Part shown: piece after piece, positions 1 to 64,000 of the stretch
Layout: each line of letters opens with the position of its first letter
Numbering within the stretch: position 1 is the first letter of the stretch
From: an uncultured delta proteobacterium
GTDB taxonomy: Bacteria; Desulfobacterota; Binatia; Binatales; Binataceae
Direction: 5' to 3'
NCBI GenBank assembly: GCA_963711565.1
Contig: CAVQEQ010000003.1
Span: 317,411-381,410, forward strand
Length of the DNA: 64,000 nucleotides
Notes under the pieces: model-generated
Told to the model about the DNA's origin: nothing
Database searches by the model: none
What the model saw: the letters and a program-made list of their open reading frames with translations, nothing else
Position numbers and translations under genes: made by a program

Positions 1-1
1 C

Positions 2-1018
2 GGCAACTCGATCGCGCTGTACAATCCGCCGATTCGCGTCGCCGAGGAGTTCGCGATGCTCGACGTTATCTCGGGCGGACGCCTTATCGCCGGTTTCCCG
101 GTCGGCACCTCGATGGATACCAACTTCTGCTACGGCGAAGTGCCCGCGACGATTCGCGAGAAGTATTACGAGGCTCACGACTTGATCATCAAGGCGTGGG
201 AAGCCAAGGACGTGTTCTCGTTCAACGGCAAGTTCACCAAGCTGCGTTACGTGAACCTGTGGCCGAAGCCGTTGCAGCAGCCGCATCCGCCTATTTGGAT
301 TCCCGGCGGCGGATCGGTCGAGACCTACGACTTCTGCGCCGACCACAATTACCAGTACAGCTTCCTTTCGTACTTCGGGTATATCGCGGGCAAGAAAGTT
401 TCCGACGGCTACTGGGAAGTGATGGCGAAGAAGGGCAAGGAGCTGAATCCTTACAGCCTCGGCTTCGCGCAGGTCGTCGCAGTGTCGGAGACCGATGAGC
501 AGGCGGAGAAGGATTACGCGCCGCACATGGACTACTTCTATAACCGGTGCTTGCACGTCTATAACGGCTTCGCCGACGCGCCGGGTTATCGCACGGTGAA
601 GACGATCAAGGCGGGAATGCTCGGCCAGGTCGGCGATCAGGCGGCGATGCGGCGCGAGGGCCTGAAGTGGAAGGACTTCCTCGATCAGGGCTACGTGATC
701 GCGGGATCGCCCAAGACGGTGCGCGAGCGTCTGCGCGAGGCGATGAAGTCGCTCAACTGCGGGCATCTGATGCTGCTGCAGCAGATCGGATCGATGCCGC
801 CGGAACTGGTGCGCAAGAGCACCAGCCTGTTCGCCACCGAGGTCATGCCGTACATGCGCGACCTGTGGACCGGCTTCGAGGACAAGTGGTCGCCCAAGCG
901 TGACCTGCCGCAAGCCGACTTCGCGAAACCGGCGCCGGTCCATTTCGAGAAGCACGAGACGAACGGCACGGCGCGCGCGAGTGCGTCGGCCTCGGCGGAG
1001 GTTCGGAGCGCGAAATGA
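2..1018 (+). CDS. LLM-class (luciferase-like) flavin-dependent oxidoreductase, 5'-partial at the window edge
   Basis: The ORF frame is open from nt 2. The translation (IALYNPPIRVAEEFAMLDVISGGRL...) is typical of luciferase-like monooxygenases. The stop overlaps the next start (ATGA). Confidence 0.8.
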   Translation, partial: GNSIALYNPPIRVAEEFAMLDVISGGRLIAGFPVGTSMDTNFCYGEVPATIREKYYEAHDLIIKAWEAKDVFSFNGKFTKLRYVNLWPKPLQQPHPPIWIPGGGSVETYDFCADHNYQYSFLSYFGYIAGKKVSDGYWEVMAKKGKELNPYSLGFAQVVAVSETDEQAEKDYAPHMDYFYNRCLHVYNGFADAPGYRTVKTIKAGMLGQVGDQAAMRREGLKWKDFLDQGYVIAGSPKTVRERLREAMKSLNCGHLMLLQQIGSMPPELVRKSTSLFATEVMPYMRDLWTGFEDKWSPKRDLPQADFAKPAPVHFEKHETNGTARASASASAEVRSAK

Positions 1019-1800
1019 ACACGACGCAGAAACTTCTCAACGGAAAATTCTCGCTTGAGATGCAGACCTATGGGAGCAGCGGCGAGCCGCTCCTGTTCAT
1101 CCACGGCGCGGGCGGCCTGATGCCGGTCGAGCCGTTCCTCGAGGAGCTCGGCAAGACGTTCAAGGTCTATGCGCCGCAATTTCCCGGCTACGCCGAATCG
1201 ACGGGCAACGAGCATATCGACGATATCGGCGACGCGGTCTGCTTCTTCCACGAGCTGATGGACGAACTCGGAATCTCGACCGCGAACATCGTCGGCCATT
1301 CGATGGGCGGAATGCTCGCGGCGGAAGTCGCGGCCTTCGACGTGCATCGCGCAAAGAAGCTCGTGCTGATAGCGCCGGCCGGGTTCTGGATCGATGAAGT
1401 ACCGATACCCGACCTGTTCGCGGCGCAGCTGACCGAGATTGCGCCGCTGCTGTTCCACGATCCCAACTCGCCGGCGGCGCAAATGTTGACGGCGATACCG
1501 ACCGACTTCAAGGCGCTGGAGACGATGTACGTCGAGCGGGTGAAGCGGTTCGCGACGGCCAGCAAATTCCTGTGGCCGATCCCCGACCGCGGTCTCAAGA
1601 AACGCGCGTACCGGATTCAAGCGCCGACACTGCTGCTGTGGGGCGACGACGACAAGCTGATTCCACCGGCCTACGCGAAGGAGTTCACCAGCCGGATCAA
1701 GAACTGCAAGCTGGAGTTGATCAAGAACGCGGGGCACATGGTGATGTACGAGCAGCAGGAGGCGCTGGTCGGCGCGATACGAAATTTTCTGAAGGGGTAA
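1015..1800 (+). CDS. alpha/beta-fold hydrolase
   Basis: HGAGG oxyanion motif and GHSMGG nucleophile elbow. Translationally coupled to the upstream gene. Confidence 0.85.
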   Translation: MNTTQKLLNGKFSLEMQTYGSSGEPLLFIHGAGGLMPVEPFLEELGKTFKVYAPQFPGYAESTGNEHIDDIGDAVCFFHELMDELGISTANIVGHSMGGMLAAEVAAFDVHRAKKLVLIAPAGFWIDEVPIPDLFAAQLTEIAPLLFHDPNSPAAQMLTAIPTDFKALETMYVERVKRFATASKFLWPIPDRGLKKRAYRIQAPTLLLWGDDDKLIPPAYAKEFTSRIKNCKLELIKNAGHMVMYEQQEALVGAIRNFLKG

Positions 1801-1805
1801 AAAAA

Positions 1806-1845
1806 CCTCTCCCCTCGCCCCTCTCCCTTCAGGAGAGGGGAACAG
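1806..1845. repeat. REP-like hairpin element, family A (CCCCTCTCCC-TTCAGG-AGAGGGG)
   Basis: Inverted repeat ccctctcc/ggagaggg. Related copies at 18971-19005, 32171-32210 and 39948-39986. Confidence 0.55.
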
Positions 1846-1852
1846 AGAGCGC

Positions 1853-1888
1853 GGCTGGAGCATCGACGCTCCGGCCGTTTTCTTTTTG
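1853..1888 (+). terminator. rho-independent terminator candidate
   Basis: GC-rich hairpin ggctggagc-atcgac-gctccggcc followed by gttttctttttg. Confidence 0.55.
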
Positions 1889-1890
1889 TC

Positions 1891-2349
1891 TTGAATCTGA
1901 ACGCGCGCGCGACTAGCTTGCGGCGCATGGCAAATGAAAGTGCTCGCCCCTCGCGCGGCGTATTCCTCACCGTGATTACGGTGCTATTCCTTCTGCTCGC
2001 GCTGTCCGATTTCACCAAGGCGCTTCAATTTGTCGGCAATCCCGCGGTCGGCGGCCTTGTCATACTCGGCCACAAGTTCCACGGCGTTGCGCACAACCTA
2101 ATACTCGGGCCGATCTTCGGCATCGTGCTTCTCGCCTACGCGTACGGCATCTGGAACCTGCGTGCGTGGATGCTGCCGCTGTCGATCGTGTACGCGTTCT
2201 ACGTGCCGGCGAACATGGTCTTGTTCTGGTCGCTGCATCAACTGCCGTCGCCGACCAAGGGCTTCATAGTTATGTATCTGTTTCTTTCGCTGACCGGTTC
2301 CGTCGGCACAGCGATCTATCTTTCGTATCATCGGGAGCGCTTGAGCTGA
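1891..2349 (+). CDS. hypothetical integral membrane protein (4 predicted TM helices)
   Basis: Long ORF with hydrophobic segments. An alternative start at 1927 (MANES) is possible. Confidence 0.5.
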   Translation: MNLNARATSLRRMANESARPSRGVFLTVITVLFLLLALSDFTKALQFVGNPAVGGLVILGHKFHGVAHNLILGPIFGIVLLAYAYGIWNLRAWMLPLSIVYAFYVPANMVLFWSLHQLPSPTKGFIVMYLFLSLTGSVGTAIYLSYHRERLS

Positions 2350-2401
2350 CGGTCGCGCGGGAGTTGACGGCGGCGTTGGACAGTTTTAAATTGCAACCAC
2401 T

Positions 2402-3013
2402 ATGAAAATATACGAATTCACTGGAGCTCCGAATCCACGCCGCGTGCGCGTTTTTCTCGCGGAAAAAGGCATCAACGACGTTCCCTCCGTGCAGGTCAAC
2501 ATCGCGACCGGCGACAATCGCAAACCCGATTTCCTGAAAATCAATCCGATGGGCGGGTTGCCGGTGCTCGAACTTGACGACGGCACGCATATCGCCGAGT
2601 CGGTCGCGATTTGCCGCTACTTCGAGACCGTCAAGCCCGAACCACCTCTCATGGGAGTCGATGCGAAGGACAAGGCGGTGGTCGAGATGTGGAATCGGCG
2701 GATGGAATTCGAAATCCTGTCGATGACTGCGGGATCGTTCCGCAACACGAGCGATTTCTTCAAGGGGCGCATTCCGCAGGTCAAGGAATACGGCGAGATT
2801 TGCCGCAACGCGGCGGTGAAGCGACTGGAATGGCTCGACACGGTGCTGGCGGATCGCGAGTTCATCGCGGGACCGCGCTACACGATTGCGGATATCACGG
2901 CGCTTATCGGAATCGATTTCGGGCGCACGACCGCAATCAAGATCCAGGAGAATCAGAAGAACCTAGCGCGATGGCATCAGGCGGTATCGAGCCGGCCGAG
3001 CGCGAAGGCGTAA
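2402..3013 (+). CDS. glutathione S-transferase
   Basis: N-terminal thioredoxin-like GST fold (MKIYEF...PNPRRVRVFLAEKGI..., ESVAICRYFE). Confidence 0.85.
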   Translation: MKIYEFTGAPNPRRVRVFLAEKGINDVPSVQVNIATGDNRKPDFLKINPMGGLPVLELDDGTHIAESVAICRYFETVKPEPPLMGVDAKDKAVVEMWNRRMEFEILSMTAGSFRNTSDFFKGRIPQVKEYGEICRNAAVKRLEWLDTVLADREFIAGPRYTIADITALIGIDFGRTTAIKIQENQKNLARWHQAVSSRPSAKA

Positions 3014-3178
3014 CGGAGGACCGCTTCGCGATTGCAGAACCGGTACCGGCTTCGCTGGCGCGAAGCTGTCCGAGATCCTTCCTGCCGCTCGCGTCGCTCG
3101 CTTTGTCAGGATGACAACGGCGCGCTCGCGCTGCTCGCTTCTGTCAGGATGACGGGTACTGTTGGCAGTGTTGACTGT

Positions 3179-3650
3179 TCAGCGCGAGGCGGACTGCGCG
3201 ACGGCCGTTGGCGGGAGCGAATATATCGGCGTGTACATCTGGTAGCACATCAGATACACGATCACGCCCGTCACTGACACGTACATCCACAGCGGCCAGG
3301 TCCATCGCGCGATTCGGCGATGGCTGCGGAATTTGCCGCGGAACGCGAGCACAATCGTCGCGATCGCGAGCGGTACGATCACGCCGGCGAGGATTACGTG
3401 CGGGATAAGAATCGAGAAGTACAGCGAGCGGACCCATCCTTCGCCGCTGAAGCGCACGTTGCCGACGTTGTAGTGATAGACGAGGTATGACGTTAGGAAG
3501 ACGGCGGAGAACCCCATCGCGGCGATCATGCAGGCGCGATGCGCCCGTACCATCCCGTTCTTGATGAAGATGAATCCCGCCAGCAGCAGGACCGTGGCGC
3601 ATCCGTTGAGGAATGCGTTCAGCGGCGCCAGCGAATGGTAAGAATCCAAT
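3179..3650 (-). CDS. DUF420-family membrane protein associated with the oxidase operon
   Basis: Four TM segments with conserved His residues. Last gene of the cox operon. A TTG start at 3650 is proposed because the ATG-extended ORF overlaps coxIV. Confidence 0.45.
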
Positions 3651-3665
3651 TGGATTCCCGGGCGT

Positions 3666-4088
3666 TCAGAGCTGCGGAATCGCCTGGTTATTCGGATTCG
3701 GCGTCTGCGGCGGCGGCGGCGCAACCGGATTCGCGCCCATCTCGGCGGGATTTGTCACCGGCCTTGGATGGTCGTAATGGGTCCACATCCGCGTCGTCAG
3801 ATCGGGCAGCAGCATGAAGCAGAGAAACGTGACCAGTATCACCGGGATTATCGCGATGATTGCGAGCGCCCTCTTTTCCATCGCGAGATGCATGAAGTAC
3901 ATCGCGACCAGCACGGCCTTCGCCCACGCCAGCGCGACCAGCAGACCGACCTTGGCGACCTGCGGCAGGCCCATCGCGTACACGCCCAGCTCGACGGCGG
4001 TCAGAATCGACAGATATATAAAAACCGCAATGTAGTTCGGCCCGCTATGTTCGATCGGATGCCCTGAAACCGCAGCTTGCGTCGTCAT
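3666..4088 (-). CDS. cytochrome c oxidase subunit IV (prokaryotic CoxD/CtaF family)
   Basis: About 140 aa, 3-4 TM helices, immediately downstream of coxC. Start taken at MTTQAAVSGHP. Confidence 0.65.
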   Translation of the reverse strand: MTTQAAVSGHPIEHSGPNYIAVFIYLSILTAVELGVYAMGLPQVAKVGLLVALAWAKAVLVAMYFMHLAMEKRALAIIAIIPVILVTFLCFMLLPDLTTRMWTHYDHPRPVTNPAEMGANPVAPPPPQTPNPNNQAIPQL

Positions 4089-4132
4089 TGTTCTAATTTC
4101 ATCTCCGCCAGTAATCGTTGGGAAGCTGCTGC

Positions 4133-4762
4133 CTAGATCAAATAGATGAACGTGAAGATCAGGATCCAAACCAGGTCGACGAAGTGCCAGTAGAGCCCCG
4201 CGATCTCGACCAGGTTCGCCTTGGCCGGCGTCAGCTTGCCGGTCATGCCACGAATCAACAGCACGCTGTTGTAGACGACGCCGCCGAAGACGTGGCAGCC
4301 GTGGAAGCCGGTCAGGATGAAAAACGTCGCGTCGAACAGGTCAACCTTGATCGACATCCCTTTCTCGCCGAGCAGGTGATGCCACTCGAACGCCTGCATC
4401 CCGAGGAACAGGAGTCCGCCGAGAACGGTCAGCGCCATGAAGTTGCGATAGCGCGCCATCCTGCCGGTTTGGATGGAGCCGAGCGCCTCGACCATCGTGA
4501 CGCTCGAGCAGATCAGGATGAACGTCATGATCGCGGTGGTAGTGATGCCTAGAAATGCGGCGGGCGACGGCCAATTGGGGTTGTCGATGCGCAGGGCGCC
4601 GTAGGCGGCGATGGCGGCGCCGAAGGTCATCGCGTCGCCGGCCAGGAACGACCACATCCCGAGCTTGCCGAGATTTCCCGGCGTAAGCGACGGTTCCAGC
4701 TGATCCTGAACCGCACCGTGATCGTGAGTATCTACTGCAGCAGCCTCGCTCATCGCGACCAT
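4133..4762 (-). CDS. coxC: cytochrome c oxidase subunit III
   Basis: Haem-copper oxidase subunit III fold (LGMWSFLAGDAMTFG...FHGCHVFGG). Confidence 0.9.
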   Translation of the reverse strand: MVAMSEAAAVDTHDHGAVQDQLEPSLTPGNLGKLGMWSFLAGDAMTFGAAIAAYGALRIDNPNWPSPAAFLGITTTAIMTFILICSSVTMVEALGSIQTGRMARYRNFMALTVLGGLLFLGMQAFEWHHLLGEKGMSIKVDLFDATFFILTGFHGCHVFGGVVYNSVLLIRGMTGKLTPAKANLVEIAGLYWHFVDLVWILIFTFIYLI

Positions 4763-4806
4763 CCTCTTTGGGGCAAATGGCTATAGTCAGTGTTCATTTG
4801 AAATGA

Positions 4807-5070
4807 CTATTTAGTAGTTGATTTACGATCCTGTCGTTGCGACCGCCGATAGACGAAGTAAGTAATGCCTCCGATCACCGCAAACGAGGCATACGGCGAC
4901 GCCACCATGAATAGCGCGCTGGTCTTATACGCCCGGAACGCCGGGCTGTCATCCGAGAGCCCGCAGGTCGCGCACGCGTTGGCCAGTCGCGGAGCGGCGG
5001 CAACAATCGCGCCGGCTATCATCGTCGCGGTTGCTTTGAGCCTTGCACCTTTCATCATCACGTTCTCCAT
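4807..5070 (-). CDS. hypothetical small exported/membrane protein with a CATCG motif, within the cox operon
   Basis: Signal-like N-terminus and a C-terminal TM helix. Start chosen at MENVMM to avoid overlap with the upstream gene. Confidence 0.4.
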   Translation of the reverse strand: MENVMMKGARLKATATMIAGAIVAAAPRLANACATCGLSDDSPAFRAYKTSALFMVASPYASFAVIGGITYFVYRRSQRQDRKSTTK

Positions 5071-5078
5071 CGGTGAAA

Positions 5079-5738
5079 CTACATCAGATATACCAGCCCG
5101 AACAGGACCGGCCAGACCGCGCACACGAAATACCAATAGACGGCGCACATCTCAATCGCGTGGGCGTTGCGAGCGTTGTATCTGCCGCGCATCGCAAGCC
5201 CCACGACGCATGCCAGCCAGATGACGCCGGCGGTCACGTGCGCGCCGTGGCATCCGATCAGCAAATAAAAAGTTCCGCCGTACGTACCGCTGGAAAGCTT
5301 GAGGCCGTGGGCGACGAGCCGTACCCATTCGCTGCCCTGCACCGCAAGAAACGTCACGCCCAGCGCGAGCGTCGCGAGCAGATAACGGCGGGTCAGGCGT
5401 TGGCGGCTCTTATGCACGGCGAGCAGCGCAAGCGTCATCGTGACGGCGCTCGACAGCAGCACGAAGGTGTTCACCCAGGTGACCTCAATCGGCAGGCGCG
5501 GCATCGCAGGCGGCGGCCAGAAGGGAGCCGAGAGGCGGTAGATCAGAAATGAGCCGATGAGGCCGCTGAACAGCATCATCTCGGATGCGATCAGCATCAG
5601 GATCGCTATCATCCCGCTGCTGATGAAGGGACGCTCGATTTGATCGCCGCTGGCGCCTGAGTCGGAAGAGCGACCGCGGCGAACCGGCGCCACCAACGGG
5701 CGAATTTTTGCAGTCGATGCTGTCACGCCGAACGCCAT
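5079..5738 (-). CDS. haem-copper oxidase subunit III family protein (second paralogue)
   Basis: Subunit III-like sequence (FHGAHVTAGVIWL, EMCAVYWYFV). Confidence 0.8.
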   Translation of the reverse strand: MAFGVTASTAKIRPLVAPVRRGRSSDSGASGDQIERPFISSGMIAILMLIASEMMLFSGLIGSFLIYRLSAPFWPPPAMPRLPIEVTWVNTFVLLSSAVTMTLALLAVHKSRQRLTRRYLLATLALGVTFLAVQGSEWVRLVAHGLKLSSGTYGGTFYLLIGCHGAHVTAGVIWLACVVGLAMRGRYNARNAHAIEMCAVYWYFVCAVWPVLFGLVYLM

Positions 5739-5739
5739 A

Positions 5740-5877
5740 TCAATGATGCTTCACTATGATCGTCACGACCGAGATTGCTACTAAGAAAACCATGATGCCG
5801 AGCAGTATCTTGAGTGTCCGCCAATTTTCCTCTTTGCGCTCTTCGCGCCTAACCAGGGTACTCATTCGATTACTCAT
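5740..5877 (-). CDS. unannotated 45-aa single-TM protein (MSNRMSTLVRREERKEENWRTLKILLGIMVFLVAISVVTIIVKHH)
   Basis: Verified reverse-complement translation. Its ATG overlaps the ctaB TGA (ATGA), and its stop lies 1 nt before the next start. Confidence 0.4.
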   Translation of the reverse strand: MSNRMSTLVRREERKEENWRTLKILLGIMVFLVAISVVTIIVKHH

Positions 5878-6779
5878 ACGCGATCCAGCACGAGTACTAA
5901 CAAGACGATCGGCAAATAGACTATCGACGCGAGCAACAACCGGCGCGCCGCTTTGGAATTGCCGGGCGCGCGTACCATCGCGACTCCAAATGCCAGCATC
6001 CAGATGCCAAGCGCCGATGCGATGACGACGTAAGGAATTCCAGTGAGGCCGAGCATCGTCGGGATGATTCCGACCGCGATGAGGCCGAGGCTGCCCACGA
6101 TGACGATTGGATTCGACGCGTTTCCGCCGCGCGAATTATTTTGCGGAAGCAGGTGGATGCCGGCGCGTTCGTAGTCGGTGCGATAAAGCCGCGCGACTGC
6201 CATCGTATGCGGCAACTGCCACAGGAACATGATCGCAAACAGGATAATCGGCTCCCAGCCCAGCCCGGCGTGCGCCGCTGCCCATCCCGCGACGGGAGGA
6301 AGCGCGCCCGGAACCGCGCCGACGATGTTGCACAGCCAGGTGTAGCGCTTCAGCGGCGTGTACACGCCGAGGTAAATGATCGTGATTGCGGCCGTCACCA
6401 CAGCGCAGAGCAAGTTCGTTGCGAGCGTCAAGTACATGAGGCCCGCCGCAGTCGCGACAACGCCAAACGTCAGCGCTTCGGCCGGGCGCATCCGCATGTC
6501 AGGCAGCGGGCGATTGCGGGTGCGATCCATCATCGCGTCGGTGTCGCGCTCGACGTACTGATTAAGCGCGAGCGTCCCGCCGGCCGCCAGCGCAGTGCCG
6601 GCGAGGAGATTCAGCGCGAGCGTCAGGTCGAAGCCGGAGCGTCCGCCGAGATAAAAACCGGCGAGCGTCGTGACCAGCACCATCAGCACGACGCGCGGCT
6701 TGGTCAGCTCGAAGTAATCGCTCACACGGCCGTGCGGCAGCGTCAATGCGGATTCCGCCATCGCGACTTTCGCGCTCAT
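5874..6779 (-). CDS. ctaB: protohaem IX farnesyltransferase (haem O synthase)
   Basis: UbiA-family CyoE/CtaB sequence. Start at MSAKVAMAES, overlapping the ctaA stop (ATGA). The upstream ORF extension is non-coding-like. Confidence 0.9.
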   Translation of the reverse strand: MSAKVAMAESALTLPHGRVSDYFELTKPRVVLMVLVTTLAGFYLGGRSGFDLTLALNLLAGTALAAGGTLALNQYVERDTDAMMDRTRNRPLPDMRMRPAEALTFGVVATAAGLMYLTLATNLLCAVVTAAITIIYLGVYTPLKRYTWLCNIVGAVPGALPPVAGWAAAHAGLGWEPIILFAIMFLWQLPHTMAVARLYRTDYERAGIHLLPQNNSRGGNASNPIVIVGSLGLIAVGIIPTMLGLTGIPYVVIASALGIWMLAFGVAMVRAPGNSKAARRLLLASIVYLPIVLLVLVLDRV

Positions 6780-7768
6780 GCGGTCACCTGCCGTTCGATC
6801 ACGCGCGAACTCGTGCGCGACTCGATCGCATGCGCGCGATTCGGCACGCCGAGAATATGATATGCGCGAAGCGTCAGCGTCAGGCTGGTCGCGAGGACCG
6901 CCGCGCCGACTGCAACGTGGCTCGTCGTCGGAATCACCATCCGGCCGCTCCAGATTGTGATCGCACCGAGACAAATCTGGACCACGAGCAGGATTAACAG
7001 CCCCAGTGCGGGACGGCGCAGCGCGACGACCTCGCGATGAGTCCGCAGCACGCGCGCGACCGTCCACAAAACCATTGCAGTGACGACAATCGCACCGCAT
7101 CGATGCGCAAAGTTAACCGCGATGTACTCGTTCCAGTACGGCGGAATTACGCGGCCGAACGAAAGCGGGAAATCGGGAATCACCAGCCCGGCGCTCATGT
7201 GACGCATCAGCGCGCCAACGAGAATCTGCATATAGATGATAGCGGTGGTCGCAACGGCGAGCGTCGGCAGCGAGATTCGCGAAGGTGGATCATCGACGTG
7301 CGGGGTCGAGTCCCAGCGCGGGTTCGTGAAGATGGCGATCGACACCATGAGGCAGAACAGCGCCTGCGCAGTGGCGGCGTGCGTAACCGCGATCGCCAGC
7401 GGCAATTCGAACAGCACGGTAATTCCGCCGAGGATGGCCTGCACGATGATTAGTCCGAACGCGAGCATGACAAGTCTGCGGACCCATCGCCGCGGCTCGG
7501 CGCGCCAGGCCCACGCCATCAACACGAGCGTGAGAATCACCACAGTTCCAGCAGCGAGGCGATGGCCGAATTCGAAACGGATACCGCCCTGCCAGGCCGG
7601 GATCAGTTTGCCGAACGCCAGCGGCCAGTCGGGGACGGCGAGCGCGGAACCGGTCGAAGTGACCAGGCCGCCGACGAAGATGAGGCAAAAGGTCGCGCCG
7701 GCGGTCAGCACCGCAAAGCGATGCAGTCCGCGCGCCTTCTCCACCTCAGTTGGCGACTGATTCGTCAC
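6776..7768 (-). CDS. ctaA: haem A synthase (COX15/CtaA)
   Basis: Eight-TM CtaA-like protein with conserved His pairs, sited between coxA and ctaB. Confidence 0.85.
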   Translation of the reverse strand: MTNQSPTEVEKARGLHRFAVLTAGATFCLIFVGGLVTSTGSALAVPDWPLAFGKLIPAWQGGIRFEFGHRLAAGTVVILTLVLMAWAWRAEPRRWVRRLVMLAFGLIIVQAILGGITVLFELPLAIAVTHAATAQALFCLMVSIAIFTNPRWDSTPHVDDPPSRISLPTLAVATTAIIYMQILVGALMRHMSAGLVIPDFPLSFGRVIPPYWNEYIAVNFAHRCGAIVVTAMVLWTVARVLRTHREVVALRRPALGLLILLVVQICLGAITIWSGRMVIPTTSHVAVGAAVLATSLTLTLRAYHILGVPNRAHAIESRTSSRVIERQVTA

Positions 7769-7783
7769 TGGCTATTCGACTGA

Positions 7784-9538
7784 CTAATCCGCCGCGGCCG
7801 TCGAGTGTTCGAGCAACTGCGATTGCGGCAGGTAGTCCTCCGCGACCTCCGGCGAGCTGTACTCGTACGGTCCGCGGTAAACGATCGGCACCGGGCCGGG
7901 CCAGTTGCCGTGCGGCGGCGGCGACGGCGTCGTCCACTCGAGCGTGTTTGCATGCCACGGATTCTCAGTGGCCTTCTCGCCCTTGTAATAGCTGTAGATG
8001 ATGTTCGCGAGGAACAAAAACTGCGCGGCGCCGAGCACGAAGGCGCTGATCGAAATGAATTCGTTGATCGGAATGATCGGCTTCAGGAAATCGTACTGCT
8101 GCGGATTGTAAATCCGGCGCATATGCCCGGCCATCCCCAGGATGTGCATCGGGAAGAAGGTGCAGTTGAAGGCGACGAAAGTGATCCAGAAGTGAACCTT
8201 GCCCAGCTTCTCGCTCATCATGTGGCCGAACATCTTGGGATACCAATAGGTAACTCCCGCAAAAATCCCGAACAGGCTACCGCCGAATAGTACGTAGTGA
8301 ATATGTGCGACGATGAAGTAAGTATCGTGGATGTACATATCGACCGGTGTCGACGCCATCCAGATTCCCGAGAGTCCGCCAATGACGAACATCGCGACGA
8401 AGGCAAGCGCGTTCATCATCGCGGTCGTATAGTGGATGTTGCCCTTGTACAGGGTGCCCAGCCAGTTGAAGGTCTTAATCGCCGAGGGCACTCCGATGAT
8501 CATTGTCGTGATCATGAAGCTGCTGCCGAGCGCCGGGTCCATACCGGACTGGAACATGTGATGGCCCCAGACGACCCACGACAGGAATGCGATCGCGATC
8601 ATCGCGTAGGCCATCGCGCGGTATCCGAAGATCGGCTTGCGCGAGAATACCGAGATGATCTCGGAGGAGATGCCCATCGCGGGCAGGATCATGATGTAGA
8701 CCTCGGGATGGCCGAAGAACCAGAACAGATGCTGCCACAGCAGCGGCTCGCCGCCGCCGGCAGGCAGAAAGAAATGCGTGCCGCCCATGCGATCGAACAG
8801 CAACAGCGCGAGCGCCGTCGTCAGCACCGGCAGCGCGAGCAGCAGCAGAATCGCGGTGATGAACAGCGACCAGATCACCAGCGGCAGGCGGAAGAAGTAC
8901 ATCCCCTTGGTGCGCATGTTGATGATCGTCGTGATGTAGTTGATCGAGCCCATCAGCGACGACGCGCCGAGCACGATAATGCTGATGCACCATAAGTCCT
9001 GGCCCCAATCGACGCCGGTATATATCGGCACGGCGCTCAGGGGCGCATACGAGGTCCAGCCCGCGGCGGCGGGACCGCCAGTGACGAAGAACGACGACAG
9101 CATGATCACGCCGGCGACCGCACCGACCCAGAACGACAGCATGTTCAGCTTGGGGAACGCCATGTCGCGCGCGCCGATCATCAACGGGATGAGGAAATTG
9201 CCGAAGCATCCGACCAAGATAGGCATCACCACGAAGAAGATCATGATGGTGGCGTGCATCGTAAACATCGCGTTGTAGGTGTTTGGCGGGATCGCGCCGT
9301 CGTACATGAACGGCTCGGGCACCCAGTGAAATCCGGGGACCGCGGTCTCGGGAAACGCGAGTTCCCACCGCATCAGCATCGCCATCAGGCCGCCGATCGA
9401 CATCATGAACAGCGCCATGAAGAGGAACTGGCGCCCGATCATCTTGTGATCTTCGGAAAATATGTAGGTGCGTATGAATCCGAGCTCGTGATGCTCGGCG
9501 TGCGCCCCGTGTGCCGCAACCGCTGCCGTACTACTCAT
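7784..9538 (-). CDS. ctaD: cytochrome c oxidase subunit I
   Basis: Canonical CoxI sequence (WFFGHPEVYI, HHMF). Confidence 0.95.
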   Translation of the reverse strand: MSSTAAVAAHGAHAEHHELGFIRTYIFSEDHKMIGRQFLFMALFMMSIGGLMAMLMRWELAFPETAVPGFHWVPEPFMYDGAIPPNTYNAMFTMHATIMIFFVVMPILVGCFGNFLIPLMIGARDMAFPKLNMLSFWVGAVAGVIMLSSFFVTGGPAAAGWTSYAPLSAVPIYTGVDWGQDLWCISIIVLGASSLMGSINYITTIINMRTKGMYFFRLPLVIWSLFITAILLLLALPVLTTALALLLFDRMGGTHFFLPAGGGEPLLWQHLFWFFGHPEVYIMILPAMGISSEIISVFSRKPIFGYRAMAYAMIAIAFLSWVVWGHHMFQSGMDPALGSSFMITTMIIGVPSAIKTFNWLGTLYKGNIHYTTAMMNALAFVAMFVIGGLSGIWMASTPVDMYIHDTYFIVAHIHYVLFGGSLFGIFAGVTYWYPKMFGHMMSEKLGKVHFWITFVAFNCTFFPMHILGMAGHMRRIYNPQQYDFLKPIIPINEFISISAFVLGAAQFLFLANIIYSYYKGEKATENPWHANTLEWTTPSPPPHGNWPGPVPIVYRGPYEYSSPEVAEDYLPQSQLLEHSTAAAD

Positions 9539-9583
9539 TTTCGACTGGCTCCTCCGTGGGACAGTGGCCGGCGAATGCGGGCG

Positions 9584-10252
9584 TTACTTGTTCTGGTCGT
9601 ATTGCTCTTTGATCCACTTGTCGTAATCCTCTTGCGACTGCACCGTCAGGTTGCCCTTCATCCCCGAATGTCCGAAGCCGCACAACTCCGCGCACGGAAT
9701 TTCGTATTGCCCGGTTTCGGTCGCCTCGAACCAGACGTGAATGATGCGTCCCGGGACCGCGTCCTGCTTAAGGCGCATGTTCGGGACGAAAAAACTGTGG
9801 ATGACGTCCTTCGAGGTCAGATCGATCCGCACGACCTTGTTCACCGGCACGTGCAACTCGTTCTCGACCATCAGGTCGTCCTTGGTGCCGAACTTGCCGT
9901 CGGGTCCGGGGTACGTGATTTCCCAATTGAACTGCTTTCCTGTCACCTGGTAGAACACGTCGCCCGGCGGCCCATGCTCCTTGATGTCGGCCCAGGTCGA
10001 GCGGCTCATGATCGCCAGCGTGATCAGGATAACCGTGGTCGCCGTGGTCCAGATGATCTCGAGGCGCGAATTGCCTTCGATATACTCCGCCTTGCGGCCG
10101 GGCCGGGTGCGATAGCGAATCATGAAGGTCACCATCGTGATCATCACGAGAACCCAGACGACCATCACGATCCAGAAGATCAACTCGAACAGAAAGTCGA
10201 TCTGGGGGCCGAAGGTCGAGATGTCGTGCGGAAAATACAGATGCTCGAGCAT
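9584..10252 (-). CDS. coxB: cytochrome c oxidase subunit II (no fused cytochrome c domain)
   Basis: CuA site CAELCGFGHSGM and two N-terminal TM helices. Confidence 0.95.
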   Translation of the reverse strand: MLEHLYFPHDISTFGPQIDFLFELIFWIVMVVWVLVMITMVTFMIRYRTRPGRKAEYIEGNSRLEIIWTTATTVILITLAIMSRSTWADIKEHGPPGDVFYQVTGKQFNWEITYPGPDGKFGTKDDLMVENELHVPVNKVVRIDLTSKDVIHSFFVPNMRLKQDAVPGRIIHVWFEATETGQYEIPCAELCGFGHSGMKGNLTVQSQEDYDKWIKEQYDQNK

Positions 10253-10593
10253 CGAAGCGTCACCTCTGCGCTATCAACGGGCAGATGCCGGACCAGCGTT
10301 CGCCGCGCCAAACAAGGCGGCTGATGCAACCTGCCAACACCTTTCGATTCATGAATTTGGTGCGATTATGCCTGTCCGCGCCAGTATTAGTGAAATGAAA
10401 AATCCTGCTTCCCCGCCGCAACCAGCGCTAAATCACCGCCGGTATGACGCTCATATTTCGCCTGCAAATTCAAGCGCTTCGCAGTCGCGGGATCGCAGGG
10501 CCGGCGCCAACGGAAATCGGACGCCGTCGCGCGATTGGCGGCAACAAAGCTTTGGGCTACAACCAGTCGAGGAAGAGGAGGTCTTGGTCCCTT

Positions 10594-12378
10594 ATGCCTG
10601 ATCGCGTGGCGACCCTTTCGCAAAACTTCGAGGCGCAGGCCCAGAAGTACGGTTCGCGCGCGTTCCTGAAGGACAAGCGCGACAAAGTCTGGACCGACCA
10701 TTCGTGGGCCGACGTTGCCGAGGCCGCCGGAAAGCTGCGCGCCGGACTGCTGGGCCTCGGCGTGCGCCCCGGCAATCGCGTCGCCATCCTGTCGGACAAT
10801 TGCCCCGAATGGATCGTCGTCGATCAGGCTGTGCTCGGGCTCGGCGCGATCGTCGTGCCGCTCTACACGACCAGCGGCGTCGAGGAAACTGCGCACGTCA
10901 TCAGCGACTCGGGCGCGAAAGTGATCGCAGCCAACGGGCCCGAGATGGTCAAGAAGATTCTTGGCCTCAGCGCCTCAATTCCCGAGGTCACCGCGATTGT
11001 CGCGATGCACAGTGGCGCGGAATCCACACCCGCCGTCAACGGGACGCCCGCCGTCGTGACGGCGGCGTCGATAAGTGGCGACGCGCCGGCGGCCATCGTC
11101 GAGGGCAGCAGCGACGACCTCGCGACACTCATCTATACGTCGGGGACGACGGGCACGTCGAAGGGCGTGATGCTCTCGCATGGCAACCTGCTGGCCAACG
11201 CCGAGGACTCGCTCGCCGCGCTCGCGCTCAACGATACCGACATGACGCTGTCGCATCTGCCGATCGCGCATTCGTTCGAACGCACGGCGGGCTACTATAC
11301 CGTCGCGATGGCGGGCGGGACGATCGCGTTCGCGGAGAGCCTGGGGCAGATCGCGTCGAACCTGACCGAGGTCGAGCCAACCGTCGTGCTGACGGTGCCG
11401 CGCCTGCTCGAAGTGATACACAGCCGCGTGATGCGCACGGTCGAGACCTCGCCGCCGATGCGGCAGCGGTTGTTCAGGATGGCTCTCACAGCGGGCGAGC
11501 AGGCTGCAGAGTATCGGAATCGCGGGAAACCGGTTCCGCCGATGCTCGCACTCTCGATGGCGTTGTTCAGGCGGCTGGTTTTCGCGCGAGTGCGCGCTAT
11601 CTTCGGCAGTCGAATCCGTTACCTGATTTCCGGCGGCGCGCCACTGCCGACTGAGATCAACCGGTTCCTCTCGGCCGCCGAAGTTCCAATCGTCGAAGGG
11701 TACGGCCTGACCGAAGCGGCTCCCGTCGTCGCGGTTAATCTGCATAACGGCAGGACCCGAATCGGCACGGTGGGACTGCCGCTGAAGCGCATCCAGGTCG
11801 AAACCGCGCCGGACGGCGAGTTGCTGCTGCGCGGGCCAAATATAATGAAGGGCTACTACAAGCTCGAAGCGGAGACGAAGGAAGCGATCGACGAAAACGG
11901 ATGGCTCCATACCGGCGACATCGCGAAGATCAACGTCGAGGGCTACATCTCGATCACCGATCGCAAAAAAGAAATCATCGTGCTGTCGGGCGGCAAGAAC
12001 GTCTCGCCCGCCTACGTCGAAGGCAAGCTCACGGCAGACAAGTTCATCAGCCAGGCCTGCGTGATCGGCGACCGCCGTAAGCATCTCGCGGCGCTGGTCG
12101 TCCCGGACTACGAAAATCTCGTCGACTTTCTGAAAGAGAAGAACCTCGATCCGAAGAACGCGGACGCGCTCACAAAATCAAAAGAGTTGAAGACGTTCGT
12201 GCAAGGGCGAATTCGCGAAATCAACAAGCAGCTCTCGGACGTCGAAGCGGTCGCCGCATTCACGATCGTCCCGCCGCTAACGCAGGAAAATGGAGAGCTG
12301 ACGCCGTCGCTCAAGGTGCGCCGCAAGATAGTGCAGGCGCATTTCAAGGATCAGATCGATTCGATGTACGGGGATTGA
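10594..12378 (+). CDS. long-chain fatty acid-CoA ligase (AMP-dependent synthetase)
   Basis: AMP-binding signature IYTSGTTGTSKG. ATG at 10594 is preceded by a GGAAGAGGAGG RBS. The ORF extension upstream is unlikely to be coding. Confidence 0.85.
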   Translation: MPDRVATLSQNFEAQAQKYGSRAFLKDKRDKVWTDHSWADVAEAAGKLRAGLLGLGVRPGNRVAILSDNCPEWIVVDQAVLGLGAIVVPLYTTSGVEETAHVISDSGAKVIAANGPEMVKKILGLSASIPEVTAIVAMHSGAESTPAVNGTPAVVTAASISGDAPAAIVEGSSDDLATLIYTSGTTGTSKGVMLSHGNLLANAEDSLAALALNDTDMTLSHLPIAHSFERTAGYYTVAMAGGTIAFAESLGQIASNLTEVEPTVVLTVPRLLEVIHSRVMRTVETSPPMRQRLFRMALTAGEQAAEYRNRGKPVPPMLALSMALFRRLVFARVRAIFGSRIRYLISGGAPLPTEINRFLSAAEVPIVEGYGLTEAAPVVAVNLHNGRTRIGTVGLPLKRIQVETAPDGELLLRGPNIMKGYYKLEAETKEAIDENGWLHTGDIAKINVEGYISITDRKKEIIVLSGGKNVSPAYVEGKLTADKFISQACVIGDRRKHLAALVVPDYENLVDFLKEKNLDPKNADALTKSKELKTFVQGRIREINKQLSDVEAVAAFTIVPPLTQENGELTPSLKVRRKIVQAHFKDQIDSMYGD

Positions 12379-12380
12379 AT

Positions 12381-12468
12381 GCGGGGCTACGCGCCCCGCG
12401 CCCGCGGCAGGGGTGACCCCTGCACCCAATGTGAAGAGCAAAGTCGCGCGCAGCGCGCTACTTTGCTC
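12381..12468 (+). repeat. REP-like element, family B (GCGGGGCT...GGCAGGGGTGACCCCTGCACCC...GCAAAGT...ACTTTGCTC)
   Basis: Begins 3 nt after the fadD stop. An inverted near-copy lies at 13399-13489 and a partial copy at 19858-19912. Confidence 0.55.
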
Positions 12469-12504
12469 CCAGGGGCGGTGGCCGGATGGTGTGCCTGACA
12501 GATC

Positions 12505-13257
12505 TCAGCGCGCGTTCTTCGCCAACCAAGCGCTTGAGCGCTTGAAGTACGCGCGGACATTCGTGGATAGATAGCGCGTCCAATCCGGCCTGCTCTCGCT
12601 GCGCTCAGCCGCGAACTTCGCCAGTGCGTATCCATAGATCTCCTGCGACAAGTAGCCGAGGCGCCGCATCGACCAACTATGCCATCCGCCACCAAGATCG
12701 TAGTGGTTGAATCGCGCCGCCGAGTTCGCACTGAATATGCCCAGTCCGAGAAATACCGTCAGCAGATCGGTCATCGGTTCATGGTCGGGCGCGCTGCGAT
12801 CGATGTGCCCATCGCCGAGAAGAATCAAATGGCCGAGTTCGTGCGCGACCGTCGCCACCAACACGATCGGATCCTTGAGCACCGAGCTCTTGAGAGCGAT
12901 AACCACTCTGCCGTCTTCTTCAATCACTGATTCATGCCCGAAGTAGATACCTGCGGGCCGATTGGTTTGTATACTCCAAAGCGAATTCTCGCGGAGTTCC
13001 TCTGCCTCGTCCGGAAAGATTTCCAGCTTGATGCGAGTCCGATCGATCTGCCTGTATCCGCAGATTCGATCAACCAGCGCTTCCAATGAGGCTTTACTTC
13101 TGTCGAACGCGTCGGGGAAATGCTCGGCGTCGGGCAGGACGACTCTTGCTTCGAGCAGGCGCTTACGACCGAGCATCGCTTCCAGGCGGACGAAGCCCTC
13201 GTCGACCCACAAACGCTCTTCCTGGTTAACAGGAAGTTTCGGAGAGAAGCCCAGCAT
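12505..13257 (-). CDS. hypothetical HExxH-motif protein (putative zinc metallopeptidase-like)
   Basis: 250-aa ORF carrying HELGHLIL. Bracketed by inverted family-B repeats. Confidence 0.55.
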   Translation of the reverse strand: MLGFSPKLPVNQEERLWVDEGFVRLEAMLGRKRLLEARVVLPDAEHFPDAFDRSKASLEALVDRICGYRQIDRTRIKLEIFPDEAEELRENSLWSIQTNRPAGIYFGHESVIEEDGRVVIALKSSVLKDPIVLVATVAHELGHLILLGDGHIDRSAPDHEPMTDLLTVFLGLGIFSANSAARFNHYDLGGGWHSWSMRRLGYLSQEIYGYALAKFAAERSESRPDWTRYLSTNVRAYFKRSSAWLAKNAR

Positions 13258-13335
13258 TGGTAACCGGACAGACTACCGATTCCGGTTACCTACTGCGACT
13301 CGTTCTCTGTCGCCGGCATCCTGCTCGATTCGAGG

Positions 13336-13376
13336 AACCTAACCCCTAACCCCTTCCCGAGCGGGAAGGGGAACCC
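13336..13376. repeat. REP-like hairpin, family A variant (GGAACCTAACCCCTAACCCC-TTCCCGAGCGGGAAGGGG)
   Basis: Shares the 5' module with the copy at 32110-32147. Confidence 0.5.
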
Positions 13377-13398
13377 GATTTTATGATTTATGTGACCG

Positions 13399-13489
13399 AG
13401 AGCAAAGTAGTGCGCTTCGCGCAACTTTGCGATTTGATACCGGGTGCAGGGGTCACCCCTGCCGAGGGTGCGGGGCGAGGAGCCCCGCG
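13399..13489 (-). repeat. REP-like element, family B, inverted copy
   Basis: Its reverse complement aligns closely with 12381-12468. It abuts the greA stop codon. Confidence 0.55.
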
Positions 13490-13491
13490 TT

Positions 13492-13986
13492 TCATTTGGT
13501 GCCGTTCTCGGCGGCCATCAGTACGTGAATCGTCGTCAGCTTCTTGACCATGTAGGCGCGCTTGCCCTTGGGCGTGACGACTTCGATATCGTCCTCCGCT
13601 GCCTTGCCGATTAGCGCGCGGCCCAGCGGCGACGACAGCGAGATGCGGTTCTGCGCGCCGTCGACTTCCTCCGGCACGACGATTTCGAACTCCGCGATAC
13701 CGCCCTCGTCGAGATCCTCGAGCTTGACGCGGCTGCCGAGGCCGACGGTGTCGCGCGGGATCGTCTCGAGATCGATCATCGTGAGCTCCGCGATTCGCGT
13801 CTCGAGGTTGCCGACCCGCGCGCGCAGGAACTCCTGGCGCTGCTTGGCCATCGCGTACTCCGCGTTCTCCGACAGGTCGCCGTGAGCTCGCGCGCGCTCG
13901 AGTTCCTTGGGCAGATCCACGGTGAGTTCGCGCTTGAGCGTCTCGAGGTCTTTCTTGAGCCGCTTGATTACCGGTAATTCAGCCAT
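13492..13986 (-). CDS. greA: transcription elongation factor GreA
   Basis: Canonical GreA N-terminal coiled-coil and C-terminal FKBP-like domain. Confidence 0.95.
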   Translation of the reverse strand: MAELPVIKRLKKDLETLKRELTVDLPKELERARAHGDLSENAEYAMAKQRQEFLRARVGNLETRIAELTMIDLETIPRDTVGLGSRVKLEDLDEGGIAEFEIVVPEEVDGAQNRISLSSPLGRALIGKAAEDDIEVVTPKGKRAYMVKKLTTIHVLMAAENGTK

Positions 13987-14046
13987 CGATAGATTCTTCC
14001 TGGAGCAGTCGTCTTTATTCTATACGATTCACAGCGTGAGCGAGCG

Positions 14047-14280
14047 TCAATCGGCGACGATCAACGTCAGGCTCCGATTCACTCCTGTCACGCTCTGAAT
14101 CTTGTGCACGATCAGCTCGCCGAGCGAGGTCACATCCGCGGCCTCGCAAATCGCGATGATGTCGTGCGGACCCGTGACCGCATGCGCCACGGAAACACCG
14201 CTCACCCCGCGAATCTTGGCCGCGACCTCGCGCGCCTTTCCCGGTGACGTGTCGATAAGAATGAATGCCTTTACGGCCAT
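14047..14280 (-). CDS. stand-alone Lrp/AsnC-type RAM (ligand-binding) domain protein
   Basis: About 77 aa matching the AsnC C-terminal domain. Start at MAVKAFILID. Confidence 0.6.
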   Translation of the reverse strand: MAVKAFILIDTSPGKAREVAAKIRGVSGVSVAHAVTGPHDIIAICEAADVTSLGELIVHKIQSVTGVNRSLTLIVAD

Positions 14281-14320
14281 ACTCGTTTCCTCCCGCGCGC
14301 GCCGGTAATCCGGCACGCAG

Positions 14321-15202
14321 TTAGCGCGGTGGCGGAATCAAAGTTCCCTTCTCATCATATACATAAAATCCGCGGCCGGACTTGCGGCCGAGGTAGCCGG
14401 CATCGACGTACTTCTTCAGCAGCGGGCACGGACGGTACTTGTCGTCGCCGAGCACGCGATGCATCACCTCCATGATCGCGAGGCAGGTGTCGAGCCCGAT
14501 CAGGTCCGCCAGCTCGAGCGGGCCCATCGGCTGGTTGGTGCCGAGCTTCATCGCGGTGTCGATATCGGTCACGCCGCCGACGCCTTCGTACATCGTGTAA
14601 ATCGCTTCGTTGATCATCGGCAGCAGCACGCGATTGACGATGAATCCCGGGAAATCCTGCGCCGTCATCGTAGTCTTGCCGAGCTGCTCGGCCAGCGTGC
14701 GCGTCTGCTGAAAAGTCGCTTCCGAGGTCGCCAGCCCGCGAATGATCTCGACCAGCTTCATCGCCGGCACGGGGTTCATGAAATGCATCCCGATGACGCG
14801 GTCGGCGCGCGAAGTCTTCGCGCCCATTTTGGTGATCGAAATCGACGACGTGTTCGAGGCGAAAATTGTCTCCTGCGGGCAGACCTTGTCGAGCTTCTGC
14901 AGCAGCGCAATCTTGGCGTCCTCGTTTTCGGTCACCGCCTCAATCACGAAGCCGACCTTGGCCAAGTCCTCGAGATTGGTGGTGGTCTCGACCCGGCGCA
15001 TCACGCGATCGCGCTCCTCGGGCTTGAAGCGCCCGCGCTCGATCATCCGGTCCAGGTTGCGCGCGATCGAATCGACCCCGCGCTTGCACATGTCCGGCGC
15101 GATATCGTGCATCACGACCGCGATCTCCGCCTGCGCCGCGACCTGCGCGATTCCCGCACCCATCTGCCCTGCCCCGATAACGCCAATCTGCTGCAAACTC
15201 AT
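14321..15202 (-). CDS. hbd: 3-hydroxybutyryl-CoA / 3-hydroxyacyl-CoA dehydrogenase
   Basis: NAD-binding GVIGAGQMG motif and HFMNPVP. Confidence 0.9.
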   Translation of the reverse strand: MSLQQIGVIGAGQMGAGIAQVAAQAEIAVVMHDIAPDMCKRGVDSIARNLDRMIERGRFKPEERDRVMRRVETTTNLEDLAKVGFVIEAVTENEDAKIALLQKLDKVCPQETIFASNTSSISITKMGAKTSRADRVIGMHFMNPVPAMKLVEIIRGLATSEATFQQTRTLAEQLGKTTMTAQDFPGFIVNRVLLPMINEAIYTMYEGVGGVTDIDTAMKLGTNQPMGPLELADLIGLDTCLAIMEVMHRVLGDDKYRPCPLLKKYVDAGYLGRKSGRGFYVYDEKGTLIPPPR

Positions 15203-15232
15203 TCCTATCTCCGAAAACCGGCCCGCCCCGAA

Positions 15233-15511
15233 CTAGAGGTACGGGATATAATTCTTGAGCGAGCTAAGCAACGCCGCAACGTCGGCCTCGTCGCCAAGGT
15301 CGCGGCACAGGATTTCATAGTAGCCCTTGATACGGCCGCGCTCCTGCTTCTCGGGCTGCTCGGCCAGCATCGCCTGGAAGTCTTTGAGAATCGCCTGCGT
15401 CTCGAGTTTTTTCTTGACCGGAATCGCTTCGTCATCGACCGCAATCAGCAACCGGATGTGATCGATCATCCGGTTCATCACGGCAAAATCGCTGCGATCT
15501 TTTTCCACCAT
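15233..15511 (-). CDS. hypothetical protein
   Basis: 92-aa ORF. No recognisable family. Confidence 0.45.
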   Translation of the reverse strand: MVEKDRSDFAVMNRMIDHIRLLIAVDDEAIPVKKKLETQAILKDFQAMLAEQPEKQERGRIKGYYEILCRDLGDEADVAALLSSLKNYIPYL

Positions 15512-15600
15512 CGAAAAGCCTCAGTGATGCTCCGGCGGCTCCTCGCCGCCGACCCACGTACCCGCGCCGCCGCCAGCGCGCATCGCGGTGCGCACCTTCA

Positions 15601-15882
15601 TTACGTCTTCGGGCGACTGGCGCCCGGCATCCCGAGGTTGCGCATCAAAACGTTGGTCATCTTCGAAGTCAGCCGGTCGCGGATTGTCGGCTCGGCGCCG
15701 ACTTGCGCGTCGAGCACCACGTCAACCTGCTTGCGCGTGAGGCCCTCAGCCACGAAAATGTCGACCAGCCCGGCCAATCCGACTTCGCCGCCCGCACGGT
15801 CCACGATCGCGATTACTTTGGCGCAGGGCGTACAGACGCGACGGATAAGACCGGCGCGCTGGCTGCAATAAACGCATCGCAT
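15601..15882 (-). CDS. hypothetical protein with an N-terminal CxxC...CxxC zinc-ribbon-like motif
   Basis: CVYC...CTPC motif. Confidence 0.4.
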   Translation of the reverse strand: MRCVYCSQRAGLIRRVCTPCAKVIAIVDRAGGEVGLAGLVDIFVAEGLTRKQVDVVLDAQVGAEPTIRDRLTSKMTNVLMRNLGMPGASRPKT

Positions 15883-16025
15883 CAGGAGACCCCAAGCCCT
15901 GAAAACCCCGAAAAAAGCTTGAAGCGGCCGTACGCACGAATAATCGGCGGGCCCGCTTCATTTCCGAGGCTACTACCGGCTTTAGGTGGTCGCAAGTATG
16001 GGAAACCGGGTCTGCTTCGGACCGA

Positions 16026-16463
16026 TCACGCTGCGAGAACCTCAAGATTTCGCGCCGACGCGCCCCGCACCCCCTTCAACGAGATCGCCGAGTCGAAGGT
16101 GGCCAGCCGGCCTTCGTTCATTACTGAAATTGCGAGCAGATAGACATCCGTGATCTGGCGATACCCCTGCACGTGATTCCAGCTAAACCGCTGCTGCTCG
16201 CACACGCTCACCGAGTCGGGCCAGAAGACGTGAAGACGGTCCGAGCAGAATATCCGCAGACGCGCGGCTGCATCCTCAACGGTGGTGTGGCTGCCAGGAT
16301 AGGACGGGTTCGACAAAATGCGCACGAGCGCGTTCTCAGTGAGCGGACAAGTCGCCCATCTTTGGTTTCGATTGTGCTCAAACCATGCGTGCGCGGCTTC
16401 GTGATACAGATGCGCGGGATCGAACAACGCCACCAGCACGTTAACGTCCAGCAGGGCGATCAC
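16026..16463 (-). CDS. vapC: type II toxin-antitoxin toxin, VapC family (PIN domain)
   Basis: PIN-domain acidic residues (LDVNVL...D). Confidence 0.85.
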   Translation of the reverse strand: MIALLDVNVLVALFDPAHLYHEAAHAWFEHNRNQRWATCPLTENALVRILSNPSYPGSHTTVEDAAARLRIFCSDRLHVFWPDSVSVCEQQRFSWNHVQGYRQITDVYLLAISVMNEGRLATFDSAISLKGVRGASARNLEVLAA

Positions 16464-16478
16464 CGGCGGTTCAATGCC

Positions 16479-16724
16479 TCAAGCCTCGTCCCGCAACCGA
16501 TTTACGATGTCCGGCGTGACCAGCTTTGCATTCCGATTCTTCGGCAGGATCGGCACGCCGTTACGATTGCGGCCGCCGTGGTCCCGCGGCGCCAACGCGC
16601 TACGCGCAAGATCGGAGAGGACACGACCCGCGGTAGTCCTCCGCTTGGCGGCCAGTTCCTTCGCGCTCTCGAGCACGTCCTTGTCGATGTCTAAAGTGGT
16701 TCGCACAAAAGGATCATCACGCAT
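16479..16724 (-). CDS. vapB: type II antitoxin (VapB-like) paired with the PIN toxin
   Basis: Small gene immediately upstream of vapC. Confidence 0.6.
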   Translation of the reverse strand: MRDDPFVRTTLDIDKDVLESAKELAAKRRTTAGRVLSDLARSALAPRDHGGRNRNGVPILPKNRNAKLVTPDIVNRLRDEA

Positions 16725-16775
16725 CAATCATCAGATGTCAACCGGGTCTCGAAGACGAGCCGACGGTATCGTGCG

Positions 16776-16840
16776 TTTGACATCGCAAACTGGCGCGACT
16801 AGTATCGCAATTGAGAATCATTCTCATAATTGATTATTAA
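16776..16840 (+). promoter_or_regulatory. sigma70-like promoter (TTGACA-18-TAGTAT) with an overlapping Fur-box-like palindrome upstream of the FTR1 permease
   Basis: TTGACA at 16776-16781 and TAGTAT at 16800-16805. GAGAATCATTCTC plus ATAATTGATTAT at 16811-16840 resembles the Fur box GATAATGATAATCATTATC. Confidence 0.45.
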
Positions 16841-16858
16841 CCAGTCGTTCACCGCATC

Positions 16859-17704
16859 ATGACTCAAACCGCCCTCGCCTACTTCTTCTATTCGCTCGGC
16901 ATCCTCTTTCGCGAAGGCATGGAAGCGATGCTGGTCGTCGTCGCACTCGCGGCCGGCACGCGCGGCGCGGGACGAATCGGCCGCGCGCGCGACGTTTATG
17001 CGGGCGCAGCCGCCGCGATCGTCGCGAGCATCATGCTCGCGTGGGCGGTCAATCACCTGATCACCGACGACGCCAGCGACACGCTCGAAGGCGTCTTCCA
17101 ATTGTTCGCCGCCGCGACGCTCTTCTACGTCAGCTCGTGGATGACGTTGAAGGGCCAGGCCGACCGCTGGATGAAATTCATCTCGCACAAACTCGAGAAC
17201 GCCGAGCACAGCGCGATCCCCGGTATCGCGCTCGGGCTGACCGCATTTCTCGCCGTGATGCGCGAGGGCGCGGAGACGATCGTGTTCTTCCAGGCGCTCA
17301 CCAATGGCGCGACCGAAACCGTCGAGCGTCACGCGGTTGCGGCCGGCATCGCCGTCGCCGCGATCGCGCTGGCCGCATCGTTCGTCGTCATCAAGCGCGC
17401 CGCCGATCGAATCCCGATGCGATTCTTCTTCCAGGCCACTTCCTTCATGCTCTACGCGCTCGCGATCGTGTTCGTCGGCCAGGGTATCGCGAGTTTACAG
17501 GAAGCGACGGTCGTCCCGACGACCTTCGTGAACTACGCGCCGACGATTCCGATGCTCGGTATTTTCCCGACGATTCAATCGCTCGGCGCACAGGCTGCCT
17601 TGCTGATGCTCGCGGCGGCCTATGTCTTCGTTCCGCGCAATGCTGCCGCGCGGCAGATCAGGGTTGCGGAGCGGGCGGCGATGCGGCGGGCGCGCCAGGC
17701 TTGA
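16859..17704 (+). CDS. FTR1-family high-affinity iron permease (EfeU-like)
   Basis: Two REGxE motifs (FREGMEAM, MREGAETI) and 7 TM helices. Confidence 0.85.
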   Translation: MTQTALAYFFYSLGILFREGMEAMLVVVALAAGTRGAGRIGRARDVYAGAAAAIVASIMLAWAVNHLITDDASDTLEGVFQLFAAATLFYVSSWMTLKGQADRWMKFISHKLENAEHSAIPGIALGLTAFLAVMREGAETIVFFQALTNGATETVERHAVAAGIAVAAIALAASFVVIKRAADRIPMRFFFQATSFMLYALAIVFVGQGIASLQEATVVPTTFVNYAPTIPMLGIFPTIQSLGAQAALLMLAAAYVFVPRNAAARQIRVAERAAMRRARQA

Positions 17705-18143
17705 GCGCGGGCGCCTCGGCCACAGAATCCTCGTCACCGCCGAAGAGCACGCTCTCGACGTCGGAACTCAGCTTCTCGGAAATCACCAGCGCGCGATATC
17801 CCATCCGCATGCATTGATCGACCATCGGATCGCGCGAATCCGCACTCGCGCGGGCATGCTTAAGCGCGACGCGCAAATCCTGCGTCCGATCGAGCAGGAC
17901 GGACAGCCGCGCCTCGACGATCGCGGTTGAATTGCCGCCGCCCGAAAGCGCGAGCGCCAACGATTCGTTATGTTCCGAATCGCCCAGCGCATGAAGCGCA
18001 TTCTTGATTTCGGTGCATGCCGATTCGGCATCGTTATCGGAACCCGGCGATACGTCAACGGCCAGCGTTGGTTGACGCCATGCAAGGAGCACAACCGCAA
18101 TCACGAGTAGCGTCCGGGTAGATACTGAAAAAGAGCCGGCCAC
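17658..18143 (-). CDS. hypothetical secreted protein (signal peptide)
   Basis: N-terminal signal-like helix. The 3' end overlaps the ftr1 3' end by 47 nt, convergently. Confidence 0.35.
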   Translation of the reverse strand: MAGSFSVSTRTLLVIAVVLLAWRQPTLAVDVSPGSDNDAESACTEIKNALHALGDSEHNESLALALSGGGNSTAIVEARLSVLLDRTQDLRVALKHARASADSRDPMVDQCMRMGYRALVISEKLSSDVESVLFGGDEDSVAEAPALKPGAPAASPPAPQP

Positions 18144-18189
18144 GCGGCCGGCTCAGAAGTCGTTCTATGTCCGGGAGCGCGCGATGTCG

Positions 18190-18663
18190 TCAGGCGGCGT
18201 TTTCCTCGCTGGTGTCGTAGCCGAGCGAGCTCAGGAACGCCTCCTTCTGGCCGGACGGCATGATGTAGATTCCGTCCCATCCGCAGACCTCTTCGCAGAG
18301 CAGGCATCCGACGCAGGTCTTTTCGTTGACCTGCACCTTGCCGAGATAGACCGCCGTGTTCTCGGGCGACGGCGAGATGCAATCGAACGGGCAAACGTCC
18401 ACGCACACGCCGCATCCGTTGCAGTTGTCAGGATGCACGACGGCGACCGGGCGCTCGGCGCGCTTGAGCACGTGGGTCATCTCGCCGTGATTGTTCATGA
18501 TTGCGTCGTCGGGGCAAATCACGCCGCACGCGCCGCAATCGATGCACATCGCGGCCTCGATGTAATAGACCTTTTTCGACAGGCCCGAGATGGCGCCGGT
18601 GGGGCAACGCTTTTCGCACGCGCTGCATCCGGTGCAATTCTCGGCGATGATTTCAAATGGCAT
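18190..18663 (-). CDS. 4Fe-4S polyferredoxin (four CxxCxxCxxxCP clusters)
   Basis: CTGCSACEKRCP, CIDCGACGVICP, CNGCGVCVDVCP and CVGCLLCEEVCG. Confidence 0.85.
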   Translation of the reverse strand: MPFEIIAENCTGCSACEKRCPTGAISGLSKKVYYIEAAMCIDCGACGVICPDDAIMNNHGEMTHVLKRAERPVAVVHPDNCNGCGVCVDVCPFDCISPSPENTAVYLGKVQVNEKTCVGCLLCEEVCGWDGIYIMPSGQKEAFLSSLGYDTSEENAA

Positions 18664-18668
18664 CCTGA

Positions 18669-18851
18669 CTACTTCCTCATCTCGTCGATGATGCGTTCAC
18701 GATGGCCGTGCTCGATCAGCTGATCGTTGCGGCGGGCCTGCTTGAGGGCGACGTACGTGAAGAACATCACGAGGATCATCATGGCGATGATCGGGATGTT
18801 GTCAGGAACGGTCAGGATTTCGAGAAACTGCTGAAGCCCGGTAATTTGCAC
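18669..18851 (-). CDS. hypothetical small membrane protein (GTG start), upstream of the ferredoxin
   Basis: Single TM helix (IPIIAMMILVMFFTYVAL). Start uncertain. Confidence 0.3.
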   Translation of the reverse strand: MQITGLQQFLEILTVPDNIPIIAMMILVMFFTYVALKQARRNDQLIEHGHRERIIDEMRK

Positions 18852-18970
18852 GATTGAATCCTCGACGCTCTCTTCTATCTCTCTACAATCAGAGGTACCA
18901 ACAGCATTAGCCGATGTCAACTTTGGCGGGGTGACGGATGCGTCCGGCTAATCGCACGGCTGCCAGGTCC

Positions 18971-19005
18971 GACCTCTTCCCCTCGCCTTGAAAGGAGAGA
19001 GGATC
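18971..19005. repeat. REP-like hairpin, family A variant
   Basis: gacctcttcccctcgccttgaaaggagagaggatc. Confidence 0.4.
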
Positions 19006-19353
19006 GAAGGTGCGGGTCCTTTATTCAGCTCGCGATTGGTCCGCGCGATGCAGGATTCCGGCTACCTAGAAGCTGAGCTAACGGCAAACCGCCGATCGCC
19101 ATCGAAACGAAGCCCTGGTAGTTTGCAGTCTGAGAGAGTCGCTAACAAAACGTCACACCCCCCAACCTCTTCGCGAATCATGGATCACGAACCCAAAACG
19201 CAGAACGATCACAACGCGTATATTCCAGGCGCGCGTTTCTCCCATGCGCGACGCGCTTGGCGGGTTCGCTCGCGCGGCGAGTTCCCATCGAGGGCGCCGG
19301 TGGGGCGTTCCTGACTAAGCCCCTCACAAACACGTAGGAGGAACTGGGCGGCG

Positions 19354-19803
19354 ATGTATAGGCGGATTCCCTACCTAGAAAAGTTCTCTGACTCAACTCT
19401 TCTCGGACTATTACTCTTTACGTTCGGGGCGACCGTCGTGTTCTTCACTTATGAGATCGGTTCACCATGGTTTCAATTGTTCGTCGTTACACTCTTCGCG
19501 GCCGAGGAGGCTTTTCTCTTCAGTCCCGCTTCTCTTTCCATGCGTGAGTCCGTACACCGTTGGTTTCTCGCTGACCCTGCAATGAGACCAACACAACCGT
19601 GGGATGTCACTCACCCGTGGTTAGTGAAAGGCATCGCCATCCTCGTATTGCTAGCAGAGGTAGCCCTCTTCGCCGTCTACCAGCTTCCGATGAGCATCTT
19701 CGCAGGTTCACTCTCCTTGGTTTTTCTCCTTTCTGTGAGCGAAGAATTCTTCCGACGGCTCTCTGCTACAGCGTTTCCCGTCAGCAAAACTTGGACAGAT
19801 TGA
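19354..19803 (+). CDS. hypothetical membrane protein (in the low-GC island)
   Basis: Four hydrophobic segments. Local GC is clearly lower than the surrounding sequence. Confidence 0.5.
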   Translation: MYRRIPYLEKFSDSTLLGLLLFTFGATVVFFTYEIGSPWFQLFVVTLFAAEEAFLFSPASLSMRESVHRWFLADPAMRPTQPWDVTHPWLVKGIAILVLLAEVALFAVYQLPMSIFAGSLSLVFLLSVSEEFFRRLSATAFPVSKTWTD

Positions 19804-19857
19804 GCCGTGCAGATGTTCCCGCAATTAGACAAGTGACGTAGGAGTGCCGCGCCGCGC

Positions 19858-19912
19858 TACGGCAGGATAGCCCGTTCCGCGGGGCAGCGGTGACCCCTGC
19901 ACCCAGTGACTT
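19858..19912 (+). repeat. REP-like element, family B partial copy
   Basis: Contains CGGGGCAGCGGTGACCCCTGCACCC. Confidence 0.45.
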
Positions 19913-20172
19913 TTGCGGGTACACGCAGAGCCGCGCGCGAACACAGACGCACTCAGGACATTCGGTTACGATTCGGGATGGCGCCGGATAACTGACATCG
20001 CGCGCAACGGACGATCGGCTGCAGAATCTCTTGCACAGGGAAGTTGGCCGGCCTATACGGGACCTGGAATCGGCGAGTCAAGACAGAAATCCCGGGTAAA
20101 ACTGAATAAAGTAGTAGCGTTGTTGGTTCTCGGGGGTTTGGATGGGACTGCGGGATAATCCGGCTGAGTGAC

Positions 20173-21177
20173 GTGGGAGCTGGAACACATGCTGCGTTGC
20201 CGATGCGCAAGGTTCCGATCGATGTGATGCGTGCGGTGAGCATGCTCTACATCGTCGGATTTTGGCATTTGCTCGATTATACGAAAGGTGTCGGATGGCA
20301 TTATAACCCGGTCACCTATCGCCTCACGGTTGGAGCACTTTCCCTTTTCGTCCTGATCTCCGGTTTTCTGACAGGGCGCAAGGACGGTGGTCTGGCGCGA
20401 GGCGAAATCTGGAGATTCTATGAGACGCGGTTCTGGCGCATCTATCTCCCCTTCGTGATCGCCTCCGGCCTATTCCTGGCGGCAGGAATGAGCGATGCCA
20501 TTCCGCTGGTCAAGGGCGTCACACTCGTCGCCATGCTGCTGGCGCCGCCGCCGTTCACATTGTGGTTCGTAAACATGATCGTACTCTTCTATCTGATCGC
20601 CCCGCTGCTCATCCGCATGCGTGGGAACGTGGTGGCTTACATCGGCATATGCCTCGCGATCGTTGGAGCCATGAGTGTGTATCAATCGGAGATGGGGAGG
20701 ATAGATATGCGCCTTATCCTCTATTTCCCTTGCTTCGCTGCCGGTATATTTCTGGCCGCCGAAACGTTGCCGTCATCGGCGCTAAGTCTCATCGGCCTCC
20801 CACTTCTCGCCGCTCTGTCTCTTTTGCCTACGCTGACACGTGAGTCCGGCAGGCTGGAGAATGACCTATGGGCGGCGCCTTGGGCACTTTTCGCTTCTAT
20901 CGCAGTCTTTGTTGTCGTTATGCGCGCTGGTCGGAATCTAAAACCGCGCGCGATTCTCACACAGCTCAGCGAGGCGAGCTTTTTCATGTACCTTCTGCAT
21001 CGTCCCCTCTATCGTTGGATGCAGAGCGTTTGGTTTCCGATTACAGAGAAAGCGCAGGTTCCTTATCTGTTGTTCGTGTGTCTGCCGACTATCGCGATCG
21101 TGGCGTGGTTTTGCCAGAGAGCCTACACAGGTTTGTTGGAGCGGCGTGAGGTTCGAGTCGCTGCGCCTACTGGTTAG
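20173..21177 (+). CDS. acyltransferase family 3 (membrane O-acyltransferase)
   Basis: Ten-TM acyltransferase-3 architecture. The start may be at 20203 (MRKVPID). Confidence 0.75.
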   Translation: MGAGTHAALPMRKVPIDVMRAVSMLYIVGFWHLLDYTKGVGWHYNPVTYRLTVGALSLFVLISGFLTGRKDGGLARGEIWRFYETRFWRIYLPFVIASGLFLAAGMSDAIPLVKGVTLVAMLLAPPPFTLWFVNMIVLFYLIAPLLIRMRGNVVAYIGICLAIVGAMSVYQSEMGRIDMRLILYFPCFAAGIFLAAETLPSSALSLIGLPLLAALSLLPTLTRESGRLENDLWAAPWALFASIAVFVVVMRAGRNLKPRAILTQLSEASFFMYLLHRPLYRWMQSVWFPITEKAQVPYLLFVCLPTIAIVAWFCQRAYTGLLERREVRVAAPTG

Positions 21178-22460
21178 AAGCGAATAAAAGAGCTTCCTGT
21201 ACAGGACCTCGTGGAAGTTGGCCGTCGCCTCTATCCCAATGAATAAGTCCTGCCCCAGTTCTCTTAGCCAGCAAAGCCAATCTCTGCTCGTGATTCATAG
21301 GCTCCCACGGGACAAGTTTCTCCGCAAGCACATCCATTCTTCGAAGAAGGGTCAACTCCAGGAAAAGTCCCATAAAATCCAGGTCGCGGAACACTAAGGA
21401 GCCGGACTCTCTCATCCTGTCACGAATCCGAGCTAGATGGACCGGCATCTCGGTCCAGTGCAGGCCAGCTCGGTGGTGATGACAAAGGTGGTATCCTTCG
21501 TTCATAAAGTTGACCCCATCAAGAACGGTTACGGTGTGCGCAAAGTAGTCCTCGGGCCGTTCCGAGTCGTAAAAACCGTGCTGGACCCATGCGACAATTG
21601 CCGTGATGAAGTTCTGGCAGAGAAGAGGAACCAACACGAACATGATCCCAATTCTCCAGTTGTAGATAGCGACAGCTCCGAAGTAGGCATAGTAACGCGC
21701 CATACCCCATAATAGGCGTCTTCGGTTCTCTTCATCGCCTTTAGCCTTAAAGTAGGCGTACGGAGCGATCCCCAAAACCGTCCAAATGTTGTTCGAGAGA
21801 TACCGCAGGAAATCCAGTTCAACTCGTTCGATCGTAGCCCCTGGACTCTGCCGTGTCATCGAATCCGCCATTCTCTCTATGGTGGAGACGGACATGAACC
21901 GTCCGATCCAGTTCCGGAATGTTTCCATACAAATATCCCAGAAAGAATTCGACGTAGCGGCCGAAGACCCTATCGTACTTCTCCGAGAAGTAGCCTTGGC
22001 GCCGGTGCGCTTCCAGGTGCTTGACGCTGAACATCCTCACAAACCGGCGGAAGTTGAAACCATAAAGGGAAATATAGAAAGCGATCGCGAGCAGCAGTCG
22101 AGGTCTTCCTAAAGCAAGTTGGATCAGGAAAATTGGTATGGCGCTGAGGCTAAGGGAAACCATGAGTCGTAACGCAGGCGTGTCTCTGGAGTCCTGCAGA
22201 ACTTTCTGCCCGAGCTGATCGAGTAACCGGTCGTAAGCCCTGGAGAGAAATTGATACGCGTTGCGTAACGGACTAACCCCGCGGAGAATCACGGCCGCGC
22301 GGTAGCCTGCGAAGGAAAGCAACGCCACGAGCGAGATGGCACCCGTGCTTGCCAGTGCTATCGGGACTCCACACCAGCGAAGTCCGACTTTCGGATTGAC
22401 TCCAAAATTCATAGTTCGATCTCGACAGCGAATGCTCTCGATGTCTTCCCTCGACCGCAT
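21167..22460 (-). pseudogene. membrane fatty-acid desaturase, frameshifted (fragments 21819-22460 and 21167-21928 overlap out of frame)
   Basis: The N-fragment carries the His boxes HLEAH/HVRLHH. The C-fragment carries HLCHHH. The 110-nt overlap is in different frames. Confidence 0.55.
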
Positions 22461-22726
22461 GTCCTTGTCAAAAGCCTAAGCCCGAACGTACTGATGATGG
22501 AGCCCGCGCAAAATTGATAGTCCCGAGATGGTGCCGGCCGGAACCGCGCACGTCGAAAGTCCGGCGCGTTGTGCTCCACAATAATGGTGCGCATAAGCTT
22601 GTTCGGGTGAATGGGCACGATGCGCTCGATCATGCGCATGATTGCTGCCCGCACTTCGAGCGGATCGCGGCGTGACACGCAGTAGGAGAGGCCGGCCTGA
22701 AACTCACTCTCCACCAATGTGGGCAC
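22409..22726 (-). CDS. hypothetical protein (doubtful)
   Basis: ORF only. It overlaps both neighbouring genes. Confidence 0.2.
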   Translation of the reverse strand: MPTLVESEFQAGLSYCVSRRDPLEVRAAIMRMIERIVPIHPNKLMRTIIVEHNAPDFRRARFRPAPSRDYQFCAGSIISTFGLRLLTRTCGRGKTSRAFAVEIEL

Positions 22727-24311
22727 CCTTCTCCGCTACTGAGCGGCGCATTAGCGGGATGAAAAATACCAGGAGCAGGCCGACTGCGGCTGAGAAGGAG
22801 AAGACGTCAAAGTAGGCTAGCGACGAGGCCTGTTGCTCGCGCGCTTGGCCGAGAACGCCTAACGCCATTTGATGCGATAAGACAGCATCGCCGTTGTGCT
22901 GTAAGAAAAACGCCTGACCTCTCGTCAACAGGTTGGTGACTGGAGGATTCAGGGGATCCAGGCTTTCATTCAGCCGCAGGGTGTGAAACTGTTCGCGCCG
23001 TTCCTGGATGATTTGGGCGACAGACGTCCCTACACTGCCACCTTCGTTGCGCAGCAGGGCCAGCAATCCGACGGCAGCGCCGCGGATCTCCTTGGGGAGA
23101 TAGATAAACGCTGCCACGTTGAGAGGGGCGAATAGCATCGAGAGTCCCGCGATCACTACTACTCTCGGCCAAACCACCTGCCATGGACTGATTTCAAGGT
23201 TGAGGTGTGCCATCCAGTAGTTTCCCAGCGCCATCGTGATTAGACCGCCGGCCATTAGATAGCGAGCATCGAAGCCGCGCGATAGCAGTGCGCCGACGAC
23301 GACTAGCATGACGATCGCGAAGATTCCCGATGGCGATAGCACCAATCCCGAGGTGGTGGCATCGTAGCCAAAAAGAGATTGCAACAAGGCGGGAAGCGAA
23401 ATGGTGTTGGCGTAGAGTACCGCATAGGCGCAGAAGATGATGAGGCAGCAGGCGCCAAAGTTTCGATCGGCTATCGTCCGGAGCGCGACTAATGGATTGC
23501 GCAGATGCAATTCGCGATAGATCAAGCCCCCTAGCCCGAGCGAGAACAGGATCAATAGCGTCTGCACGCGATAGAACGGATCGCCGAGCCAGTCCCACTG
23601 CTGTCCTTTGCTCAGCATCACCTCCCAGCAAACCATCGTCACAGCGAGCAGACAGAGGCCGAGCACGTCGAAGGGTTCGCGTCGATTACGACTCCTGGCG
23701 CGTTCAGCCTGGAAATATTCCGGGTCCTGGACCAGGGCGTGGCACATGAAGTAGGCCAACAGGCCGACCGGCACGTTCAGATAGAAGATCCAGCGCCAGC
23801 CGTAGTTGTCGGTGATAAAGCCGCCGAGGGTTGGCCCGACAACCGGCGCGAGAAGTGCGGCCATCCCAAAGATAGTCATCGCCTGGCCTTGTTTCTCTTG
23901 CGGGAATGCGTCGAGAAGCACGGCCTGGCTCGAGGGTTGGAGACCGCCGCCGGCGACACCCTGAACCGCTCGAGCTGCGATTATAAAACCCAGGCTTCCG
24001 GCCATTCCGCATAAAGCGGACGCCAAGGTAAAGACGGCTATCGAGAGCAGGAAATAGTTTCGCCGGCCGAGCCGCAGCGCCAGCCATCCGGAAATCGGCA
24101 AGACGATCGCGTTGGATGCGAGGTAAGTGGTGATGACCCACTCGCTATCAATATTAGCAGCCGACAAGCCGCCGGCAATGTAGCGCAAGGACACATTGGC
24201 GATGGTGGTATCCAGAACTTCCATGAAGGTCGGGATAACCACCGCGAAGGCTATCAGCCAGGGATTGACCGATCGCCTCGCGAGCGGAACCTGGAGGGTG
24301 GCGGCACTCAT
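22704..24311 (-). CDS. emrB: MFS transporter, DHA2 (EmrB/QacA) family, 14 TM
   Basis: EmrB-like N-terminus (FMEVLDTTIANVSLRYIAGGL). Confidence 0.9.
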   Translation of the reverse strand: MSAATLQVPLARRSVNPWLIAFAVVIPTFMEVLDTTIANVSLRYIAGGLSAANIDSEWVITTYLASNAIVLPISGWLALRLGRRNYFLLSIAVFTLASALCGMAGSLGFIIAARAVQGVAGGGLQPSSQAVLLDAFPQEKQGQAMTIFGMAALLAPVVGPTLGGFITDNYGWRWIFYLNVPVGLLAYFMCHALVQDPEYFQAERARSRNRREPFDVLGLCLLAVTMVCWEVMLSKGQQWDWLGDPFYRVQTLLILFSLGLGGLIYRELHLRNPLVALRTIADRNFGACCLIIFCAYAVLYANTISLPALLQSLFGYDATTSGLVLSPSGIFAIVMLVVVGALLSRGFDARYLMAGGLITMALGNYWMAHLNLEISPWQVVWPRVVVIAGLSMLFAPLNVAAFIYLPKEIRGAAVGLLALLRNEGGSVGTSVAQIIQERREQFHTLRLNESLDPLNPPVTNLLTRGQAFFLQHNGDAVLSHQMALGVLGQAREQQASSLAYFDVFSFSAAVGLLLVFFIPLMRRSVAEKGAHIGGE

Positions 24312-25816
24312 TGTGGGCCAGGAGCAGAAACGGGACCACTCGCGGAGATTGAGGCTTGAAGCATCTTGCCGGCGTTAGGACCGGTAGGCGTCTGGTAGAT
24401 GTACACGTAAGGAGTGACCGATAGACCTATGAATAGTGGAGCTACGTCAGGATTGTAGTTGGTCAACTCGATTCGCACGGGTAATCGCTGCACAACCTTG
24501 ACGAAGTTTCCGGTCGCATTCTCGGCCGGCAGCAGCGCCAGCGTAGAACCGGTGCCCATCGTGAATCCGGAAATACGACCCTTGAAGTGCCGGTGACTGC
24601 CGTACATGTCGATGTCGAGATCCACCGGCTGTCCGATGCGCAGATTCGCCAGCTGCGTCTCCTTGAAGTTGGCGTCGATCCAAATGTCGGTGAGAGATCG
24701 CAACGCCATCAGGCCCTGCCCGACGATAACCTGATCGCCCGAATTGACGTCGCGGCGCGTCACGACACCGTCGATGTCGGCGACGACGTCGCAATAGGAA
24801 GGGTTCAGCCTGGCTTGATCGAGATTAGCTTGAGCCTCCTGCAACTTGGCCTCAGCCTGTTTAACGTCGGGCGCATTTTTGGAAATCTCATCGAAGATCG
24901 CATTGATATTTCCGGACGAGTCGCGCTTGTAGAACTCTGCGAGCATCTCGTCGGGAGTCTCGTTGAATGAATGAACAACGCCGAGCTCGGCCGCGGTTTG
25001 CATGAGTCGCGCCTGGGCAGCCTTGACCTCAGAGTAAGTCTGGTCGAGATTCGCAGGGATGCCGCTGAGCTCTTTGCCGTTCCTAGGTGTGGGTGGCAGC
25101 CCAAGTTCAGCACGAACCTGCGCGACATCATGCTGAGCCTCCTGTTGCTGTGCCTGAGCTACCGAAAAGGCTTCCTGGAACGAATCGAACTCCTGCTTTG
25201 CAATAACGTGCTGTTGGTATAGCTGCTGCTCCCGCCCGAAGTTTGCCTTAGCCTCGATGAGGGTGGCATTCGCGGCTTGAAGCGAATCAACTTTGGAGTG
25301 CAGGTCGGCGACCTGGTTGTTAAGCTTCTGCGCAGCATTTGCGAGATCGAACCTTTGGCTAAGTCCCAAGCTCTCAAGACCCCGAACTTTCGCTTGTGCT
25401 GTGACAATGCCGACCTGCGCAACGGAGAGCGCAGCTTGCGCGATTTCGACCTTGACCTGGTAGGGCTCCTTGTCAAGCTGCACGAGTAAGTCGCCCTTGC
25501 GCACCCGATTGTTGTCGTCAACCAGCACGCGCACGACTTGACCGGGCACCCGCGGCGCCACAAAGGTCACGTGTCCGTTAACGTAAGCGTCGTCCGTTGA
25601 TTCAGTTCTGAAGGCGGTGATGGTCCAGGGGATGACCTCGTATAGCGCCAGAAGGACAAGCACACCGCCTGCGATCCACATCCACAGTGGCCGCCTTTGA
25701 GGCTGCTTGTCATTAGAGGCTTGCGCGACTGGTGCATCGGCGTCCGACGTGCGTACGGATGGGGCCGGTTCGTGGAAGGATTTGCCGGCGGACTCCGGTG
25801 AGTTTCCATCAGGCAT
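24308..25816 (-). CDS. emrA: HlyD/EmrA-family membrane fusion protein
   Basis: N-terminal TM helix, long coiled-coil and beta-barrel. Its stop overlaps the emrB start (ATGA). Confidence 0.9.
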   Translation of the reverse strand: MPDGNSPESAGKSFHEPAPSVRTSDADAPVAQASNDKQPQRRPLWMWIAGGVLVLLALYEVIPWTITAFRTESTDDAYVNGHVTFVAPRVPGQVVRVLVDDNNRVRKGDLLVQLDKEPYQVKVEIAQAALSVAQVGIVTAQAKVRGLESLGLSQRFDLANAAQKLNNQVADLHSKVDSLQAANATLIEAKANFGREQQLYQQHVIAKQEFDSFQEAFSVAQAQQQEAQHDVAQVRAELGLPPTPRNGKELSGIPANLDQTYSEVKAAQARLMQTAAELGVVHSFNETPDEMLAEFYKRDSSGNINAIFDEISKNAPDVKQAEAKLQEAQANLDQARLNPSYCDVVADIDGVVTRRDVNSGDQVIVGQGLMALRSLTDIWIDANFKETQLANLRIGQPVDLDIDMYGSHRHFKGRISGFTMGTGSTLALLPAENATGNFVKVVQRLPVRIELTNYNPDVAPLFIGLSVTPYVYIYQTPTGPNAGKMLQASISASGPVSAPGPQ

Positions 25817-25847
25817 GGTCGCGATCCTCCTCTAATTCACAACCGCA

Positions 25848-28133
25848 TCAAAGTGAAGCGGGTCGTGGGGAGCTGGGAATATCCGCCAGATAGCGATTCA
25901 ACTCAGAGAATAGCAGCTCAAGTCGTCGCATCGATTGGAGTTCCGCCATCATCGTGCGGCGCGGATCGAGCGGCCACGATGCCAATCGGGCAAACCCATT
26001 CTCCTCCAAGCGTGAACTGAACTCGTTGAGTGGTTCCGTCAACTCGTCGGCTGAATGTTTCTGCGCGATCGCACGAGCGGCGGAAGCGCTGAGCCATTCG
26101 GCGCCGCTAAAGAAATCCTGCCACGAGATAAGCTGCTCACGAATCGCGTTGGAGAGCCGCTCACGCGCAGACTCGGTTGCCGGGTCGAGTTGCGGCATTT
26201 GAGTAAGAACCCGCGCGGTCGCGATCGAAGACAGCAGGTTTGCAATCCGGCGAAGAGTCCCGGCCGCTTCGACGATCCCATCATGGTAAACGGCGCAGGT
26301 ACGTCCTTCCATCCGCGCGTCTTCGGCGATCTCGAGGAACTCGGTCAGCACGCCCATCGTTTCGGAGTTCGTCTTCAGGATTTCATCCTCGCTGCTCGAA
26401 GCTGAACCGCCTGGCGCCAGCGCGAGCATATTGGCAAGGACTCTTCGCAGCCTCGGCAACAGGGAATCACCGGCGTATTCCGGCCACAGGGTAAAGAAGA
26501 CGATCGCAACGACAAAGTCACCAAGCAGCACGCCCCAAATGCGCCAAAGAGGCTCGTAGATATCGACAGATGGGCTCAACCCAACGAAGATCAACGAAAA
26601 AATGAACCCCATTTGCTTGCCCGCGTACGAAATCCTTGAATTGCCGAGTGAAAAATATGCAAACAGATAGAAGACCGCGAAGGCCGCAAGCATGTAGGCT
26701 GGGAGGGTGTCGAAGTTCGGCGAAATTATAATGATCGCGAGAAGGGAAACCGCTCCTCCGATAACAAATCCGGCGATTCGGAGGTACATCTTGTGCAGCG
26801 TTGCGCCATAGGTGGGAGTCGCGATGGTTATTACGGTCACGAGGATAGTGAATAACTCCGGACGCCGACTGGTGAGGCCGATTACATAGCAGAGCACGAC
26901 GCATAAGCCGACTTTCAGGCTATAACGCACAGCCGCAGAATCTGCACCGTTGGTGAATCGAGGCACAGGACTGTTTGACAGATCCGCCGTCGTGGGCCGC
27001 GGAGGTTCATCCAGTGGGCGCTCGATGTGCTTGGCCAGCACAGCCAGCGAATCGATGAATTCCGCGAAATTTTCGATTTCCGCAGAAGTGGCATTGCCTA
27101 TGTATGCTGGTCTCATCTCAATCACGCGCGCGGCCAGAGTGTCCATAGCCTGGCGCAGACGCGTCCGCGTGTCAGACGCTTGCTCGTCCGCACCTGTAGC
27201 AATGCGCGCCAGAAGGTTGTGGGAGATCTCGTCGAGCGCGGCGGCGATAGCATTTACCGCCCTTTGAATTTCGCCCGGAACCATCGTGCGAATTACTCGA
27301 GGCAGGTTCTCGCGCGCCGTCGCGATTAGGCGATCCACTTCGAGACTGATACGAGCGGCGCGCGTGATCGCAGCAAGCAGGAGCGCGCGGCGATGCTCGG
27401 ACGCGCCCTCGGCCAACGCTTGATTAAGAAGGGTCATATGTGCAGGTAGGTCGGAAGTCGCTGCCGGCAATGGCGGTCGAGGTACGCTTTCGCCGGCGAG
27501 AAAAAAGTTCGCAGCCCCGAGAAGCTGCGAACGGGCACGCGCGACGCTCGCTCCGAGAGACTCCATGAGGATCGGCTCGCCCGGGTCCGACCACAACCAG
27601 TTGTCGAACAGAACGATCACGCCCAAGGCAATCGCGCTGGCGTCGAACGAGGCTGCTGCAGTCCAACCGATTTCCTGAGGTCCAAACACAACGTCGTAGA
27701 ATGTAATGAGGCAGACTATCTGTATAAGGATCAGGCCCGCGCCAAACTTGCGCGTCGCTCCCACGTAGGTTGAAAATGAAATCCACGCGAAGACAAACGG
27801 CAGCATCAACCATGGCGTCTCCGCGAATGCGCGCGCCATCACCACCGATGTGATTAGCGCGAGCATCACCGCGATTTGCCATGCCAGCGCCTTGCGAATG
27901 GACATCATCGGTCCCGCGCCGACAAGGAGCCAGACAATTACCGCGTCGAGCTTACTGTTGACGTGACAGCTAGCGTCCAGCGCAATCGCGATTGTCACAA
28001 TCGTGGCGATGCGTAAGGCGGTGCGAATCTTCCGGGCGCTGGGAGCAATTTCGTGTGCTACCAGCGCTTCGAATCGATCCAACCAGGCAAATGGCCGTTG
28101 GATGCCGACCTGTCGCTCTATGAATCCTGCCAC
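25848..28133 (-). CDS. FUSC-family (fusaric-acid resistance / AaeB-like) efflux protein
   Basis: Duplicated six-TM bundles separated by large cytoplasmic domains, typical of FUSC/YccS. Confidence 0.85.
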   Translation of the reverse strand: MAGFIERQVGIQRPFAWLDRFEALVAHEIAPSARKIRTALRIATIVTIAIALDASCHVNSKLDAVIVWLLVGAGPMMSIRKALAWQIAVMLALITSVVMARAFAETPWLMLPFVFAWISFSTYVGATRKFGAGLILIQIVCLITFYDVVFGPQEIGWTAAASFDASAIALGVIVLFDNWLWSDPGEPILMESLGASVARARSQLLGAANFFLAGESVPRPPLPAATSDLPAHMTLLNQALAEGASEHRRALLLAAITRAARISLEVDRLIATARENLPRVIRTMVPGEIQRAVNAIAAALDEISHNLLARIATGADEQASDTRTRLRQAMDTLAARVIEMRPAYIGNATSAEIENFAEFIDSLAVLAKHIERPLDEPPRPTTADLSNSPVPRFTNGADSAAVRYSLKVGLCVVLCYVIGLTSRRPELFTILVTVITIATPTYGATLHKMYLRIAGFVIGGAVSLLAIIIISPNFDTLPAYMLAAFAVFYLFAYFSLGNSRISYAGKQMGFIFSLIFVGLSPSVDIYEPLWRIWGVLLGDFVVAIVFFTLWPEYAGDSLLPRLRRVLANMLALAPGGSASSSEDEILKTNSETMGVLTEFLEIAEDARMEGRTCAVYHDGIVEAAGTLRRIANLLSSIATARVLTQMPQLDPATESARERLSNAIREQLISWQDFFSGAEWLSASAARAIAQKHSADELTEPLNEFSSRLEENGFARLASWPLDPRRTMMAELQSMRRLELLFSELNRYLADIPSSPRPASL

Positions 28134-28230
28134 GCGATCGTTTACCCGGTACGAGAGTGCGATGCCGCCGCCCGCGCATTAGTTGCAACTGGGCCTCGAT
28201 GCGCGACTTGTTTCGAGCTTTACCGATGTC

Positions 28231-30312
28231 TTACCCAGGGCGGTTGCCGGCCAGGATAGATTTGGCAACTTTGACAATGTGCTCTGGAGTAAAGCCCAGC
28301 TCACGCATCACGATTTCACCCGGCGCCGAAGCACCGAAGCGGTTCAGCCCGATGATTGCGCCTTCGAGTCCCACGTAGCGCTCCCACCCTAGCGGGGAAC
28401 CTGCCTCGACACTGACTCGCGCTTTGACGCCGGGAGGAAGAACCATGTCCTTGTAGGATTGCGGCTGCGCCTGAAACAGATCCCAACACGGCATCGAGAC
28501 CACCCGGCTGGCAACTCCCTCACGAGTCAGTTGGTTGTGCGCCTCGAGCGCGATCGAAACTTCGGAACCGGTAGCGATGAGGATGAGCTTGGGCGGACCT
28601 GCAGCGCAGTCGGCAAGGACGTAAGCTCCTTTTGCCGTTCCCGCAGCGGGGGCCAGCGCACTGCGGTCAAAAATGGGCAACTTCTGGCGCGTAAACACCA
28701 GCCCCACCGGCCCCTCAGTATGCGCCACCGCGATCTTCCACGCTTCGACTGTCTCGTTGGCGTCGGCTGGACGCAGAAGCATTAGATCGGGAATCGCGCG
28801 CAGGCTTGCCAGTTGTTCCACCGGCTGATGCGTGGGTCCGTCCTCGCCCAAGCCGATGCTGTCGTGGGTCCACACGTAGATCACGTGGGCCTTACTCAAA
28901 GCAGCCAGTCGGATGCTCGGCCGCATGTAGTCGGAAAACGTAAAGAAGGTCGCGGCGTAAGGCAGGATGCCGCCATGCAGGGCCATGCCCGTGGCGATTG
29001 CGGCCATGGCGTGCTCGCGAATGCCGAAATGGATGTTGCGCCCCGCGTACCCCAATGGACCGCCCACCATTCCCTGGGTAGGGGGCGCACCTGCGGGCGG
29101 CTTAAACTCGGGGCTCTCGAAATCGCCCTTGCCCTTGAGCGCGGTGCGTGTCGACGGATCGAGGTCGCCCGATCCACCGATCAAGTTGGGTATCACCTCG
29201 GCCAACGCGACGATGGTTTTCTGTCCGGCGTCGCGCGTCGCCATCGCGCCATCCGCAGGCGTGAACCGGGGAAGGGCCGCATCCCATCCCTTGGGCAGTT
29301 CACCGGCGAGCGTCTGCCGAAGCTTGTCAGCCAAATCCGGATCGGCAGCGCGCAAACCATCCACGCGTCGATGCCAATCCGCCTCGAGGTCGCGGCCTTT
29401 TTCCACCGACCTGCGAAACTGGGCCAAGGCCTCGTCGGGAATGTAGAAAGTCTTGTCTTCAGGCCAACCCAGCGCCCGCTTGGTTAATCGCACCTCTTCG
29501 ACGCCCAAGGGCTCGCCGTGCGCCTCAAAAGTATCGTGCTTATGCGGACTGCCATAGCCGATATGGGTGCGCGCCACGATTAGCGACGGCCGGTCCTCCA
29601 CCGCCTTGGCCTTGGTTAAGGCACTATCAACCGCGGCAATATCCATCCCGTCGATATGCTCGACATGCCATCCATAAGCCTGGAATCGCGCGCCTACGTC
29701 TTCGGTGAAGGTAACGTCGGCGCTGGCCGAGAGGGTGATCTGGTTGGCGTCGTAGAGCACGATCAATCGCCCGAGCCGAAACTGACCCGCTATCGAGGCA
29801 GCTTCGGCCGCGACGCCTTCCATCATGTCGCCGTCGCTGGCCATCACATACGTATGGTGATTCACCACTTCGTGGCCCGGCCGATTGAAGGTGGCTGCCA
29901 GCCAGCGCTCCGCGATTGCCAATCCCACCGCGTTCCCAACACCTTGACCCAGCGGACCCGTCGTAACTTCTGCTCCGGGCACCACACCATACTCGGGATG
30001 TCCCGGAGTGCGGCTCCCCCATTGGCGGAATTGCTTGATATCGTCCATGCCAAGGTCGTATCCAGTCAGGAACAGCATGCTGTAGAGCAGCATGCTGGCG
30101 TGTCCCGCCGACAGGACGAACCGATCGCGATCGGGCCATTTGGGGTTGGCGGGACTATGCCGGAGATGGCGCGTCCACAAGACGTACGCCATCGGGGCCG
30201 CGCCCAGCGGCATTCCCGGATGTCCCGAGTTCGCTTTCTGGACCGCGTCGATCGAGAGCGTCCGGATAGTGTTAATGCATAAATCGTCGATTGGCTGAAT
30301 CGTCGTAGTCAT
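28231..30312 (-). CDS. tkt: transketolase
   Basis: TPP-binding GHPG motif, GDGDMMEG and a C-terminal domain. Confidence 0.95.
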
Positions 30313-30431
30313 GATTCCTCTGAACCGTGAGCAATATCACGTTCCGCGTCCAGATCACGGGCCGCAGACAATTGTGTGACCAGTGAGGAAGAGAAAAGTG
30401 ATCGCGAGTCAGGCGTCGCGCTCGTGTTCAA

Positions 30432-30932
30432 CTATGCCTTGACTTCCCGCAATCTGCCCGTGTCCACGTCGAAAATGACGCCGCGCACGGGGACCTCTTT
30501 GGCAATCCAGGGATGCGACCTGACTTTCTTGATCTGCTCCCGGGTATTTTGCTCGGGGTCCTTATAGGAGAAGAAGCGCATTGGAGCCGGCGAAGCATCG
30601 CCGGTCGAAGCGCTCAGCTTCGCGTTCAGCTCGTCATCCGTGAATGTCGTAAACCCGCAGCCGGTGTGGTTGAGCAGCAGTATCTCTGTGGTCCCGAGTA
30701 TACGGTTGGAAACAACAAGTTCCCCGAGAACATCTTCTGTTACGGCTGGTCCGCCGGTTCGGATGACGTCTAAATCGGCTTGCGGCAGACCCAAGATTCC
30801 AGGGAGGTCCGAGAGCCGTGGATCCATGCAGGTTACAACTGCGATTTTGGGGGCCGGACGCTTCCCCATCTTCGGATCGTAGTTTTTTGCATAGTTGCTG
30901 TTTGCTTCCAGCGCCTTATCGATAATGCTCAT
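30432..30932 (-). CDS. beta-class carbonic anhydrase
   Basis: CMDPR and HTGCG zinc-ligand motifs. Start at MSIIDKALEAN. Confidence 0.7.
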   Translation of the reverse strand: MSIIDKALEANSNYAKNYDPKMGKRPAPKIAVVTCMDPRLSDLPGILGLPQADLDVIRTGGPAVTEDVLGELVVSNRILGTTEILLLNHTGCGFTTFTDDELNAKLSASTGDASPAPMRFFSYKDPEQNTREQIKKVRSHPWIAKEVPVRGVIFDVDTGRLREVKA

Positions 30933-31142
30933 CGTGTTCCTCCTGACAGGCGAACGGTGCGGCCAAGCCCGTTTTTGTAGTGTCGCTCTCCCGACCGTAT
31001 ATGGCAAACCCCAAGCTGGCGGTGGCCGGATTCTGGCAGATGGCACCATTGCCGAGCGCGTTGGCCGGCACGATTGGTCATTCCTCGGAGAGCTTTGTTA
31101 CAATCGACTCAGAATGCGATTTTGCACCGAGGCAATGATTTT

Positions 31143-32084
31143 ATGAGTGACGCCGACGGCCTTCGCTATACAAAGATACCGCTCAATAACGGCTCCGATC
31201 ATATTCCGGCGCTCGGCTTTGGCACGCTGATTCCTGATCCGATCGCAACAAAAGAGGCAGTCAAGATCTCGCTGGCAGCGGGCTTTCGTCAATTCGATTG
31301 CGCCGAGCGGTACCGCAATGAAGAACAGGTGGGCGAGGCAATGCGGGCGGTGTTCAAGGAGGGCAAGGTCAGACGGGAGGACGTTTTTGTAGGAACGAAG
31401 CTCTGGAACAACAATCATCGTCCCGAACGCGTCAGACCCGCCTTCGACGCAAGTCTGAAAAGACTGCAACTCGACTATGTCGATCTATACAGCACCCATA
31501 CTCCGTTCGCTTTCAAACCCGGCGACGAGCAAGACCCGCGAGACAAGAACGGTAATGTGATCTATGACGAGGCGACGACTCTGACGAATACCTGGAAGGC
31601 TTTGGAGAGCCTGGTGGACGAAGGCAGGTGCAAGGCGATCGGATTGTCGAACGTCTATTTGGGACAGCTGAAAGAAGTGTTCGATAGCGCTCGCGTAAAG
31701 CCGGCTGTTGTTCAGGTCGAATCGCATCCATATCTACCTGAATGGGAGCTGCTCAACTATTGCAAGAAGAATGGCATCGTGATGCAGGCCTTCGCGGCGT
31801 TGGGTCATGGTATTGAACCCAAGTTGATCGACGATCCTGTGATCACCGCCATTGCGAAGCGCGTCAACAAAACCCCCGCTCAAGTCCTATTGGCCTGGGC
31901 GGTGCAGCGCGGCACGGCTCCTCTCACCACAGCCACCAGCCTCCGCCATATCGAGGAAAATTTTGATATCTCGACTCTTCCCGATAACGCTATCGAAGAG
32001 ATCACTCAAGGGATCAGTACGCGAGTCAGGCTCAATTCGGTTGTTGCCACTGGCATCCCGGGGTTCATTCCCAAGGGAAGATAA
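31143..32084 (+). CDS. aldo/keto reductase
   Basis: AKR catalytic residues in context (D...Y...K...H) and IGLSN. Confidence 0.85.
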   Translation: MSDADGLRYTKIPLNNGSDHIPALGFGTLIPDPIATKEAVKISLAAGFRQFDCAERYRNEEQVGEAMRAVFKEGKVRREDVFVGTKLWNNNHRPERVRPAFDASLKRLQLDYVDLYSTHTPFAFKPGDEQDPRDKNGNVIYDEATTLTNTWKALESLVDEGRCKAIGLSNVYLGQLKEVFDSARVKPAVVQVESHPYLPEWELLNYCKKNGIVMQAFAALGHGIEPKLIDDPVITAIAKRVNKTPAQVLLAWAVQRGTAPLTTATSLRHIEENFDISTLPDNAIEEITQGISTRVRLNSVVATGIPGFIPKGR

Positions 32085-32109
32085 ACGTTCGAGCCGGGAT
32101 TTCGCGGAA

Positions 32110-32210
32110 CCTAACCCCTAACCCTTTGCCTCGAGGGAAGGGGGACCGGAGGGCGGGTGCGGAATCTTTAGACCTCTCCCCTAACCCCTCTCCCTTCTGG
32201 AGAGGGGAAC
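32110..32210. repeat. two tandem REP-like family-A hairpins between convergent genes
   Basis: cctaacccctaaccctttgcctcgagggaaggggg followed by gacctctcccctaacccctctcccttctggagaggggaac. Confidence 0.55.
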
Positions 32211-32244
32211 AAAGGACGCGTTCTGCGCGACCGCTTACCTAATT

Positions 32245-34272
32245 CTACTTTGGGGCTTTGCCGGTTCCTGATAACTCTACGGACTGGGGCGAAGTTGTCA
32301 GGTTGTCGTAGATCATCAGTTCGCCGATCTGTCGCGTCGTGTCGGGTGGGGTGAAGGTTACCTTTACCTTGCAGGTTTTGCCGGGATCTAGCGTTGTGGC
32401 GCATTCCGATTTTATCGTGAAGACCGACGGCGTTGCGGTTTCCATCGCGATGCTTACGGCTACGCCCGTCTTTTTCTTGTTCGTATTTTTGAGCGTTACG
32501 GTCTGGGACTTGCTGGGTGTTCCGACTATCACCTTGCTGCCGAATGAGAGCGAAGCGGGAATTATGCTCAGCCGATTTCTTTCACCGCCGGGGAACAATC
32601 CGAATACAGCGAGCTGGGTTTGCGTACCCATGTAGACCGCGCCGTTGGCTACCGTCGGATTGGTGAACTTTACCGCCGGTCCGGGATCATCCGAGTTGAA
32701 CTGGTTGCTGTTGTATAGCTCGTTATTCAGGCTGGCCGCATCGAAGGCGTAGAGAATCGCGGGACCGGCCGATTTCCATGCCGTACTATCGATCGCCCAC
32801 AGGATGCCGCCGGTGGTGCCGTTGGCTGAGATGACCGGCGACGCGCCGGGGAATCCAAAGGTGTGGTTCGCGGCCGAGGCCCACGGCGTCTTGATCAATC
32901 CATTGGAGAGAACGAACATCTTCGGCTGATCGTTCACGCCGACCGTGTAGATCATGTTCCGCGCGCCGGCCTTCTTTACCGTTCCATTCCAGTACGCAGG
33001 CGTACTGAACATCCCACCGATCTGGCCGTTCAGTTGCTGCACCATCTCGTTCATGCTCGCGTTGAATCCACCCATCGCGTCGCGATTGACAAGATAGATC
33101 GTTCCCAGCTTGCCGACGCCGATCATCAGATGAGGGTTGGGCCCGGGCTGATCGGGCAGCAACAGGTTGCCGCCCGAGCCCATGTCCAGATCGTCGTCGT
33201 CGAGGAGCAACTCGTCCAGCGGTGTGAAAAAGGTGTTGACCGTGAATGAACCGGGCGTGCCGAGGACGGGCGTCAGCCTAAGAAAGCTGTCGCCGTAATC
33301 GACCGGCGACGCGCCGGTATCGAAGTCCCCGTTGCCGGTGATCGCGATTAAATCGCCGTTGGTATCGACGCCGGGACCGCATCCCGCCTCCCAGATGCCG
33401 GCCTGCTGGCCGTTGGGTGTAGTGTTGAACACAGCCACCTGCGCCAGGGTGGTCTCGTCGTAGCCGAGAATCCATCCGTGGTAGGGCTGAACGTCGCAAT
33501 GCGAGGCGAAGGTCAAATAGACGACGCCGTTCGCGAGCGTCAGCGCGGGCCGATCGTGCTGCAGCAGAGGATCGAACGTGATTACGCCGTCAACGCTGTC
33601 CTCTCCAGTTCCCGGCACGCTCGCCGTAATCGTGACGGGACTGTTCGGCTTTATTTCAAACCCAGTCGTGATATCCAGCGCGTGAAGCTGTTGCTGATAC
33701 TCACCGGGACCGAGCTTGACCTTGGAAAGGACGTAGAGCGTCCCGGTGTCGGGGTCAATCACGGGCGTCGCCGTAATCCCAATCATGGGGGTGATGTCGG
33801 TGCATGACGATCCGAGATCGGGCTGCGGCACCGGGGTAATTCCATCGGCGGGATCGATGAAGCTCGTTTGCCATAGCGGAGGACCCGGGGCGTCAGCGTC
33901 AAAGGCGTAGACGCTGTCGTTCTCGGTCGCGACGTATACGACGTTGTGCGTGCCCTGGCCCGGAATCTCGACCGCCGGGACGTAGAGCGGCTGCGCATAG
34001 GCCTCGCCGTCAAGCGCGTCGGTGAAGAGCAGACCGAATTTCGACGCGGTGACGGTAGAGGGAGTCAGCACGCTCTCCGCGAGGTTTTGACCGGTGCGAA
34101 AATTATCGTTGCGGTAAAGGTATTGCCCGGTGTAACCTGGCTCCAGCGCGCGCGCCGAGCGCGATTGCGCCGCCGCGGACGTCGCGCGGCAAATCAGGCC
34201 GATGCCTGAGATAAGTGCGACGAGCGCAGCGCTCAAACCCAGTCGGAACGATCGCTCCGTCACCTTCCCCAC
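32245..34272 (-). CDS. PQQ-like beta-propeller repeat protein with a C-terminal choice-of-anchor-D-like domain (secreted)
   Basis: Signal peptide and repeated propeller blades. The C-terminal ~110 aa resemble the C-termini of the S53 giants. Confidence 0.65.
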   Translation of the reverse strand: MGKVTERSFRLGLSAALVALISGIGLICRATSAAAQSRSARALEPGYTGQYLYRNDNFRTGQNLAESVLTPSTVTASKFGLLFTDALDGEAYAQPLYVPAVEIPGQGTHNVVYVATENDSVYAFDADAPGPPLWQTSFIDPADGITPVPQPDLGSSCTDITPMIGITATPVIDPDTGTLYVLSKVKLGPGEYQQQLHALDITTGFEIKPNSPVTITASVPGTGEDSVDGVITFDPLLQHDRPALTLANGVVYLTFASHCDVQPYHGWILGYDETTLAQVAVFNTTPNGQQAGIWEAGCGPGVDTNGDLIAITGNGDFDTGASPVDYGDSFLRLTPVLGTPGSFTVNTFFTPLDELLLDDDDLDMGSGGNLLLPDQPGPNPHLMIGVGKLGTIYLVNRDAMGGFNASMNEMVQQLNGQIGGMFSTPAYWNGTVKKAGARNMIYTVGVNDQPKMFVLSNGLIKTPWASAANHTFGFPGASPVISANGTTGGILWAIDSTAWKSAGPAILYAFDAASLNNELYNSNQFNSDDPGPAVKFTNPTVANGAVYMGTQTQLAVFGLFPGGERNRLSIIPASLSFGSKVIVGTPSKSQTVTLKNTNKKKTGVAVSIAMETATPSVFTIKSECATTLDPGKTCKVKVTFTPPDTTRQIGELMIYDNLTTSPQSVELSGTGKAPK

Positions 34273-34456
34273 CGAATTGATCTGTCGCGTTTCGCACGCA
34301 TTCTAATGAGGTAAGCGCGGCGCGTCCATCACCGTTTCCCGTCCGACGGCGCCCTCTGACCGCGCACACAAAATTCATACTTGCTTATTGGCAAAGATAA
34401 ATCGTACCTATCAGGGTGCATTCAGGAACGATACGCAAGAACGGGAGGTACGGCCG

Positions 34457-34891
34457 ATGATCACTCAATCGTCGAAGCGATCGATTGTCATTGCGACATT
34501 GGCGCTACTGATGGCCTGCGCGACTGAATCGCGCGCACAAATCAGCAGCTATATTCCGTCTGCGCCGGGTCAGGCGGCGCAGGCACTCACCGGCAGTCAG
34601 CAGTCGGCAGCGAACAGTGCGTTGTGTTCCGCGATTGGGAGCCATTTCCCCAATCCCGCCGCTGCCGGTCCGTCCGCATTGAGCGACCCAGCCGTGATGT
34701 CGACCGCGGCTACGTCATTCGCAGGCAGCACGAGTCTTCCGCTATCGAGCGCCACCGACATGCTGAAAGGGTACGTAGCTCAACATGCCACCGACATCCT
34801 CGCGACGTGCGCAACGAGCAACGCGACGAGCGGCTTGACGTCGAAGATTCCGGGGGGCGGAAGTTTGCCCTCGGTTCCAAAAATGCCCTGA
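34457..34891 (+). CDS. hypothetical secreted Ser/Ala-rich protein
   Basis: Signal peptide (MITQSSKRSIVIATLALLMACA). Confidence 0.4.
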   Translation: MITQSSKRSIVIATLALLMACATESRAQISSYIPSAPGQAAQALTGSQQSAANSALCSAIGSHFPNPAAAGPSALSDPAVMSTAATSFAGSTSLPLSSATDMLKGYVAQHATDILATCATSNATSGLTSKIPGGGSLPSVPKMP

Positions 34892-34945
34892 ATCAGGCGG
34901 GACACGCTTGCAGGGCGGCGTTATCTGCGGGCAGAGTATTCCGAC

Positions 34946-35704
34946 ATGGGCAGTCATCCGCAGGCTTCATCTTATACCGCTGCCGCGCCGCGCGGCTTCT
35001 TCAACCTCATCTGGGGCATCGTCGCGACGATTCTGTCGGTGCTGTGGACCGCGATCTGCGCGATCAGCGCGGCCAGCGCGGCTTTGATAAACAAGCCGCA
35101 CTGGGTCACCCTGGTTACGCGAGCGTGGGGGCGCGGAATAATCGGAGTTTCTGGCATCAAGGTGCAAATCGAGGGCCTCGAAAATCTCACCGGCCTGCGG
35201 TCGTACGTGCTGGTCGCCAATCATCAGAGCTTCTTCGATATCTTCGCGACCGCCGCCTACATGCCGGGCGAGCCGCGTTTCGTCGGCAAGAAAGAACTGC
35301 TCAAAGTCCCGCTGGTCGGCTTCGCGATGAAGCATGGCGGCCACATCCTGATCGACCGCGAGGCCGGCGGCCAGGCAATTCGCAAGGCGATCAAGATCAT
35401 CCAGAGCGGCCTCGACGTTTGCGTCTTCGCCGAGGGCCATCGCTTCAACGACAATCGCATCCACGAGTTCGAAGACGGCGCGGCGTGGCTCGCGATCCTG
35501 TCGAAGCTGCCGGTGGTGCCGATGTCGATCAGCGGCTCGGGCGTTTTCTTCCCGCGCGGCGCGATGTTCGTAACGCCGGGCCTGACGATGAAGATGAGGA
35601 TCGGGAAGCCGATCTCAACCGACGGAATGCGCAGCGCCGACCGCACCGAACTGACGCATCGCCTCGAAGAAGCGGTCCGCGCCAGTTTCACGACCGAGGT
35701 GTGA
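34946..35704 (+). CDS. plsC: 1-acyl-sn-glycerol-3-phosphate acyltransferase
   Basis: HX4D-type motif NHQSFFD and FAEG. Confidence 0.85.
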   Translation: MGSHPQASSYTAAAPRGFFNLIWGIVATILSVLWTAICAISAASAALINKPHWVTLVTRAWGRGIIGVSGIKVQIEGLENLTGLRSYVLVANHQSFFDIFATAAYMPGEPRFVGKKELLKVPLVGFAMKHGGHILIDREAGGQAIRKAIKIIQSGLDVCVFAEGHRFNDNRIHEFEDGAAWLAILSKLPVVPMSISGSGVFFPRGAMFVTPGLTMKMRIGKPISTDGMRSADRTELTHRLEEAVRASFTTEV

Positions 35705-35716
35705 GAGGTCTCGCGC

Positions 35717-36349
35717 TTATCTGACGTGAGTTTCGCGCGATCGCGTGTGCGGCGCAGTTGACGTGATCAGCGGCGCGAGCATCAAGCCCGCGGCGTGATT
35801 CAGCACCTCCTCGAAGTCGAGGTCGGGGTTCACTACCCAGAGCAGCGTCAGGCCCTCGAACAGCGCGACGCCGCTGATTGCGGCCTTGCGCGGATCGACC
35901 GGGCGCAGCTCGCCCTTCTCGACACCGTCGGCGATCAGCCGCGAGAAGGCGTCGATGTAGGCCTCGAAGTAACCGCGCGCGCTCCGGCGAATCGAGGGAT
36001 TGCGCGCCGCCATCGCGTAGGCCTCGAGCTCGACGCCGGCGACCTGGCGGGCGTTACGGACCTGCTCGGTGGCGCATCGCGCAACCGTCATAATGCGCTC
36101 GACGACGGGGCGGTCTGATTCGAGCTGCTCGGCAACGTCCTGGAGCGAGCGCTCGAACATGCGCGCGAGCGACGCCGCGATAATTTCGTCCTTGCTCTTG
36201 AAGTACCAGTAGATTGCGCCCTTGCTGAGTTGCGACTCCTCGACGATTTGTTCCATCCGCGATTCGGCAAAGCCGTTGCGCGCGAAGACCTTCTCGGCGG
36301 CGTCGAGGATCTGATGGCGGCGTTCTTTGCTGACTTCGGGTCGCGACAT
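35717..36349 (-). CDS. TetR/AcrR-family transcriptional regulator
   Basis: N-terminal HTH (AAEKVFARNGFAESRMEQIVEESQLSKGAIYWYFKSK). Confidence 0.9.
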   Translation of the reverse strand: MSRPEVSKERRHQILDAAEKVFARNGFAESRMEQIVEESQLSKGAIYWYFKSKDEIIAASLARMFERSLQDVAEQLESDRPVVERIMTVARCATEQVRNARQVAGVELEAYAMAARNPSIRRSARGYFEAYIDAFSRLIADGVEKGELRPVDPRKAAISGVALFEGLTLLWVVNPDLDFEEVLNHAAGLMLAPLITSTAPHTRSRETHVR

Positions 36350-36364
36350 TTTACGCAGTCTCGC

Positions 36365-37780
36365 TTAAGACTGCGCCGGATCGACCGTCATCTTCAAGCC
36401 GTAGCGCGGGCGCAGCGTGACCAACGGTTGCAGCTCGACGGGATGCCCCGGGACCATGCGCAGGCGAAATTTCTGCGCGATGGCGGCGAGGATCAAATTT
36501 GCCTCGGTCAGTGCAAAAGTGTTGCCGATGCACAGGCGCGGGCCGCCGCCGAAGGGAAAGTATGCGTAGCGCGGGCGATTGGCGGATCGCTCCGGCGAAA
36601 AGCGATCGGGATCGAAGCTTTCGGGATTCTCCCAGAAATCCGGATGGCGATGGGTCAGCCATTGGCTCAGCATCACGCTGGCGCCCTTGGGCACGCTGAA
36701 ACCGAGGACCTCGTCGTCGGCGAGCGGCGAGCGTCCGATCGACCACGCCGGCGGATAGAGCCGCATCGACTCGTCAATAACCATCGAGGTGTAGCGCAGG
36801 TTGGGCAAGTCGGCGACCGTGGGCGCGCGCCCGCCAAGCACGGCGGCGAGTTCGGCGTGGAGCTTTTGCTCGACCGCGGGATTTTGAGAAAGCAGATACC
36901 AGGTCCACGCGAGCGCGTTGGCGGTGGTCTCGTGGCCGGCGGCGATCAAGGTGAGCGCCTCGTCGCGAACCTGTTTGTCGCTCATCGCTTCGCCGGTGTC
37001 CTCGTCGCGCGCGGCGAGCAGCAGCGAGAGCATGTCGCCGCGATCCTCGCCGTGACGCCGATGATCGGCGATCATGCCGGCGATGAGCGCGTCGAACGAT
37101 CGGATGGCGCGGCGGAACTCGCGGTTGCGTCGCGTCGGCAGCCACGGCAGCAGCGTGCCGAGGTCGAACTGGCCGAGGCGTTCGTTGGTGACGGTTACAT
37201 CGTGGCCGATTTCATGCGCCAGCTCGCCCGCGATTTCCACCTTGAACAAAACGCGCGCGACGATCTCGAGCGTGAGTTGCATCATCTCGTTGCACACGTC
37301 GAAGGTGGCGCCCTCACCGGCGAGCGAACTCCACTTATCGAGCATCTTGAGCGTGCTATCTACCATCGTGGCGCCGAATTCCGCGATGCGCTGGCGATGG
37401 AACATCGGCGTCATCAAGCGGCGCTGACTCAGCCACAGCGGATTCTCGCTGGTGAGCAATCCTTCGCCGAGAACGCGCTTGAGGATTTTATAGTCGGGGG
37501 ACTTGACGTAGTTGCGATGGTTCTCCTGCAGCACGTGCTTGACGCCGTCGGGATGCACGACCAGGAAGATTCGCATCGGACCGATCCGGTAGCCGACCAC
37601 GTCGCCATAGCGCTTGAAGTCGACGCTGGTGTGCTCGATCGGTTTGCGTACAATCCGGAACCCGGAGAGCGGCCCGCGCGGTCCCGGCACTGCTCGCGAG
37701 GGTCGAGCGAGCGGACCGACGCGTGGCGCGAGTTCGGGCGAATCGAGAGTGGAAGCCTGGGGAGCGTTCAAAGTATTCAT
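36365..37780 (-). CDS. cytochrome P450
   Basis: Haem-thiolate loop FGGGPRLCIGNTFA and the EXXR motif. Confidence 0.9.
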   Translation of the reverse strand: MNTLNAPQASTLDSPELAPRVGPLARPSRAVPGPRGPLSGFRIVRKPIEHTSVDFKRYGDVVGYRIGPMRIFLVVHPDGVKHVLQENHRNYVKSPDYKILKRVLGEGLLTSENPLWLSQRRLMTPMFHRQRIAEFGATMVDSTLKMLDKWSSLAGEGATFDVCNEMMQLTLEIVARVLFKVEIAGELAHEIGHDVTVTNERLGQFDLGTLLPWLPTRRNREFRRAIRSFDALIAGMIADHRRHGEDRGDMLSLLLAARDEDTGEAMSDKQVRDEALTLIAAGHETTANALAWTWYLLSQNPAVEQKLHAELAAVLGGRAPTVADLPNLRYTSMVIDESMRLYPPAWSIGRSPLADDEVLGFSVPKGASVMLSQWLTHRHPDFWENPESFDPDRFSPERSANRPRYAYFPFGGGPRLCIGNTFALTEANLILAAIAQKFRLRMVPGHPVELQPLVTLRPRYGLKMTVDPAQS

Positions 37781-37947
37781 CGTCTAAACCGACCAGTCAG
37801 TCTGGAATGAAATAAATTTACGCGGCGAGCATCGAAGAAGCAAGGGAATCCCCTACCCTCTAAATCGCGAGCGGCAGATCTAATCTTGCGGAGAAGACGC
37901 GTGCTCATCTATACCCGTAGCTGAAGTCATCGCAGGAGTATCGAAAC

Positions 37948-39540
37948 ATGACGACAGCTACCGCGCCCAAAGAGTCGGCTGCTCAATCTCATCCGATCGT
38001 TGATACCGCATGCGGCAAGGTTCGCGGAGTTGCCGCGAACGGGGTCAGCAGCTTCAAGGGCATTCCGTATGGCGCTTCGACTGCGGGACGCAATCGCTTC
38101 ATGCCGCCGCTTGCGCCGACGCCGTGGGCCGGAGTGCGCGACGCGCTCAGCTATGGACCTACCGCGCCGCAGAATCCGTCTTCGATGCGCGGCCTGGTCG
38201 ATCCACGCAGCGGGTTTGCTGCGTACGCCGACGCTGACGGTATCGTCGAGAGCGAGGATTGTCTCGTGCTCAACGTATGGGCCAGCGACGCGAGCGACGC
38301 TCGCCGGCGGCCGGTGATGGTCTGGCTGCATGGCGGCGGCTTCCAGGCCAGTTCGGGATCGCCGCTGATTTACGACGGCAGCAACCTGGTGCGGCGCGGC
38401 GACGTGGTCGTCGTCAGCGTCAACCATCGCCTAGGCGCGTTGGGCTATACGTATTTCGCCAGCATCGGCGGTGACGAATTTAGTGCGTCGAGCAATGTTG
38501 GGATGCTGGATTTGGTCGCGGCGCTGCAATGGGTGCGCGACAATATCGCGAAGTTCGGCGGCGATCCGCGCAACGTGACGATCTTCGGCGAGTCGGGAGG
38601 CGGGCAGAAAGTCTCGACGCTGCTCGCGATGCCGTCGGCGAAGAATCTTTTTCATCGCGCGGTGATTCAGAGCGGCCCCGGATACAGGATGAACAAGCCC
38701 GACCACGCGGCGAAGGTGGCGGAAATGCTGCTGGCTGAGCTCGGACTCAGCGGTGAGCAGCTCCGCGACGCGCAGACCGTGCCAGTCGAACGCATCGTGG
38801 CCGCGCAGGCGGCAGTCCAGGCCAAGCTCGCCGCGCGCGTGCCGGGCTTTATCCAGGGTTTCTCGCCGGTGGTCGATGGCGTTACGTTGCCGCAGCATCC
38901 ATTCGATCCCACCGCGCCCGAGGTTTCCGCCGGCGTGCCGTTAATCATCGGCTACAACCGCACCGAGATGACGCTGTTCGTCGCCGGCGATCCGACGGCC
39001 TTTGCGCTCGACGAGGACGGGCTGCATCGACGTGCCGGGCGTCTGCTTGGAGCGGAGGCAGATAGCGTGATCGAGGTTTTCCGCAAAGAGAATCCCGGCG
39101 CGAGTCCGTCGGAGCTGATGTTCCTGATTGGAACCGAGTATCCGACCGCCGCCTACTCGAGAAAGATTGCGGAGCGCAAGGCCGCCGCGGGTGGCGCGCC
39201 CGCGTACCTGTACCGCTTCGATTGGGAGACTCCGGTTGCGGGCGGACGGCTCAAATCACCGCATGCGCTCGAGATTCCGTTCGTGTTCGACAACACCGCG
39301 TATGCCCCGCGGCTCGCGCCGGACCGCCCGGACGTCCACGCACTCGCTCACGCGATGAGCGATCAATGGATTGCGTTTGCGCGCACCGGCGATCCCAACG
39401 CCGACGCGGCGCCTCGATGGCTCCCTTACAATGCACCGGATAGGGCGACGATGATTTTCAATAGCGAGTGCAGGGTCGAGAAGGATCCAAATCGCGCGGG
39501 GCGGCAGGCGATCGACAACATCCTGTTTCGGGAAAAGTAG
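37948..39540 (+). CDS. type-B carboxylesterase/lipase
   Basis: EDCLVLNVW and GESGGG nucleophile motifs. Confidence 0.9.
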
Positions 39541-39548
39541 TCGAACGG

Positions 39549-39905
39549 TCACGCTTTGCGGTCGAAGATGAACAGGGGGACCTGATTGGAGAGCTTGGGA
39601 TCGATCGTCAGGATGCGGCGTCCCGACTCGATCTGAATCGTACCGGCGTCGAGACCGGCGATGTGAAAGTTCGCTACTACTTGATCGACATCCTCCGCTT
39701 CGAGCCACAGACCGATCATTCCTTCGCTCGACGCATCGATCTTCGCGCCGGTGACGAGGCGAATGTCCGCGCGGCCGACCTGCACCGACGCCGACTTCCC
39801 GTCCGTCGATCGAGTTACACGGAAACCGAAGTTCTTTTCGTAAATCGACGCTGCGTCCGCGAGATCCGTGGTCGCGACTTCAAGTGTATCGAGGCGTTTG
39901 ATCAT
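39549..39905 (-). CDS. VOC (glyoxalase/bleomycin-resistance) family protein
   Basis: Start at MIKRLDTLEV. Confidence 0.65.
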   Translation of the reverse strand: MIKRLDTLEVATTDLADAASIYEKNFGFRVTRSTDGKSASVQVGRADIRLVTGAKIDASSEGMIGLWLEAEDVDQVVANFHIAGLDAGTIQIESGRRILTIDPKLSNQVPLFIFDRKA

Positions 39906-39947
39906 CGTTTGAGAAAAAGACGGGGCCGGATTGCTCCAGCCCCGCAC

Positions 39948-39986
39948 CTCACCCCTAGCCCCTCTCCCTTCAGCAGAGGGGAATTG
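39948..39986. repeat. REP-like hairpin, family A
   Basis: cacccctagcccctctcccttcagcagaggggaa. Confidence 0.5.
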
Positions 39987-40005
39987 GAACCAAGGTTGAC
40001 CGCGA

Positions 40006-40716
40006 CTAGCCCTTGGGCTTCAGCGAGAAATTCGCCGTAGTCGCCGCGCCGTCCTTCACATTAACTTTCTGAGTGTCAACACCAAGCTTCTCCTGCCACA
40101 CTTCGAGCGTGTAGTCGCCAGGCGGCACGCCCGCGATCGAGAAGTTGCCCTTGTCGTCCGTCACCGCGAAGTATGGAGTGTCGGTCGCGACCCACCATCC
40201 GTGCATCCAGGCGTGCGCATCGCAAGTGACCTTGATCACTTCCGGCTGATCGATTTTTTCCTCGATCACTTTCTTGAACTTGGGCTGCGCCATGTTGAAC
40301 GACGGATTCTTTTCCGAATAGGTGTGGATGTTGTGCAGAATCCCGTCGTCGTTCACGATTTTCACGGTGCTGCCGGCCGGGAACGCGAGCACATGCGGCA
40401 CGTAGTCGCATCCTTTTTGATCGAAGGTTACGTCGCCGGGCTTCATGTCGCCCTTGGCACCTTTCACAACCACGACGGCGTTCGCGATTCCGCCGCTGCT
40501 GTCAACGATGAGATCTTCCGTGAAGTGCGGATGGAGTCCGCAGACTTCCTTGTCCTTGGTCACTTCGACCGGCTTGGGTGCCGGCGCCGTGCCGTCGTAC
40601 TTGACGGTTCCGCTAATCGTGCCGCCGGCTGCGCTCGCGATGCCGGCGCCGACGCTCATGCTGAGCGCGACTCCAGCGCACGCCGCCAGTACAACTGCAT
40701 ACTTTTTCATTACCAT
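40006..40716 (-). CDS. cupredoxin-like (amicyanin-type C-x2-H-x2-M) copper protein with a C-terminal carboxypeptidase-regulatory-like domain
   Basis: Signal peptide. HNIH ... CDAHAWM forms a type-1 Cu ligand set. Last gene of the bc module. Confidence 0.55.
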   Translation of the reverse strand: MVMKKYAVVLAACAGVALSMSVGAGIASAAGGTISGTVKYDGTAPAPKPVEVTKDKEVCGLHPHFTEDLIVDSSGGIANAVVVVKGAKGDMKPGDVTFDQKGCDYVPHVLAFPAGSTVKIVNDDGILHNIHTYSEKNPSFNMAQPKFKKVIEEKIDQPEVIKVTCDAHAWMHGWWVATDTPYFAVTDDKGNFSIAGVPPGDYTLEVWQEKLGVDTQKVNVKDGAATTANFSLKPKG

Positions 40717-40817
40717 TGCCTCCTGGGAAATTACCCGGATAGTTCTACTCAGTCTTAAACAAAAACTCACTTTAGCGAATACTCAGTTGCCAACTCAATC
40801 AACTGGACGATCATAAC

Positions 40818-43607
40818 CTACTTCTTACTCACTTTCGTCGGTGCCTTCTCCGCCTTACTCACTTTTGCCGGCACCGCGGCCACCTGGCCCGGCAGCGTCT
40901 GTCCCGGATGAGTTCCGAACCAGAAAATATAGTCGCGCAGCGCACGGATTTGATCGTCCTGGTTGCCGCCCAGGATGTCGTCGGGACCCCCCGGATAGAA
41001 TGAAGGCATGTGGGTCCCGGGCTGAATCGCCGACGGATTTGCGATCCACTTCAGTATCCAGTCGGGATTCAAGCGCTGATGCGCCAGCGCCAAATCAGGC
41101 GCCCATCCCGATTCCGGCCCTTCGGGCTTCTTGTCGCCCTGCTGATGGCAGCTGAAGCAGTTGAAGTAATCCTTGGTCATCAGCTTGGCGCCCGCCTGCA
41201 ACTCGGCCGGCGGAATCAGGTCGGTGTTGATGAACATGAAGGGCACGTTGATGTCCGACATGGCCGTGAAGTAGTTCACGATGGTGTCGTCTTCGCTGTT
41301 GGTGAAATGGAAGGTCGGCATCCTGATTTTCAGCCACGGACGAATCGGGGTCGGGCCCTGCAGGAATGTGAATAGCCACTGGGGCTGAACCTTGAAGCCC
41401 TCGCCATTGAGTATTGGCGGCGCGAAGTTGATTTCGTCTTCTGAGTAGAAGCGCCGGATGTAGCCGCCGCGATTGTCGATGATGTGGCAGCCGACGCAGT
41501 TGTAGTAATTGACCATTCGCCGGCCCGCGACGATTTCTGTCTGATGCTCCGAGCCGGGCATCCGGTAGCGCTCCTGCACCTTGCCGTCGGTCATGCCGGC
41601 CAGGAACACGACCAGGTTGTTGATGTCGGCGTCGTCGAAATCGAAATTCGGCATCAACTGCTCGACGTCCTTGGTCTGGTAGATGCGCGGCGTCTGCAGT
41701 TTGTGGAACGTCCATTGATCCCAGGTCTCGGGAATCTGGGTCTGGTTGCCGAAAAACAATTCGTCGAGATGCTTGCTGCCGAACACCGTCAGCTCGACAC
41801 CGATGCGCGACTCCTTGTCCATCCCCTCGATCTCGTGGCAGCCGAAGCATCCGTACTTGCGCACGAGCGCTTCGCCCTTCTGGATATTCGCGGGATCCTT
41901 GAGCGCGGTTTCGACGCCGGGGTCTTCTTTCTTCTCGCCATGCGTCATCAGGAACGCGGTCAGCGCCTCGGCCTCGTGATCGCTCAGGCGCAATGACGGC
42001 ATCGCGGTGTGCGGCGAGAAGTCGCGCGGATTTTTCAGCCAGGTGTAAATCCATGCCGCCGAAGTCTTCTCCGCGATCTTGTCCAGGTTCGGCGCGAAGT
42101 CCTTGGTCGTGCGCGCCTCGGCCGGCTTGAAGCCCTCGGCGACGCCGACCGGCGTTCCATAATTATCAGGATCGATCGCGTGGCATCCTTTGCAGCCGAC
42201 CGATTCGAACAGCCCCTTGCCCTCTTCGACGAACGCCGGATTCTTGATGTCGGCCTCGAGCGTCGGCAGTTCCGGATGCGCCGCGAGCCAGTCTTTCGAG
42301 TTCTTCGCCGAGCTGTCCAGGATGAAGGCGGCCAGCTCCGTCGCCTGTTCGGTCGAGAACATGAAATTCGGCATGCGTGTATGCGGCCGGAAGACGTGCG
42401 GATCGGTGATCCAGCGCACGGTCCACGACGGGTCGAGCTTGGCCGACGCCAGTTTCAGGTACGGGCCGATCTTCGGCATCTCCTCGTAGCCCGCGACGAG
42501 ATGGCATCCCGCGCATCCCATCTGCTGGAACATGCGCTCGCCGTCAACCCAGTTGGCCGCGATTGGCTTACCCGCAGCGTCGTGCAGCGAGCCGACGTTG
42601 ATGTGGCACTTGATGCATCGCGATTGCATCTTGTCGCCGCGTAGCATCGGCGAGTCCCAATCCTTGTCATCGCCATGCGCGAGCCGCACCGAGCTGACCG
42701 CGGGCCCCTGGCCGTCGTGACAGGGAGTGCAGCCGAGTTTGTCGGGCGGATGCTTGCCGATGATTTGATCGAAATTGCTATGCGTGCGAAACGGCTGGGG
42801 CGCGTTCTCGAAGCCCTTCTTGTCGGCGCCCATGTGGCAGCTCTGGCATCGATCGACCCGCGCAATCGCCTCGTCGAAGGCGTTGCGGTCGAAGTCGTCG
42901 ATCGCGGTCTGCTGAATCTTGGGAATTTTCGGATAGCGGAAGAGGATGGTGTTGCGGAATTTGACCGGGATCATCCACGAGTCGGCCTTGTCGAAAAAGT
43001 CGTCGCGCTTCGCGGTCAGTTTCTTCAGCTGGTCGGTCAGGCTGTCGACTTTCGAATTCAGCGCCGCGATCTGATCCTTGACTGCCTGCAGATCTGCCTT
43101 GGCCTTGTCGGAGTCGATATTTTCCTGCGCGAGTTCCGCGTCGAGCCTGTCGATATCCTGTTTGAACGGAGTCGGATCCTGCTTGTACTGAATGGCGTGA
43201 TTGTAGTCGTACCATCGCTCGGTCAGATACGACTTGGTGAACCGCACCAGTTGATCCTTGTCGTTGTAGGTGTTGTTCAGACCGACCAGCTGCGCCTTCA
43301 AGTCATCCAGCTTGGCCGCGGTCGCACCCGAATCGAGATCCTTCTGCGCCTCGGCCAGGTCCTTCGATGCTTTCTGATAGGTCGGATCGGCGTTGAGACG
43401 CGCCTGTTCGTCGGCCGCGTCCTTCATGTACTTGTCGTACGCGATGTGATCCCACTCGACCTGGTATTGCTTCCATGGCCGGCGCGAGATGTTGTCGTCC
43501 CAGATCGACCAGACCGCGCTGACCAGCAGCACCGCTACCAGCAGCACGAACAACGCGCTGTATGACTTCCCTTCTTCGGTGGGATCAAGCCCCGGTCTGC
43601 CAGCCAT
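40818..43607 (-). CDS. membrane-anchored octahaem c-type cytochrome with a long N-terminal coiled coil
   Basis: Eight CxxCH motifs (CQSCH, CTPCH, CIKCH, CAGCH, CKGCH, CFGCH, CVGCH, CFSCH). Five are followed by ...MP.F Met-ligand motifs. Confidence 0.85.
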   Translation of the reverse strand: MAGRPGLDPTEEGKSYSALFVLLVAVLLVSAVWSIWDDNISRRPWKQYQVEWDHIAYDKYMKDAADEQARLNADPTYQKASKDLAEAQKDLDSGATAAKLDDLKAQLVGLNNTYNDKDQLVRFTKSYLTERWYDYNHAIQYKQDPTPFKQDIDRLDAELAQENIDSDKAKADLQAVKDQIAALNSKVDSLTDQLKKLTAKRDDFFDKADSWMIPVKFRNTILFRYPKIPKIQQTAIDDFDRNAFDEAIARVDRCQSCHMGADKKGFENAPQPFRTHSNFDQIIGKHPPDKLGCTPCHDGQGPAVSSVRLAHGDDKDWDSPMLRGDKMQSRCIKCHINVGSLHDAAGKPIAANWVDGERMFQQMGCAGCHLVAGYEEMPKIGPYLKLASAKLDPSWTVRWITDPHVFRPHTRMPNFMFSTEQATELAAFILDSSAKNSKDWLAAHPELPTLEADIKNPAFVEEGKGLFESVGCKGCHAIDPDNYGTPVGVAEGFKPAEARTTKDFAPNLDKIAEKTSAAWIYTWLKNPRDFSPHTAMPSLRLSDHEAEALTAFLMTHGEKKEDPGVETALKDPANIQKGEALVRKYGCFGCHEIEGMDKESRIGVELTVFGSKHLDELFFGNQTQIPETWDQWTFHKLQTPRIYQTKDVEQLMPNFDFDDADINNLVVFLAGMTDGKVQERYRMPGSEHQTEIVAGRRMVNYYNCVGCHIIDNRGGYIRRFYSEDEINFAPPILNGEGFKVQPQWLFTFLQGPTPIRPWLKIRMPTFHFTNSEDDTIVNYFTAMSDINVPFMFINTDLIPPAELQAGAKLMTKDYFNCFSCHQQGDKKPEGPESGWAPDLALAHQRLNPDWILKWIANPSAIQPGTHMPSFYPGGPDDILGGNQDDQIRALRDYIFWFGTHPGQTLPGQVAAVPAKVSKAEKAPTKVSKK

Positions 43608-43678
43608 CTGCTCTACCTGTCCTCAAATGCCGCCGCGCGGCCACCGTCCAAATACTCAGTCGAATAGTCAGTCGTCAT

Positions 43679-43855
43679 TTACCCGCGCGAAACCCACACA
43701 CCCTCGATGATGTAGCCGGCCAGAAAAACCAGGATGCCGATCCCGGTGAACTTGTATTCGTTGCCCATCCCGTGCGTCTGCGTGATTCCCACGTAGAGCG
43801 CGAACCCGACGTCGGCGAGGCCGAGCGCCTGCAATACTTTGGCGAGGATGAACAC
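43679..43855 (-). CDS. putative small two-TM subunit (GTG start), in frame with the upstream SUIV-like gene after its TGA
   Basis: Verified translation VFILAKVLQALGLADVGFALYVGITQTHGMGNEYKFTGIGILVFLAGYIIEGVWVSRG*. The ORF-track 43675-43872 product is Ser/Arg-rich junk in another frame. Confidence 0.3.
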   Translation of the reverse strand: MFILAKVLQALGLADVGFALYVGITQTHGMGNEYKFTGIGILVFLAGYIIEGVWVSRG

Positions 43856-43873
43856 GGAGTCGTCGCGGCCACG

Positions 43874-44776
43874 TCAGATGTTAATCCAGGGCGTGACCAG
43901 GATGTACTTGATGTTGAGCGCGTGCCGCAGCGCCATCTTGATGAACACGCCGGCCATCGCGATCAGCAGAAATCCTGTGATGCCGAAGCGCACCGGTCCC
44001 CACTTCTGCAAAATTTCGGGACCGCCACCGGGGAACGCGGACCACGGATCGCCCGCGGGCCGCGATCGTATCCAGAAATACAAAGCCGCGTAGCCGACCA
44101 CGAAATAGCCGACTATCAGAAACAGCCCGAACAGAGCAGACGCCAGGTAGTCGCGGAAGCCGAACATGTACGGCAAATCGACGTTGGTCAGCGCCTCGAC
44201 CAGATGAGGATCCCAGACCTGGCCGGGCCAGAACCAGTTCCAGCCGGGACCGCGGAAAAACGTGCCGATGATAATGAACGAGACCCACAAGATGTGGAAC
44301 CCGACGAAGAAAGCCATAATCTCGAAAAATCGCTCCTTCAGGGTGTAGTAGCCGTTACCCTTCGGATTGATGTCGAGAAACGGGATCAGCATCAGGCCCA
44401 CGATGATGAAGCTCGGCAGCACCACGCCCGCATACCAGGGATCGAAGAACACCAGCATTTCCTGCAGGCCCAGGAAGTACCATGGCGCCTTTGACGGGTT
44501 GGGCGTCCGGGTAGGATTCGACGGCTGTTCAAGTGGCGCGTTGAGCAGCAGCGACCACACCGTCAAGACGATGATGACCAGGATCGACATCAGGAATTCG
44601 TTGCGCACCAGGAACGGCCAGGTGTGCAGTTTCTCCTCGACGCCGCTGCCCGCCTTCTTGATCGGGACTTCGATTCGCTTGCCGCCCGCCGCGGGCGGAG
44701 TCCGCGACGCGGCCCCTGCGCCAGCGCCCGCCGCGCGCATCACGATGCCGCCTTCGTTACCTTCCGGGCTTGCCAT
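43874..44776 (-). CDS. cytochrome b C-terminal domain protein (b6f subunit IV-like) with extra TM helices
   Basis: PWYFLGLQE motif. Confidence 0.85.
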   Translation of the reverse strand: MASPEGNEGGIVMRAAGAGAGAASRTPPAAGGKRIEVPIKKAGSGVEEKLHTWPFLVRNEFLMSILVIIVLTVWSLLLNAPLEQPSNPTRTPNPSKAPWYFLGLQEMLVFFDPWYAGVVLPSFIIVGLMLIPFLDINPKGNGYYTLKERFFEIMAFFVGFHILWVSFIIIGTFFRGPGWNWFWPGQVWDPHLVEALTNVDLPYMFGFRDYLASALFGLFLIVGYFVVGYAALYFWIRSRPAGDPWSAFPGGGPEILQKWGPVRFGITGFLLIAMAGVFIKMALRHALNIKYILVTPWINI

Positions 44777-44950
44777 GATTAATCCCTTAGTGAGGCGCTC
44801 CGTCGTCGTCAGTCCACGGCGGCGGCGCCGCCAGCCGGTACATTATATACAGCAGGATCGACATTGCGATCGGCACCGACAGCACCCGCACGATTCCCTG
44901 GTGCAAAAACCACGAAAATACGTCTCCCATCCCGCAGCCTCAGTCCAGTC

Positions 44951-45724
44951 CTAGAGCGGCCCCGACATGCCGTCGCGGCGGATTCGCCAGAAGTGCACCG
45001 CCATGAAGATGCTCGCGATCAACGGAAAAAATATGCAGTGCAAAATGTAGAAGCGCAGCAGCGTATGCGGTCCGATCTCCGCGCCGCCGAAAATGAACGC
45101 GCGCGCGTCGTAAACCGGATTCACGCCGAGCACTTCGTGGAACGGGCCGCCATGCCCAAGCAGCGGCGTCGCGCGCGCCATGTTCGATCCGACCGTCACC
45201 GCCCAGATCGAAAGTTGATCCCACGGCAGCAGGTAACCGGTGAACGACAGCAGCAGCGTCAGCACCAGCAGGATTACGCCGACCACCCAGTTGAATTCGC
45301 GCGGCGGTTTGTAGGAGCCCGTCATGAACACGCGGAACATATGCAGCCACACCGCGATCACCATCCCGTGCGCGGCCCATCGATGCATGTTGCGCATCAG
45401 CATCCCGAACGGCATGTCAAACTCGAGATACTTCATGTCGGCGTAGGCGTACTCCGCCGTCGGTCGATAGTAGAACATCAGGTAAACGCCGGTGATGACG
45501 GTCACGAGGAAAAGCAGGAACGTGATACCACCCATGCACCAGGTGAAGCGCAGGCGCACCGTATGCTTCTGCACCTTCGACGGATGCAAATGCAGGAAGA
45601 CGTTGCCGGAGACCATGAGGATCCGGTTGCGCGGCGTGTCTTCGTAGCCGTGCCTGAAGATCGACTGCCAGGCCTGCGAGTCGGTTATCTGGCGCTTGGT
45701 TTCGTTCCAGTCAAACTTTGCCAT
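44951..45724 (-). CDS. cytochrome b6-like N-terminal domain protein
   Basis: Four-TM bis-His haem b ligands (HLHP ... HGMVIAVWLH ... HFWRIR). Confidence 0.9.
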   Translation of the reverse strand: MAKFDWNETKRQITDSQAWQSIFRHGYEDTPRNRILMVSGNVFLHLHPSKVQKHTVRLRFTWCMGGITFLLFLVTVITGVYLMFYYRPTAEYAYADMKYLEFDMPFGMLMRNMHRWAAHGMVIAVWLHMFRVFMTGSYKPPREFNWVVGVILLVLTLLLSFTGYLLPWDQLSIWAVTVGSNMARATPLLGHGGPFHEVLGVNPVYDARAFIFGGAEIGPHTLLRFYILHCIFFPLIASIFMAVHFWRIRRDGMSGPL

Positions 45725-46039
45725 CCGCTACCACCCGAAACTTCATGGAGCCGCCCGCGCGGGCGCTCACAGCATTCTCTCTCAATGCAAATACCGCGAA
45801 AGAGTAAAAAATTCCAACGCTTGCGACTCGATCCTCGCGGTCCTGCTCGAAATCCGGCGTAAGGCTACCTAATTTTGCCCGCTCTCTGCAACAAAAAAGA
45901 GTCATTGAACCGGGATTTTTTGCGATACGCTCGCACGCCGGAAAGCGAGCAGTCCCGGCAGGAGAAAAGTGAAACCGCCGCCCCGATTGAATCGGGCCGG
46001 CGGTTTTCTTCATCACGTGAGCCTCGGCGTCCGCTCAAA

Positions 46040-49000
46040 TCATTGCTTCGGCTCCTTGCCGCTGCCCTCGAGCTTGACGCTCTTGTCGTCACCCACCTCG
46101 AGGTTGGTGTCTATTGTGAGCGTGCCGCTGTACTTCATCGCGGCGGTCGGCGCGAATTCCACCGAGACTTCGCAACTGCCAGGGGCCACGCCTTTGGATT
46201 TCGGGCCGAGGTCATCGTCGTTGCATTCCTGGGTCAGCGTGAACGGACTCCCGACGCCGGATTCCATCTCGATCAGAATCGGCAGCGGGACCTTTTTCTT
46301 TTTTACCTTGCCCGCGTTGGTGATCTTTAGCGTCTTGATCTTATTCGAGCCCACCTCAACGGCGCCAAAATTCAGTCTCTTGGGCGAAATCTTTAGCTTG
46401 CCGGGGACCGGAGTCGGTGTTGCGGTTGGGGTCGCAGTGGCGGTTGCAGTTGCCGTTGCTGTCGCAGTAGCCGTAGCGGTTGGGGTCGCGGAAATCGTGA
46501 GCACGTCGAAACCGGTCGAGGCGTTCGACGCGAGCAACTCGCCAGTACCAGCGAAGGTCGCAGTCAGAGTCTCGAAACCAGCACCGCTCGCCGTTACCTG
46601 ACAGGACGCGATGCCTTGCGCGTTGGTCGGCGCATTGCAGTTTTGCCCGCCGACGGAGAAGTCGATGGTCTCGCCCGAGAGCGCTGTCGCTGGACTCTGC
46701 GAGACGTTGGTCAACGATCCGATGAGGGTGACTGTTTGTCCAGGAACGGCACCCTCAGGACTCTGGTTGAGGCTGACGAAGGTAGTGTCGGAACCAGGGC
46801 CCCAGGTCACAACGGCTTGATTGGAAGTAAGCGGCGTACTGCTGACGGTGGTGGACGCCGTTATGGTATCGACGCCCTGATGCGCGGCGACGTAACTGAA
46901 CGACGCCTGCCCGCTTGCGTTCGCGATCACCTGCTGGACCTGCGGGTTGGCGCCGGTGACTGTGAACTGGATCTGTGTTCCCGCTGGAGGAGTCGTGTAG
47001 TGGATGCTCGCATTGAAGGTCTGGGACGTCCCCTGTGCCGGATTCGGCGACACCGAAGTCGGCGATAGTACAATCTCCGGAGACGTGAGAGCGCTCGCAT
47101 AAGTGCAGTCGCCGGCGGTGTCCGTGATCCTGAAGACGGTGGGCCCCTGCGAGGCGTAGATGCATCCGTCGGTGCCGATGGTCAGGAAGTTGGCGCCCGC
47201 TTTCGTGGCCAGCGGGGTCGCCAATGTCGGTGGAGTGGTCGTCAGGTCAACCTCGTTAATGCCAACGACAGCATCGTTCACGAATGGCGTCCCAATCAGA
47301 GAACGTCCCCGCACCGGTCCCGCCTGCCAGTAATCCCAGATTGGCGAGCTGTAGGCCAGAAAGAGTGGTAACGGTCGGCGTCGTCGGACCATTGGTACCG
47401 CTTATTTCGGCGACGTTGACCTCTGAGCCGTTGAAGGTCCACGCGTAAATCGTTCCTCCCGGAGCGAAGGCCAAGGTCGCATTGGGACCCGGCGACAATG
47501 TGGTGTACACAGAGGTGGAGGGCGACGCACCGCCTGGATCGGAGACGCGCCAGACCGAGGTGTTTGCGTAACTCTCGGTGCATGTGTCGTCGGTAAATAG
47601 ATCTCCGCTGAGCGGATCGATCGAAATTGTCGTGGGACAAACCTCAGTGGAAGAAATCGTTCTTGTCACCGTGCCATTGGAGGGATTGAGCTGGAGTATA
47701 GAGCCGGTCGTGGAACTCGCAGAGCTCACATCCAGGCTGGCAAACAAATTACCGCTCGAATCGAAGACCAGGCCCGACAGCGTCTGGCCGAGCGAAGTGC
47801 TGTTGAGCTTCGTGCTGGGGCCTGCCGCGCCGCCGCCGGGCGGGAACTTGTAGATATTCCCGGTGGTGAACTCGTTGACGTAGAGATTCCCCGAGCTGTC
47901 GAAGGCGATCCCGGTTGCTCCCTCGCAGTCGAAATTGACGCCAGTGCCGCCGCCGGTAGTGAGGCTCTGGACTGTAAAACCCGTCGCGTAGGGCGTGATG
48001 ACGAATCCCGGCGCAGCGACCGGAGCGGGGCTGGCGCAGGCGTTGCTCGGGTCGCCGCTGAACGTCACGACAGCAGAGCCTGGAACCGGCAAGCTGCCGT
48101 CGGTAACGTCCACCGCCGTGTAGGTAACCGCCTCGCTGGCGATATCGGTCGCGTTGAACTCGATAGTGCCTTCAGCGCCGGTCACCTGCGGGCTCGGGCC
48201 AGTGACCACCGAGCTGCCGGTTTGCGATATGTTGACCAGCTTGCCCGGCGTCGGCCGCCCCAGCGAATCCTTGAGCGTGACCGTGATGGTGGAGGCCGAG
48301 GTGCCGTCGTTAGCAACGCTGGTGAGATTCGGGACGATGCTCGCACTAACGGCGGGTGGAGTTGCGAAGGTGACGCCTGGCGTAGTGCTGGGTGTCAGTG
48401 TGACGCCGTCCGTCGTGTCTTCCGCGGTGAAGGTAGTTGCCTCGGCAACCAGGTCGGTCACCGTAAAGATTACTGCTCCGTTATCGACCGTCGAAGGACC
48501 GCTGGCCGCGCTGATTTGCGCACTGCTGCCTGAGTCCGCGGTTAGAGTCACCGTCTTGCCGCTCACGATATTACCGTCGCTATCGAGCAGCCTAACCACC
48601 ACGTATGAGGGCGTTGCACCGTCGGCGGGGATAGTTGATGGCGGTGTGGCTCCGCTCAGCGGCGAAGGGATCCCCACACCAACCGAAACCTCAGAGATGG
48701 TGGCGTCAACGGGACCAGCGGTGTCCCCGAGCAACTTGAGATGAAGAGCGTCAACATTTGGTGATCCAAGTCCGACGTGAGCAAAGTCACTGCCCATCGA
48801 TGCTGCGTCGTGAAAAGCCGTGGAGCTGGCGAACGGATAGATTAGCGGGTTCAGGAAGCCCAGGTTTGTCCCCTGAGATTGGTTCAGGAGCGCAGCGTAA
48901 ACAGCCCACGTTGGCGTCGAACTGCTCGTTCCGCTGTACAAGCCACCGGTCGGACAGCCGCCCGCGCTGGCCTCGCAGATAACCACGCCCTCCTCTGGAT

Positions 49001-50495
49001 CGGCGTTAGCTACAACATCCGGTACCGAGCGCTGTGCGGTACCGCTCAACGTCGTTTGGTAGCTTTTGGCGGAGAAGAACTTGCTCACTCCGAAACCACC
49101 TTGGCCGGTGGGCGGAGTGTCCGTAGTTCCATCCCACCAGGTCTCTGAGCCGTAAGTCGCTCCCGGTCCTAATGCGAGCGAGGATCCGCCGACCGCGGTC
49201 GCATTCGGCGAATCCGCAGGCACCGAAACCGTATTGGCTGCTCCGTCGAGACAGGTGCTCCCGCTGTCCCCGCTTCCGTTGAAGATTGAGATTCCGCCGG
49301 CAGCGGCATTCTGAAAGATCAAGTCGATGCTCTGGACGTCGGCTAGAGTGGTTTCGTCCTCGCAATAGGCCCAACTGTTGCTGATGATCGTGGAACCGCC
49401 ACTGATTGCGGCATTGAAGAGCGATTGAAAGCTGGCGCCGGACCCTGTGAAAGGTTGGTCATACACCACGACCTTTGCGCCGGGGGCGCCGGACATTACG
49501 TCGTCGATATCGAGTAGTACTTCGTCCTGGTTGGGACCCGGCGATGCGCCGCCATTTACTTTGACTTCGGACAGATTGGTTATCTGCGTAGCCGGCGACC
49601 CGACCAAGTTGAGAAAGTCGGCCACATCGCTCTGCTGGAAGGTGTCAAATTCGATCAGGCCGATGGTTTGTCCGGTGCCATCCACTCCGAGAAATGACGG
49701 TGCCGGCGGATCCAATCCGAAGGGCGCTTTGCCGGTCGGAACAATATATTTCTTCTGCGCCGCGTAGCAGGTCTTATATGCATTTTGTATTGCTTCGGTC
49801 CCGTGGTTCACGATCGGGATTTGAAGCAGGGCGCAAACAATACTAGCGCCAATCAACCTGATCGCGACAACGTCGGAATGGGGCGTAGCTAAATTCGACA
49901 GACCTGCAATCGCTTCCAGGTGCAGAGCCAGGTCAGCCGGCACAGCCGGATCGCGATCATTCGCAAAGAAGATCCGCTTGCCAATCCTATAACTGCTGAT
50001 TCGCAGATCGAACGCGTTTTGCGCCTGCCCGCGCGTTCCGCGCACCGAGAGCGTCAATCGATTTTTCGAGCCGCCGGTGACCTCGAATCCGTTTTTCCTG
50101 AGATACGCTGCCAGCTGCCGATATTCGGAGCGTGAAGGACCGAAACGATCTGCGATTTGGTTCTGTGAAAGAAAGTGATGAAAATTCTTCGAATGCGGAT
50201 CATAGATCTCGTGGAGGTAACGTTCGAATCCGGCCTGGTCGTCATGCTTGAGAACGATCGTCAGCGTTATCGGCGCATTCTCATTTTTGGGATTCGACGA
50301 CGGAACCAGGGTCGCCTTGGTCAGCGCCGGCAACACATGACCGGGCAAGCGAACCATCGCCGGCGCGGCGTCGGCTTGTTCGGTACTTGCTTTAGCTGTC
50401 GATGATCTCGCCGCTAAAACCACCGCCAAAAGCGGAACCAACAGCCATAGGCGGCGTCGAGACAACTGAGCCGGACTTCCCATTTTGATCCCCAT
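46040..50495 (-). CDS. giant secreted sedolisin (S53) peptidase with Big_1, NHL-like propeller and choice-of-anchor-D domains; frameshifted near 47300
   Basis: Pro-kumamolisin activation domain, catalytic SGTSSSTP, two Big_1 domains and a propeller. The Thr-Ala linker and the C-terminal module read in a second frame. The ORF fragments are 47256-50495 and 46040-47392. Confidence 0.7.
46411..46490. repeat. imperfect trinucleotide/hexanucleotide (GCN)n repeat encoding a (Thr-Ala)n-Pro linker
   Basis: A counterpart of different length lies at 50991-51066. Confidence 0.6.
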
Positions 50496-50622
50496 TCTTA
50501 ACTGGCGATGACGAATTTAGACTCGCATCGACCATTACTTCATCGGCAATGCGAGATTCAAGCTCAAATTTACGCTCAAATCTCTTTTCACCGCGTCAGA
50601 ACAAATTTCGCCCATCACCTTG

Positions 50623-53600
50623 TCATTGCTTCGGCTCCTTGCCGCTGCCCTCGAGCTTGACGCTCTTGTCGTCACCCACCTCGAGGTTGGTGTCTATTGT
50701 GAGCGTGCCGCTGTACTTCATCGCGGCGGTCGGGGCGAATTCCACTGAGACTTCGCAACTGCCAGGGGCCACGCCTTTGGATTTCGGGCCGAGGTCATCG
50801 TCGTTGCATTCCTGGGTCAGCGTGAACGGACTCCCGACGCCGGATTCCATCTCGATCAGAATCGGCAGCGGGACCTTTTTCTTCTTTACCTTGCCCGCAT
50901 TGGTGATCTTGACCGTCTTGATCTTGTTGGAGCCCACCTCAACGGCGCCGAAATTCAGTCTCTTGGGCGAAATCTTTAGCTTGCCGGGGACCGGAGTCGG
51001 TGTTGCGGTTGGAGTCGCAGTGGCGGTCGCGGTTGCAGTTGCAGTGGCGGTGGCGGTTGGAGTCGGCGGAGTTAGTCCCACGACCGTGAATGGCCTGGAG
51101 TCGCTCGACGGATTGTATTGCGAGGTTCCAGGGAAGTTCGCGGCAAGTCTCATGAGTCCAGTGCCCGATGGCGTGATCTGACACGAGGCGTTGCCGTTGC
51201 TGTCGGTTGTGGCGCCGCATCCCGCGCCGCCGATGGTGAAGTTCACAGTTTCACCCGCAAGCGCGACTTGAGGAATCGCCGATTGATCCGTCAGGTTCGC
51301 CGTCACGGTGACAAGTTGGCTCGCGGCCGCGCTGGACGGGCTCGCGTTGAGAGTAAGGAAGGTCACATCCGATCCGGGTCCCCAGGTGATGACGGCCTGA
51401 TTCGAGACGAGCGACGAACTGGCCACGGTCGCCGAGGCTGAAATGGTATCCACTCCCTGATGGGTCGCGGTGTAGGTGAACGATGCCGCGCCGCCTACGC
51501 TGTTGGCCTCGACAAACTGCGGGTTCGCCCCGGTCACACCCAGCAAGACCGGCGTTCCATCGGTGACGGTGACATTGTGGAAGCGTGCCGTGAACGTCTG
51601 CGCGCTGCCCTGCGGCGGGTTGGGCGAGACGGTCGTAGGCGTCAGAACGAGCGATGGTGCCGAGAGGCTGGCCACAAAGCCGCAAGTGCCGTCGGGATTG
51701 CTGATCCTCAATACTTCGTTACCATTGGCAATATAGAGGCATCCGTCGGGACCGAAAGTCGCGTTCTCTGCCGCGGGGACGATGCCGCTATTCACCAGGA
51801 TAGAGCCGGTGCTGGGAGGGTTGGTGGTGAGATCAAGCGTGGCGACCGCGTCGCTGAGCGTGCCGATTGCGGTGCCGAAGATAAGGAACTGCGCTCCGCC
51901 GCCTTTTGCGGTTCCCGATGCGGCCAGAAATTCTGCCGCCGGCATCGGGCCGGAGAGCACGTTGACGGGAGCCGGTTGAGTGCCGGCGGTGCCGCCCACC
52001 TCGACGATTTGGCCGTCGCCGGCATTGCCGAACACGTAGATGGTCCCATCGGCCGCGAAGGTAATCTGGTAGTTGCCCTGATTGGGCAGGGTCGCGTAGG
52101 TGGAAACTGTGGGAGTGGTCGCAAGATTGGAGATACGCAGCAGCGCGCCGCTACCGTTGGGACCCTCGCAACCATCATCGACGAAGAGATCGCCACTGAG
52201 AGGATCGACCGCCATCTCGAGCGGGCAATTGAGATTCCCGGCAACGGTGTTGAGAACGGCGCCGGTGCTCGGATCGATTTGAAGCACGGCGCCGGTGCCC
52301 AGATTGCTGCCAGTCGAGCCGCGGACCGCGTAGAGGTTGCCGCCGTCGAATACCAGTTGGCCGAGGAGGGGACCGATGGTGCCAATCAGATTGCTCGCGC
52401 TCGCGGCGCCGCCGCCTGATGGAATCTTGTAAATGGCGCCGTTGAACTCCTCGCCTACATACAGATTGCCCGAAGCGTCGAACGCGAGGCCCCACGCCCC
52501 GGGGCATCCGCCAAAGTCTCCGCCTGCGTATGAGAAGTTTTCCGAAAACAATCCGGTGACATACGGAGTGACGAGGTACCCCGGTGCCGACATGGTATTT
52601 CCGTTTCCGCATCCCGTTTCGGGCCCGCTGCTGAAGGTCACCTGGGTGGTTTCGGGGAAGGCAAGATTGCCGTCGGTCACATCGGTCGCCGTGTAAGTGA
52701 CGGTCTCATCGTCAGTGTCATATCCTGTGAACACGATTTGGCCCGCGGAGTCGGTGACCTGCGGAATGGGCCCAGTGATGACAGAGTTGCCGGTCTGATT
52801 GAGCTGGATCTGCTTGCCCGGCGATGGACGCCCGAGTGTGTCCTCGAGCGTCACGGTAATAGTGGTGGGATGTGCGCCGTCAGCAGTGACGGTCGTCGGG
52901 AACGCAGTCAGCCCGGCCGACGTTGCGGGCGGCGGAACGAATGAGAGTGTAGGTTGCTGCGCCAAGATTACGCTGTCGGTCACATCCGTAGCAGTAAGAG
53001 TAAGATTTTCAGTGTTGAGATCGGTGATGGAAAAGACCGCGGCGCCGTCATTATCTGTCACGGCGAAGGGAGGGGTAATCGTGGCACTGCCGGCGGCTGC
53101 TGTTAGCGATACACTCTTACCACTGATTGGAAACCCGTTGGTGTCCGTAAGGACCGCCTGCGACAGCGCGGTGGTGACGCCGTCGGCGGGGGCAGAACCG
53201 TCCGCGTTGGCCCCTGCCGCGAATGCAACCGAGAGACTCGGGCTGGCCGCGCCTGGGGATAAGCCGGTTAGAGCCAGCCGCAACTGCAGAAAATCGGGCG
53301 ATCCCAAGCCGACGTGCGCGAAGTCGGAACCCAACGATGCCGCGGAGTGGAACGCATTGGTATTTGCCAGCGGATATAAATGCAAGTTGGCGTTGCCGAG
53401 GTTGGAGCCCAGCATCGCGTTCAGGGCGGCCGCGTAGGCCGCCCATTCCGGCGCCGCCATACTGGTCCCGCCAAAGCGACGCCCGCTCAGACAACCGCCC
53501 AAATCCGCCTGGCAAATCTGAAGGCCCTGCGCCGGGTCAGCATCAATCACCACGTCCGGTATCGAGCGCATCGTGGAGCCGCTCAATCCGCTTTGGTAAG

Positions 53601-55201
53601 CCGGGGCGGGGAAGAATTTACTTACGCCGTAACCACCCTGCCCCGTGGGTGGCGTATGACTGACGCCATTCCACCACGTCTCGCTCCCGTACGTCAGGCC
53701 GGGGCCGGGCGCGGGACTGGTGCCGCCGACAGCGGTCGCATTGGGAGAATCGGCAGGCACTCCGATGGTGTTTGCGCTGCCGTCAAGGCAGGTGGTGCCG
53801 GAATCGCCGCTGCCGTTAAAGACGCTAATCCCGCCCGCCGCGGCCGATTGGAGAACCGTATCAATGCTTTTCACCTCGGACAGTGACATCTGGTCTTCGC
53901 ACTCTGACCACGAGTTGCTGATGACAGTATCGCCATCGTCGATCATGGCTTGGAACATCGTCCCAAACGAGGTTCCATTGGGGGCGTCGTAAACGACGTA
54001 GCTGGTCGCGGGCAACGCAGCCAGCGACATTACCGTATCGACGTTGAGCAGAACCTCTGACTCCCCTGGTCCCGGTGTCGCCACGCCGCCGTCCACCGGC
54101 ACTGTGCTTAGCTGTCCGAAGTCGGCGCCGCCGCCGCCCACCTCCAACCAGTCTTGTACATCGCTGGGCGTGAATGTGTCGAACTCCAGCAGGCCGATTT
54201 TCTGTGGGTTGGTGCCCAGATTCGAGGCCGGGGCCGCTCGGGATGAATCTCTCGCGGCAGGTGCGCGCACACCGGCAAGGAAAGCGTTGTAGAAGTCGGC
54301 ACACCCCTTGTTGGTTGACCAAATAGAAGAGTCGATACCCGCCAAGAGAGAACAAAGCCCATAAGCCCAGCCCGACGCGAACGCAAAACCGAGGCAGGCT
54401 ACCTCGACAACCTCCGCCGCTGGCGGGGCCACCGTAATGATGCCGGCTTCCACAATACCAATCGCGGAAGGAGTGGTGGTCGGAGTTAACGGGAAACAGA
54501 ACGTCGTTGGTGACCTCCCAGTCCGGTGCGGACGCCGCAGGCCGGGCGGCCAGCCCGGTGTCCGGCGCCGAGCGGGACGGGATCGCGAGATTTGACAAAC
54601 CGGCAATCGATTGCACTCGCGACGCCAATTTGAGCGGCAACGCAGGATCGCCGTCATTGGCGCGAAAAGTCCGGCTACCGATGCGATAGTCCGCGATGCG
54701 CACGTCGAACGCGCGCTCTACATTCGCTCGCGTGCCGCGCATCGTGAGCGTCAAGCGATTCTTCGCGCCGCGTTCGAGTTTGAATCCCTTCGATACCATC
54801 CAGCGCAGGACGGAGTTGTACTCGGCGCGGCTCGGGCCGAAACGATTGGCAATCTGCCGCTGGGTCAGAAATTTGTGGAAATTTCTTGAATGCGGATCGT
54901 AGAGGTCCTGCAGGAAGCGCTCGAAGGACGGCTGATCGTCGCGCTTGAGCACGAGCGTCAGCGTGAGCGGCTCAGTTTCGCTGGTGACGCTCGAAGGAAC
55001 AATGGTTGCCTTCGACAGTGCCGGCAGCACGTAACCCGGCAGACGAACCATCGCGGGCGCGTCATCACCACGGTCGGCGCTCGCTGTTGCAATCGAGGGG
55101 CTAGCGAAGAAAAGCGAAGCTAACGAGAGAACCCACAGCCACAAACGAGCCAGAGAGAGAACTTTCATTTTCAACTCTCTTGATTTCGATCCCGCGTCCA
55201 C
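50623..55201 (-). CDS. giant secreted sedolisin (S53) peptidase paralogue with Big_1, propeller and choice-of-anchor-D domains; frameshifted near 54480
   Basis: The prodomain ORF 53861-55201 is real to about 54490. The main ORF 50623-54657 is real from about 54475. The C-terminal ~125 aa are near-identical to the paralogue. Confidence 0.7.
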
Positions 55202-55470
55202 CTTCGCAGGGCTCAGAAGCGAGCCAAGACTGAGCTAATCCAAGATATAGGGCAGCTAACTACTATTGCATTGAGATTGTGTCAAATAGTTCCTAGAAGC
55301 AGAACATGACTTCCAGCTCGCATTTCAGCTTCCAGCATGCATATTCCGGCGATTCGTGGCCATATATGGCGCTTGTGTGCCACAAACGGCGCGGCAGGAA
55401 ACCTAACCGCCGGAGAGATTATGTCGCCCCGGCGGTTTCGGGATCGGAATGGTCAAGCTGTTCTATCAGC

Positions 55471-57834
55471 TCATGGTCCGATCCCCGTCATGCTGATGTT
55501 ATGCGGGCTGTCGGGATCGCTGCCGACGCTCACCGCGATGCTCGCGCTCTCCGGCGATCCGCCGCCAGTCGGCATAAACGTCACCGCGATCGTGCAACTC
55601 GAGTTCGCCGCCACCATCGAGCCGCAGGTACCGCCGTTCAGAGCGAAATCGCTTGCGTTGGAGCCGGTGATGCTCGCACTCACAGACAACGAAGACCCCG
55701 ACAGGTTGGTGACTGTCACGTCCTTGGTCTTCGACGAAGTCCGCGCCGTCAGCGTGCCGAACGCGAGCGTAGCCGCCGGTGTGACCGTTGCCGGGATCGT
55801 CGAGCCAGTGGTGAATCCAACCGTGTACGAATCAAGCGGGTCGGGAGAGTCGGTAACCGTCATTGACGTCGCTTCCGTGCCCAGCGCGGTCGGTGCGTAG
55901 GTAACAATCAGTGTGCAAGTCGACTTGGCCCCGAGGGTCGAAGTGCAGGTGCCGCCCGTGACGCCGAAGTCACCGGCGTTCAGGCCGCTGAAGGTCGGCG
56001 GGAGCGTCAGCGAAACCGCGTTGGTCTGATAATTGTGCACCGTGATCGTCTTGGTCTTGCTGGAGCCAATCTTCACGCTGCCGAAGGCGAAGCTGGCGGG
56101 CGTAACGGCCATAGTGATCGTGCCGGTGCCGGTGAGCGTCACATGCTGCGGGCTGGTGGCGGTGTTGTCTTCGACCGAAAGAGATGCGCTGCGCGCGCCA
56201 AGCGCGTTGGGCCTGAAGCCGATCGCGATGGTGCAGCTGGTCAGCGGCGCGATTCCGCCCGCTAGGCAGGTAGTGGTACCGGTGGAGGCGAATTCAGGGT
56301 CAGACGAGGTCACATGAACGAACAGCGGGTTGGTGTGGCCGGTGTTCCTGACGGTGAGGTTCTTCACGATCTTGTCGCCAACCGGCGAGTTGCCGAGTGC
56401 CAGCGAGGCAGCCACCGAAATCGTGGTCGGAGCGTTGGCGATCTCATACACGGTGCCATTGGCGACAACACCGAAAGAGCCGCCGTCCAGAGTCGTGCCG
56501 TAGAGATTGCCGATCGGATCGATGAGCAGGCTCGCCCAGGGCAGAGAGCCGTCGGTGGTGGCGGGGTTGCCAAAGTTCCAGAGGATTGTCTCGCCCCAGC
56601 TTCCCCCGCCCATCGTAGGCGGAGTCAGCTTGTACGCCGTGCCCCCTACATAAGGTTCATCGCTATAGAGCCCGCCGTATTCGGTGGTGCCGTAGACATT
56701 GCCGTTCGGATCGATCACCACGCCGCCCACCGGGGAAAAGCCGTCCGTGCCGTTGTCCTGAAAATTCCAGAGAACTTGCTCGGTCCACGAACCCCCGCCG
56801 CTGCCCGGAGGTGACAGCTCGAACGCCGTCCCGACTCCGCTTACGCCGGTTGCAAAATCCGCGGAAGTCCCGCCTAACGCGGTCGTGCCGTAGATATTGC
56901 CCAGCCTATCCATTATCAGGCCGGACACCGGTTGGGCGCCGTCATCGACGCTGCTGGGGCCGTAGGTGTCGCCAAAGTTCCAGAGGACCGAATAGCCACC
57001 GCCCGAAGTGATCTCGAACAACACTCCGCCCGGGTCAGAACTGCCATAGTTGCTCCCGCCGCCCGAAGTCGTGCCGAAGAGATCGCCGCTGCCATCTCCA
57101 ATCACGCCGGCATAGGGAAGAAAGCCGTTAAGGCCGGGATTGCCGGCGCCACCTTCAGCGAATTGCATCAGGATTTTCTCGGTCCACCCCGGACCGCTTG
57201 AGGGCGGTGATAGCTCGTACACCGTCCCATCGAAGCCCGGGCCGTCAAACGTCTGACCTTCGAGCGTCGTGCCGAACAGATTGCCGTTCTTATCCATGAT
57301 CAGGCCGGAAGTGGGCTCATAGCCGTCGGTGACGGCGGGGTTGCCAAAGCTCCAGAGAATCGTCTCGGTCCAAGGTCCCCCACTTATGATGGGCGGTGAC
57401 AGCTCCCACGCGGCGCCAAGATTGTAAGCGCCTCCAGCCTGAGTCGTCCCGTACAGGTTGCCGTGCGAATCCATCACCAGGCCGGATCCCCAGGTCCAGG
57501 GGAGATAGCCGTCGGTGCCGTTGTTGTTGAAGTTCCAGAGGATTGTCTGCGTCCACATTCCGCCGCCGGTCGTCGGCGGTGACAGCTCGTACACGACGCC
57601 CTCGCTGTGAGTCCCGCCGTTGGGAGCCGTGCCGTAGAAATTACCCTGCCCATCCTCGATCAGGCTGGAATGGGGGTAAGACCCGGTCGCTCCTGTGCCG
57701 CCTGAGTTGAAGTTGAAAAGCACGCTCTCGCTAGGACTTGGGCCGGAGTCGCTGTGAGCGCTTAAGCTCACCATCGCTAGCGTAAGGAGAAGGCCGAGAA
57801 TGATCAGCGGGAATGTCGGTTTTGAAAATCGCAA
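55471..57834 (-). CDS. secreted tandem-repeat (Gloeo_Verruco/GloVer-like) protein with three C-terminal choice-of-anchor-D-like domains
   Basis: At least 10 repeats of ~45 aa (G.LYGTT..GG....G.VYELSPP...W.E.ILW.F), then three ~110-aa Ig-like domains. Confidence 0.75.
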   Translation of the reverse strand: MRFSKPTFPLIILGLLLTLAMVSLSAHSDSGPSPSESVLFNFNSGGTGATGSYPHSSLIEDGQGNFYGTAPNGGTHSEGVVYELSPPTTGGGMWTQTILWNFNNNGTDGYLPWTWGSGLVMDSHGNLYGTTQAGGAYNLGAAWELSPPIISGGPWTETILWSFGNPAVTDGYEPTSGLIMDKNGNLFGTTLEGQTFDGPGFDGTVYELSPPSSGPGWTEKILMQFAEGGAGNPGLNGFLPYAGVIGDGSGDLFGTTSGGGSNYGSSDPGGVLFEITSGGGYSVLWNFGDTYGPSSVDDGAQPVSGLIMDRLGNIYGTTALGGTSADFATGVSGVGTAFELSPPGSGGGSWTEQVLWNFQDNGTDGFSPVGGVVIDPNGNVYGTTEYGGLYSDEPYVGGTAYKLTPPTMGGGSWGETILWNFGNPATTDGSLPWASLLIDPIGNLYGTTLDGGSFGVVANGTVYEIANAPTTISVAASLALGNSPVGDKIVKNLTVRNTGHTNPLFVHVTSSDPEFASTGTTTCLAGGIAPLTSCTIAIGFRPNALGARSASLSVEDNTATSPQHVTLTGTGTITMAVTPASFAFGSVKIGSSKTKTITVHNYQTNAVSLTLPPTFSGLNAGDFGVTGGTCTSTLGAKSTCTLIVTYAPTALGTEATSMTVTDSPDPLDSYTVGFTTGSTIPATVTPAATLAFGTLTARTSSKTKDVTVTNLSGSSLSVSASITGSNASDFALNGGTCGSMVAANSSCTIAVTFMPTGGGSPESASIAVSVGSDPDSPHNISMTGIGP

Positions 57835-57975
57835 GACTAATCGCCTATTTGCCTAACGTGAGTTACTAATGATTCACGAAGCGTTTATATCTCTTACTTT
57901 GACGCTATATTTCGTACTAAAAGTTACTGTTGCGATACTTGACGTACGGCTACGGCATTTGACCCAAGCCGGGCA

Positions 57976-59094
57976 ATGGGGAAATGTACCCCCTACTCCT
58001 CAATGACCGAGTGGCGACAATACGAGACGTTGGTGCGTCTGCTTCCGGAGTTGTATTCAGCGCAGACGCTCGAAACCTTGCCGAAGCACGTAACTGGCCT
58101 GCTTCCGCGATTGATGGGGGTCGATTCGTCCGGCTACAACGAAACCAACTTCGCGCGCCGTCGGTTCGAGGCCCTCTCGCATCCTTCAGCGGAGGCGTGC
58201 GGAATTCCCAATGCGCCCGAAACCCTCGCCCGCCTGATGCATCAGCATCCGATGGTCGTGCACAATCGCAACGGCGACCAGCGCGCGCTGAAGATGTCGG
58301 ACCTGATTTCGCAACGACGGTTTCATCGGCTTGAGCTGTACGACATGGTCTATCGGCCGACGCGGGTCGAATACCTGATGACCGGGGGATTCAAGCTGTC
58401 CCGGGCCGGCGACATCGTAACGGTCGGCTTCGGACGCGAAACGAGGGACTTCAGCGAAGACGAGCGGGATTTGCTGAATCTGTTTCTGCCGCATCTGCGA
58501 CAGGCCTATGCGAACGCAGACGCGATGACGACGTTCCAGAGCCAACTCGAAGGCCGCCAACAATTTCTCGAAGAGCAGTTGAATACGGCGGCCGTCGTCG
58601 TTCAGGACCTGGCGATCAAACACGCAAGCCGGCTCGCGATCCGATGGCTGTCGAGCTTTTTCCGCGACGATCCAGCTCGCAATGACAAGCTTCCCGACCG
58701 GCTCGAGCGGTGGGTTCGGTTCTGCCAAACCTCGATGGACGGCACGCAGTCCGAGATCAAGCCGTGCTCGCCGTTGACGGTGGAATCAGAGGAGGCGCGC
58801 CTCGAAATCCGGATGCTCAAGACCAGTCGGGACGGCGAGGTCGTTCTGTTGCTGAAGCGCGAGACCACTCGCGATTGTCCGGAGATGCTGCAGCGACGGC
58901 TGGGCCTCGCTCCGCGCGAAGCGGAAGTACTGTTTTGGATATCGAAGGGCAAGACTAGCCGCGAGACCGCCGCGATTTTGTCGATCACGCGCAAGACCGT
59001 GGACCATCACGTCGAACGCATTCATCGGAAGCTCGGCACCGAGACCCGCACCGCGGCCGCCGCAATCGCATGGAACGCGATGCGCGATTCCTAG
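57976..59094 (+). CDS. LuxR-family (GerE HTH) transcriptional regulator with an uncharacterised N-terminal domain
   Basis: C-terminal EAEVLFWISKGKTSRETAAILSITRKTVDHHVERIHRKLG. Confidence 0.8.
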   Translation: MGKCTPYSSMTEWRQYETLVRLLPELYSAQTLETLPKHVTGLLPRLMGVDSSGYNETNFARRRFEALSHPSAEACGIPNAPETLARLMHQHPMVVHNRNGDQRALKMSDLISQRRFHRLELYDMVYRPTRVEYLMTGGFKLSRAGDIVTVGFGRETRDFSEDERDLLNLFLPHLRQAYANADAMTTFQSQLEGRQQFLEEQLNTAAVVVQDLAIKHASRLAIRWLSSFFRDDPARNDKLPDRLERWVRFCQTSMDGTQSEIKPCSPLTVESEEARLEIRMLKTSRDGEVVLLLKRETTRDCPEMLQRRLGLAPREAEVLFWISKGKTSRETAAILSITRKTVDHHVERIHRKLGTETRTAAAAIAWNAMRDS

Positions 59095-59162
59095 CGTTCT
59101 CTTCCTATCGATTTCGTCTCGATTGTTGAACGCGGCGCGGCCTCAGCGAGCCGGGCAGCCGT

Positions 59163-59555
59163 TTATGACTTCGGCTTGCTGGTGTCGCGGCGGAAGCGGC
59201 TGAAGAACATCACGATCACGCCCCACAGCACCATCAGCAGTGCGATCCCGATCACGCCGAGACCGACGCCTGCCAGGATTCCCGTCGCGCATAGGACAGC
59301 GCCGATCACGAACAGCGGGATTGCGAATGCGATCGGATTGAACGGATCGTTGCGCGCCGCCCGCTCGACCATCGCCGCCGCCTGCTCGGACGTGCCCGCA
59401 TCCTCGTTGCTCTCCTTGAGCAGGCTCACCGCGTAGTCGGTGAGTTCCTGCCGATTGGGCATCGCGCGCAGACGGTCGGCGAGCTCTTTGGCAAGCTCCT
59501 CGACGCGTTCGTCGTTGGACTGGGACTCAGAGTCGGGTTTGTTGGATTCAGCCAC
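59163..59555 (-). CDS. hypothetical membrane protein
   Basis: Acidic N-terminus and two C-terminal TM helices. Confidence 0.5.
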   Translation of the reverse strand: MAESNKPDSESQSNDERVEELAKELADRLRAMPNRQELTDYAVSLLKESNEDAGTSEQAAAMVERAARNDPFNPIAFAIPLFVIGAVLCATGILAGVGLGVIGIALLMVLWGVIVMFFSRFRRDTSKPKS

Positions 59556-59735
59556 GCTGCGCTTGGGGTTTCTTCTCGATCGCAGTTAACACCTATCGGA
59601 CATGAGATCGAATTGTCAACGAAGCGGCAAGCTCACGCGTTCTCACGGCAGGCTCGGCCGACGCAAGCCGGCTCTCATTTTGAAATTTACGATTCGCTCT
59701 TGTTGGTCTCGTTCCACTTCGGACAGAGTGTATGC

Positions 59736-60872
59736 ATGCGCATCAATATTCTTCTTCTTTCAGTCGCGATCGCCCTGTTGCCGCGGATCGCGACGGCTCA
59801 AGACAGCTGCGGCACGCCCAGCGCCGGCAGCGATCATTGGCCCGTGGCGAATAGTGACAGCGTGGGAATCTCGAGTACGACGCTCTGCCCGATGGTAAAG
59901 TGGCTGAACGACTGGAAGGAAGGCAATGTTCATTCCGTTTTGGTTGTCCGTCACGGCAAGCTCGTGTTCGAGCACTACTTCACGGGCATCGACGAGAAGC
60001 TGGGCAACCCCCTCGGCGAAGTAACGTTCGGCCCCGAAACCCGGCACGACGCGCGCTCGATGACCAAGAGCGTTACCGACTTGCTGGTCGGGATAGCCAT
60101 CGATCGCGGCTGGATCAAAAGCATAGACGCGAGCGTGTTCTCTTTCTTTCCTCAATATGCGGATCTTCGTACGCCGGAGAAGGATCGGATCACGCTACGC
60201 CATCTGCTGACGATGTCTTCCGGATTGGAGTGGCACGAGTTCGATACTCCCTATACCAGTGACGCCAACAGCGAGAATCAGATGGACAACGCCAAAGATC
60301 CCTACCGCTATGCACTTCAGCAGCCGGTCGTGGCGCCGCCGGGGCGCGTGTGGAACTACAATTCGGGATCAACAGAATTGCTCGGCGCGATTCTCCGCAA
60401 AGCGACCGGCAAGCCGCTCGATCAATTGGCTCGGTCGCTACTCTTCGAGCCACTCGGGATAACGGACGTTGAGTGGTACAAATATGCGCAAGGTAATCCC
60501 AGCGCCGCGGCCGGCCTTCGTCTGCGGCCGCGGGATCTCGCGAAAATCGGCCAACTTGTATTACAGCGCGGCGCCTGGAACGGCAAGCAAATCGTCTCCG
60601 CGGGATGGATCGACGCGTCAACCACGCCTCAAATCAATGGTTTCCTGGTCTTCTTCTACGGCTACCAATTCTGGCTCGGCCGTTCGCTCGTCGATAGGCA
60701 TCCCGTGGATTGGGCGGCCGCATGGGGACTAGGAGGACAGCGCGTGTTTATCATTCCCGATCTTGATCTTGTCGTCGTGGTGACGGCCGGCCTTTACCGA
60801 AGCGACATCCAGGCCCAGGTGCCTCTCAAGATCCTCAACCAGTACGTGTTGAGCGCTGTCCAGACGCGCTAG
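59736..60872 (+). CDS. serine hydrolase of the beta-lactamase/transpeptidase family
   Basis: SMTKS (SxxK) active-site motif and signal peptide. Start at MRINILLL. Confidence 0.8.
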   Translation: MRINILLLSVAIALLPRIATAQDSCGTPSAGSDHWPVANSDSVGISSTTLCPMVKWLNDWKEGNVHSVLVVRHGKLVFEHYFTGIDEKLGNPLGEVTFGPETRHDARSMTKSVTDLLVGIAIDRGWIKSIDASVFSFFPQYADLRTPEKDRITLRHLLTMSSGLEWHEFDTPYTSDANSENQMDNAKDPYRYALQQPVVAPPGRVWNYNSGSTELLGAILRKATGKPLDQLARSLLFEPLGITDVEWYKYAQGNPSAAAGLRLRPRDLAKIGQLVLQRGAWNGKQIVSAGWIDASTTPQINGFLVFFYGYQFWLGRSLVDRHPVDWAAAWGLGGQRVFIIPDLDLVVVVTAGLYRSDIQAQVPLKILNQYVLSAVQTR

Positions 60873-60931
60873 GTAGGAGTCAAACAGAGATGTAGCCGGA
60901 GATGAGAAGCTCGTGACGCCACGGCGGCAAC

Positions 60932-61549
60932 TCAGACGTTTTTGCGCGCGACGATCACCGTGTGCACCGACATCGGGCTGGCCTTTGCGTTGCGCTCGAG
61001 CGTGATCGGATGGCCCTTGAGCACATCCCTCTTGCGCAGCTTGGTGGTCCATCCCAGTTGCCGCGCGACCGGATTGAATATCGTATTGAGAAACGCGACC
61101 ACCGGGTTGGCGCTCTGGAAATGCGTCGTGATCGCGATCCGCCCGCCCGGCCTACACACCCGCACCATCTCCGACATCATCCGGTACGGATCGGGCACCA
61201 CGGTGAGAACGTGAAATGACGTGACGTAGTCGAAGCTGTTGTCGGGATAGTCGAGGTTCAGCGCGTCGCCCTGCCGCAGCTCGATATGTCCCCAGCCGTT
61301 CTCGGTCACGCGGTTTTTTGCCCGCGCGAGCATGTCGGCCGACGGGTCGATCGCGACGACATGCGCGTACGGCGGATATCCGTCGAGGGCGATTCCAGTG
61401 CCGACGCCGACTTCGAGCACGCGGTTGCCGGGCCTGAGATTCAGGCTCTCGATAACCTCGTGCTCGCGATCGACAAAAACCCGGCCGAAGAAAAAATCGT
61501 AGAATCGCGCCAGATCGGAATAGACGCGGCTCTCATGCGGTTGGGACAT
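60932..61549 (-). CDS. class I SAM-dependent methyltransferase
   Basis: VLEVGVGTG motif I. Confidence 0.85.
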   Translation of the reverse strand: MSQPHESRVYSDLARFYDFFFGRVFVDREHEVIESLNLRPGNRVLEVGVGTGIALDGYPPYAHVVAIDPSADMLARAKNRVTENGWGHIELRQGDALNLDYPDNSFDYVTSFHVLTVVPDPYRMMSEMVRVCRPGGRIAITTHFQSANPVVAFLNTIFNPVARQLGWTTKLRKRDVLKGHPITLERNAKASPMSVHTVIVARKNV

Positions 61550-61618
61550 CGAAGAAACTCCCTTGGGTAGGACGCAGCCCAGGAGATCAGTGCGGGACGG
61601 GATCTACGGCGCGCCGGT

Positions 61619-61813
61619 TCAGGCCGCCGCGTTGATTCCCCGCAACTGACGTTTGACAGAAGTTATATCACGTTTGCGAAATCGCCACTGGCGGCCTTTT
61701 TTGAAGGCCGGAATAATATTGCGCCGCGCGAACTCATTCACCGTGTCCGGGCTCAGGTCGAGCATGAACGCGACTTCGCGGGAGTTGAGCAGTATGTCGT
61801 CTTTATCGGCCAT
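61619..61813 (-). CDS. helix-turn-helix (excisionase/MerR-like) DNA-binding protein
   Basis: 64 aa. SREVAFMLDLSPDTVNEFARRNIIPAFKKGRQWRFRKRD. Confidence 0.55.
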   Translation of the reverse strand: MADKDDILLNSREVAFMLDLSPDTVNEFARRNIIPAFKKGRQWRFRKRDITSVKRQLRGINAAA

Positions 61814-61976
61814 GTGAGTCCAACAAGACGCCTTTCAGGGGATTTTGTCGGGACGCGATTTTGTAGTATGCGCCCATCGCCGAAGTCAAGTTAAGAGCCG
61901 CCGAGAACCGAAACTTTGCTCACACCCAGCCAAGTGCTTGAGTTTCAACTGCATCATTCAGCTTCATTAACGCTAA

Positions 61977-63638
61977 TTAAACACTGATACGGGTGAGCTT
62001 TCTCATCGAAATTCTGTAGTCGTACCAAGCTCTCGTAACTACGATACACGAAAACAATCCGGTCAGCACTCCGACGCATAGAGTGACGGCAAAGCCCTTC
62101 ACCGGTCCCGTTCCGAACTGAAACAGGATCAGCCCCGCCGCGAAGGTCGAAATATTCGAGTCGCGAATCGCCGACCACGCGCGTTCGTAGCCGAGCTTCA
62201 CCGCCTCGCGCGGCGACTTGCCGTTGCGCAACTCCTCGCGCATGCGCTCGTTCACCAGCACGTTGGCGTCAACCGACATGCCGAGCGTCAGCACGATCCC
62301 GGCGATACCCGGCAACGTGAGCGTCGCGCCGAGCGCGGCCATCACGCAGATCAGGAGCAGGATGTTCAGCGACAACCCGAAGTCCGCGAGCAGACCGGCG
62401 CCGCTGTAGTACAACGCCATGAAGATCAGCACGGCGCCCGCGCCAATCACGAATGACAGCTCGCCCTGGCGAATCGAGTCGCGCCCAAGCGACGGGCCGA
62501 CCGTGCGCTCCTCTTCGATTTCGACCGGCGCCGGCAGCGCGCCCGAGCGCAGCACAATCGCGAGATCGTGCGCCTCGTCCATCGAGAAGCGTCCCGTTAT
62601 CTGCACGTGACCGCCGGGGATTCGTTCCTTGATGACCGGCGCCGAGTAAACGGTGTTGTCCAGCACGATCGCGAGGCGCCGCCCGACGTTCTCCGACGTC
62701 ATCGCGTCGAAGATGTCCGCGCCGCGATTGTCGAGTTCGACGGCGACGTACGGACCCTCGAGCCGCGCGCCGGGACGCACGCGCGCGTCGGTGACAACGT
62801 CCCCCGTCATCAGCACCGGCGATTCGACCAGATACGGCTCGCGACCGCCGGTCTCCGAGGTGCCATACAGGATTTCATCACCCGGCGGCGGACCATTTTT
62901 GATCGCGTCCTGCACGTTATTAGTGTCGTCAACCAGCTTGAATTCGAGCACCGCGGTCTTGCCGATCAGCTCCTTGGCGCGCTCGGGGTCCTGGATGCCG
63001 GGAAGCTGCACCAGGATTTCGTCCTCACCCTCTTTGGCGACGGTAGTTTCGCGCACGCCGAGCTGATCGATTCGATTGCGAATCGTCTCCAGCGCCTGGT
63101 CCATCGCGTTGGATCGAATCGTCTGCAATTCCTGCGGCTTGTACGCCAGCGAATACACCGGACCGATGCTGGACGAGTCGGTGTTGCTCGACACGGTCAA
63201 ATCCGCGAACGATTTATCCACGAGATCGAGGAACGCCGAGCGGTCGGCGCTGGACTTGAGCTTGACGCTCATATTGCCGGAGGCGTCGATCGAGACGTCG
63301 CCGTCTATCTTGTTGTCCTTGAGCTCTTTCTTGAGGTCGTCGGCGCGGCGACCCAGCTGCGTTTTGACCGCGTCGTCGAGCTTCACCGCCATCAGCAGGT
63401 GCGTCCCGCCTTGCAAGTCTAGGCCCAGCTGGATTTTGGTCGAGCCGAATCCAGCCTTGAACCAATCGGGCAGATCGATGTTGAGGCTCGGCAGCAGGAT
63501 AAGAATCGCCGCGACCACGATCGCGCCGGCGATGTAGATGCGCGTCAGGCCGCTGCCGTTGGTGAAATGCATGTAGAGAAAGGACACGATCAGCACGAGC
63601 AGAATCAGGATCGGTCCGAAACTTTGCGTCTGGTCCAC
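61977..63638 (-). CDS. secD: protein translocase subunit SecD
   Basis: SecD periplasmic domain plus a six-TM C-terminal bundle. Confidence 0.9.
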   Translation of the reverse strand: MDQTQSFGPILILLVLIVSFLYMHFTNGSGLTRIYIAGAIVVAAILILLPSLNIDLPDWFKAGFGSTKIQLGLDLQGGTHLLMAVKLDDAVKTQLGRRADDLKKELKDNKIDGDVSIDASGNMSVKLKSSADRSAFLDLVDKSFADLTVSSNTDSSSIGPVYSLAYKPQELQTIRSNAMDQALETIRNRIDQLGVRETTVAKEGEDEILVQLPGIQDPERAKELIGKTAVLEFKLVDDTNNVQDAIKNGPPPGDEILYGTSETGGREPYLVESPVLMTGDVVTDARVRPGARLEGPYVAVELDNRGADIFDAMTSENVGRRLAIVLDNTVYSAPVIKERIPGGHVQITGRFSMDEAHDLAIVLRSGALPAPVEIEEERTVGPSLGRDSIRQGELSFVIGAGAVLIFMALYYSGAGLLADFGLSLNILLLICVMAALGATLTLPGIAGIVLTLGMSVDANVLVNERMREELRNGKSPREAVKLGYERAWSAIRDSNISTFAAGLILFQFGTGPVKGFAVTLCVGVLTGLFSCIVVTRAWYDYRISMRKLTRISV

Positions 63639-63651
63639 TATGATGAAGCCT

Positions 63652-63936
63652 CTACTTGTCTTCTTTTTTCGCCGTCGCCTTGTAATTCGAGATCGACGCG
63701 ACTTGCGAGCGCTCGACCTTCAGCCTGACGTTGGGCGCGACTTCGAGTGTGATCACCTTGTCGCCAACGTCCTGGATCCGCCCGATGATGCCGCCGGTCG
63801 TCACAACCTCGTCGTTACGCTTGAGCCCGCTCAGCATCTTGGCCTGCTCCTGCGCCTTCTTGTTCTGCGGCCGGAAGACCAGGAAGTACATGACGGCGAC
63901 GACCAGCGCCATGATCGGCCCAGGTCCCGTCATCAA
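63652..63936 (-). CDS. yajC: preprotein translocase subunit YajC
   Basis: Single TM helix and the conserved YajC core. Confidence 0.9.
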   Translation of the reverse strand: MMTGPGPIMALVVAVMYFLVFRPQNKKAQEQAKMLSGLKRNDEVVTTGGIIGRIQDVGDKVITLEVAPNVRLKVERSQVASISNYKATAKKEDK

Positions 63937-64000
63937 CTGCTGGACAAACGACGGCGCGTCGGCTGGATTGGCGGCGGCGGCCTGCGCCCATGCGGTACCT

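Follow-up and report, generated by a model that had tools for sequence, protein, structure and literature searches.

The described systems closest to the repeats reported here are the REP/BIME elements of Enterobacteria, the REPIN-RAYT system of Pseudomonas and Stenotrophomonas (PMC3116915, PMC3337134), and MITEs in 3' UTRs such as the Correia/NEMIS elements of Neisseria. REP/BIME elements are short, imperfect palindromes, rich in GC and repeated many times per genome, nearly all of them extragenic and often located past 3' ends or between convergent genes, and they are mosaics in which a conserved palindrome with an invariant non-palindromic tail at its stem (GTAG/CTAC in E. coli) is joined to alternative neighbouring modules. 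As one passage of PMC12306157 has it, citing Liang, Rudd and Deutscher 2015, E. coli REPs reduce translation when fewer than 16 nt separate them from a stop codon. REPIN-RAYT systems are characterized by a population of near-identical hairpins in each genome, by close inverted doublets, and by presence/absence differences between relatives, while the Correia/NEMIS elements are dispersed, contain internal inverted repeats, measure about 100 nt, adjoin gene ends, and are likely co-transcribed with the upstream gene.

The repeat that we describe here, called B, shares each of the REP/BIME features listed above, with ACCC as its invariant tail, and lies within 15 nt of a stop codon, the range in which, according to the same passage of PMC12306157, REPs of E. 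coli dampen translation. The two are nevertheless unrelated in sequence and match in layout, the host of B belongs to the uncultured phylum Binatota, and the B unit is a composite of 55–120 nt made of two or three different hairpins rather than one REP repeated; the AT-rich leader of one B variant (CACTTTATTGAATG) has no REP counterpart. With REPINs, B has in common a near-identical hairpin population per genome, close inverted doublets (at loci L040, L041, L070, L115, and L124 as well as locus L078 of Polymorphobacter), and differences in presence between relatives (an extra copy in L003), but most B copies are singletons. With Correia/NEMIS elements, it shares the dispersed occurrence, the size, the internal inverted repeats, and the position at gene ends with likely co-transcription, but it lacks terminal inverted repeats, shows no sign of a target-site duplication, and is asymmetric (left hairpin, core, right hairpin).

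Below, we show that two B copies bracketing a gene between fadD and greA are separate, vertically inherited copies of this modular, REP/BIME-like repeat, which is dispersed in the intergenic DNA of Binataceae. The best overall explanation of the locus combines vertically inherited B copies at the 3' ends of core genes with a resident HExxH gene and with our proposals for a 3'-UTR role and for the spread of the repeat, and we consider this account as a whole to be probably correct.

Inverted hairpin units at the ends of fadD and greA

The window, by which we mean the whole 64-kb stretch of DNA that was analysed, contains two intact B copies and one remnant. The intact copies are inverted units of approximately 90 nt with three hairpins each, at 12381–12468 and 13400–13488, within 1 nt of where a preliminary description had placed them. 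As also stated there, they directly follow the stop codons of two core genes. The first of these genes encodes a fadD-like long-chain acyl-CoA ligase (10444..12378, plus strand; Pfam AMP-binding at 4.7e-75 and AMP-binding_C_3), which matches the NCBIfam FadD11-like model at 6e-104 but under its cut-off and probably truly starts at 10591 because its orthologues have 594–595 amino acids. The second is the gene of transcription elongation factor GreA (13492..13986, minus strand; Pfam GreA_GreB_N and GreA_GreB, NCBIfam GreA models at 1e-38 to 1e-40). Hairpin 1 of the first copy starts at 12381, 2 nt past the fadD stop codon (TGA, 12376–12378), and hairpin 1 of the second copy starts at 13488, 3 nt past the greA stop codon (TGA, 13494–13492 on the minus strand), so that each copy is in sense orientation relative to the gene that it follows. 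Since fadD and greA are convergent, the two copies are necessarily inverted and bracket anything that lies in between.

The first copy, on the plus strand, consists of a variant-a left hairpin (12381..12399, GCGGGGC-TACGC-GCCCCGC), the invariant core (12406..12427, a GCAGGGG-TGA-CCCCTGC hairpin followed by ACCC), and a module-i right hairpin (12436..12468, GAGCAAAGT-CGCGCGCAGCGCGC-TACTTTGCTC) that is located between the converging fadD and HExxH genes. The second copy, on the minus strand, has the same parts: a variant-a left hairpin (13470..13488, GCGGGGC-TCCTC-GCCCCGC), the core (13442..13463), and a module-i right hairpin (13400..13430). The 22-nt core, GGCAGGGGTGACCCCTGCACCC, is exact in both copies, and no exact match is expected from 100 dinucleotide-preserving shuffles. 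Between the copies, 50-nt arms (12378–12427 and 13442–13491) and 31-nt arms (12438–12468 and 13400–13430) are each 90% complementary, and the spacing of 931–1014 nt accommodates a gene of 753 nt. With 1 kb and an entire gene separating them, the copies do not form a REPIN. Their sense strands fold at -59.9 and -47.8 kcal/mol (z of -3.7 and -4.6 against shuffles).

A third, partial copy following another gene had been noted previously at 19858–19912. Only the 22-nt core stands up here, as a degenerate remnant on the plus strand (19883..19904, GGCAGCGG...) with one mismatch that breaks the stem, without flanking modules, and without excess folding energy (z of +0.56). An open reading frame does lie upstream (19354–19803), but it has a weak coding signal and no Pfam match. 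The idea that it is the counterpart of a 144-aa gene at the matching place in locus L001 was dropped, as the two have no similarity.

The gene between the two B copies, on the minus strand at 12505..13257, encodes a 250-aa protein with an HExxH (HELGH) motif. Upstream of it, a palindrome (GGTAACCGG-N14-CCGGTTACC, 13259..13290, minus strand) ends 1 nt short of the ATG and is kept in locus L004 and partly in L085 and L001; judged by its sequence and position, it might serve as an operator or fold into a hairpin that masks the start codon. Between this gene and the second B copy lies a member of a second, separate dispersed repeat, family A (13329..13378, minus strand; CCCCTTCCC-N4-GGGAAGGGG plus TTAGGGGTTAGG), which has five copies in the window (families D6/D7) and is present at the equivalent position in loci L001, L004, L022, and L127 as well as three times in tandem in L003. 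The window has no tRNA or tmRNA genes, and a canonical promoter scan returned no promoters.

Family B as a dispersed and modular repeat of Binataceae

B is an undescribed, lineage-wide hairpin repeat of uncultured soil Binataceae / Candidatus Binatus. In a genome scan, its 22-nt core matched at least 118 blocks of 8 kb, nearly all of them from Binatus/Binataceae metagenome-assembled genomes, and one of these genomes (CAWCDG01) has at least 12 B copies among the matches listed. Within 1.04 Mb of Binataceae loci from the matches listed, we counted 153 exact cores, and 142 of these are located outside genes as called with our own codon-usage caller rather than a standard annotation. The family therefore consists of many short imperfect palindromes that are nearly all extragenic, as in REP/BIME, and the earlier leaning towards a genome-wide REP family is borne out. 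The same core also occurs in Polymorphobacter, an alphaproteobacterium and thus a member of a different phylum, where it forms REPIN-like doublets (e.g., at L078). Four core matches fell on viral contigs.

The repeat has an architecture in which a left hairpin, the invariant core with its ACCC tail, and a right hairpin are arranged in this order and the left and right parts are interchangeable. The left hairpins are of variant a in 25 cases, b in 95, c in 12, and other in 21, with variant-b copies carrying the AT-rich leader mentioned above, and at least three kinds of right module are found in the sampled loci. Most copies are single, and close inverted doublets 100–200 nt apart are present at L040, L041, L042, L070, L090, L115, and L124. 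A small open reading frame or conserved peptide in the variant-b leader was considered and rejected, as stop codons occur in no consistent frame and the stem is compensatory. Rfam gave no family at gathering score anywhere in the window, and its matches to 12300–13600 and to one variant-b copy were at chance level (E of 0.45–6.9, far under gathering scores).

The substitution pattern of B points to selection on structure. Across 104 copies of the variant-b left hairpin, 98.8% of cells are paired, compared to 33–53% in slid registers, and double changes are found in 42 cells versus 6.2 in shuffles. The fadD-side left hairpin of L127 is likewise a compensatory form (GTGGGGC/GCCCCAC). The core stem has compensatory variants (GGGC/GCCC, GGCC/GGCC, and GGGT/ACCC) within a frame, GGCAGG...CCTGCACC, that stays constant across them, so that a compensating stem sits next to a conserved non-palindromic tail as in REP/BIME. 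Folding energies of the sense and antisense strands of B are not consistently different.

These data bear directly on the reading that the two hairpin units in the window are ordinary, gene-specific intrinsic terminators that resemble each other by convergence. Their position as GC-rich hairpins directly past stop codons would suit such terminators well, but an identical 22-mer with similar flanking hairpins cannot result from convergence, 153 exact copies were found elsewhere, and in neither window copy does a run of T come after a hairpin on the sense strand. The lack of this U-tract means that the window copies are not canonical intrinsic terminators, and we find convergence scarcely credible. 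A terminator scan at the elements flagged nothing beyond a weakly terminator-like inner stem (minus strand, 12457–12445) in the right hairpin of the first copy, while some B copies elsewhere that carry right module iii do have T-runs at their end. Of the earlier suggestion that REP-type terminators happen to flank an inserted gene, the REP-type family is supported, and terminator activity would be at most a putative property of it.

The HExxH gene and the history of the fadD–greA slot

The same region could be compared in eight syntenic loci. The greA-side B copy is found in all eight and the fadD-side copy in seven, and both retain linkers specific to their site (GCGCCCGC on the fadD side and GCACCCTC on the greA side). 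Both are far better kept at orthologous sites than the surrounding spacer: the DNA immediately beyond the core cannot be aligned across loci, and the flanking genes differ by 7–16%. Stable inheritance with site-specific differences argues against recent transposition at both sites. A unit of about 140 nt in L003, comprising B and module iii, follows the stop codon of the HExxH gene and is missing from the five other orthologous sites; this extra unit may reflect mobility or duplication of B.

The protein encoded in the slot had been described as an orphan, but 611 homologues match it at E <= 1e-3, and many of these are 56–90% identical. No Pfam or NCBIfam model was reached. Thirty homologues all keep H139-E-L-G-H143 and D158-H159-E160 unchanged, and the protein thus has the HExxH motif together with a downstream third metal ligand by which zincins are recognized. 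With minigluzincins, the M48/M56 families, and SprT-like zincins it shares the HExxH helix and a conserved downstream H-E pair, and it differs from them in its length of 250 aa with extra helical N- and C-terminal parts. We therefore predict that it is a zinc metallopeptidase of an uncharacterised conserved family with a minigluzincin-like fold.

The preliminary description had offered a small mobile cassette as one reading, in which the inverted B copies would be the terminal inverted repeats of a non-autonomous element that brought in the HExxH gene. The inverted, 90% complementary arms fit this reading, as do two relatives (L070 and L022) in which fadD directly neighbours greA and the HExxH gene is missing; moreover, an 82%-identical homologue on a plasmid-like contig (L128) indicates that this gene has moved at least once. 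Yet L070 lacks the gene and retains both B copies about 190 nt apart, which is the opposite of an empty transposon site, and L022 retains the greA-side B copy, family A, and around 40 nt of the HExxH upstream region. The plasmid-like copy, conversely, has no B copies, and its homology begins at the ATG. No direct repeat surrounds the pair: all that the outer flanks (GATTGAAT|B ... B|GTTTCATT) have in common is TGAA, in inverted form, from the stop-codon region of each core gene. The HExxH gene does not encode a transposase, and the same core is found at more than 100 unrelated sites. The B copies instead abut the stop codon of their own core gene in eight syntenic genomes and therefore are not marks of a mobile cassette, a reading that we regard as highly improbable. 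For annotation, this means that inverted B copies that flank one gene in such genomes are not to be mistaken for transposon ends.

It could still be that the HExxH gene was inserted rather than ancestral, with the junction between two B copies acting as a recombination or insertion hot spot, L070 and L022 being originally empty, and a BrnT/BrnA toxin–antitoxin pair entering the slot of L127 in the same manner. The slot is indeed plastic, given this toxin–antitoxin pair, one to three family-A copies, and the extra B in L003, the B pair of L070 is of the close inverted type seen at other convergent gene pairs (L040, L041, L042, L090, L115, and L124), and the eight loci give an almost star-shaped tree. 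However, L070 is closest to the HExxH-bearing L003 in both flanking alignments (distances of 0.079–0.081), the approximately 40-nt match of L022 to the HExxH upstream region of occupied loci fits a deletion, and nucleotide divergence of the HExxH gene (0.125–0.22) tracks that of the flanks in all six occupied loci, as expected for an old resident that was lost twice. We therefore consider insertion unlikely. Relatives with adjacent fadD and greA do exist, which the preliminary description had proposed as the sign of an insertion, but the phylogenetic pattern and the retained repeats point to loss of the HExxH gene and not its insertion: the gene already occupied the slot in the ancestor shared by the sampled relatives and was lost in two of the eight. 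It is conserved but dispensable and is not cargo of the B repeats.

One locus, L004, seemed irregular because its HExxH protein is only 68% identical despite flanks that are nearest to those of the window. At the nucleotide level, its HExxH copy is the closest of all (12.5% divergence). Allelic replacement was rejected and frameshift noise fits best, as fadD and greA of L004 are also split. The greA–fadD slot is thus a small hot spot of gain and loss that involves a peptidase gene, a toxin–antitoxin pair, and extra repeats.

Possible roles at gene ends and means of spread

Variant a, the form found in the window, is closely tied to gene ends. Of its 15 independent sites, 12 share their strand with the upstream gene, and the core there starts 20–45 nt past the stop codon. 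For the family at large, convergent gene pairs account for 30% of B-bearing intergenic regions versus 18% of the background (chi-square p = 0.003). In co-directional intergenic regions, all variants taken together are sense in 38 cases and antisense in 26, and of the 110 intergenic regions with a B copy, 21 separate divergent genes; given this orientation ratio and these divergent regions, a strictly RNA-level role in the 3' UTR cannot hold family-wide.

At the locus studied here, B probably forms 3'-UTR hairpins. The copies would be transcribed as part of the 3' UTRs of fadD and greA, where their GC-only hairpins may block 3'-exonucleases, aid transcription ending, or both, and the copy behind fadD might act for both fadD and the HExxH gene, which converge on it. 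A terminating ribosome covers roughly 15 nt. Because the left hairpins start within this stretch, they may also lower the output of the upstream gene.

An alternative is that B acts on DNA, with its core as a candidate site at which a RAYT-type HUH enzyme, a nucleoid protein, or gyrase would bind or cut and with no effect on the expression of fadD or greA; the position behind genes would then simply be where insertions are tolerated. An invariant ACCC tail beside a compensating stem resembles the head-plus-palindrome layout of REPs, the family-wide orientation bias is weak and folding lacks strand asymmetry, and the REPIN-like doublets of Polymorphobacter share the same core, all of which would be in line with this alternative. 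Against it speak the sense orientation of variant a at 12 of 15 independent sites a few nt from stop codons and the much better conservation of the greA and fadD copies compared to the surrounding spacer, and no candidate enzyme was found in the loci examined. We hold an action on DNA without any effect on expression to be possible but doubtful. A DNA-level role is also compatible with an RNA-level effect.

As to how B spread, an enzyme that recognises hairpins would be the likely agent. A tblastn search in which one RayT sequence of E. coli was the only query gave no RAYT-like match in 1.04 Mb, which is less than 1% of the genomes concerned, and the open reading frames beside clustered B copies are not transposase-like (a PDZ-like secreted protein in L066 and housekeeping genes in the Polymorphobacter loci). 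We therefore apply the REP label to B by its architecture alone, and since neither a RAYT gene nor a canonical U-tract was found, both the mobility and the function of the repeat are what we infer. A bolder proposal, which we put forward tentatively and with more doubt than belief, is that B comprises active, enzyme-mobilised hairpins whose core is recognised across phyla by an HUH/RAYT-like enzyme or a structure-specific recombinase, and that the greA and fadD copies are co-opted regulators. If this were true, a system common to Binatota and Polymorphobacter would imply horizontal transfer, and the co-opted copies 2–3 nt past the greA and fadD stops would regulate translation termination and mRNA 3' ends.

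A literature search pairing "Binatota" with "repetitive extragenic palindromic" found no paper in the library searched, so the present description would be the first account of a REP-type family in this uncultured phylum, which is abundant in soil. Besides its unusual modularity, the family has a core that is also found in a distant phylum. The B copies that abut stop codons and have been kept across eight genomes are candidate sites at which REPs would control translation termination in a host other than E. coli.

Inverted composite repeats downstream of fadD and greA

The converging fadD-like ORF (10444-12378, plus strand, stop codon TGA at 12376-12378) and greA (13492-13986, minus strand), whose identities as an AMP-binding acyl-CoA ligase gene and a GreA gene hold, are each followed by one copy of B, a repeat of around 90 nt that forms three hairpins. 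Copy 1, on the plus strand 3' of the fadD-like ORF, begins with a left hairpin read from the sequence as GCGGGGC-TACGC-GCCCCGC (12381-12399) and continues with a 6-nt linker, the core GGCAGGGGTGACCCCTGCACCC (12406-12427), and the right hairpin GAGCAAAGT...ACTTTGCTC (12436-12468). Copy 2, on the minus strand 3' of greA, is the reverse complement of this layout (left hairpin 13488-13470, core 13463-13442, right hairpin 13430-13400). Both copies are sense to the gene upstream and separated from its stop codon by 2 or 3 nt. A repeat finder aligned them as inverted arms of 50 nt and 31 nt, each 90% complementary; the 22-nt core is identical in both (0 expected in shuffled sequence), and both fold well below shuffled controls (z of -3.7 and -4.6). 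Together with a reading of positions 12200-13700, these analyses confirmed the inverted element of ~90 bp that a preliminary description had placed after the two stop codons. The third partial copy proposed there stood only in part: a core is present at 19883-19904, but it carries one mismatch and a broken stem, and neither flanking modules nor excess structure were found around it.

This degenerate core lies in a 1.25-kb stretch (within 18921-21177) that has lower GC content (56.7%) and lacks any confident gene. The hydrophobic ORF 19354-19803 has weak codon bias and no Pfam match, and it does not resemble the gene in the corresponding position in locus L001 of a relative; since the neighboring Acyl_transf_3 gene (20173-21177) has low GC3 as well, the region may have been acquired. 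Elsewhere, two minus-strand genes encoding large secreted Ig-like domain proteins (Big_1, Big_3_5, Cep192_D4-like) have in common a 300-nt stretch at their 3' ends (46040-46339 and 50623-50922, 98% identical), each time followed by 12-nt-periodic GT-rich coding repeats (46397-46498 and 50992-51075). A pro-kumamolisin-domain gene (47256-50495) lies between the two stretches, and a third gene (55471-57834) contains seven repeats of ~190 nt.

Conserved repeats around a variable gene slot

The two B copies enclose a minus-strand gene (12505-13257) for a 250-aa HExxH (HELGH) protein, which is no orphan as first thought: it has 611 homologues, every one unnamed or labelled hypothetical, and no Pfam or NCBIfam model was reached for it. 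HELGH (139-143) and D-H-E (158-160) are invariant across 30 homologues, and the product is predicted to be a zinc metallopeptidase of an uncharacterised family. A minus-strand palindrome, GGTAACCGG-N14-CCGGTTACC (13259-13290), ends 1 nt upstream of the ATG, where no Shine-Dalgarno sequence is obvious; the palindrome is kept in locus L004 and, in part, in L085 and L001, and might serve as an operator or form a hairpin hiding the start codon.

Five syntenic loci of relatives, those with a gene for a close HExxH homologue (L001, L003, L004, L085, L127), share the gene order 3-hydroxyacyl-CoA dehydrogenase, AsnC-like, greA, HExxH, converging fadD, and cox genes, and all five carry B both 3' of greA and 3' of fadD. 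In an alignment of the fadD-side spacer, seven loci have almost the same left hairpin and core, but the DNA immediately past these is unalignable; the flanking genes of the syntenic loci differ by 7-16%. Site-specific linkers persist across genomes (GCGCCCGC on the fadD side, GCACCCTC on the greA side), so the two B copies are old, vertically inherited, conserved, and not homogenised with each other. In L003 and L004 (ENA contigs, ERZ25039544 and ERZ25039465), gene calling broke fadD, greA, and cox genes into several pieces, and HExxH agrees far less at the protein than at the nucleotide level. Both features are consistent with uncorrected frameshift errors, so protein-level identities from these assemblies are unreliable.

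The alternative that B forms the terminal inverted repeats of a small mobile cassette was rejected. As had been suggested as a check, relatives with adjacent greA and fadD lacking the HExxH gene were sought, and two were found. L070 retains both B copies ~190 nt apart, and a cassette bounded by repeats could not leave an empty site with its "terminal repeats" in place; L022 retains the greA-side B, a family-A repeat, and ~40 nt matching what lies upstream of HExxH in occupied loci, with another hairpin instead of B 3' of fadD. On a plasmid-like contig (L128, 1-6248), a HExxH homologue (82% amino acid identity) lies between MqsR/MqsA and TrbL, adjoining ParA, RPA, and RepB primase genes, and no B copy is found there; since homology to the chromosomal loci begins at the ATG, the bare gene moved between replicons. 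At the nucleotide level, HExxH genes diverge (0.125-0.22) in proportion to their flanks, and L070 is nearest to L003, a HExxH carrier, so loss in L070 and L022 is the simpler history.

The greA-fadD slot shows plasticity in further respects: a BrnT/BrnA (CopG-type antitoxin) toxin-antitoxin pair inserted between greA and HExxH (L127, 3284-3731) marks it as an insertion hot spot. Directly 3' of the HExxH stop codon, L003 carries an extra variant-a B with right module iii and a T-run (6640-6780, ~140 nt) that is missing from the orthologous spacer of the window, L001, L004, L085, and L127, which suggests that the family is still able to duplicate or move.

A dispersed and modular repeat family

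Searching one genome per species, we found the exact 22-mer in at least 118 8-kb blocks, among the matches listed almost all from Candidatus Binatus/Binataceae MAGs, many of these labelled "uncultured delta proteobacterium". Across 1.04 Mb of matched blocks and syntenic loci, 142 of 153 exact cores are extragenic by codon-usage-based gene calls, supporting the earlier reading of a genome-wide REP family; B is dispersed lineage-wide. While the core is invariant, left hairpins vary (variant a, the window type, 25; b, GTGAAACCC-N5-GGGTTTCAC with an AT-rich leader, 95; c, 12; other, 21), and the right side is either empty or occupied by a hairpin module, of which at least three exist. No matching Rfam family was found. 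In 104 variant-b copies, 98.8% of stem cells pair (33-53% in slid registers) and 42 cells show double changes (6.2 in shuffles); near-matches to the core show compensatory GGGC/GCCC, GGCC/GGCC, and GGGT/ACCC stems within a constant GGCAGG...CCTGCACC frame. The stems are under structural selection.

Variant-a copies show a tight association with stop codons: after collapsing to 15 independent sites, 12 have a same-strand upstream gene with 20-45 nt from stop codon to core start, and in about half of these the left hairpin begins 2-6 nt past the stop codon. Over all variants, B-containing intergenic regions are enriched in convergent gene pairs (30% versus 18% background, p = 0.003), 21 of 110 are divergent, and co-directional ones hold B in sense 38 times versus 26 in antisense. 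Taken together, the family behaves like intergenic insertions that are tolerated, preferentially at gene ends.

Family A (CCGGTTCCCCTTCCC-N4-GGGAAGGGGTTAGGGGTTAGG, plus a CCCCTCTCCC/GGAGAGGGG subtype) is another dispersed hairpin repeat and frequently adjoins B in other Binataceae loci. Its window copies lie at 1797-1853, 13329-13378, 32101-32157, 32164-32220, and 39946-39994; that at 13329-13378, between the greA-side B and the HExxH start, has the same place in L001, L004, L022, and L127, and L003 has three tandem copies (5675-5795).

Possible roles and relationship to REP elements

At both fadD and greA, stable, selected hairpins start 2-3 nt past the stop codon, and orthologous sites have kept them. 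They would be transcribed as 3' UTRs and act as exonuclease barriers and/or termination aids, and might also lower greA and fadD output because they begin inside the stretch that a terminating ribosome must unwind. A simple terminator is disfavored by the lack of a U-tract after the hairpins of the window copies, and the weak orientation bias together with the lack of folding strand asymmetry speaks against the family as a whole acting at the RNA level only. B may also be a DNA-level protein recognition site. No gene for a REP-associated transposase (RAYT; TnpA_REP, Y1 HUH) was found in the sampled loci, a sample far too small to exclude one.

By layout and distribution, B is REP/BIME-like, sharing a palindrome with invariant tail, a module mosaic, extragenic location, and gene-end preference. 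Some inverted B doublets resemble REPINs, inverted REP doublets (PMC3116915, PMC3337134), but the window pair is not a REPIN. New here are the sequence of B, its composite of three hairpins, and its host phylum; no paper linking Binatota with REP elements was found in the searchable library. The 22-nt core also occurs in Polymorphobacter (Alphaproteobacteria; L012, L036, L063, L074, L078, L083) with a different left arm (GCCTCCGGCG), compensatory GGCC/GGCC and GGGC/GCCC stems, and REPIN-like tight inverted doublets (e.g., L078, 7141-7191). A REP-like core common to two phyla is unusual for REPs.

Follow-up and report, generated by a model that had tools for sequence, protein, structure and literature searches.

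The 'choice-of-anchor' protein families take their name from the differing real anchors of their members (LPXTG, PEP-CTERM or T9SS). The domain does not itself serve as the anchor. Choice-of-anchor D is a generic repeat with 74,593 cluster representatives, many of which carry 10–61 tandem copies in mid-protein. T9SS, a further system in which exported proteins end in an Ig-like domain, is to our knowledge confined to the Bacteroidota/FCB group. Terminal Ig domains of secreted enzymes can be purely stabilising. For Vibrio cholerae VesB, grafting of the Ig-fold onto beta-lactamase led to EpsC-PDZ-dependent T2SS secretion, and deletion of the Ig-fold destabilised the protein (PMC12369372).

Here we analyse a 64-kb stretch of DNA (the window), probably from an uncultured, Binataceae-like soil bacterium; relatives are attributed to Binatota. 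Four of its signal-peptide proteins end in modules of the choice-of-anchor D family, and the gene of one of them is divergent from that of a LuxR-family regulator.

Results

Six copies of the module, ~105–125 aa long and with 2 Cys each, form the C-termini of the four proteins. At all four N-termini, direct reading of the sequences revealed a basic n-region followed by a hydrophobic core and an Ala-rich cleavage region. A search of six-frame translations of the 64-kb window with an HMM of the six modules returned no seventh copy. The modules align with one another, with the Cys pair and G/N/P positions invariant and 24–42% identity between proteins, so that both the relatedness of the four C-termini and the conserved Cys pair claimed in a preliminary description of this DNA hold. 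The KxK-rich strand described there does not: instead of one strand, the Lys cluster occupies chiefly the C-terminal tail and the loop that follows strand B.

The NCBIfam model NF012200 (choice_anch_D; curated cutoff, 45 bits) matched the C-termini of all four proteins, and the Pfam families ASH, HYDIN_VesB_CFA65-like_Ig and Cep192_D4 fell on the same stretches. The three single modules scored 44.7, 42.9 and 40.4 bits, just below the NF012200 cutoff, with E-values of 1e-10 to 1e-11. An AF2 model of the module of the 32245–34272 protein (pLDDT 89.3, 8 strands) was compared with the PDB by Foldseek; the top match was the HYDIN PapD-like domain 2e6j (E 1.5e-6, TM 0.72), and other matches included V. 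cholerae VesB (4lk4), VesC (6bqm), 7ptb and 6fvi. The module is therefore a choice-of-anchor D/PapD-like ASH Ig domain in both family and fold. Relatives from Binatus and Binataceae are already named 'choice-of-anchor D domain-containing protein' by NCBI.

The first carrier, a 675-aa signal-peptide protein (32245–34272, minus strand), consists of an unclassified N-terminal domain of ~530 aa and one module (DNA 32248–32592, minus strand), which ends in ...LSGTGKAPK and has a net charge of +7. NF012200 covers residues 568–656 (E 1.6e-11), and Cep192_D4 (39.5 bits, cutoff 35.5) and ASH (29.8 bits, cutoff 27) exceed their Pfam gathering scores. It had been called a PQQ propeller, a label that we dropped as unsupported: the N-terminal 560 aa have no significant Pfam match (best PQQ_2, E 0.35, 10.9 bits), and searches of this domain against the PDB, with phmmer and with a 30-sequence profile, gave nothing relevant. 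An exact-sequence look-up of the whole protein gave no match. Among homologues of the 530-aa domain the number of C-terminal modules varies, as judged by their lengths (about 670 versus 800–900 aa) and Pfam matches.

Two tandem paralogs, S53a (46040–50495) and S53b (50623–55201), both on the minus strand, share one architecture: pro-kumamolisin activation domain, peptidase region, two Big_1 domains, a propeller-like region, Big_3_5, a Thr/Ala/Pro linker and a single terminal module (46043–46417 and 50626–51000, respectively, minus strand). The description of both as S53 giants is correct as regards the Pro-kuma_activ domain (101.3 and 99.3 bits, cutoff 23.5) and the terminal module; as single ORFs it is not, each gene being frameshifted in the assembly. 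S53a is split into 47256–50495 and 46040–47392, with the frameshift close to a run of GGGG around 47310, and S53b into 53861–55201 and 50623–54657, with the frameshift between 54447 and 54578. These breaks are probably assembly indel errors, since a 98% identical contig (L022) breaks elsewhere: it has S53a intact as a 1438-aa ORF, with S53b and the gene of the fourth carrier split at other places, and the comparison shows 25 gaps in 11.7 kb; another contig, L023, has the latter gene intact. True pseudogenes and programmed shifts were rejected on the same grounds. At E<0.01 neither NCBIfam nor Pfam listed a family for the S53 catalytic domain; both proteins show a serine motif of the GTSxxxP type.

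NF012200 matched the C-terminal ORFs of S53a (46040–47392, minus strand, E 5.6e-11) and S53b (50623–54657, minus strand, E 3.3e-10). HYDIN_VesB reached 28.9 bits on the former, above its gathering score of 25.5, and the long ORF of S53b fell slightly under the Pfam cutoffs for the Ig families although its module is 99% identical to that of S53a; at this identity the two modules count as one sequence, not as independent examples. The last ~450 nt of the two genes are 94.7% identical and their 3′ ends 95–98%, versus 65–68% elsewhere. No consensus promoter or terminator was found in the S53 intergenic gaps.

The fourth carrier (55471–57834, minus strand; 787 aa, TTG start) has a signal peptide, seven GloVer repeats and three tandem modules (56119–56430, 55795–56118 and 55474–55794, minus strand; net charge 0, -1 and -2), in keeping with the Gloeo_Verruco-like protein with three module copies first described. 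TIGR03803 matched seven stretches with 166.1 bits (cutoff 44) and NF012200 three stretches with 144 bits, above its cutoff; Pfam gave ASH 70.2 and HYDIN_VesB 64.9. Nothing follows the last module, and GC-rich hairpins lie downstream of the stop codon.

The modules fall into two subtypes, the neutral or acidic tandem copies of the GloVer protein and a strongly basic, single, terminal form that we call type K, carried in the window by the 675-aa protein, S53a and S53b. Type K has 12–18 Lys, follows a Thr/Pro linker and ends in ...GxGKAPKKK. Its net charge is +4 to +13, versus -6 to +1 for tandem copies, which are acidic in type-K loci; all copies have exactly 2 Cys. In every case it is the final domain, and at least five unrelated N-terminal architectures carry it: the unclassified 530-aa domain, S53 peptidases, a beta-helix protein, GH30-like proteins and DUF7948+SBBP propellers. 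Among its 120 best database relatives, 110 end no more than one residue past the module, with tails such as GKAPKKK. Owing to a bias of the tool, this homologue search gave mainly fragments of 87–220 aa and was used for C-terminal ends, not for architectures; the terminal position is thus well supported, and about 10 loci underlie the range of architectures.

The regulator (58003–59094, plus strand; 363 aa) is a LuxR-family one-component protein with a ligand-binding domain of the VqsR/LasR-like GAF type, a long helix, a PAS-like domain and, at the C-terminus, a GerE HTH (PF00196, 50 bits, cutoff 23.5). Its ATG at 58003 is a likelier start than the listed ORF start at 57976, and an exact-sequence look-up of the ORF from 57976 gave no match. 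Its PDB matches (RhlR, CviR and SdiA) are confined to the C-terminal ~60–95 residues with the HTH. The regulator had no match to Pfam Autoind_bind, nor did any neighbouring gene scanned against Pfam match a luxI-type synthase. The XrtB/PEP-CTERM-associated regulator EpsA (TIGR03020) was rejected as an identity, at 50.1 bits versus a cutoff of 170 and with the HTH alone covered.

The regulator gene and the GloVer gene diverge, as the preliminary description had it, across an AT-rich control region (57835–58002; 44% GC versus about 60% in the window) with TTGAC at 57899, 57939 and 57959. The TTGAC boxes lie in phased repeats, and 20-nt direct repeats occur in the region upstream of LuxR. Only the LuxR-proximal TTGAC, 44 nt from the ATG, is invariant in relatives. 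It falls within a conserved core of 93 nt (57910–58002) with the invariant blocks ACGGCATTTGAC and CAAT..GGAA.TGTAC, for which an nhmmer profile found one match per locus. A consensus promoter scan passed over the TTGAC boxes, its sole match being TTTATA-16-TATATT at 57884–57911.

The motif had been expected upstream of the other module genes as well, and the four genes to form a co-regulated exoprotein set. Neither expectation is supported. The k-mers CATTTGAC and AAAGTTACT occur in the spacer alone and nowhere upstream of other module genes; with up to 3 mismatches GGCATTTGACNNAAG had 17 matches versus 14.6 expected, none of them upstream of the 675-aa protein (PQQ-like) gene or the S53 genes. 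Because the element occurs once per locus and never before these genes, and GC-rich hairpins follow the GloVer stop codon, co-regulation of all four lacks support.

The pairing of the LuxR gene with a module gene and the 93-nt DNA element are conserved. A divergent neighbour ending in the module accompanies the LuxR ortholog in 11 of 15 distinct loci, within two different wider gene contexts; these loci are related by descent, so the count does not represent 11 independent events. The four loci without such a neighbour are L002, L010, L020 and L027. At L025 the pairing is kept in another context, a ribonucleotide-reductase neighbourhood, and it persists across changes of the neighbour's N-domain. 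Between the cytochrome bc genes and LuxR lies an island whose gene content varies from locus to locus. A link in more distant LuxR homologues was rejected: two contexts at 30–32% identity (L016 and L018/L019) are without it.

Discussion

We propose that Sec-exported proteins each gained a PapD-like/ASH Ig domain at the C-terminus through domain shuffling, for which we count the near-identity of the S53a and S53b 3′ ends and the variable module number among homologues of the 530-aa domain. For the GloVer protein, with its three tandem copies, we assume the usual use of this repeat as an adhesin stalk. The likeliest role of type K is that of a module for non-covalent targeting, as opposed to a sorting signal that is cleaved or of the sortase type. 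After Sec export it would fold in the periplasm, where its Cys pair probably forms a disulfide. Two roles, alone or together, are then proposed: it could mark its passenger for recognition by the type II secretion machinery, as with the structurally related VesB Ig-fold, and its positive charge could retain the enzyme on anionic polymers of the surface or matrix. The LuxR-family regulator, as a ligand-sensing one-component factor, probably controls itself and only the divergent exoprotein gene. To this whole account, with shuffled Ig modules, type K as a targeting module and LuxR controlling the divergent gene, we give about an even chance of being right.

A serious though doubtful alternative is that the module is a mere structural appendage, serving folding, stability or spacing without any part in targeting and spread by shuffling in a lineage with an expanded family, with LuxR adjacency as synteny inherited at a variable 'exoprotein island' and not a sign of regulation. 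The enormous size of the family, mostly internal or tandem, would fit this reading, as would the gene-converted look of the S53 3′ ends, the differing module numbers among paralogs and the destabilisation of VesB on removal of its Ig-fold (PMC12369372). So would the changing content of the cytochrome bc–LuxR island and the other module genes being without a shared upstream motif. What it leaves unexplained is why type K always comes last, singly and after a linker, and is always strongly basic and Lys-tailed when the tandem copies of the same loci are acidic, and why the LuxR pairing survives in the L025 context and across changes of the neighbour's N-domain.

We consider it improbable that dedicated machinery recognises type K as a genuine C-terminal sorting domain, like the T9SS CTD or PEP-CTERM/exosortase, perhaps with cleavage and surface attachment. 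This was the first reading of the locus, a shared surface-anchoring or secretion tag, and the strictly terminal, VesB-like type K agrees with part of it: like T9SS cargo, many unrelated Sec-exported passengers carry the module at the end of a linker, and the extreme C-terminal GxGKAPKKK is conserved. Against it, sorting-signal models (NCBIfam, E<0.01) matched none of the four proteins, and direct reading found nothing beyond 0–6 residues after the module, with neither a transmembrane segment nor a sortase-type motif. The only export gene found in the 64-kb window was the general SecD, with T2SS or other candidate machinery absent among the ORFs scanned. The generic repeat to which the module is homologous also lies mostly inside proteins, and to take the module for the anchor itself was to over-read the family name.

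The 93-nt element is very unlikely to be a cis-regulatory RNA leader instead of a promoter/operator: a 4-bp hairpin (57977–57992) directly 5′ of the LuxR start codon stays paired across two compensatory changes, found in the window and L004, with 98% of cells paired and the observed covariation reached by 2 of 500 shuffles, and no Shine-Dalgarno sequence is visible before the start, but this one short helix is all that the RNAalifold consensus supports (outer helices being without convincing covariation), the two variant sequences are mutual closest relatives, Rfam has no family in the whole window (gathering thresholds) or in 57700–58150 even at E<=1, the invariant TTGAC and the 20-nt direct repeats resemble a -35 box and protein-binding sites, and the 44 nt from TTGAC to ATG leave almost no room for a leader.

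A bolder version of the targeting account, in which type K is a lineage-specific export and retention tag that defines the exoenzyme secretome of Binatia and some Terriglobia and combines portable T2SS recognition with subsequent electrostatic envelope docking, its cargo genes being switched on by a dedicated VqsR-like LuxR sensor, we regard as unlikely. Binatia are an abundant soil phylum without cultured representatives. If type K does direct secretion or retention, it would provide a simple sequence rule for their secreted-enzyme repertoire of proteases, glycosidase-like proteins and beta-helix proteins, and Ig-fold T2SS signals would extend beyond Vibrio. If the module is merely structural, the result amounts to routine annotation of a domain that is very common. 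The conserved regulator–cargo pair, with its compact and well-delimited operator region, offers a tractable test case of one-component regulation in Binatia.

Among known systems, V. cholerae VesB/VesC (4lk4, 6bqm), the second-ranked structural match, are secreted, Sec-exported proteases that also carry a PapD-like Ig domain at the C-terminus. In VesB, however, a GlyGly-CTERM/rhombosortase signal follows the Ig-fold, which is absent here; identity is about 18%, the Lys-rich loop and tail are peculiar to type K, and VesB is secreted by the T2SS, of which the window ORFs scanned show none. The T9SS C-terminal domain (Por_Secre_tail) of Bacteroidota cargo is likewise an Ig-like beta-sandwich (~100 aa) that terminates diverse Sec-exported passengers, but it had no NCBIfam or Pfam match here and was absent among the 50 Foldseek PDB matches listed.

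The regulator resembles LuxR solos with a VqsR/LasR-type domain but, at 363 aa versus about 240 aa, has an additional long helix and PAS-like domain. The 55471–57834 protein shares its seven repeats with GloVer (TIGR03803) choice-of-anchor proteins and differs in ending in three Ig modules without an anchor signal. The closest relatives of the modules are the choice-of-anchor D domain (NF012200) and its Pfam counterparts ASH (PF15780), HYDIN/VesB/CFA65-like Ig (PF22544) and Cep192_D4, which they match in sequence, fold and two-Cys pattern. No LPXTG, PEP-CTERM or T9SS anchor follows the modules here, in contrast to that family, and type-K copies stand apart in scoring just under its cutoff and in being strongly basic, Lys-tailed single copies at the terminus that a T/P linker precedes. 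Type K is a modest variant of an already known Ig domain family.

Related C-terminal modules on four secreted proteins

Four minus-strand genes of the window encode proteins that end in an Ig-like module: a 675-aa protein (32245-34272), two S53-type peptidases in tandem, S53a (46040-50495) and S53b (50623-55201), and a protein with GloVer repeats (55471-57834). The NCBIfam model NF012200 (choice-of-anchor D) matched the C-terminus of each, three times in the GloVer protein, and the Pfam families ASH, HYDIN_VesB_CFA65-like_Ig and Cep192_D4 matched the same stretches. The six modules could be aligned with one another; two cysteines are invariant in the alignment, as are a small number of Gly, Asn and Pro positions. 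When all six reading frames of the 64 kb were searched with an HMM of these modules, no seventh copy emerged. Typical Sec signal peptides were read directly from all four protein sequences. The preliminary description had reported related modules on four secreted proteins beside a LuxR-type regulator, and the family matches, the module alignment and the GerE assignment of the regulator establish that this core observation is real.

For the 675-aa protein, AlphaFold models the terminal module confidently (pLDDT 89) with eight strands; the best PDB matches of this model were the HYDIN PapD-like domain (2e6j), the C-terminal Ig-folds of VesB (4lk4) and VesC (6bqm), and CEP192 ASH domains. The module belongs to known families or falls just short of them, relatives having already been named choice-of-anchor D proteins by NCBI, and there is nothing unusual in the assignments to GloVer, the S53 pro-domain and GerE. 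Across public data, the combined six-module profile matched 74,593 cluster representatives, many of them giant proteins with 10–61 tandem internal copies. Judged by these sequences, the family as a whole is not a terminal tag but a generic repeat of extracellular proteins.

A basic, strictly terminal subtype

Alignment of the window modules with those of related loci separated two groups. GloVer proteins carry 3–4 tandem copies, neutral or acidic (net charge −6 to +1). In each of the remaining proteins there is a single copy at the terminus, here called type K, which follows a Thr/Pro/Ala linker (TATPTATPTPVG...) and has 12–18 lysines, a net charge of +4 to +13 and a pI of 9.1–10.2. Its strand B is followed by a Lys-rich loop (KNxGxKKTG), and its C-terminal tail reads ...LSGxGKAPKKK. 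Every copy of both subtypes contains exactly two Cys.

At least five architectures unrelated to one another have type K at their extreme end: an unclassified 530-aa domain, an S53 peptidase with Big_1 and Big_3_5, a right-handed beta-helix (locus L001), GH30-like proteins (L005 and L011, weak matches) and DUF7948 with SBBP propellers (L007 and L003). Its profile matched 494 proteins at E≤1e-10; among the best 120, which are mostly gene fragments owing to a bias of the search, 110 end at most one residue from the boundary of the module and share its Lys tail. The sources named for relatives are Candidatus Binatus, Binataceae, Acidoferrum and Terriglobia MAGs. To our knowledge, neither this basic, strictly terminal, linker-attached module with its Lys tail nor its distribution across unrelated exoenzymes of Binatia-like bacteria has been described.

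The 675-aa protein had been labelled a PQQ propeller, a label that is unverified: in Pfam, its N-terminal 560 aa match nothing significantly (PQQ_2 comes closest, E 0.35), and a PDB sequence search with this part, also as a 30-sequence profile, gave no match. The N-domain proper (~530 aa; 32593-34188, minus strand) has no significant Pfam or NCBIfam match and at least 8,000 unannotated homologues, the best matches being 61–95% identical and from Binatus/Binataceae. Judging from the lengths and Pfam matches of these homologues, the number of C-terminal modules seems to vary among them; by sequence the domain appears to represent a large family of uncharacterised exoproteins.

Gene models and transcription units

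Neither S53 gene is the single giant originally described, each being broken by one frameshift in the window assembly. In S53a the frame switches near a GGGG run at ~47310 (overlap 47256-47392), so that the module lies in a separate ORF (46040-47392); in S53b the switch falls between 54447 and 54578. In contig L022, 98% identical to the window, S53a is intact (1438 aa) and the S53 break sites of the window are unbroken; the GloVer gene is intact in another contig, L023. Since in L022 itself S53b and the GloVer gene are split at different positions, with 25 gaps over 11.7 kb, the S53 frameshifts are most likely indel errors of long-read assembly and not signs of pseudogenes.

The modules of S53a and S53b are 99% identical. 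At the nucleotide level, the 3' ends comprising ~450 nt of linker and module (46040-46490 versus 50623-51075) are 94.7% identical and the last 300 nt 98%, against 65–68% in the remainder of the genes. This pattern points to a recent gene conversion or module swap, and the two S53 modules therefore count as one example.

Similar GC-rich inverted repeats (AACCGCCG...CGGCGGTT) lie 3' of the GloVer stop (55405-55437) and of the S53a stop (45972-46006), and none between S53b and S53a, which suggests that GloVer forms one transcription unit and S53b–S53a another. The gap upstream of S53a holds a 16-nt inverted repeat without spacer (50553-50584; GAGATTCAAGCTCAAA/TTTACGCTCAAATCTC), within which are two AAATTTGAGC direct repeats. 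The variable exoprotein island is flanked by a respiratory cluster (40006-45724, minus strand), as it is by the same genes in L001 and L026; the cluster consists of a protein with a CarboxypepD_reg domain, one of 929 aa that is rich in CxxCH motifs, and a cytochrome b whose C- and N-terminal parts are separate genes.

The regulator and its control region

The gene transcribed divergently from the GloVer gene (listed as 57976-59094, plus strand) was confirmed as a LuxR-type regulator by a Pfam match to the GerE/LuxR helix-turn-helix. Its start is probably 58003, not the 57976 of the ORF caller, because homologues are 361–363 aa long and align from MTEWRQYE (ATG at 58003); the listed start falls within a conserved non-coding element. 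The structural model (pLDDT 88) has four parts, including a long helix, a PAS-like domain and the helix-turn-helix. No Autoind_bind match was found in the regulator sequence, and no synthase among the neighbouring genes scanned. Convergent with the regulator, a gene at 59163-59555 (minus strand) encodes a 130-aa protein without family match whose N-terminus is acidic and whose C-terminal part has a hydrophobic region resembling two membrane spans; a gene similar in size and position occurs in L026 and L022.

The spacer is AT-rich (44% GC), as had been noted, with TTGAC at 57899, 57939 and 57959 (spacings of 40 and 20 nt). Comparison with LuxR orthologues from genomes and metagenomes (55–98% identity) delimited a 93-nt element immediately 5' of the regulator start codon, present once per locus and nowhere else in all loci with enough upstream sequence. 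It contains two invariant blocks, ACGGCATTTGAC and CAAT..GGAA.TGTAC, and a 20-nt direct repeat (GCGGCATTTGACCTATCGCT/ACGGCATTTGACCTAAGCCG). In relatives, the proximal TTGAC alone is invariant; 5 of 13 sequences retain the middle one, and few the distal one. Taken over its full length, the element is conserved to about the same degree as third codon positions (identity to the window 0.70 versus 0.67), and in these alignments its conservation signal resides in the blocks. Directly before the ATG lies a 4-bp hairpin (TACG-GAAATGTA-CGTA) whose 8-nt loop, GAAATGTA, does not vary; its pairing is maintained in the window (TGGG...CCCC, 57977-57992) and in L004 (TAGG/CCTA) by compensatory changes. The hairpin may be an RNA element or an operator. 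No Shine-Dalgarno sequence is visible, and the spacer and element have no Rfam match.

A search for the spacer motif (57835-57975) upstream of the other module genes had been proposed, and the four genes had been taken as a co-regulated set. Neither the 93-nt element nor its core motif occurs upstream of the 675-aa protein gene or the S53 genes; given this and the GC-rich hairpins after the GloVer and S53a stops, a single four-gene regulon is unsupported. On a shared upstream motif the preliminary interpretation was wrong.

A recurrent pairing of regulator and module gene

In 11 of 15 distinct orthologous loci, which are related by descent and therefore not independent, the regulator's divergent neighbour has the module at its end, with an N-terminal part that varies. 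The neighbour has GloVer repeats and 3–4 modules in the window, L003, L004, L012/L014 and L026; type K follows a beta-helix in L001, a GH30-like part in L005/L006 and L011, DUF7948/SBBP in L007 and unclassified proteins in L024 and L025. Four module genes surround the regulator in L024, and in L025 the wider neighbourhood is different, the pair lying beside ribonucleotide reductase and not cytochrome bc genes. The pairing is absent in L002, L010 and L027 (carboxylesterase), in the 55%-identity locus L020, and in the contexts examined of homologues at 30–32% identity. Because the module-ending neighbour persists through changes of N-domain and context, these comparisons suggest that the two genes are functionally linked. 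We know of no earlier description of such a conserved pairing with a VqsR-like LuxR regulator and a compact conserved control region.

A possible role in targeting or retention

The preliminary interpretation, a shared cell-surface anchoring or secretion tag, is partly supported. A terminal module as common targeting or retention device is plausible, given the unrelated architectures and the VesB precedent; the anchor name was over-read. Among the window ORFs scanned with Pfam, which include housekeeping and respiratory genes and SecD, there is no dedicated sorting or secretion system.

The occurrence of type K on unrelated architectures, the Sec signal peptides and the VesB precedent are the grounds for the mechanism that we consider most likely. 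The proteins would be exported by Sec and fold in the periplasm, probably with a disulfide; the basic terminal Ig module would then act as a non-covalent recognition and/or retention element, recognised by a T2SS, attached through electrostatic contacts to anionic polymers of the envelope or matrix, or both.

Comparison with known systems

No T9SS C-terminal domain appeared among the 50 PDB structure matches listed for the module model. In the choice-of-anchor D family (NF012200) the domain itself is not the anchor, the name referring to the different true anchors that members carry (LPXTG, PEP-CTERM or T9SS), and reading the name as implying anchoring by the module was wrong. The window proteins have no such anchor signal, all four ending 0–6 residues past the module. 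VesB offers a precedent: in a 2025 study, its Ig-fold grafted onto a periplasmic beta-lactamase drove T2SS secretion, which needed the EpsC PDZ domain, and the purified PDZ domain captured the chimera (PMC12369372).

What the first reader, a model, noticed from the sequence alone, without database searches (positions are those of the whole stretch)
40006..45724. Rieske-less bc-type module: split cytochrome b, coiled-coil octahaem cytochrome c and an amicyanin-like cupredoxin
The order is b6-like N-domain, SUIV-like C-domain, a 929-aa cytochrome and a cupredoxin. The 929-aa cytochrome has a TM anchor, a ~160-aa coiled coil, a trihaem cluster and five class-I-like c domains with Met ligands.

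No Rieske iron-sulfur gene is adjacent. A non-coding 315 bp lies upstream of the b gene.

The architecture is that of Firmicute or Planctomycete-type b6c complexes with an expanded multihaem c subunit. The attached cupredoxin suggests a dedicated wire to the aa3 oxidase encoded 30 kb away.
Basis: partly seen in the sequence, partly recalled or inferred. Interest (0 to 1): 0.55.

Follow-up and report, generated by a model that had tools for sequence, protein, structure and literature searches.

The report
Cytochrome b6-type respiratory complex, Rieske elsewhere
The genes are real, but this is not a Rieske-less complex: it belongs to a widespread, uncharacterised kind of respiratory cytochrome b complex with an eight-haem cytochrome and a blue-copper protein, and in this bacterial family (Candidatus Binataceae) the Rieske iron-sulfur gene has moved to another place in the genome.

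Summary
On the minus strand lie a b6-like cytochrome b, a 5-helix subunit-IV-like protein, a 929-aa membrane-anchored octahaem cytochrome c and a type-1 copper cupredoxin. No Rieske gene occurs in the 64-kb window.

The reading as a Rieske-less complex does not hold. The organism is a Candidatus Binataceae bacterium. The same operon occurs in other Binatia and in about a dozen phyla. In 70 of 80 loci fetched with a Rieske query, a Rieske gene sits directly upstream of cytochrome b.

Binataceae keep an orthologous 203-aa Rieske protein at a separate, syntenic locus. In one relative both loci map to a contig of the same length (247,200 bp). Cytochrome b is 90% identical to Rieske-linked relatives and the Qo motif (APWY) is unchanged.

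The link to the aa3 oxidase is supported. In one sister Binatia lineage the oxidase operon follows the cupredoxin gene directly, and in another only its haem A and copper assembly genes do. The window's COX2 has a CuA site and no fused cytochrome.

Most likely this is a menaquinol-oxidising Rieske/b6-type complex that feeds the aa3 oxidase. It is an uncharacterised variant of a known kind, of moderate interest.

The parts
45725..46039 (-). Non-coding region upstream of cytochrome b. The ~190 nt nearest the gene are the conserved promoter/leader. The distal part is the junction with a 13.4-kb inserted block.
   Evidence: No ORF here. The proximal part aligns with L002, L003 and L098. There is no Rfam match, no remnant of a Rieske gene by tblastn, and no unusual RNA fold (z=-0.17).
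44951..45724 (-). Cytochrome b6-like subunit: four-helix N-terminal half of cytochrome b, with ligands for haems bL and bH and a CxGG cysteine for haem cn.
   Evidence: PF00033 E=3.6e-44. Match to PDB cytochrome b6 at E=1e-49, with Cys63 aligned to the haem-cn cysteine. Hx13H and Hx14H spacings. 90% identical to the cytochrome b of Rieske-linked operons L006/L007.
44787..44930 (-). Small 47-aa ORF with one transmembrane helix; probable small subunit.
   Evidence: Called at the same position in most Binataceae loci read (L001, L003-L005, L010, L012, L098, L099; not called in L002) and in L006. 42-83% identical within Binataceae. Coordinates.
43874..44776 (-). Subunit-IV-like C-terminal half of cytochrome b, with five transmembrane helices and the Qo motif APWY.
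   Evidence: PF00032 E=1.3e-6. Five predicted transmembrane helices. The stretch 'PSKAPWYFLGLQEMLVFFDPW' is invariant in Binataceae and in Rieske-linked relatives. Weak match to b6f subunit IV, with APWY aligned to PEWY.
43679..43855 (-). Small 58-aa ORF (GTG start) with two hydrophobic segments; probable small subunit.
   Evidence: Present between the subunit-IV-like gene and the cytochrome c gene in all loci read, 53-60 aa long. 45-47% identical to L006/L007. Coordinates.
40818..43607 (-). Membrane-anchored octahaem cytochrome c. It consists of a transmembrane helix, a ~165-aa long-helix (coiled-coil-like) region, a trihaem bis-His cluster and five class-I His/Met domains. It takes the place of cytochrome c1 or f.
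   Evidence: Eight CxxCH motifs. The haem motifs, three distal His and five Met-Pro are invariant. Pfam Cytochrom_C and Cytochrome_CBB3. AlphaFold2 model. Eight CxxCH are kept in 56 of 59 orthologous ORFs from many phyla.
40006..40710 (-). Secreted type-1 copper cupredoxin (amicyanin-like ligand loop). The cupredoxin domain lies between the N-terminal strands and the C-terminal part of a CarboxypepD_reg/transthyretin-like beta-sandwich.
   Evidence: H126, N127, C163, H166 and M169 are invariant in 31 orthologues. Profile matches in the PDB: blue copper protein 5fc9 (E=2.4e-8), the cupredoxin domain of nitrite reductase (4e-7) and amicyanin (5e-5). The C-terminus matches NOMO/CarboxypepD_reg domains. 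N-terminal signal peptide.
39911..39945 (-). Intrinsic terminator ending the transcription unit.
   Evidence: An 11-bp stem with 8 G-C pairs followed by a U tract. The region folds far better than shuffled sequence (z=-3.3).
59178..59555 (-). 126-aa membrane protein. It is the orthologue of the gene that opens the operon (just before the Rieske gene) in other Binatia. Here a 13.4-kb insertion separates it from cytochrome b.
   Evidence: tblastn: 90-92% identical to the gene ~200 nt upstream of cytochrome b in L002/L003, and 31-33% identical to the gene preceding Rieske in L006/L007. No Pfam match.
3179..10252 (-). aa3-type cytochrome oxidase cluster (COX2, COX1, CtaA, CtaB, two COX3-like genes, DUF420); the probable electron sink of the complex.
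   Evidence: Pfam hits. COX2 has a full CuA motif and no fused cytochrome c. The same gene order follows the cupredoxin gene directly in L006.

Best explanation
The region encodes all but one subunit of a b6-type Rieske/cytochrome b complex. It belongs to the group whose quinol-oxidation (Qo) motif reads APWY.

The membrane core is a four-helix cytochrome b (haems bL and bH, and probably a covalently bound haem cn), a five-helix subunit-IV-like protein that carries the Qo site, and two small membrane proteins. The place of cytochrome c1 or f is taken by a membrane-anchored octahaem cytochrome c with three bis-His and five His/Met haems. A secreted type-1 copper cupredoxin is co-transcribed as the last gene.

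The Rieske iron-sulfur subunit is encoded elsewhere. In Binataceae its gene left the operon and sits as a single gene between a beta-propeller gene and an alpha/beta-hydrolase gene.

Inferred mechanism: menaquinol is oxidised at the Qo site. One electron goes through the Rieske cluster into the octahaem wire, then, directly or via the cupredoxin, to the CuA site of the aa3 oxidase. The other electron goes through the b haems to the Qi site, as in a Q cycle.

Shown here: gene content, cofactor-binding motifs, orthology, the separate Rieske locus, and synteny with the oxidase in relatives. Inferred: subunit assembly, direction of electron flow, and the carrier role of the cupredoxin.
For: 1. Identity of the subunits and cofactor motifs.
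2. Lineage: the homologues are named Candidatus Binataceae or Binatia.
3. In non-Binataceae Binatia the operon reads: small membrane protein, Rieske, cytochrome b, small ORF, subunit-IV-like, small ORF, ~900-aa octahaem cytochrome, cupredoxin.
4. A Rieske-based scan of species genomes returned 80 loci from about a dozen phyla. In 70 of them cytochrome b lies directly downstream. The octahaem count is kept in 56 of 59 ORFs.
5. All ten Binataceae operon loci read lack an adjacent Rieske gene. Five of them (L002, L003, L012; also the window and L001 by tblastn) keep the upstream membrane-protein gene.
6. Ten syntenic loci carry a stand-alone 203-aa Rieske gene with CTHLGC and CPCHGSGY boxes and a transmembrane anchor. 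Two are titled Candidatus Binataceae. The protein is 66-69% identical to the operon-linked Rieske, and no cytochrome b lies within 6 kb.
7. Public sources name members of this group 'ubiquinol-cytochrome c reductase iron-sulfur subunit [Candidatus Binatus soli]' and '[Candidatus Binataceae bacterium]'.
8. Rieske protein P0368 and octahaem cytochrome P0021 both have a longest contig of exactly 247,200 bp.
9. Cytochrome b is 90% identical between Binataceae and Rieske-linked relatives, and the Qo segment is invariant. This implies an unchanged Qo/Rieske interface.
10. Murphy et al. 2021 report that Binatales encode the iron-sulfur protein and cytochrome b but no cytochrome c1, and that all genomes can make menaquinone (PMC8262859 Text S1).
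11. Link to the oxidase: the COX2/COX1/CtaA/CtaB/COX3 operon follows the cupredoxin gene in L006, and CtaA/CtaB/SCO1 follow it in L007. The window's COX2 has a CuA site and no cytochrome domain.
Against: - The Rieske gene of the very genome that holds this window was not seen. The evidence is at family level, plus one match of contig lengths.
- No experiment exists on any member of this family. Kao and Hunte stated in 2014 that no APWY-type complex had been characterised.
- Those authors suggested that APWY complexes may run in reverse.
- Oxidase synteny is seen in only 2 of 5 non-Binataceae Binatia loci read with 10-kb flanks. In the window the oxidase is 30 kb away, with unrelated genes in between.
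- The cupredoxin fold could not be confirmed by structure prediction (pLDDT 32.5).
Confidence: 0.8

Rival explanations
1. One reading: in Binataceae the module works without a Rieske protein. The octahaem cytochrome takes electrons directly from the Qo site, without bifurcation. The stand-alone Rieske protein serves something else.
For: The Rieske gene is absent from the operon in all ten Binataceae operon loci read and from the whole 64-kb window. No remnant is left between the upstream membrane-protein gene and cytochrome b.
Against: - An orthologous, intact Rieske gene under clear conservation (81-91% identity across ten syntenic loci) persists in the family.
- Its nearest relatives outside the family are the operon-linked Rieske proteins.
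- Cytochrome b and the Qo segment show no relaxation.
- The octahaem cytochrome has the same haem count and ligands as in Rieske-linked operons.
- Murphy et al. found only one iron-sulfur protein and cytochrome b set in Binatales.
Confidence: 0.07
2. The complex, Rieske included, runs mainly in reverse or as an electron entry point. Electrons from high-potential periplasmic donors (for example dehydrogenases that reduce a cupredoxin, as methylamine dehydrogenase reduces amicyanin) would enter through the cupredoxin and octahaem chain. They would be pushed to menaquinone at the expense of proton-motive force.
For: - Kao and Hunte 2014 proposed reverse operation for APWY-type complexes and predicted mid-to-high potential Rieske clusters for them.
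- The Binataceae Rieske has the S...Y high-potential signature CPCHGSGY, while the organisms make low-potential menaquinone.
- The ligand loop is amicyanin-like.
- Binatota are predicted methylotrophs.
Against: - Synteny with the aa3 oxidase and its assembly genes in relatives points to forward flow to oxygen.
- The operon is conserved in many phyla that are not methylotrophs.
- No dehydrogenase gene is linked in any locus read.
Confidence: 0.1

Closest known systems
Cytochrome b6f complex (cyanobacteria, chloroplasts)
   Same: - Split cytochrome b: a four-helix b6 (best PDB match, E=1e-49) plus subunit IV.
- 14-residue spacing of the helix-D histidines, and the cysteine that binds haem cn.
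- Small one-helix subunits.
- The Rieske gene is unlinked from the b6 and subunit IV genes, as with petCA and petBD (my knowledge).
- A cupredoxin (plastocyanin) can act as electron acceptor.
   Different: - Subunit IV has five helices rather than three.
- The Qo motif is APWY rather than PEWY.
- Cytochrome f is replaced by an unrelated 929-aa octahaem cytochrome c.
- The context is respiratory and menaquinone-based.
- The cupredoxin is fused into a transthyretin-like sandwich and encoded in the operon.
Anammox Rieske/cytochrome b complexes Kustd1480-1485 and Kuste4569-4574 (Kuenenia stuttgartiensis)
   Same: - A b6-like four-helix cytochrome b.
- A subunit-IV-like protein with five helices.
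- A hexa- or octahaem cytochrome c in place of cytochrome f. [quoted passage not shown]
   Different: - There is no NAD(P) oxidoreductase subunit and no HAO-like octahaem protein in this operon.
- A cupredoxin gene is present instead.
- Here the link is to an aa3 oxidase.
- Sequence relatedness of the cytochromes c was not tested.
APWY clade of cytochrome b (Kao and Hunte 2014, PMC4122944)
   Same: The Qo motif is APWY. The partner Rieske has the S...Y signature predicted to give a mid-to-high potential. The distribution is scattered across phyla.
   Different: Placement in that clade rests on the motif only, and no tree was built here. Binatia, Bacteroidota, Ignavibacteriota and Poribacteria are not in the paper's text list of APWY-clade taxa. 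The octahaem and cupredoxin partners were not among the passages retrieved, though I did not search that paper for them.
Geobacter ExtP/ExtQ/ExtS (NCBIfam 'selenite/tellurite reduction operon' cytochromes)
   Same: These are the best NCBIfam matches: ExtP at E=2e-81 for cytochrome b, ExtQ for the subunit-IV-like protein, and ExtS for part of the cytochrome c.
   Different: All scores fall below the curated cut-offs (272.7 against 290; 54.7 against 150; 60.8 against 100). ExtS is a 262-position lipoprotein model, not a 929-aa octahaem protein.
Amicyanin and other small blue copper proteins
   Same: His, Cys, His and Met ligands with C-x2-H-x2-M spacing. The profile matches amicyanin, pseudoazurin, plastocyanin and the Nitrosopumilus blue copper protein 5fc9.
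   Different: The cupredoxin domain sits between the two parts of a CarboxypepD_reg-like beta-sandwich. The gene lies in a bc-complex operon, not in a methylamine dehydrogenase cluster.

Membership tests
Rieske/cytochrome b complex, b6 type | Four-helix cytochrome b with two histidine pairs (helix B Hx13H, helix D Hx14H) | tested here: met
   H114-x13-H128 and H229-x14-H244. PF00033 at E=3.6e-44. Cytochrome b6 of b6f is the best solved match.
Rieske/cytochrome b complex, b6 type | Separate subunit-IV-like protein carrying the Qo motif (P/A)xWY | tested here: met
   PF00032 hit. APWY at residue 97 aligns to PEWY of b6f subunit IV.
Rieske/cytochrome b complex, b6 type | CxGG cysteine for covalent haem cn | tested here: met
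   C63-M-G-G aligns with the FYCLGG cysteine of spinach b6. Binding of the haem itself cannot be tested with these tools.
Rieske/cytochrome b complex, b6 type | A Rieske 2Fe-2S subunit encoded by the organism | tested here: met
   The gene is not in the window. It is present as a stand-alone orthologue in Binataceae genomes, including Candidatus Binatus soli. It shares a contig length of 247,200 bp with a Rieske-less operon in one relative. The genome of this exact window could not be searched.
Rieske/cytochrome b complex, b6 type | Physical assembly of Rieske, cytochrome b and cytochrome c, and bifurcated quinol oxidation | not testable with these tools
   This needs purification, EPR and kinetics, or at least a multimer structure model.
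APWY clade of cytochrome b (Kao and Hunte 2014) | Qo motif APWY | tested here: met
   The motif is invariant in six sequences compared.
APWY clade of cytochrome b (Kao and Hunte 2014) | Phylogenetic placement within that clade | not tested
   No tree was built with the paper's reference sequences.
Type-1 copper cupredoxin (amicyanin-like) | His, Cys, His and Met copper ligands with the Cys-His-Met loop near the C-terminus of the domain | tested here: met
   H126, C163, H166 and M169, plus N127, are invariant in 31 orthologues from many phyla.
Type-1 copper cupredoxin (amicyanin-like) | Sequence-profile similarity to solved cupredoxins | tested here: met
   5fc9 at E=2.4e-8, 9cck at 4e-7, amicyanins at 5e-5 to 3e-4, pseudoazurin at 3e-3.
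Type-1 copper cupredoxin (amicyanin-like) | Predicted Greek-key beta-sandwich fold | tested here: inconclusive
   The single-sequence AlphaFold2 model has pLDDT 32.5.
NCBIfam ExtP/ExtQ/ExtS equivalogs | Score at or above the curated cut-off | tested here: not met
   272.7 against 290, 54.7 against 150 and 60.8 against 100 bits.
Anammox-type Rieske/b complex with NAD(P) oxidoreductase | b6-like cytochrome b, five-helix subunit IV, multihaem cytochrome c with long helices | tested here: met
   compared with the description in PMC12954380.
Anammox-type Rieske/b complex with NAD(P) oxidoreductase | NAD(P) oxidoreductase subunit in the operon | tested here: not met
   No such gene occurs in the window's operon or in any related locus read.
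Firmicute b6c complex (QcrABC) | Cytochrome c domain fused to subunit IV (my knowledge of Bacillus QcrC) | tested here: not met
   The subunit-IV-like protein has no CxxCH motif. The cytochrome c is a separate 929-aa gene.

The most novel reading that the evidence does not exclude
The whole family is a distinct type of complex III that nobody has studied. Its parts are Rieske, b6-like cytochrome b, a five-helix subunit IV, two small subunits, an octahaem cytochrome with a coiled-coil arm, and a copper subunit. It may be built as a fixed wire into an aa3 oxidase supercomplex.

In Binataceae, uncoupling the Rieske gene from the operon could allow the cytochrome b and octahaem module to assemble with or without Rieske. 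That would let it switch between bifurcating (Q-cycle) and non-bifurcating or reverse electron flow.
Probability: 0.12. Interest if true: 0.65.

Novelty: new variant of a known kind. Interest (0 to 1): 0.38.

Why it matters
Complex III is the textbook site of the Q cycle, yet only the bc1, b6f and actinobacterial forms have been studied in depth.

This operon type is present in soil-dominant Binatia and in Bacteroidota, Ignavibacteriota, Acidobacteriota, Poribacteria, Nitrospinota and other phyla. The cupredoxin family alone has about 850 representatives at 50% identity with E at or below 1e-30.

It replaces cytochrome c1 or f with an eight-haem wire and adds a copper protein. No member has been purified. 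A structure would show three things. First, how a Rieske cluster hands electrons to a multihaem chain. Second, what the long helical arm does. Third, whether a high-potential Rieske can work with menaquinol.

For genome annotation there is a practical lesson. Absence of an adjacent Rieske gene does not make a cytochrome b complex Rieske-less.

Tried and rejected
- Motif scan and tblastn for a Rieske gene or pseudogene in the window, and in the spacer between the upstream membrane-protein gene and cytochrome b: nothing found.
- Rfam search and RNA folding of the 315-bp upstream region: no family matched and the fold is not special. The promoter scan found no convincing sigma-70 site on the coding strand.
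- Single-sequence AlphaFold2 of the cupredoxin: unusable, pLDDT 32.5.
- Foldseek of the cytochrome model against the PDB: only generic coiled-coil matches with E above 0.1. No solved structure shares the overall architecture.
- The first Rieske protein search listed only the top 120 hits, all 70% identical or more. It could not reach Binataceae. Two candidates at 70-71% identity (P0200, P0206) turned out to be operon-linked Rieske proteins of other Binatia.
- Literature searches for Binatia with Rieske, and for APWY, gave no paper beyond Murphy 2021 and Kao and Hunte 2014. The Dibrova 2017 text has no passage on multihaem or cupredoxin partners.
- I considered and dropped the idea that shared proximity to the EF-P gene shows which block moved. 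Gene orientation and neighbours differ.
- NCBIfam Ext equivalogs were rejected because scores fall below the cut-offs.
Full report
**What is in the sequence**

Four large ORFs lie head to tail on the minus strand between 45724 and 40006.

The first (44951-45724, 257 aa) is a cytochrome b N-terminal domain.
- It matches PF00033 at E=3.6e-44.
- It is closer to cytochrome b6 of b6f complexes (E=1e-49) than to bc1 cytochrome b (E=1e-26).
- It has the two histidine pairs with b6-type spacing, H114-x13-H128 and H229-x14-H244.
- It has a C63-M-G-G motif that aligns with the cysteine binding haem cn in b6.

The second (43874-44776, 300 aa) is subunit-IV-like.
- It matches PF00032 and has five predicted transmembrane helices.
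- Its quinol-oxidation (Qo) motif reads APWY.

The third (40818-43607, 929 aa) is an octahaem cytochrome c.
- It has one N-terminal transmembrane helix and exactly eight CxxCH motifs.
- Across 39 homologues all eight motifs are invariant. So are three further histidines (276, 286, 311) and five Met-Pro pairs placed 47-65 residues after haem motifs four to eight.
- This is the pattern expected for three bis-His haems followed by five class-I His/Met domains.
- The alignment-based AlphaFold2 model (mean pLDDT 68.7) shows long helices over residues 44-209 at pLDDT 75-88. The class-I domains are modelled reasonably. The trihaem part is modelled poorly, as expected without haems.

The fourth (40006-40710, 234 aa) has a signal peptide and a C-terminal CarboxypepD_reg-type domain.
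- An alignment of 31 orthologues from many phyla shows H126, N127, C163, H166 and M169 invariant.
- A profile of that alignment matches solved blue copper proteins over exactly this stretch. The hits are 5fc9 (E=2.4e-8), a nitrite-reductase cupredoxin domain (4e-7), amicyanins (5e-5 and weaker), pseudoazurin and plastocyanin.
- The C-x2-H-x2-M ligand spacing is that of amicyanin.

Three items were missed.
- Two small membrane ORFs lie at 44787-44930 (47 aa) and 43679-43855 (58 aa). Gene callers find them at the same positions in the related loci, the 47-aa one in most and the 58-aa one in all. The second is 45-47% identical to distant relatives.
- A strong intrinsic terminator lies just after the cupredoxin gene. 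It delimits the transcription unit.
- The orthologue of the operon's first gene lies 13.4 kb upstream, as described under rearrangements below.

**Whose genome, and what the relatives look like**

The octahaem cytochrome has hundreds of homologues. Those at 66-91% identity are named Candidatus Binataceae. A second group at 50-53% is named Candidatus Binatia or Deltaproteobacteria.

All ten Binataceae operon loci read (L001-L005, L010, L012, L098-L100) end with SUIV-like gene, small ORF, octahaem cytochrome and cupredoxin. The nine that reach far enough upstream also have cytochrome b, and eight of those have the 47-50-aa ORF called after it. The nine that extend past the cupredoxin gene have a glyoxalase-like gene next. 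None has a Rieske gene.

In the 50-53% group the operon begins with a 111-119-aa membrane protein and a 197-201-aa Rieske protein directly upstream of cytochrome b.

A scan of one genome per species with a Rieske alignment returned 80 loci. They come from Binatia, Bacteroidota, Ignavibacteriota, Chlorobi-like MAGs, Acidobacteriota, Poribacteria, Nitrospinota, Latescibacterota, Zixibacteria, Myxococcota, Spirochaetia and others.
- In 70 of the 80 loci, cytochrome b, the subunit-IV-like gene and a ~900-aa cytochrome follow the Rieske gene. Often the cupredoxin gene follows too.
- In 56 of 59 recovered cytochrome ORFs the count of eight CxxCH is kept.

This is a widespread, conserved operon type, and a Rieske gene is normally part of it.

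**Where the Rieske gene went in Binataceae**

Seven of the 80 loci (L020-L026) carry a Rieske gene 66-69% identical to the operon-linked one, with no cytochrome b within 6 kb. Two of them are titled Candidatus Binataceae bacterium.

The gene in L021 encodes a complete 203-aa protein. It has a twin-arginine-like signal, a membrane anchor and the boxes CTHLGC and CPCHGSGY.

Its neighbourhood is the same in ten loci: a beta-propeller gene on the other strand, a small ORF, Rieske, then an alpha/beta hydrolase. The Rieske protein is 81-91% identical among them.

A protein search with it recovers a large group. One 90%-identity cluster has 750 members. Members are named 'Rieske 2Fe-2S domain-containing protein [Candidatus Binataceae bacterium]' and 'ubiquinol-cytochrome c reductase iron-sulfur subunit [Candidatus Binatus soli]'. 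Beyond that group, the next-best hits are the operon-linked Rieske proteins of other Binatia.

Member P0368 has a longest contig of 247,200 bp. That is exactly the length of JGI contig Ga0455671_0000087, which carries a Rieske-less operon with cytochrome P0021. The two genes therefore almost certainly share one contig.

Two further results fit.
- Murphy et al. reported that Binatales encode the iron-sulfur protein and cytochrome b but no cytochrome c1.
- Cytochrome b of the window is 90% identical to that of the Rieske-linked operons, and the Qo segment is invariant. The site where the Rieske head docks has not drifted.

I conclude that the Rieske gene was relocated at the base of Binataceae, not lost. 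This gene arrangement recalls the petCA and petBD split of cyanobacteria (my knowledge).

**Other rearrangements at this locus**

The gene that opens the operon elsewhere survives in Binataceae. In L002, L003 and L012 it lies about 200 nt upstream of cytochrome b.

In the window it is at 59178-59555. The 13.4 kb in between hold sedolisin-type protease and Ig-repeat surface protein genes and a LuxR-type regulator.

The ~190 nt next to cytochrome b are conserved among close relatives, so the insertion lies upstream of the promoter/leader. It contains no Rieske remnant, no Rfam family and no special fold.

**Link to the oxidase**

In L006 the COX2, COX1, CtaA, CtaB, COX3 and SCO1 genes start 84 nt after the cupredoxin gene. 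In L007, CtaA, CtaB and SCO1 follow it.

The window holds the same oxidase cluster in the same order and orientation at 3179-10252. About 30 kb of unrelated genes separate it from the operon.

The window's COX2 has a complete CuA motif and no fused cytochrome c, so it needs an external donor. Whether the last class-I haem domain or the cupredoxin makes the final contact is not known.

**Mechanism**

The best-supported reading is a Q-cycle complex.
- Menaquinol binds at the Qo site formed by cytochrome b and the subunit-IV-like protein. Binatota can make menaquinone.
- The first electron goes to the Rieske cluster, then along the trihaem cluster and the five class-I haems. It then reaches CuA of the aa3 oxidase, directly or through the cupredoxin.
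- The second electron crosses the membrane through haems bL, bH and probably cn.

The long helices after the membrane anchor may wrap around the complex. This was modelled for the large multihaem subunit Kustd1485 of an anammox Rieske/b complex, which also has a b6-like cytochrome b and a five-helix subunit IV.

Only the gene content, motifs and synteny are shown here. Assembly and direction of electron flow are inferred.

The main alternative is reverse or input operation, proposed for APWY-type complexes by Kao and Hunte. The high-potential S...Y Rieske signature in a menaquinone organism fits it. The oxidase synteny argues against it as the main role.

**Comparison with known systems, and novelty**

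By sequence the core is b6f-like. By architecture it is closest to the anammox complexes, but it lacks their NAD(P) oxidoreductase. By Qo motif it fits the uncharacterised APWY clade.

It falls below the cut-offs of the Geobacter ExtP/Q/S models. Unlike the Firmicute b6c complex, its cytochrome c is not fused to subunit IV.

I found no paper that describes this exact composition. The cupredoxin family is nevertheless large: 848 representatives at E of 1e-30 or better.

I therefore rate it a new variant of a known kind and of moderate interest. The Rieske-less claim that made the finding stand out is not supported.

Noticed in passing
window 45725-59177: A 13.4-kb block sits between the operon's original first gene (59178-59555) and cytochrome b. 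It holds two sedolisin/pro-kumamolisin-type protease or Ig-repeat surface proteins, further Ig-like repeat proteins and a LuxR-type regulator. L002, L003 and L012 lack it although L002 and L003 have an identical cytochrome b, so it is a strain-variable island.
   Followed up: partly
window 35717-39540: A cassette of a TetR regulator, a cytochrome P450 and a carboxylesterase lies between the glyoxalase-like gene and an acyltransferase gene. It is present in L001, L004 and L005 and absent in L002 and L003. This is a second variable insertion beside the operon.
   Followed up: no
window 39549-39947: A glyoxalase/VOC-family gene follows the cupredoxin gene in all nine Binataceae loci that extend past the cupredoxin gene but not in other Binatia. 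It lies beyond the terminator, and its annotated GTG start overlaps the terminator hairpin. The real start is probably further downstream (118 aa in relatives).
   Followed up: partly
window 3179-10252: The aa3 oxidase cluster has two separate COX3-like genes (4133-4762 and 5079-5738), plus CtaA, CtaB and DUF420. The order is the same as in L006. The CtaA (6776-7768) and CtaB (5874-7100) ORFs overlap as listed, so one start is probably called too far upstream.
   Followed up: no
L038 5230-6456: In a MAG labelled Chloroflexota the cupredoxin gene lies directly upstream of the Rieske gene, and no cytochrome b follows within 6 kb. This is another rearranged version of the operon. L034 (Binatia) and L084 (Methylomirabilota) also show a Rieske gene without an adjacent cytochrome b.
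   Followed up: no
L068, L071-L073, L075-L079, L081-L083, L093 (Poribacteria): In Poribacteria, tblastn similarity to the window's cytochrome begins only about 1.1 kb after the subunit-IV-like gene, although the ORF itself starts within a few hundred bases. The first CxxCH sits earlier in the protein (residue ~185). The N-terminal region of the cytochrome has apparently diverged.
   Followed up: no
P0399: A 6305-aa protein matches the cupredoxin/beta-sandwich query in 48 separate stretches. Several proteins of 2-3 thousand residues do likewise. They are giant repeat proteins built from the CarboxypepD_reg-like part.
   Followed up: no
L021 5357-5791; L096 7399-7818; L101 2310-2822: A small secreted protein gene (139-170 aa, proline- and alanine-rich C-terminus) always precedes the stand-alone Rieske gene in Binataceae. 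It is unrelated to the membrane protein that precedes Rieske in other Binatia. Its function is unknown.
   Followed up: partly

Follow-up and report, generated by a model that had tools for sequence, protein, structure and literature searches.

Two tandem S53 protease genes of Candidatus Binatus, a soil bacterium, each encoding a protein of ~1,500 aa and each seemingly split by a frameshift, are in all probability intact (we put this reading at about 90%): the frameshifts are best explained as consensus errors of the nanopore type, and the C-terminal tract of the pair as homogenised by gene conversion. Since each break amounts to one spurious T of the motif-linked nanopore kind, the genes are almost certainly whole. 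They form a tandem pair of minus-strand paralogues that together fill 14% of the window, which here means the whole 64-kb stretch of DNA analysed. The tandem paralogy proposed in the original prediction was recovered as described, with a layout of four open reading frames (ORFs) and one frame change per gene.

Domain architecture of the gene pair

On the minus strand, paralogue 1 is read as ORFs 47256-50495 (1079 aa) and 46040-47392 (450 aa), and paralogue 2 as ORFs 53861-55201 (446 aa) and 50623-54657 (1344 aa). The repaired genes, their mapped domains and the upstream neighbour are as follows.

46040..50495, minus strand: paralogue 1, S53 multidomain protease gene (1,484 aa after deleting one spurious T)
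50388-50495, minus strand: signal-peptide-like N-terminus of paralogue 1, read from sequence only
49881..50363, minus strand: pro-kumamolisin activation domain of paralogue 1, aa 45-205 (PF09286, E 7.5e-29)
48726..49685, minus strand: S53 catalytic domain of paralogue 1, aa 271-590 (phmmer against PDB kumamolisin-As, E 1.8e-29)
about 47075-48014, minus strand: propeller-equivalent region of paralogue 1, by equivalence to paralogue 2
50623..55168, minus strand: paralogue 2, S53 multidomain protease gene (1,514 aa from ATG 55168 after deleting one spurious T)
51652..52590, minus strand: six-bladed beta-propeller of paralogue 2 (AlphaFold2 pLDDT 88.7, pTM 0.89)
55471..57834, minus strand: upstream neighbour, 787 aa, with GloVer repeats (TIGR03803, E 1e-49) and three choice-of-anchor D domains (NF012200, 144 bits; Pfam Cep192_D4/ASH/HYDIN)

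The gene pair is predicted to encode Binataceae S53 (kumamolisin-like) multidomain secreted proteases. Each product would consist of a signal peptide, a pro-kumamolisin activation domain, the catalytic domain, two Big_1 domains, a six-bladed beta-propeller, a Big_3-type Ig-like region, a Thr/Ala/Pro linker and a choice-of-anchor-D-like Ig domain. Profile searches, the structure model and alignment to kumamolisin-As agree with the domain order first proposed. All the domains then named were found, but a Big_3_5 region between propeller and linker had been missed; it has room for two Ig-like domains and gives one Pfam match.

The activation domain was found as Pro-kuma_activ (E 1e-28), and PF09286 scores 101 and 99 bits in the two paralogues (cut-off 23.5). 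Paralogue 1 carries Glu, Asp, Asp and Ser at kumamolisin positions 78, 82, 164 and 278, as checked in a 90-sequence alignment. An Invasin_D3 match accompanies the two Big_1 domains. The propeller model finds its best folds by Foldseek in Drp35, lactonases, the TRIM2 NHL domain and Pizza6 (E about 1e-9 to 1e-7). The C-terminal 122 aa match choice_anch_D (NF012200) over profile positions 13-104 of 108 with 40.5 bits (E 3.1e-10); because this lies under the curated cut-off of 45 bits, the module is described as choice-of-anchor-D-like and not as a curated member. PF22544 (HYDIN/VesB Ig-like) matches the same domain with 28.9 bits, over the Pfam cut-off of 25.5.

The repaired paralogue 1 protein has over 100 full-length homologues, which are 1,450-1,600 aa long, and the orthologue of paralogue 2 is P0055 in the more distant contig L001 (73% identical). 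The pair occupies a variable gene slot, which other Binatus genomes fill differently and which also includes the upstream neighbour. Scanning the locus for promoters and terminators gave nothing above shuffled expectation; a hairpin followed by a T-run lies 3′ of the paralogue 1 stop codon, as seen by eye only.

Frame changes and probable motif-linked errors

The frame changes fall at 47302/47303 in paralogue 1 and at 54500/54501 in paralogue 2, so that the predicted position 47300 was exact and that of 54480 off by about 20 nt. Each consists of one surplus T within an octamer common to the two sites, GACGT[T]CT, and the accompanying remark that neither site lies in a homopolymer holds, the longest run at either being TT. 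Two further apparent lesions, both substitutions, belong with them.

47300..47307, minus strand: frameshift site of paralogue 1, GACGT[T]CT, extra T at 47302/47303, underlying hexamer GACGTC
54498..54505, minus strand: frameshift site of paralogue 2, GACGT[T]CT, extra T at 54500/54501, by comparison with conspecific contigs
54043..54045, minus strand: apparent Asp-to-Asn change of catalytic Asp82 (kumamolisin numbering), paralogue 2 D375N, AACGTC where GACGTC is expected
46708..46708, minus strand: apparent D1263N in paralogue 1, G-to-A at GACGTC, private to the window; G in 5/5 conspecific contigs

Five contigs were retrieved through a 100%-identical cytochrome b gene and compared over window positions 35001-55725 (20.7 kb), where they are 99.1-99.5% identical to the window; judged by 99% identity and full synteny, they are the same species and locus. 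Two are independent assemblies, L029 (NCBI) and L037 (JGI), and three have Flye-style contig names (L032, L033 and L035). At the paralogue 1 site all five read GACGTCTCTG, encoding Thr-Ser-Leu, and the insertion is found in the window only. At the paralogue 2 site L029, L037 and L032 read GACGTCTGT, L033 reads GACGTTTGT and L035 reads as the window does, extra T included; the more distant L001 and L028 also have GACGTCTGT, with identical flanks. L035 additionally has two GTTGAC variants in common with the window, a sharing that could also be read as a real haplotype. Both protease genes are unbroken in L029 and L037, and in the latter they encode 1,484 and 1,514 aa with 7 and 18 aa differences, respectively, from the window. 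Across the 20.7 kb, the only two indels between the window and L029 are the two extra Ts. The frameshifts are thus present in the given assembly and absent from the independent ones, which restore a single frame in both genes, the very outcome that the original prediction had named as showing them intact.

The alterations are concentrated in one class of motif. Within the compared region, 10 of the window's 17 GACGTC/GTCGAC sites are altered, including in a cytochrome c gene, against 367 of 20,116 other hexamers (1.8%; Fisher p = 8e-14), and the control hexamers GACGAC (23 sites), GGCGCC (24), GCGCGC (21) and TCGCGA (21) are unaltered in the window. The corresponding counts are 7/17 in L033, 6/17 in L035 and 2/17 in L032, and 0/17 in both L029 and L037; the sister contigs with Flye-style names also carry many split genes. 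The changes are G1→A, C6→T or +T at GACGTC, and C3→T or G4→A at GTCGAC. At every site where at least two of the four sequences concerned (window, L032, L033, L035) are altered (5/5), discordant alleles are seen, either G1→A versus C6→T or +T versus C→T, which indicates a strand-symmetric error and not inheritance.

A wholly systematic error at the octamer is ruled out by copies of GACGTTCT at 11996 and 62685, both within uninterrupted ORFs. GACGTCT and GACGTTT also occur uncorrupted elsewhere in the window, and 18 GACGTC sites are retained over its 64 kb. Because the octamer is intact elsewhere, the errors are taken to be motif-bound but partly penetrant.

The apparent loss of the catalytic Asp in paralogue 2 is the same miscall artefact. 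The residue was placed as Asp82 by the kumamolisin-As alignment, where Asn is unique among 90 aligned homologues, and its codon is GAC in 5/5 conspecific contigs as well as in L001 and L028. Both frameshifts, together with D1263N of paralogue 1 and the Asp82Asn change of paralogue 2, would thus be nanopore-type consensus errors at GACGTC, and the same error class would strike GTCGAC sites. In either palindrome the base concerned would be the G in GAC (miscalled G→A) or its opposite-strand counterpart, the C in GTC (miscalled C→T); alternatively, a T would be added next to it. N6-methylation of the neighbouring adenine in Candidatus Binatus is the probable cause; we infer both this methylated base and the methyltransferases responsible. 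The error pattern suggests that the organism has two DNA modification specificities, GACGTC and GTCGAC. An ambiguity motif RACG/CGTY, with the minimal form RA/TY, has been described for ONT Kit-14 data and ascribed to methylation (Lohde et al. 2024, PMC11610573). For the Microflora Danica terrestrial assemblies, Nanopore reads were the sole input and a single Medaka polishing round was applied (PMC12313526); the ERZ accessions probably belong to that project. The window's own contig, in ENA/NCBI, is 1.57 Mb long, and this length, like the contig names and split genes of its Flye-style sisters, is an indirect sign of nanopore origin.

The original prediction had suggested a possibly phase-variable or decaying locus, a reading not supported in view of the missing slippery repeat, the invariant in-frame linker, the retained conserved columns and the intact independent assemblies. 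Decay could still mean that paralogue 2, and perhaps paralogue 1 as well, became a genuine pseudogene very recently, the +1 insertions and the catalytic Asp-to-Asn change being real and tolerated because the array is redundant. This is quite improbable. The lesions do fall in two dispensable-looking paralogues within a slot of variable content while no other window gene is visibly broken, and the paralogue 2 insertion recurs in L035; however, every lesion lies at GACGTC, a motif class altered in the window even in a cytochrome c gene and in neither independent assembly, and the other Flye-style contigs have different alleles at the same bases. Further signs of decay are missing as well. No in-frame stop was seen across 4.4 kb, with one shift per gene. 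At 220 columns conserved in at least 95% of sequences, paralogue 1 deviates three times and paralogue 2 once (homologue median 2), and two of these four deviations are the motif-site miscalls D375N and D1263N; relaxed selection was rejected for lack of excess change at such columns. A codon-usage scan of the window, with Pfam searches on two overlapping ORF pairs, showed no other split genes; the two suspect pairs are separate genes (a luciferase-like gene and an alpha/beta hydrolase gene; CtaA and UbiA).

A lower probability still attaches to real mutation directed at the motif, in which the palindromes are destroyed in some strains, for example because error-prone repair follows self-restriction at GACGTC/GTCGAC or because methylcytosine is deaminated. 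The inserted T sits between T5 and C6 of GACGTC, where AatII-type enzymes cut, and deamination would be expected to give C→T and G→A transitions, although it leaves the insertions unexplained. Likewise, GACGTC is scarce in the window (observed/expected 0.59) and GACGTT in excess (1.54), but miscalls predict this skew equally. Such mutation would, moreover, need to have hit identical sites independently, and often to different alleles, in four closely related assemblies while sparing two others, and would have to strike a catalytic residue and open reading frames. Programmed +1 frameshifting by the ribosome, or a surface-protease switch turned on and off by slippage, for which the shared octamer and the nearby codon-repeat linker might speak, is effectively refuted: the octamer stands in different codon phases at the two sites (G-ACG-TTC-T versus GAC-GTT-CT), neither site has a homopolymer or short tandem repeat, the further octamer copies lie in uninterrupted ORFs, each of the >100 homologues, like each conspecific copy, is one ORF, and the linker repeat keeps the frame and does not differ in length between the copies.

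Consensus errors of the nanopore type very probably account for the breaks and have wider bearing. In nanopore-only MAGs with unmodelled methylation, motif miscalls can mimic pseudogenes, phase variation and catalytic-site substitutions. In the window they probably touch many further genes silently.

Homogenisation of the C-terminal tract

The near-identical 3′ module of the two genes was confirmed and delimited by nucleotide alignment.

46040..46474, minus strand: conversion tract copy 1, comprising the T/A/P linker, the 122-aa Ig-like C-terminal domain and the stop codon; 95.9% identical to 50623-51057, gapless
50623..51057, minus strand: conversion tract copy 2, by nucleotide alignment to copy 1

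The identity of 95.9% holds over ~435 nt without gaps and rises to 97.1% across the last 409 nt; beyond the tract the genes match at only about 75%, in short patches. Two details of the original description need correction: identity ends at the TGA stop codon and does not extend into flanking non-coding bases, and the linker repeat is of the same length in both copies, with no indel. The apparent (TA)8 versus (TA)7 difference is due to one Ala/Pro substitution. The linker, (ACN-GCN)n, preserves the reading frame and does not vary in length between the copies or among those conspecific contigs that show no obvious noise.

Recent gene conversion, as originally proposed, is supported by identity above 90%, sharp edges and recurrence of the pattern in a second species. 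The tract copies are 94.7% identical in the independent L029 and L037, and all five window-private changes in copy 2 are to the copy-1 state. At the protein level the paralogues share 99% of the C-terminal domain, 39-62% of the other structured domains and 11% of the linker after the prodomain (about 54% outside the tract). In the comparison with L001, tract nucleotide identity is 97.6% within the window and 92-94% among the four L001 array members, and about 76% between species; among the DNA compared, only the window species and L001 have at least two comparable C-terminal domains. Paralogue 1 is 89% identical to P0001 in the propeller and only 64% in the prodomain. Recurrent conversion among array members within a genome would homogenise the linker and C-terminal domain while the remainder diverges. 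A separate cluster of window-private substitutions in paralogue 2 (53779-54205) was considered as conversion from paralogue 1 and rejected, as only 8/21 positions match.

Neighbouring secreted proteins also contain, at their ends or throughout, more distant copies of this type of C-terminal module. Selection for co-evolution with a lineage-specific partner, rather than passive conversion, might drive the homogenisation, the module being an unrecognised Binatia C-terminal sorting or attachment signal of a secreted-protein regulon, a proposal we consider speculative and rather unlikely. As a redundant array of large S53 proteases, secreted and with a C-terminal domain homogenised by conversion, the locus is of modest, specialist interest for the biology of the Binatia cell surface and of protein degradation.

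Comparison with known systems

The errors resemble the methylation-linked ONT errors (PMC11610573) in that G→A falls on the R of RACG and C→T on the Y of CGTY, and in being strand-symmetric, partly penetrant, motif-restricted and missing from independent assemblies. They differ in that the motif is a full palindrome, GACGTC or GTCGAC, and in that the consensus sometimes gains a T, producing frameshifts; the organism differs as well, being an uncultured Binatus from a metagenome. The tract, in turn, recalls concerted evolution in tandem arrays of bacterial surface or secreted proteins, where paralogue identity within a genome likewise far exceeds orthologue identity between genomes over a sharply bounded tract; here it begins in a repetitive linker. 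In contrast to such arrays, only the linker and last domain are homogenised, ending exactly at the stop codon, and the remainder of the genes is a mosaic.

As in MEROPS family S53 (sedolisin, kumamolisin, TPP1), the predicted proteases have an activation domain and ~320 residues that align to kumamolisin-As, with the Glu78/Asp82/Ser278 triad and the oxyanion Asp164 kept. Unlike these enzymes, they would carry ~900 additional C-terminal residues (Ig-like domains, six-bladed propeller, T/A/P linker and choice-of-anchor-D-like domain) and a Cys-containing insert of 65-125 residues from prodomain to catalytic domain. Finally, the C-terminal 122 aa cover most of the choice-of-anchor D profile NF012200 and also match PF22544 of the ASH-HYDIN-VesB group, and the neighbouring gene at 55471..57834 holds three bona fide copies. 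The C-terminal domain of the proteases departs from these in standing at the very end of the protein, with no PEP-CTERM or LPXTG-like anchor after it, and in its Lys-rich loop, GKVKKKKVPLP.

Architecture and surroundings of the gene pair

Two S53 protease genes lie in tandem on the minus strand, and each is read in the window as two overlapping ORFs:

47256-50495, minus: N-terminal ORF of paralogue 1, 1,079 aa, overlapping 46040-47392
46040-47392, minus: C-terminal ORF of paralogue 1, 450 aa
53861-55201, minus: N-terminal ORF of paralogue 2, 446 aa, overlapping 50623-54657
50623-54657, minus: C-terminal ORF of paralogue 2, 1,344 aa

In Pfam searches, Pro-kuma_activ opens both N-terminal pieces, and Big_1/Invasin_D3, Big_3_5 and a C-terminal Cep192_D4/HYDIN-VesB Ig-like module are found beyond it. 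About 320 residues C-terminal to the prodomain align with kumamolisin-As (E 1.8e-29), including the positions of Glu78, Asp82, Asp164 and Ser278. Between Big_1 and Big_3_5 lies a segment with SGL, NHL and SBBP matches below threshold only; for paralogue 2 it is predicted to form a beta-propeller (AlphaFold2 model, pLDDT 88.7, pTM 0.89), with six-bladed folds as the closest in the PDB (Drp35, lactonases, TRIM2 NHL, Pizza6). The C-terminal 122 aa score 40.5 bits against NCBIfam choice_anch_D, slightly below its cut-off of 45 bits. By Pfam, the kumamolisin-As alignment and the propeller model, the domain order of the original prediction is correct, save that the Big_3_5 region had been left out. 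The pair is one of ordinary tandem paralogues from a family that is annotated but uncharacterised. Judging by the families involved, the products would be Sec-exported zymogens whose prodomain may be removed autocatalytically, as in kumamolisin, and whose Ig-like and propeller domains could bind substrate or a surface; the C-terminal Ig-like domain is kept uniform across the array.

A cytochrome b/c cluster flanks the pair on one side, and on the other lies the gene for a 787-aa protein that combines GloVer repeats with three choice-of-anchor D domains. The slot bounded by cytochrome b and a conserved methyltransferase (55471-61549 compared) holds the pair and this neighbour as well as one LuxR-family and one beta-lactamase-like gene. 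In four further Binatus contigs whose cytochrome b is identical (L030, L031, L034, L036), Cu-ATPase or Ada/AlkA genes take their place, and the slot is therefore a variable region. Directly 3' of the paralogue 1 stop codon, a T-run follows a GC-rich hairpin (AAACCGCCGGCCCGATTCAATCGGGGCGGCGGTTTCACTTTT, 45960-46035, minus); this is likely an intrinsic terminator for the pair, and a simple scan did not flag it. Elsewhere, the C-terminal choice-of-anchor-D-like module recurs as a distant copy (36.6% aa identity) at the end of a 675-aa ORF (32245-34272, minus), whose N-terminal 560 aa have no Pfam match.

Exchange among C-terminal tracts

In the C-terminal domain the paralogues share 99% identity, against 39-62% in the other structured domains. 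The DNA tract concerned (46040-46474 versus 50623-51057) is gap-free at 95.9% identity and runs from within the linker to the stop codon; in independent assemblies it stands at 94.7%. A near-identical 3' module had been foreseen correctly, but the extension into flanking non-coding DNA that had been read with it is not borne out, as the DNA downstream of the tract is unrelated. The linker was said to differ in length, yet (TA)8 versus (TA)7 reflects a substitution and no indel.

A related Binataceae contig from a different species (L001, ~72% aa identity) has at least five intact S53 genes in tandem at 5320-24422 (1511, 1473, 1499, 1490 and >963 aa), against two in the window's species, and array size thus varies between species. 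Four L001 tracts share 92-94% nucleotide identity with each other and ~76% with the window. Identity within arrays is thus far above that between them, which bears out the proposed recent gene conversion, and the tract is a textbook conversion tract, evolving in concert. Identity to the L001 orthologue is itself mosaic (propeller 89%, prodomain 64%), which points to exchange on a wider scale within the array.

Five window-private changes in the paralogue 2 tract (50682, 50827, 50831, 50866, 50875) are all to the paralogue 1 state, while 50734 and 50746 between them remain of paralogue 2 type; they represent either patchy recent micro-conversion or consensus/polishing cross-talk between repeats. 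In the catalytic domain of paralogue 2, about 20 window-private substitutions cluster at 53779-54205, are not motif-linked and match paralogue 1 at 8 of 21 positions. The cluster is probably genuine, a patch of recombination specific to this strain.

Frame changes against conspecific assemblies

The full-length homologues retrieved with repaired paralogue 1 number over 100, at 1,450-1,600 aa (top identity 71-72%), and most carry the label Candidatus Binataceae or Binatus; a single ORF is therefore the norm. Relative to L001, the closest array, each shift is one extra base: GGGACGTTCTCTG in the window versus GGGACGTACCTG at the paralogue 1 site, and AACGACGTTCTGT versus AACGACGTCTGT at the paralogue 2 site, where the 60 surrounding bases are otherwise identical. 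A JGI metagenome contig from a more distant relative (L028, 86% nucleotide identity) has GACGTCTGT at the latter and an open frame.

Decay of the locus finds no support, as family-conserved columns are kept in both proteins as in typical intact homologues, motif-site changes aside. Nor does phase variation, since no repeat was found at either shift site and the (Thr-Ala)n codon repeat stays in frame. Both shifts share the octamer GACGT[T]CT (47300-47307 and 54498-54505), but its codon phase differs between them, which argues against ribosomal frameshifting.

Conspecific loci were fetched via contigs encoding a 100%-identical cytochrome b adjoining paralogue 1, and exact look-ups also placed proteins identical to the window's neighbouring ones on other contigs. 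Five loci span both protease genes, at 99.1-99.5% identity to window 35001-55725: L029 (NCBI GCA_049694395.1), L037 (JGI 3300075372), and L032, L033 and L035 (ENA analyses, Flye-style contig names). The genes predicted to be broken are uninterrupted in the independent assemblies L037 and L029. The L037 products, 1,514 and 1,484 aa, equal the repaired window lengths, with 18 and 7 amino acid differences, respectively; over 20.7 kb the window differs from L029 by two indels only, the two extra Ts. The paralogue 1 site reads GACGTCTCTG in all five loci, and its true reading is Thr-Ser-Leu (ACG TCT CTG). At the paralogue 2 site, L029, L037 and L032 have GACGTCTGT, L035 agrees with the window and L033 has GACGTTTGT. 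The anomaly that had been flagged is no real property of the organism.

Many further genes are split in the ENA sister contigs L033, L034 and L035 (among them those for a carboxylesterase, 451+96 aa; Ada/AlkA, 217+273 aa; queuosine synthesis, 135+136 aa), and L035 shows 17 gap openings in 20.7 kb, a general indel noise besides motif-specific errors.

Motif-bound differences and their origin

A third lesion accompanies the two shifts. The catalytic Asp82 of paralogue 2 is Asn, the sole case among 90 aligned sequences, through GACGTC→AACGTC with flanks identical in L001 and L028; Asp82 is present in all five conspecific loci. Each of the three falls on GACGT(C). To avoid reference bias, a hexamer was counted as a motif site when two or more of the six assemblies have it as GACGTC or GTCGAC (n=17).

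Altered motif sites per assembly
Window: 10/17
L033: 7/17
L035: 6/17
L032: 2/17
L029: 0/17
L037: 0/17

Only 1.8% of non-motif hexamers are altered in the window (Fisher p = 8e-14), and none of the control hexamers GACGAC (23 sites), GGCGCC (24), GCGCGC (21) and TCGCGA (21). Without exception, either the G of GAC has become A, the C of GTC has become T, or a T has been added there. Alleles are discordant at all five sites altered in more than one assembly; for instance, 49874 is GACGTT in the window versus AACGTC in L032 and L033, and 42599 is AACGTC in the window versus GACGTT in L033. Since these differences among 99%-identical genomes are strand-symmetric, multi-allelic and motif-bound, they are best read not as inheritance but as consensus errors. 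The two frameshifts, Asp82Asn and D1263N of paralogue 1 (46708) are accordingly held to be artefacts with a probability of about 0.9.

Other G→A or C→T changes that are private to the window affect GACGTC/GTCGAC at 42599, 46708, 47249, 48710, 48755 and 49869; one window-private motif-site change falls in a 929-aa c-type cytochrome gene. Over the whole window GACGTC is rarer (observed/expected 0.59) and GACGTT/AACGTC commoner (1.54) than expected, a skew suggesting that the same miscalls spread across it, and many more sites are probably affected outside 35001-55725. Single-base findings adjoining GAC/GTC in the window are to be distrusted.

We infer that the Flye-style contigs come from the Microflora Danica project, because related MFD-named records have the same contig-name style; its terrestrial assemblies were built from Nanopore reads alone and polished once with Medaka (PMC12313526). 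According to a 2026 preprint, G→A and A→G errors concentrate at methylation, and their allele fraction can exceed 50%. The position of the miscalled base, 5' to the A of GAC, suggests G(m6A)CGTC and GTCG(m6A)C as putative modifications in the organism. The error pattern equals the motif of ambiguous positions in Nanopore Kit-14 data, RACG/CGTY with the minimal form RA/TY, which has been ascribed to DNA methylation (Lohde et al., PMC11610573).
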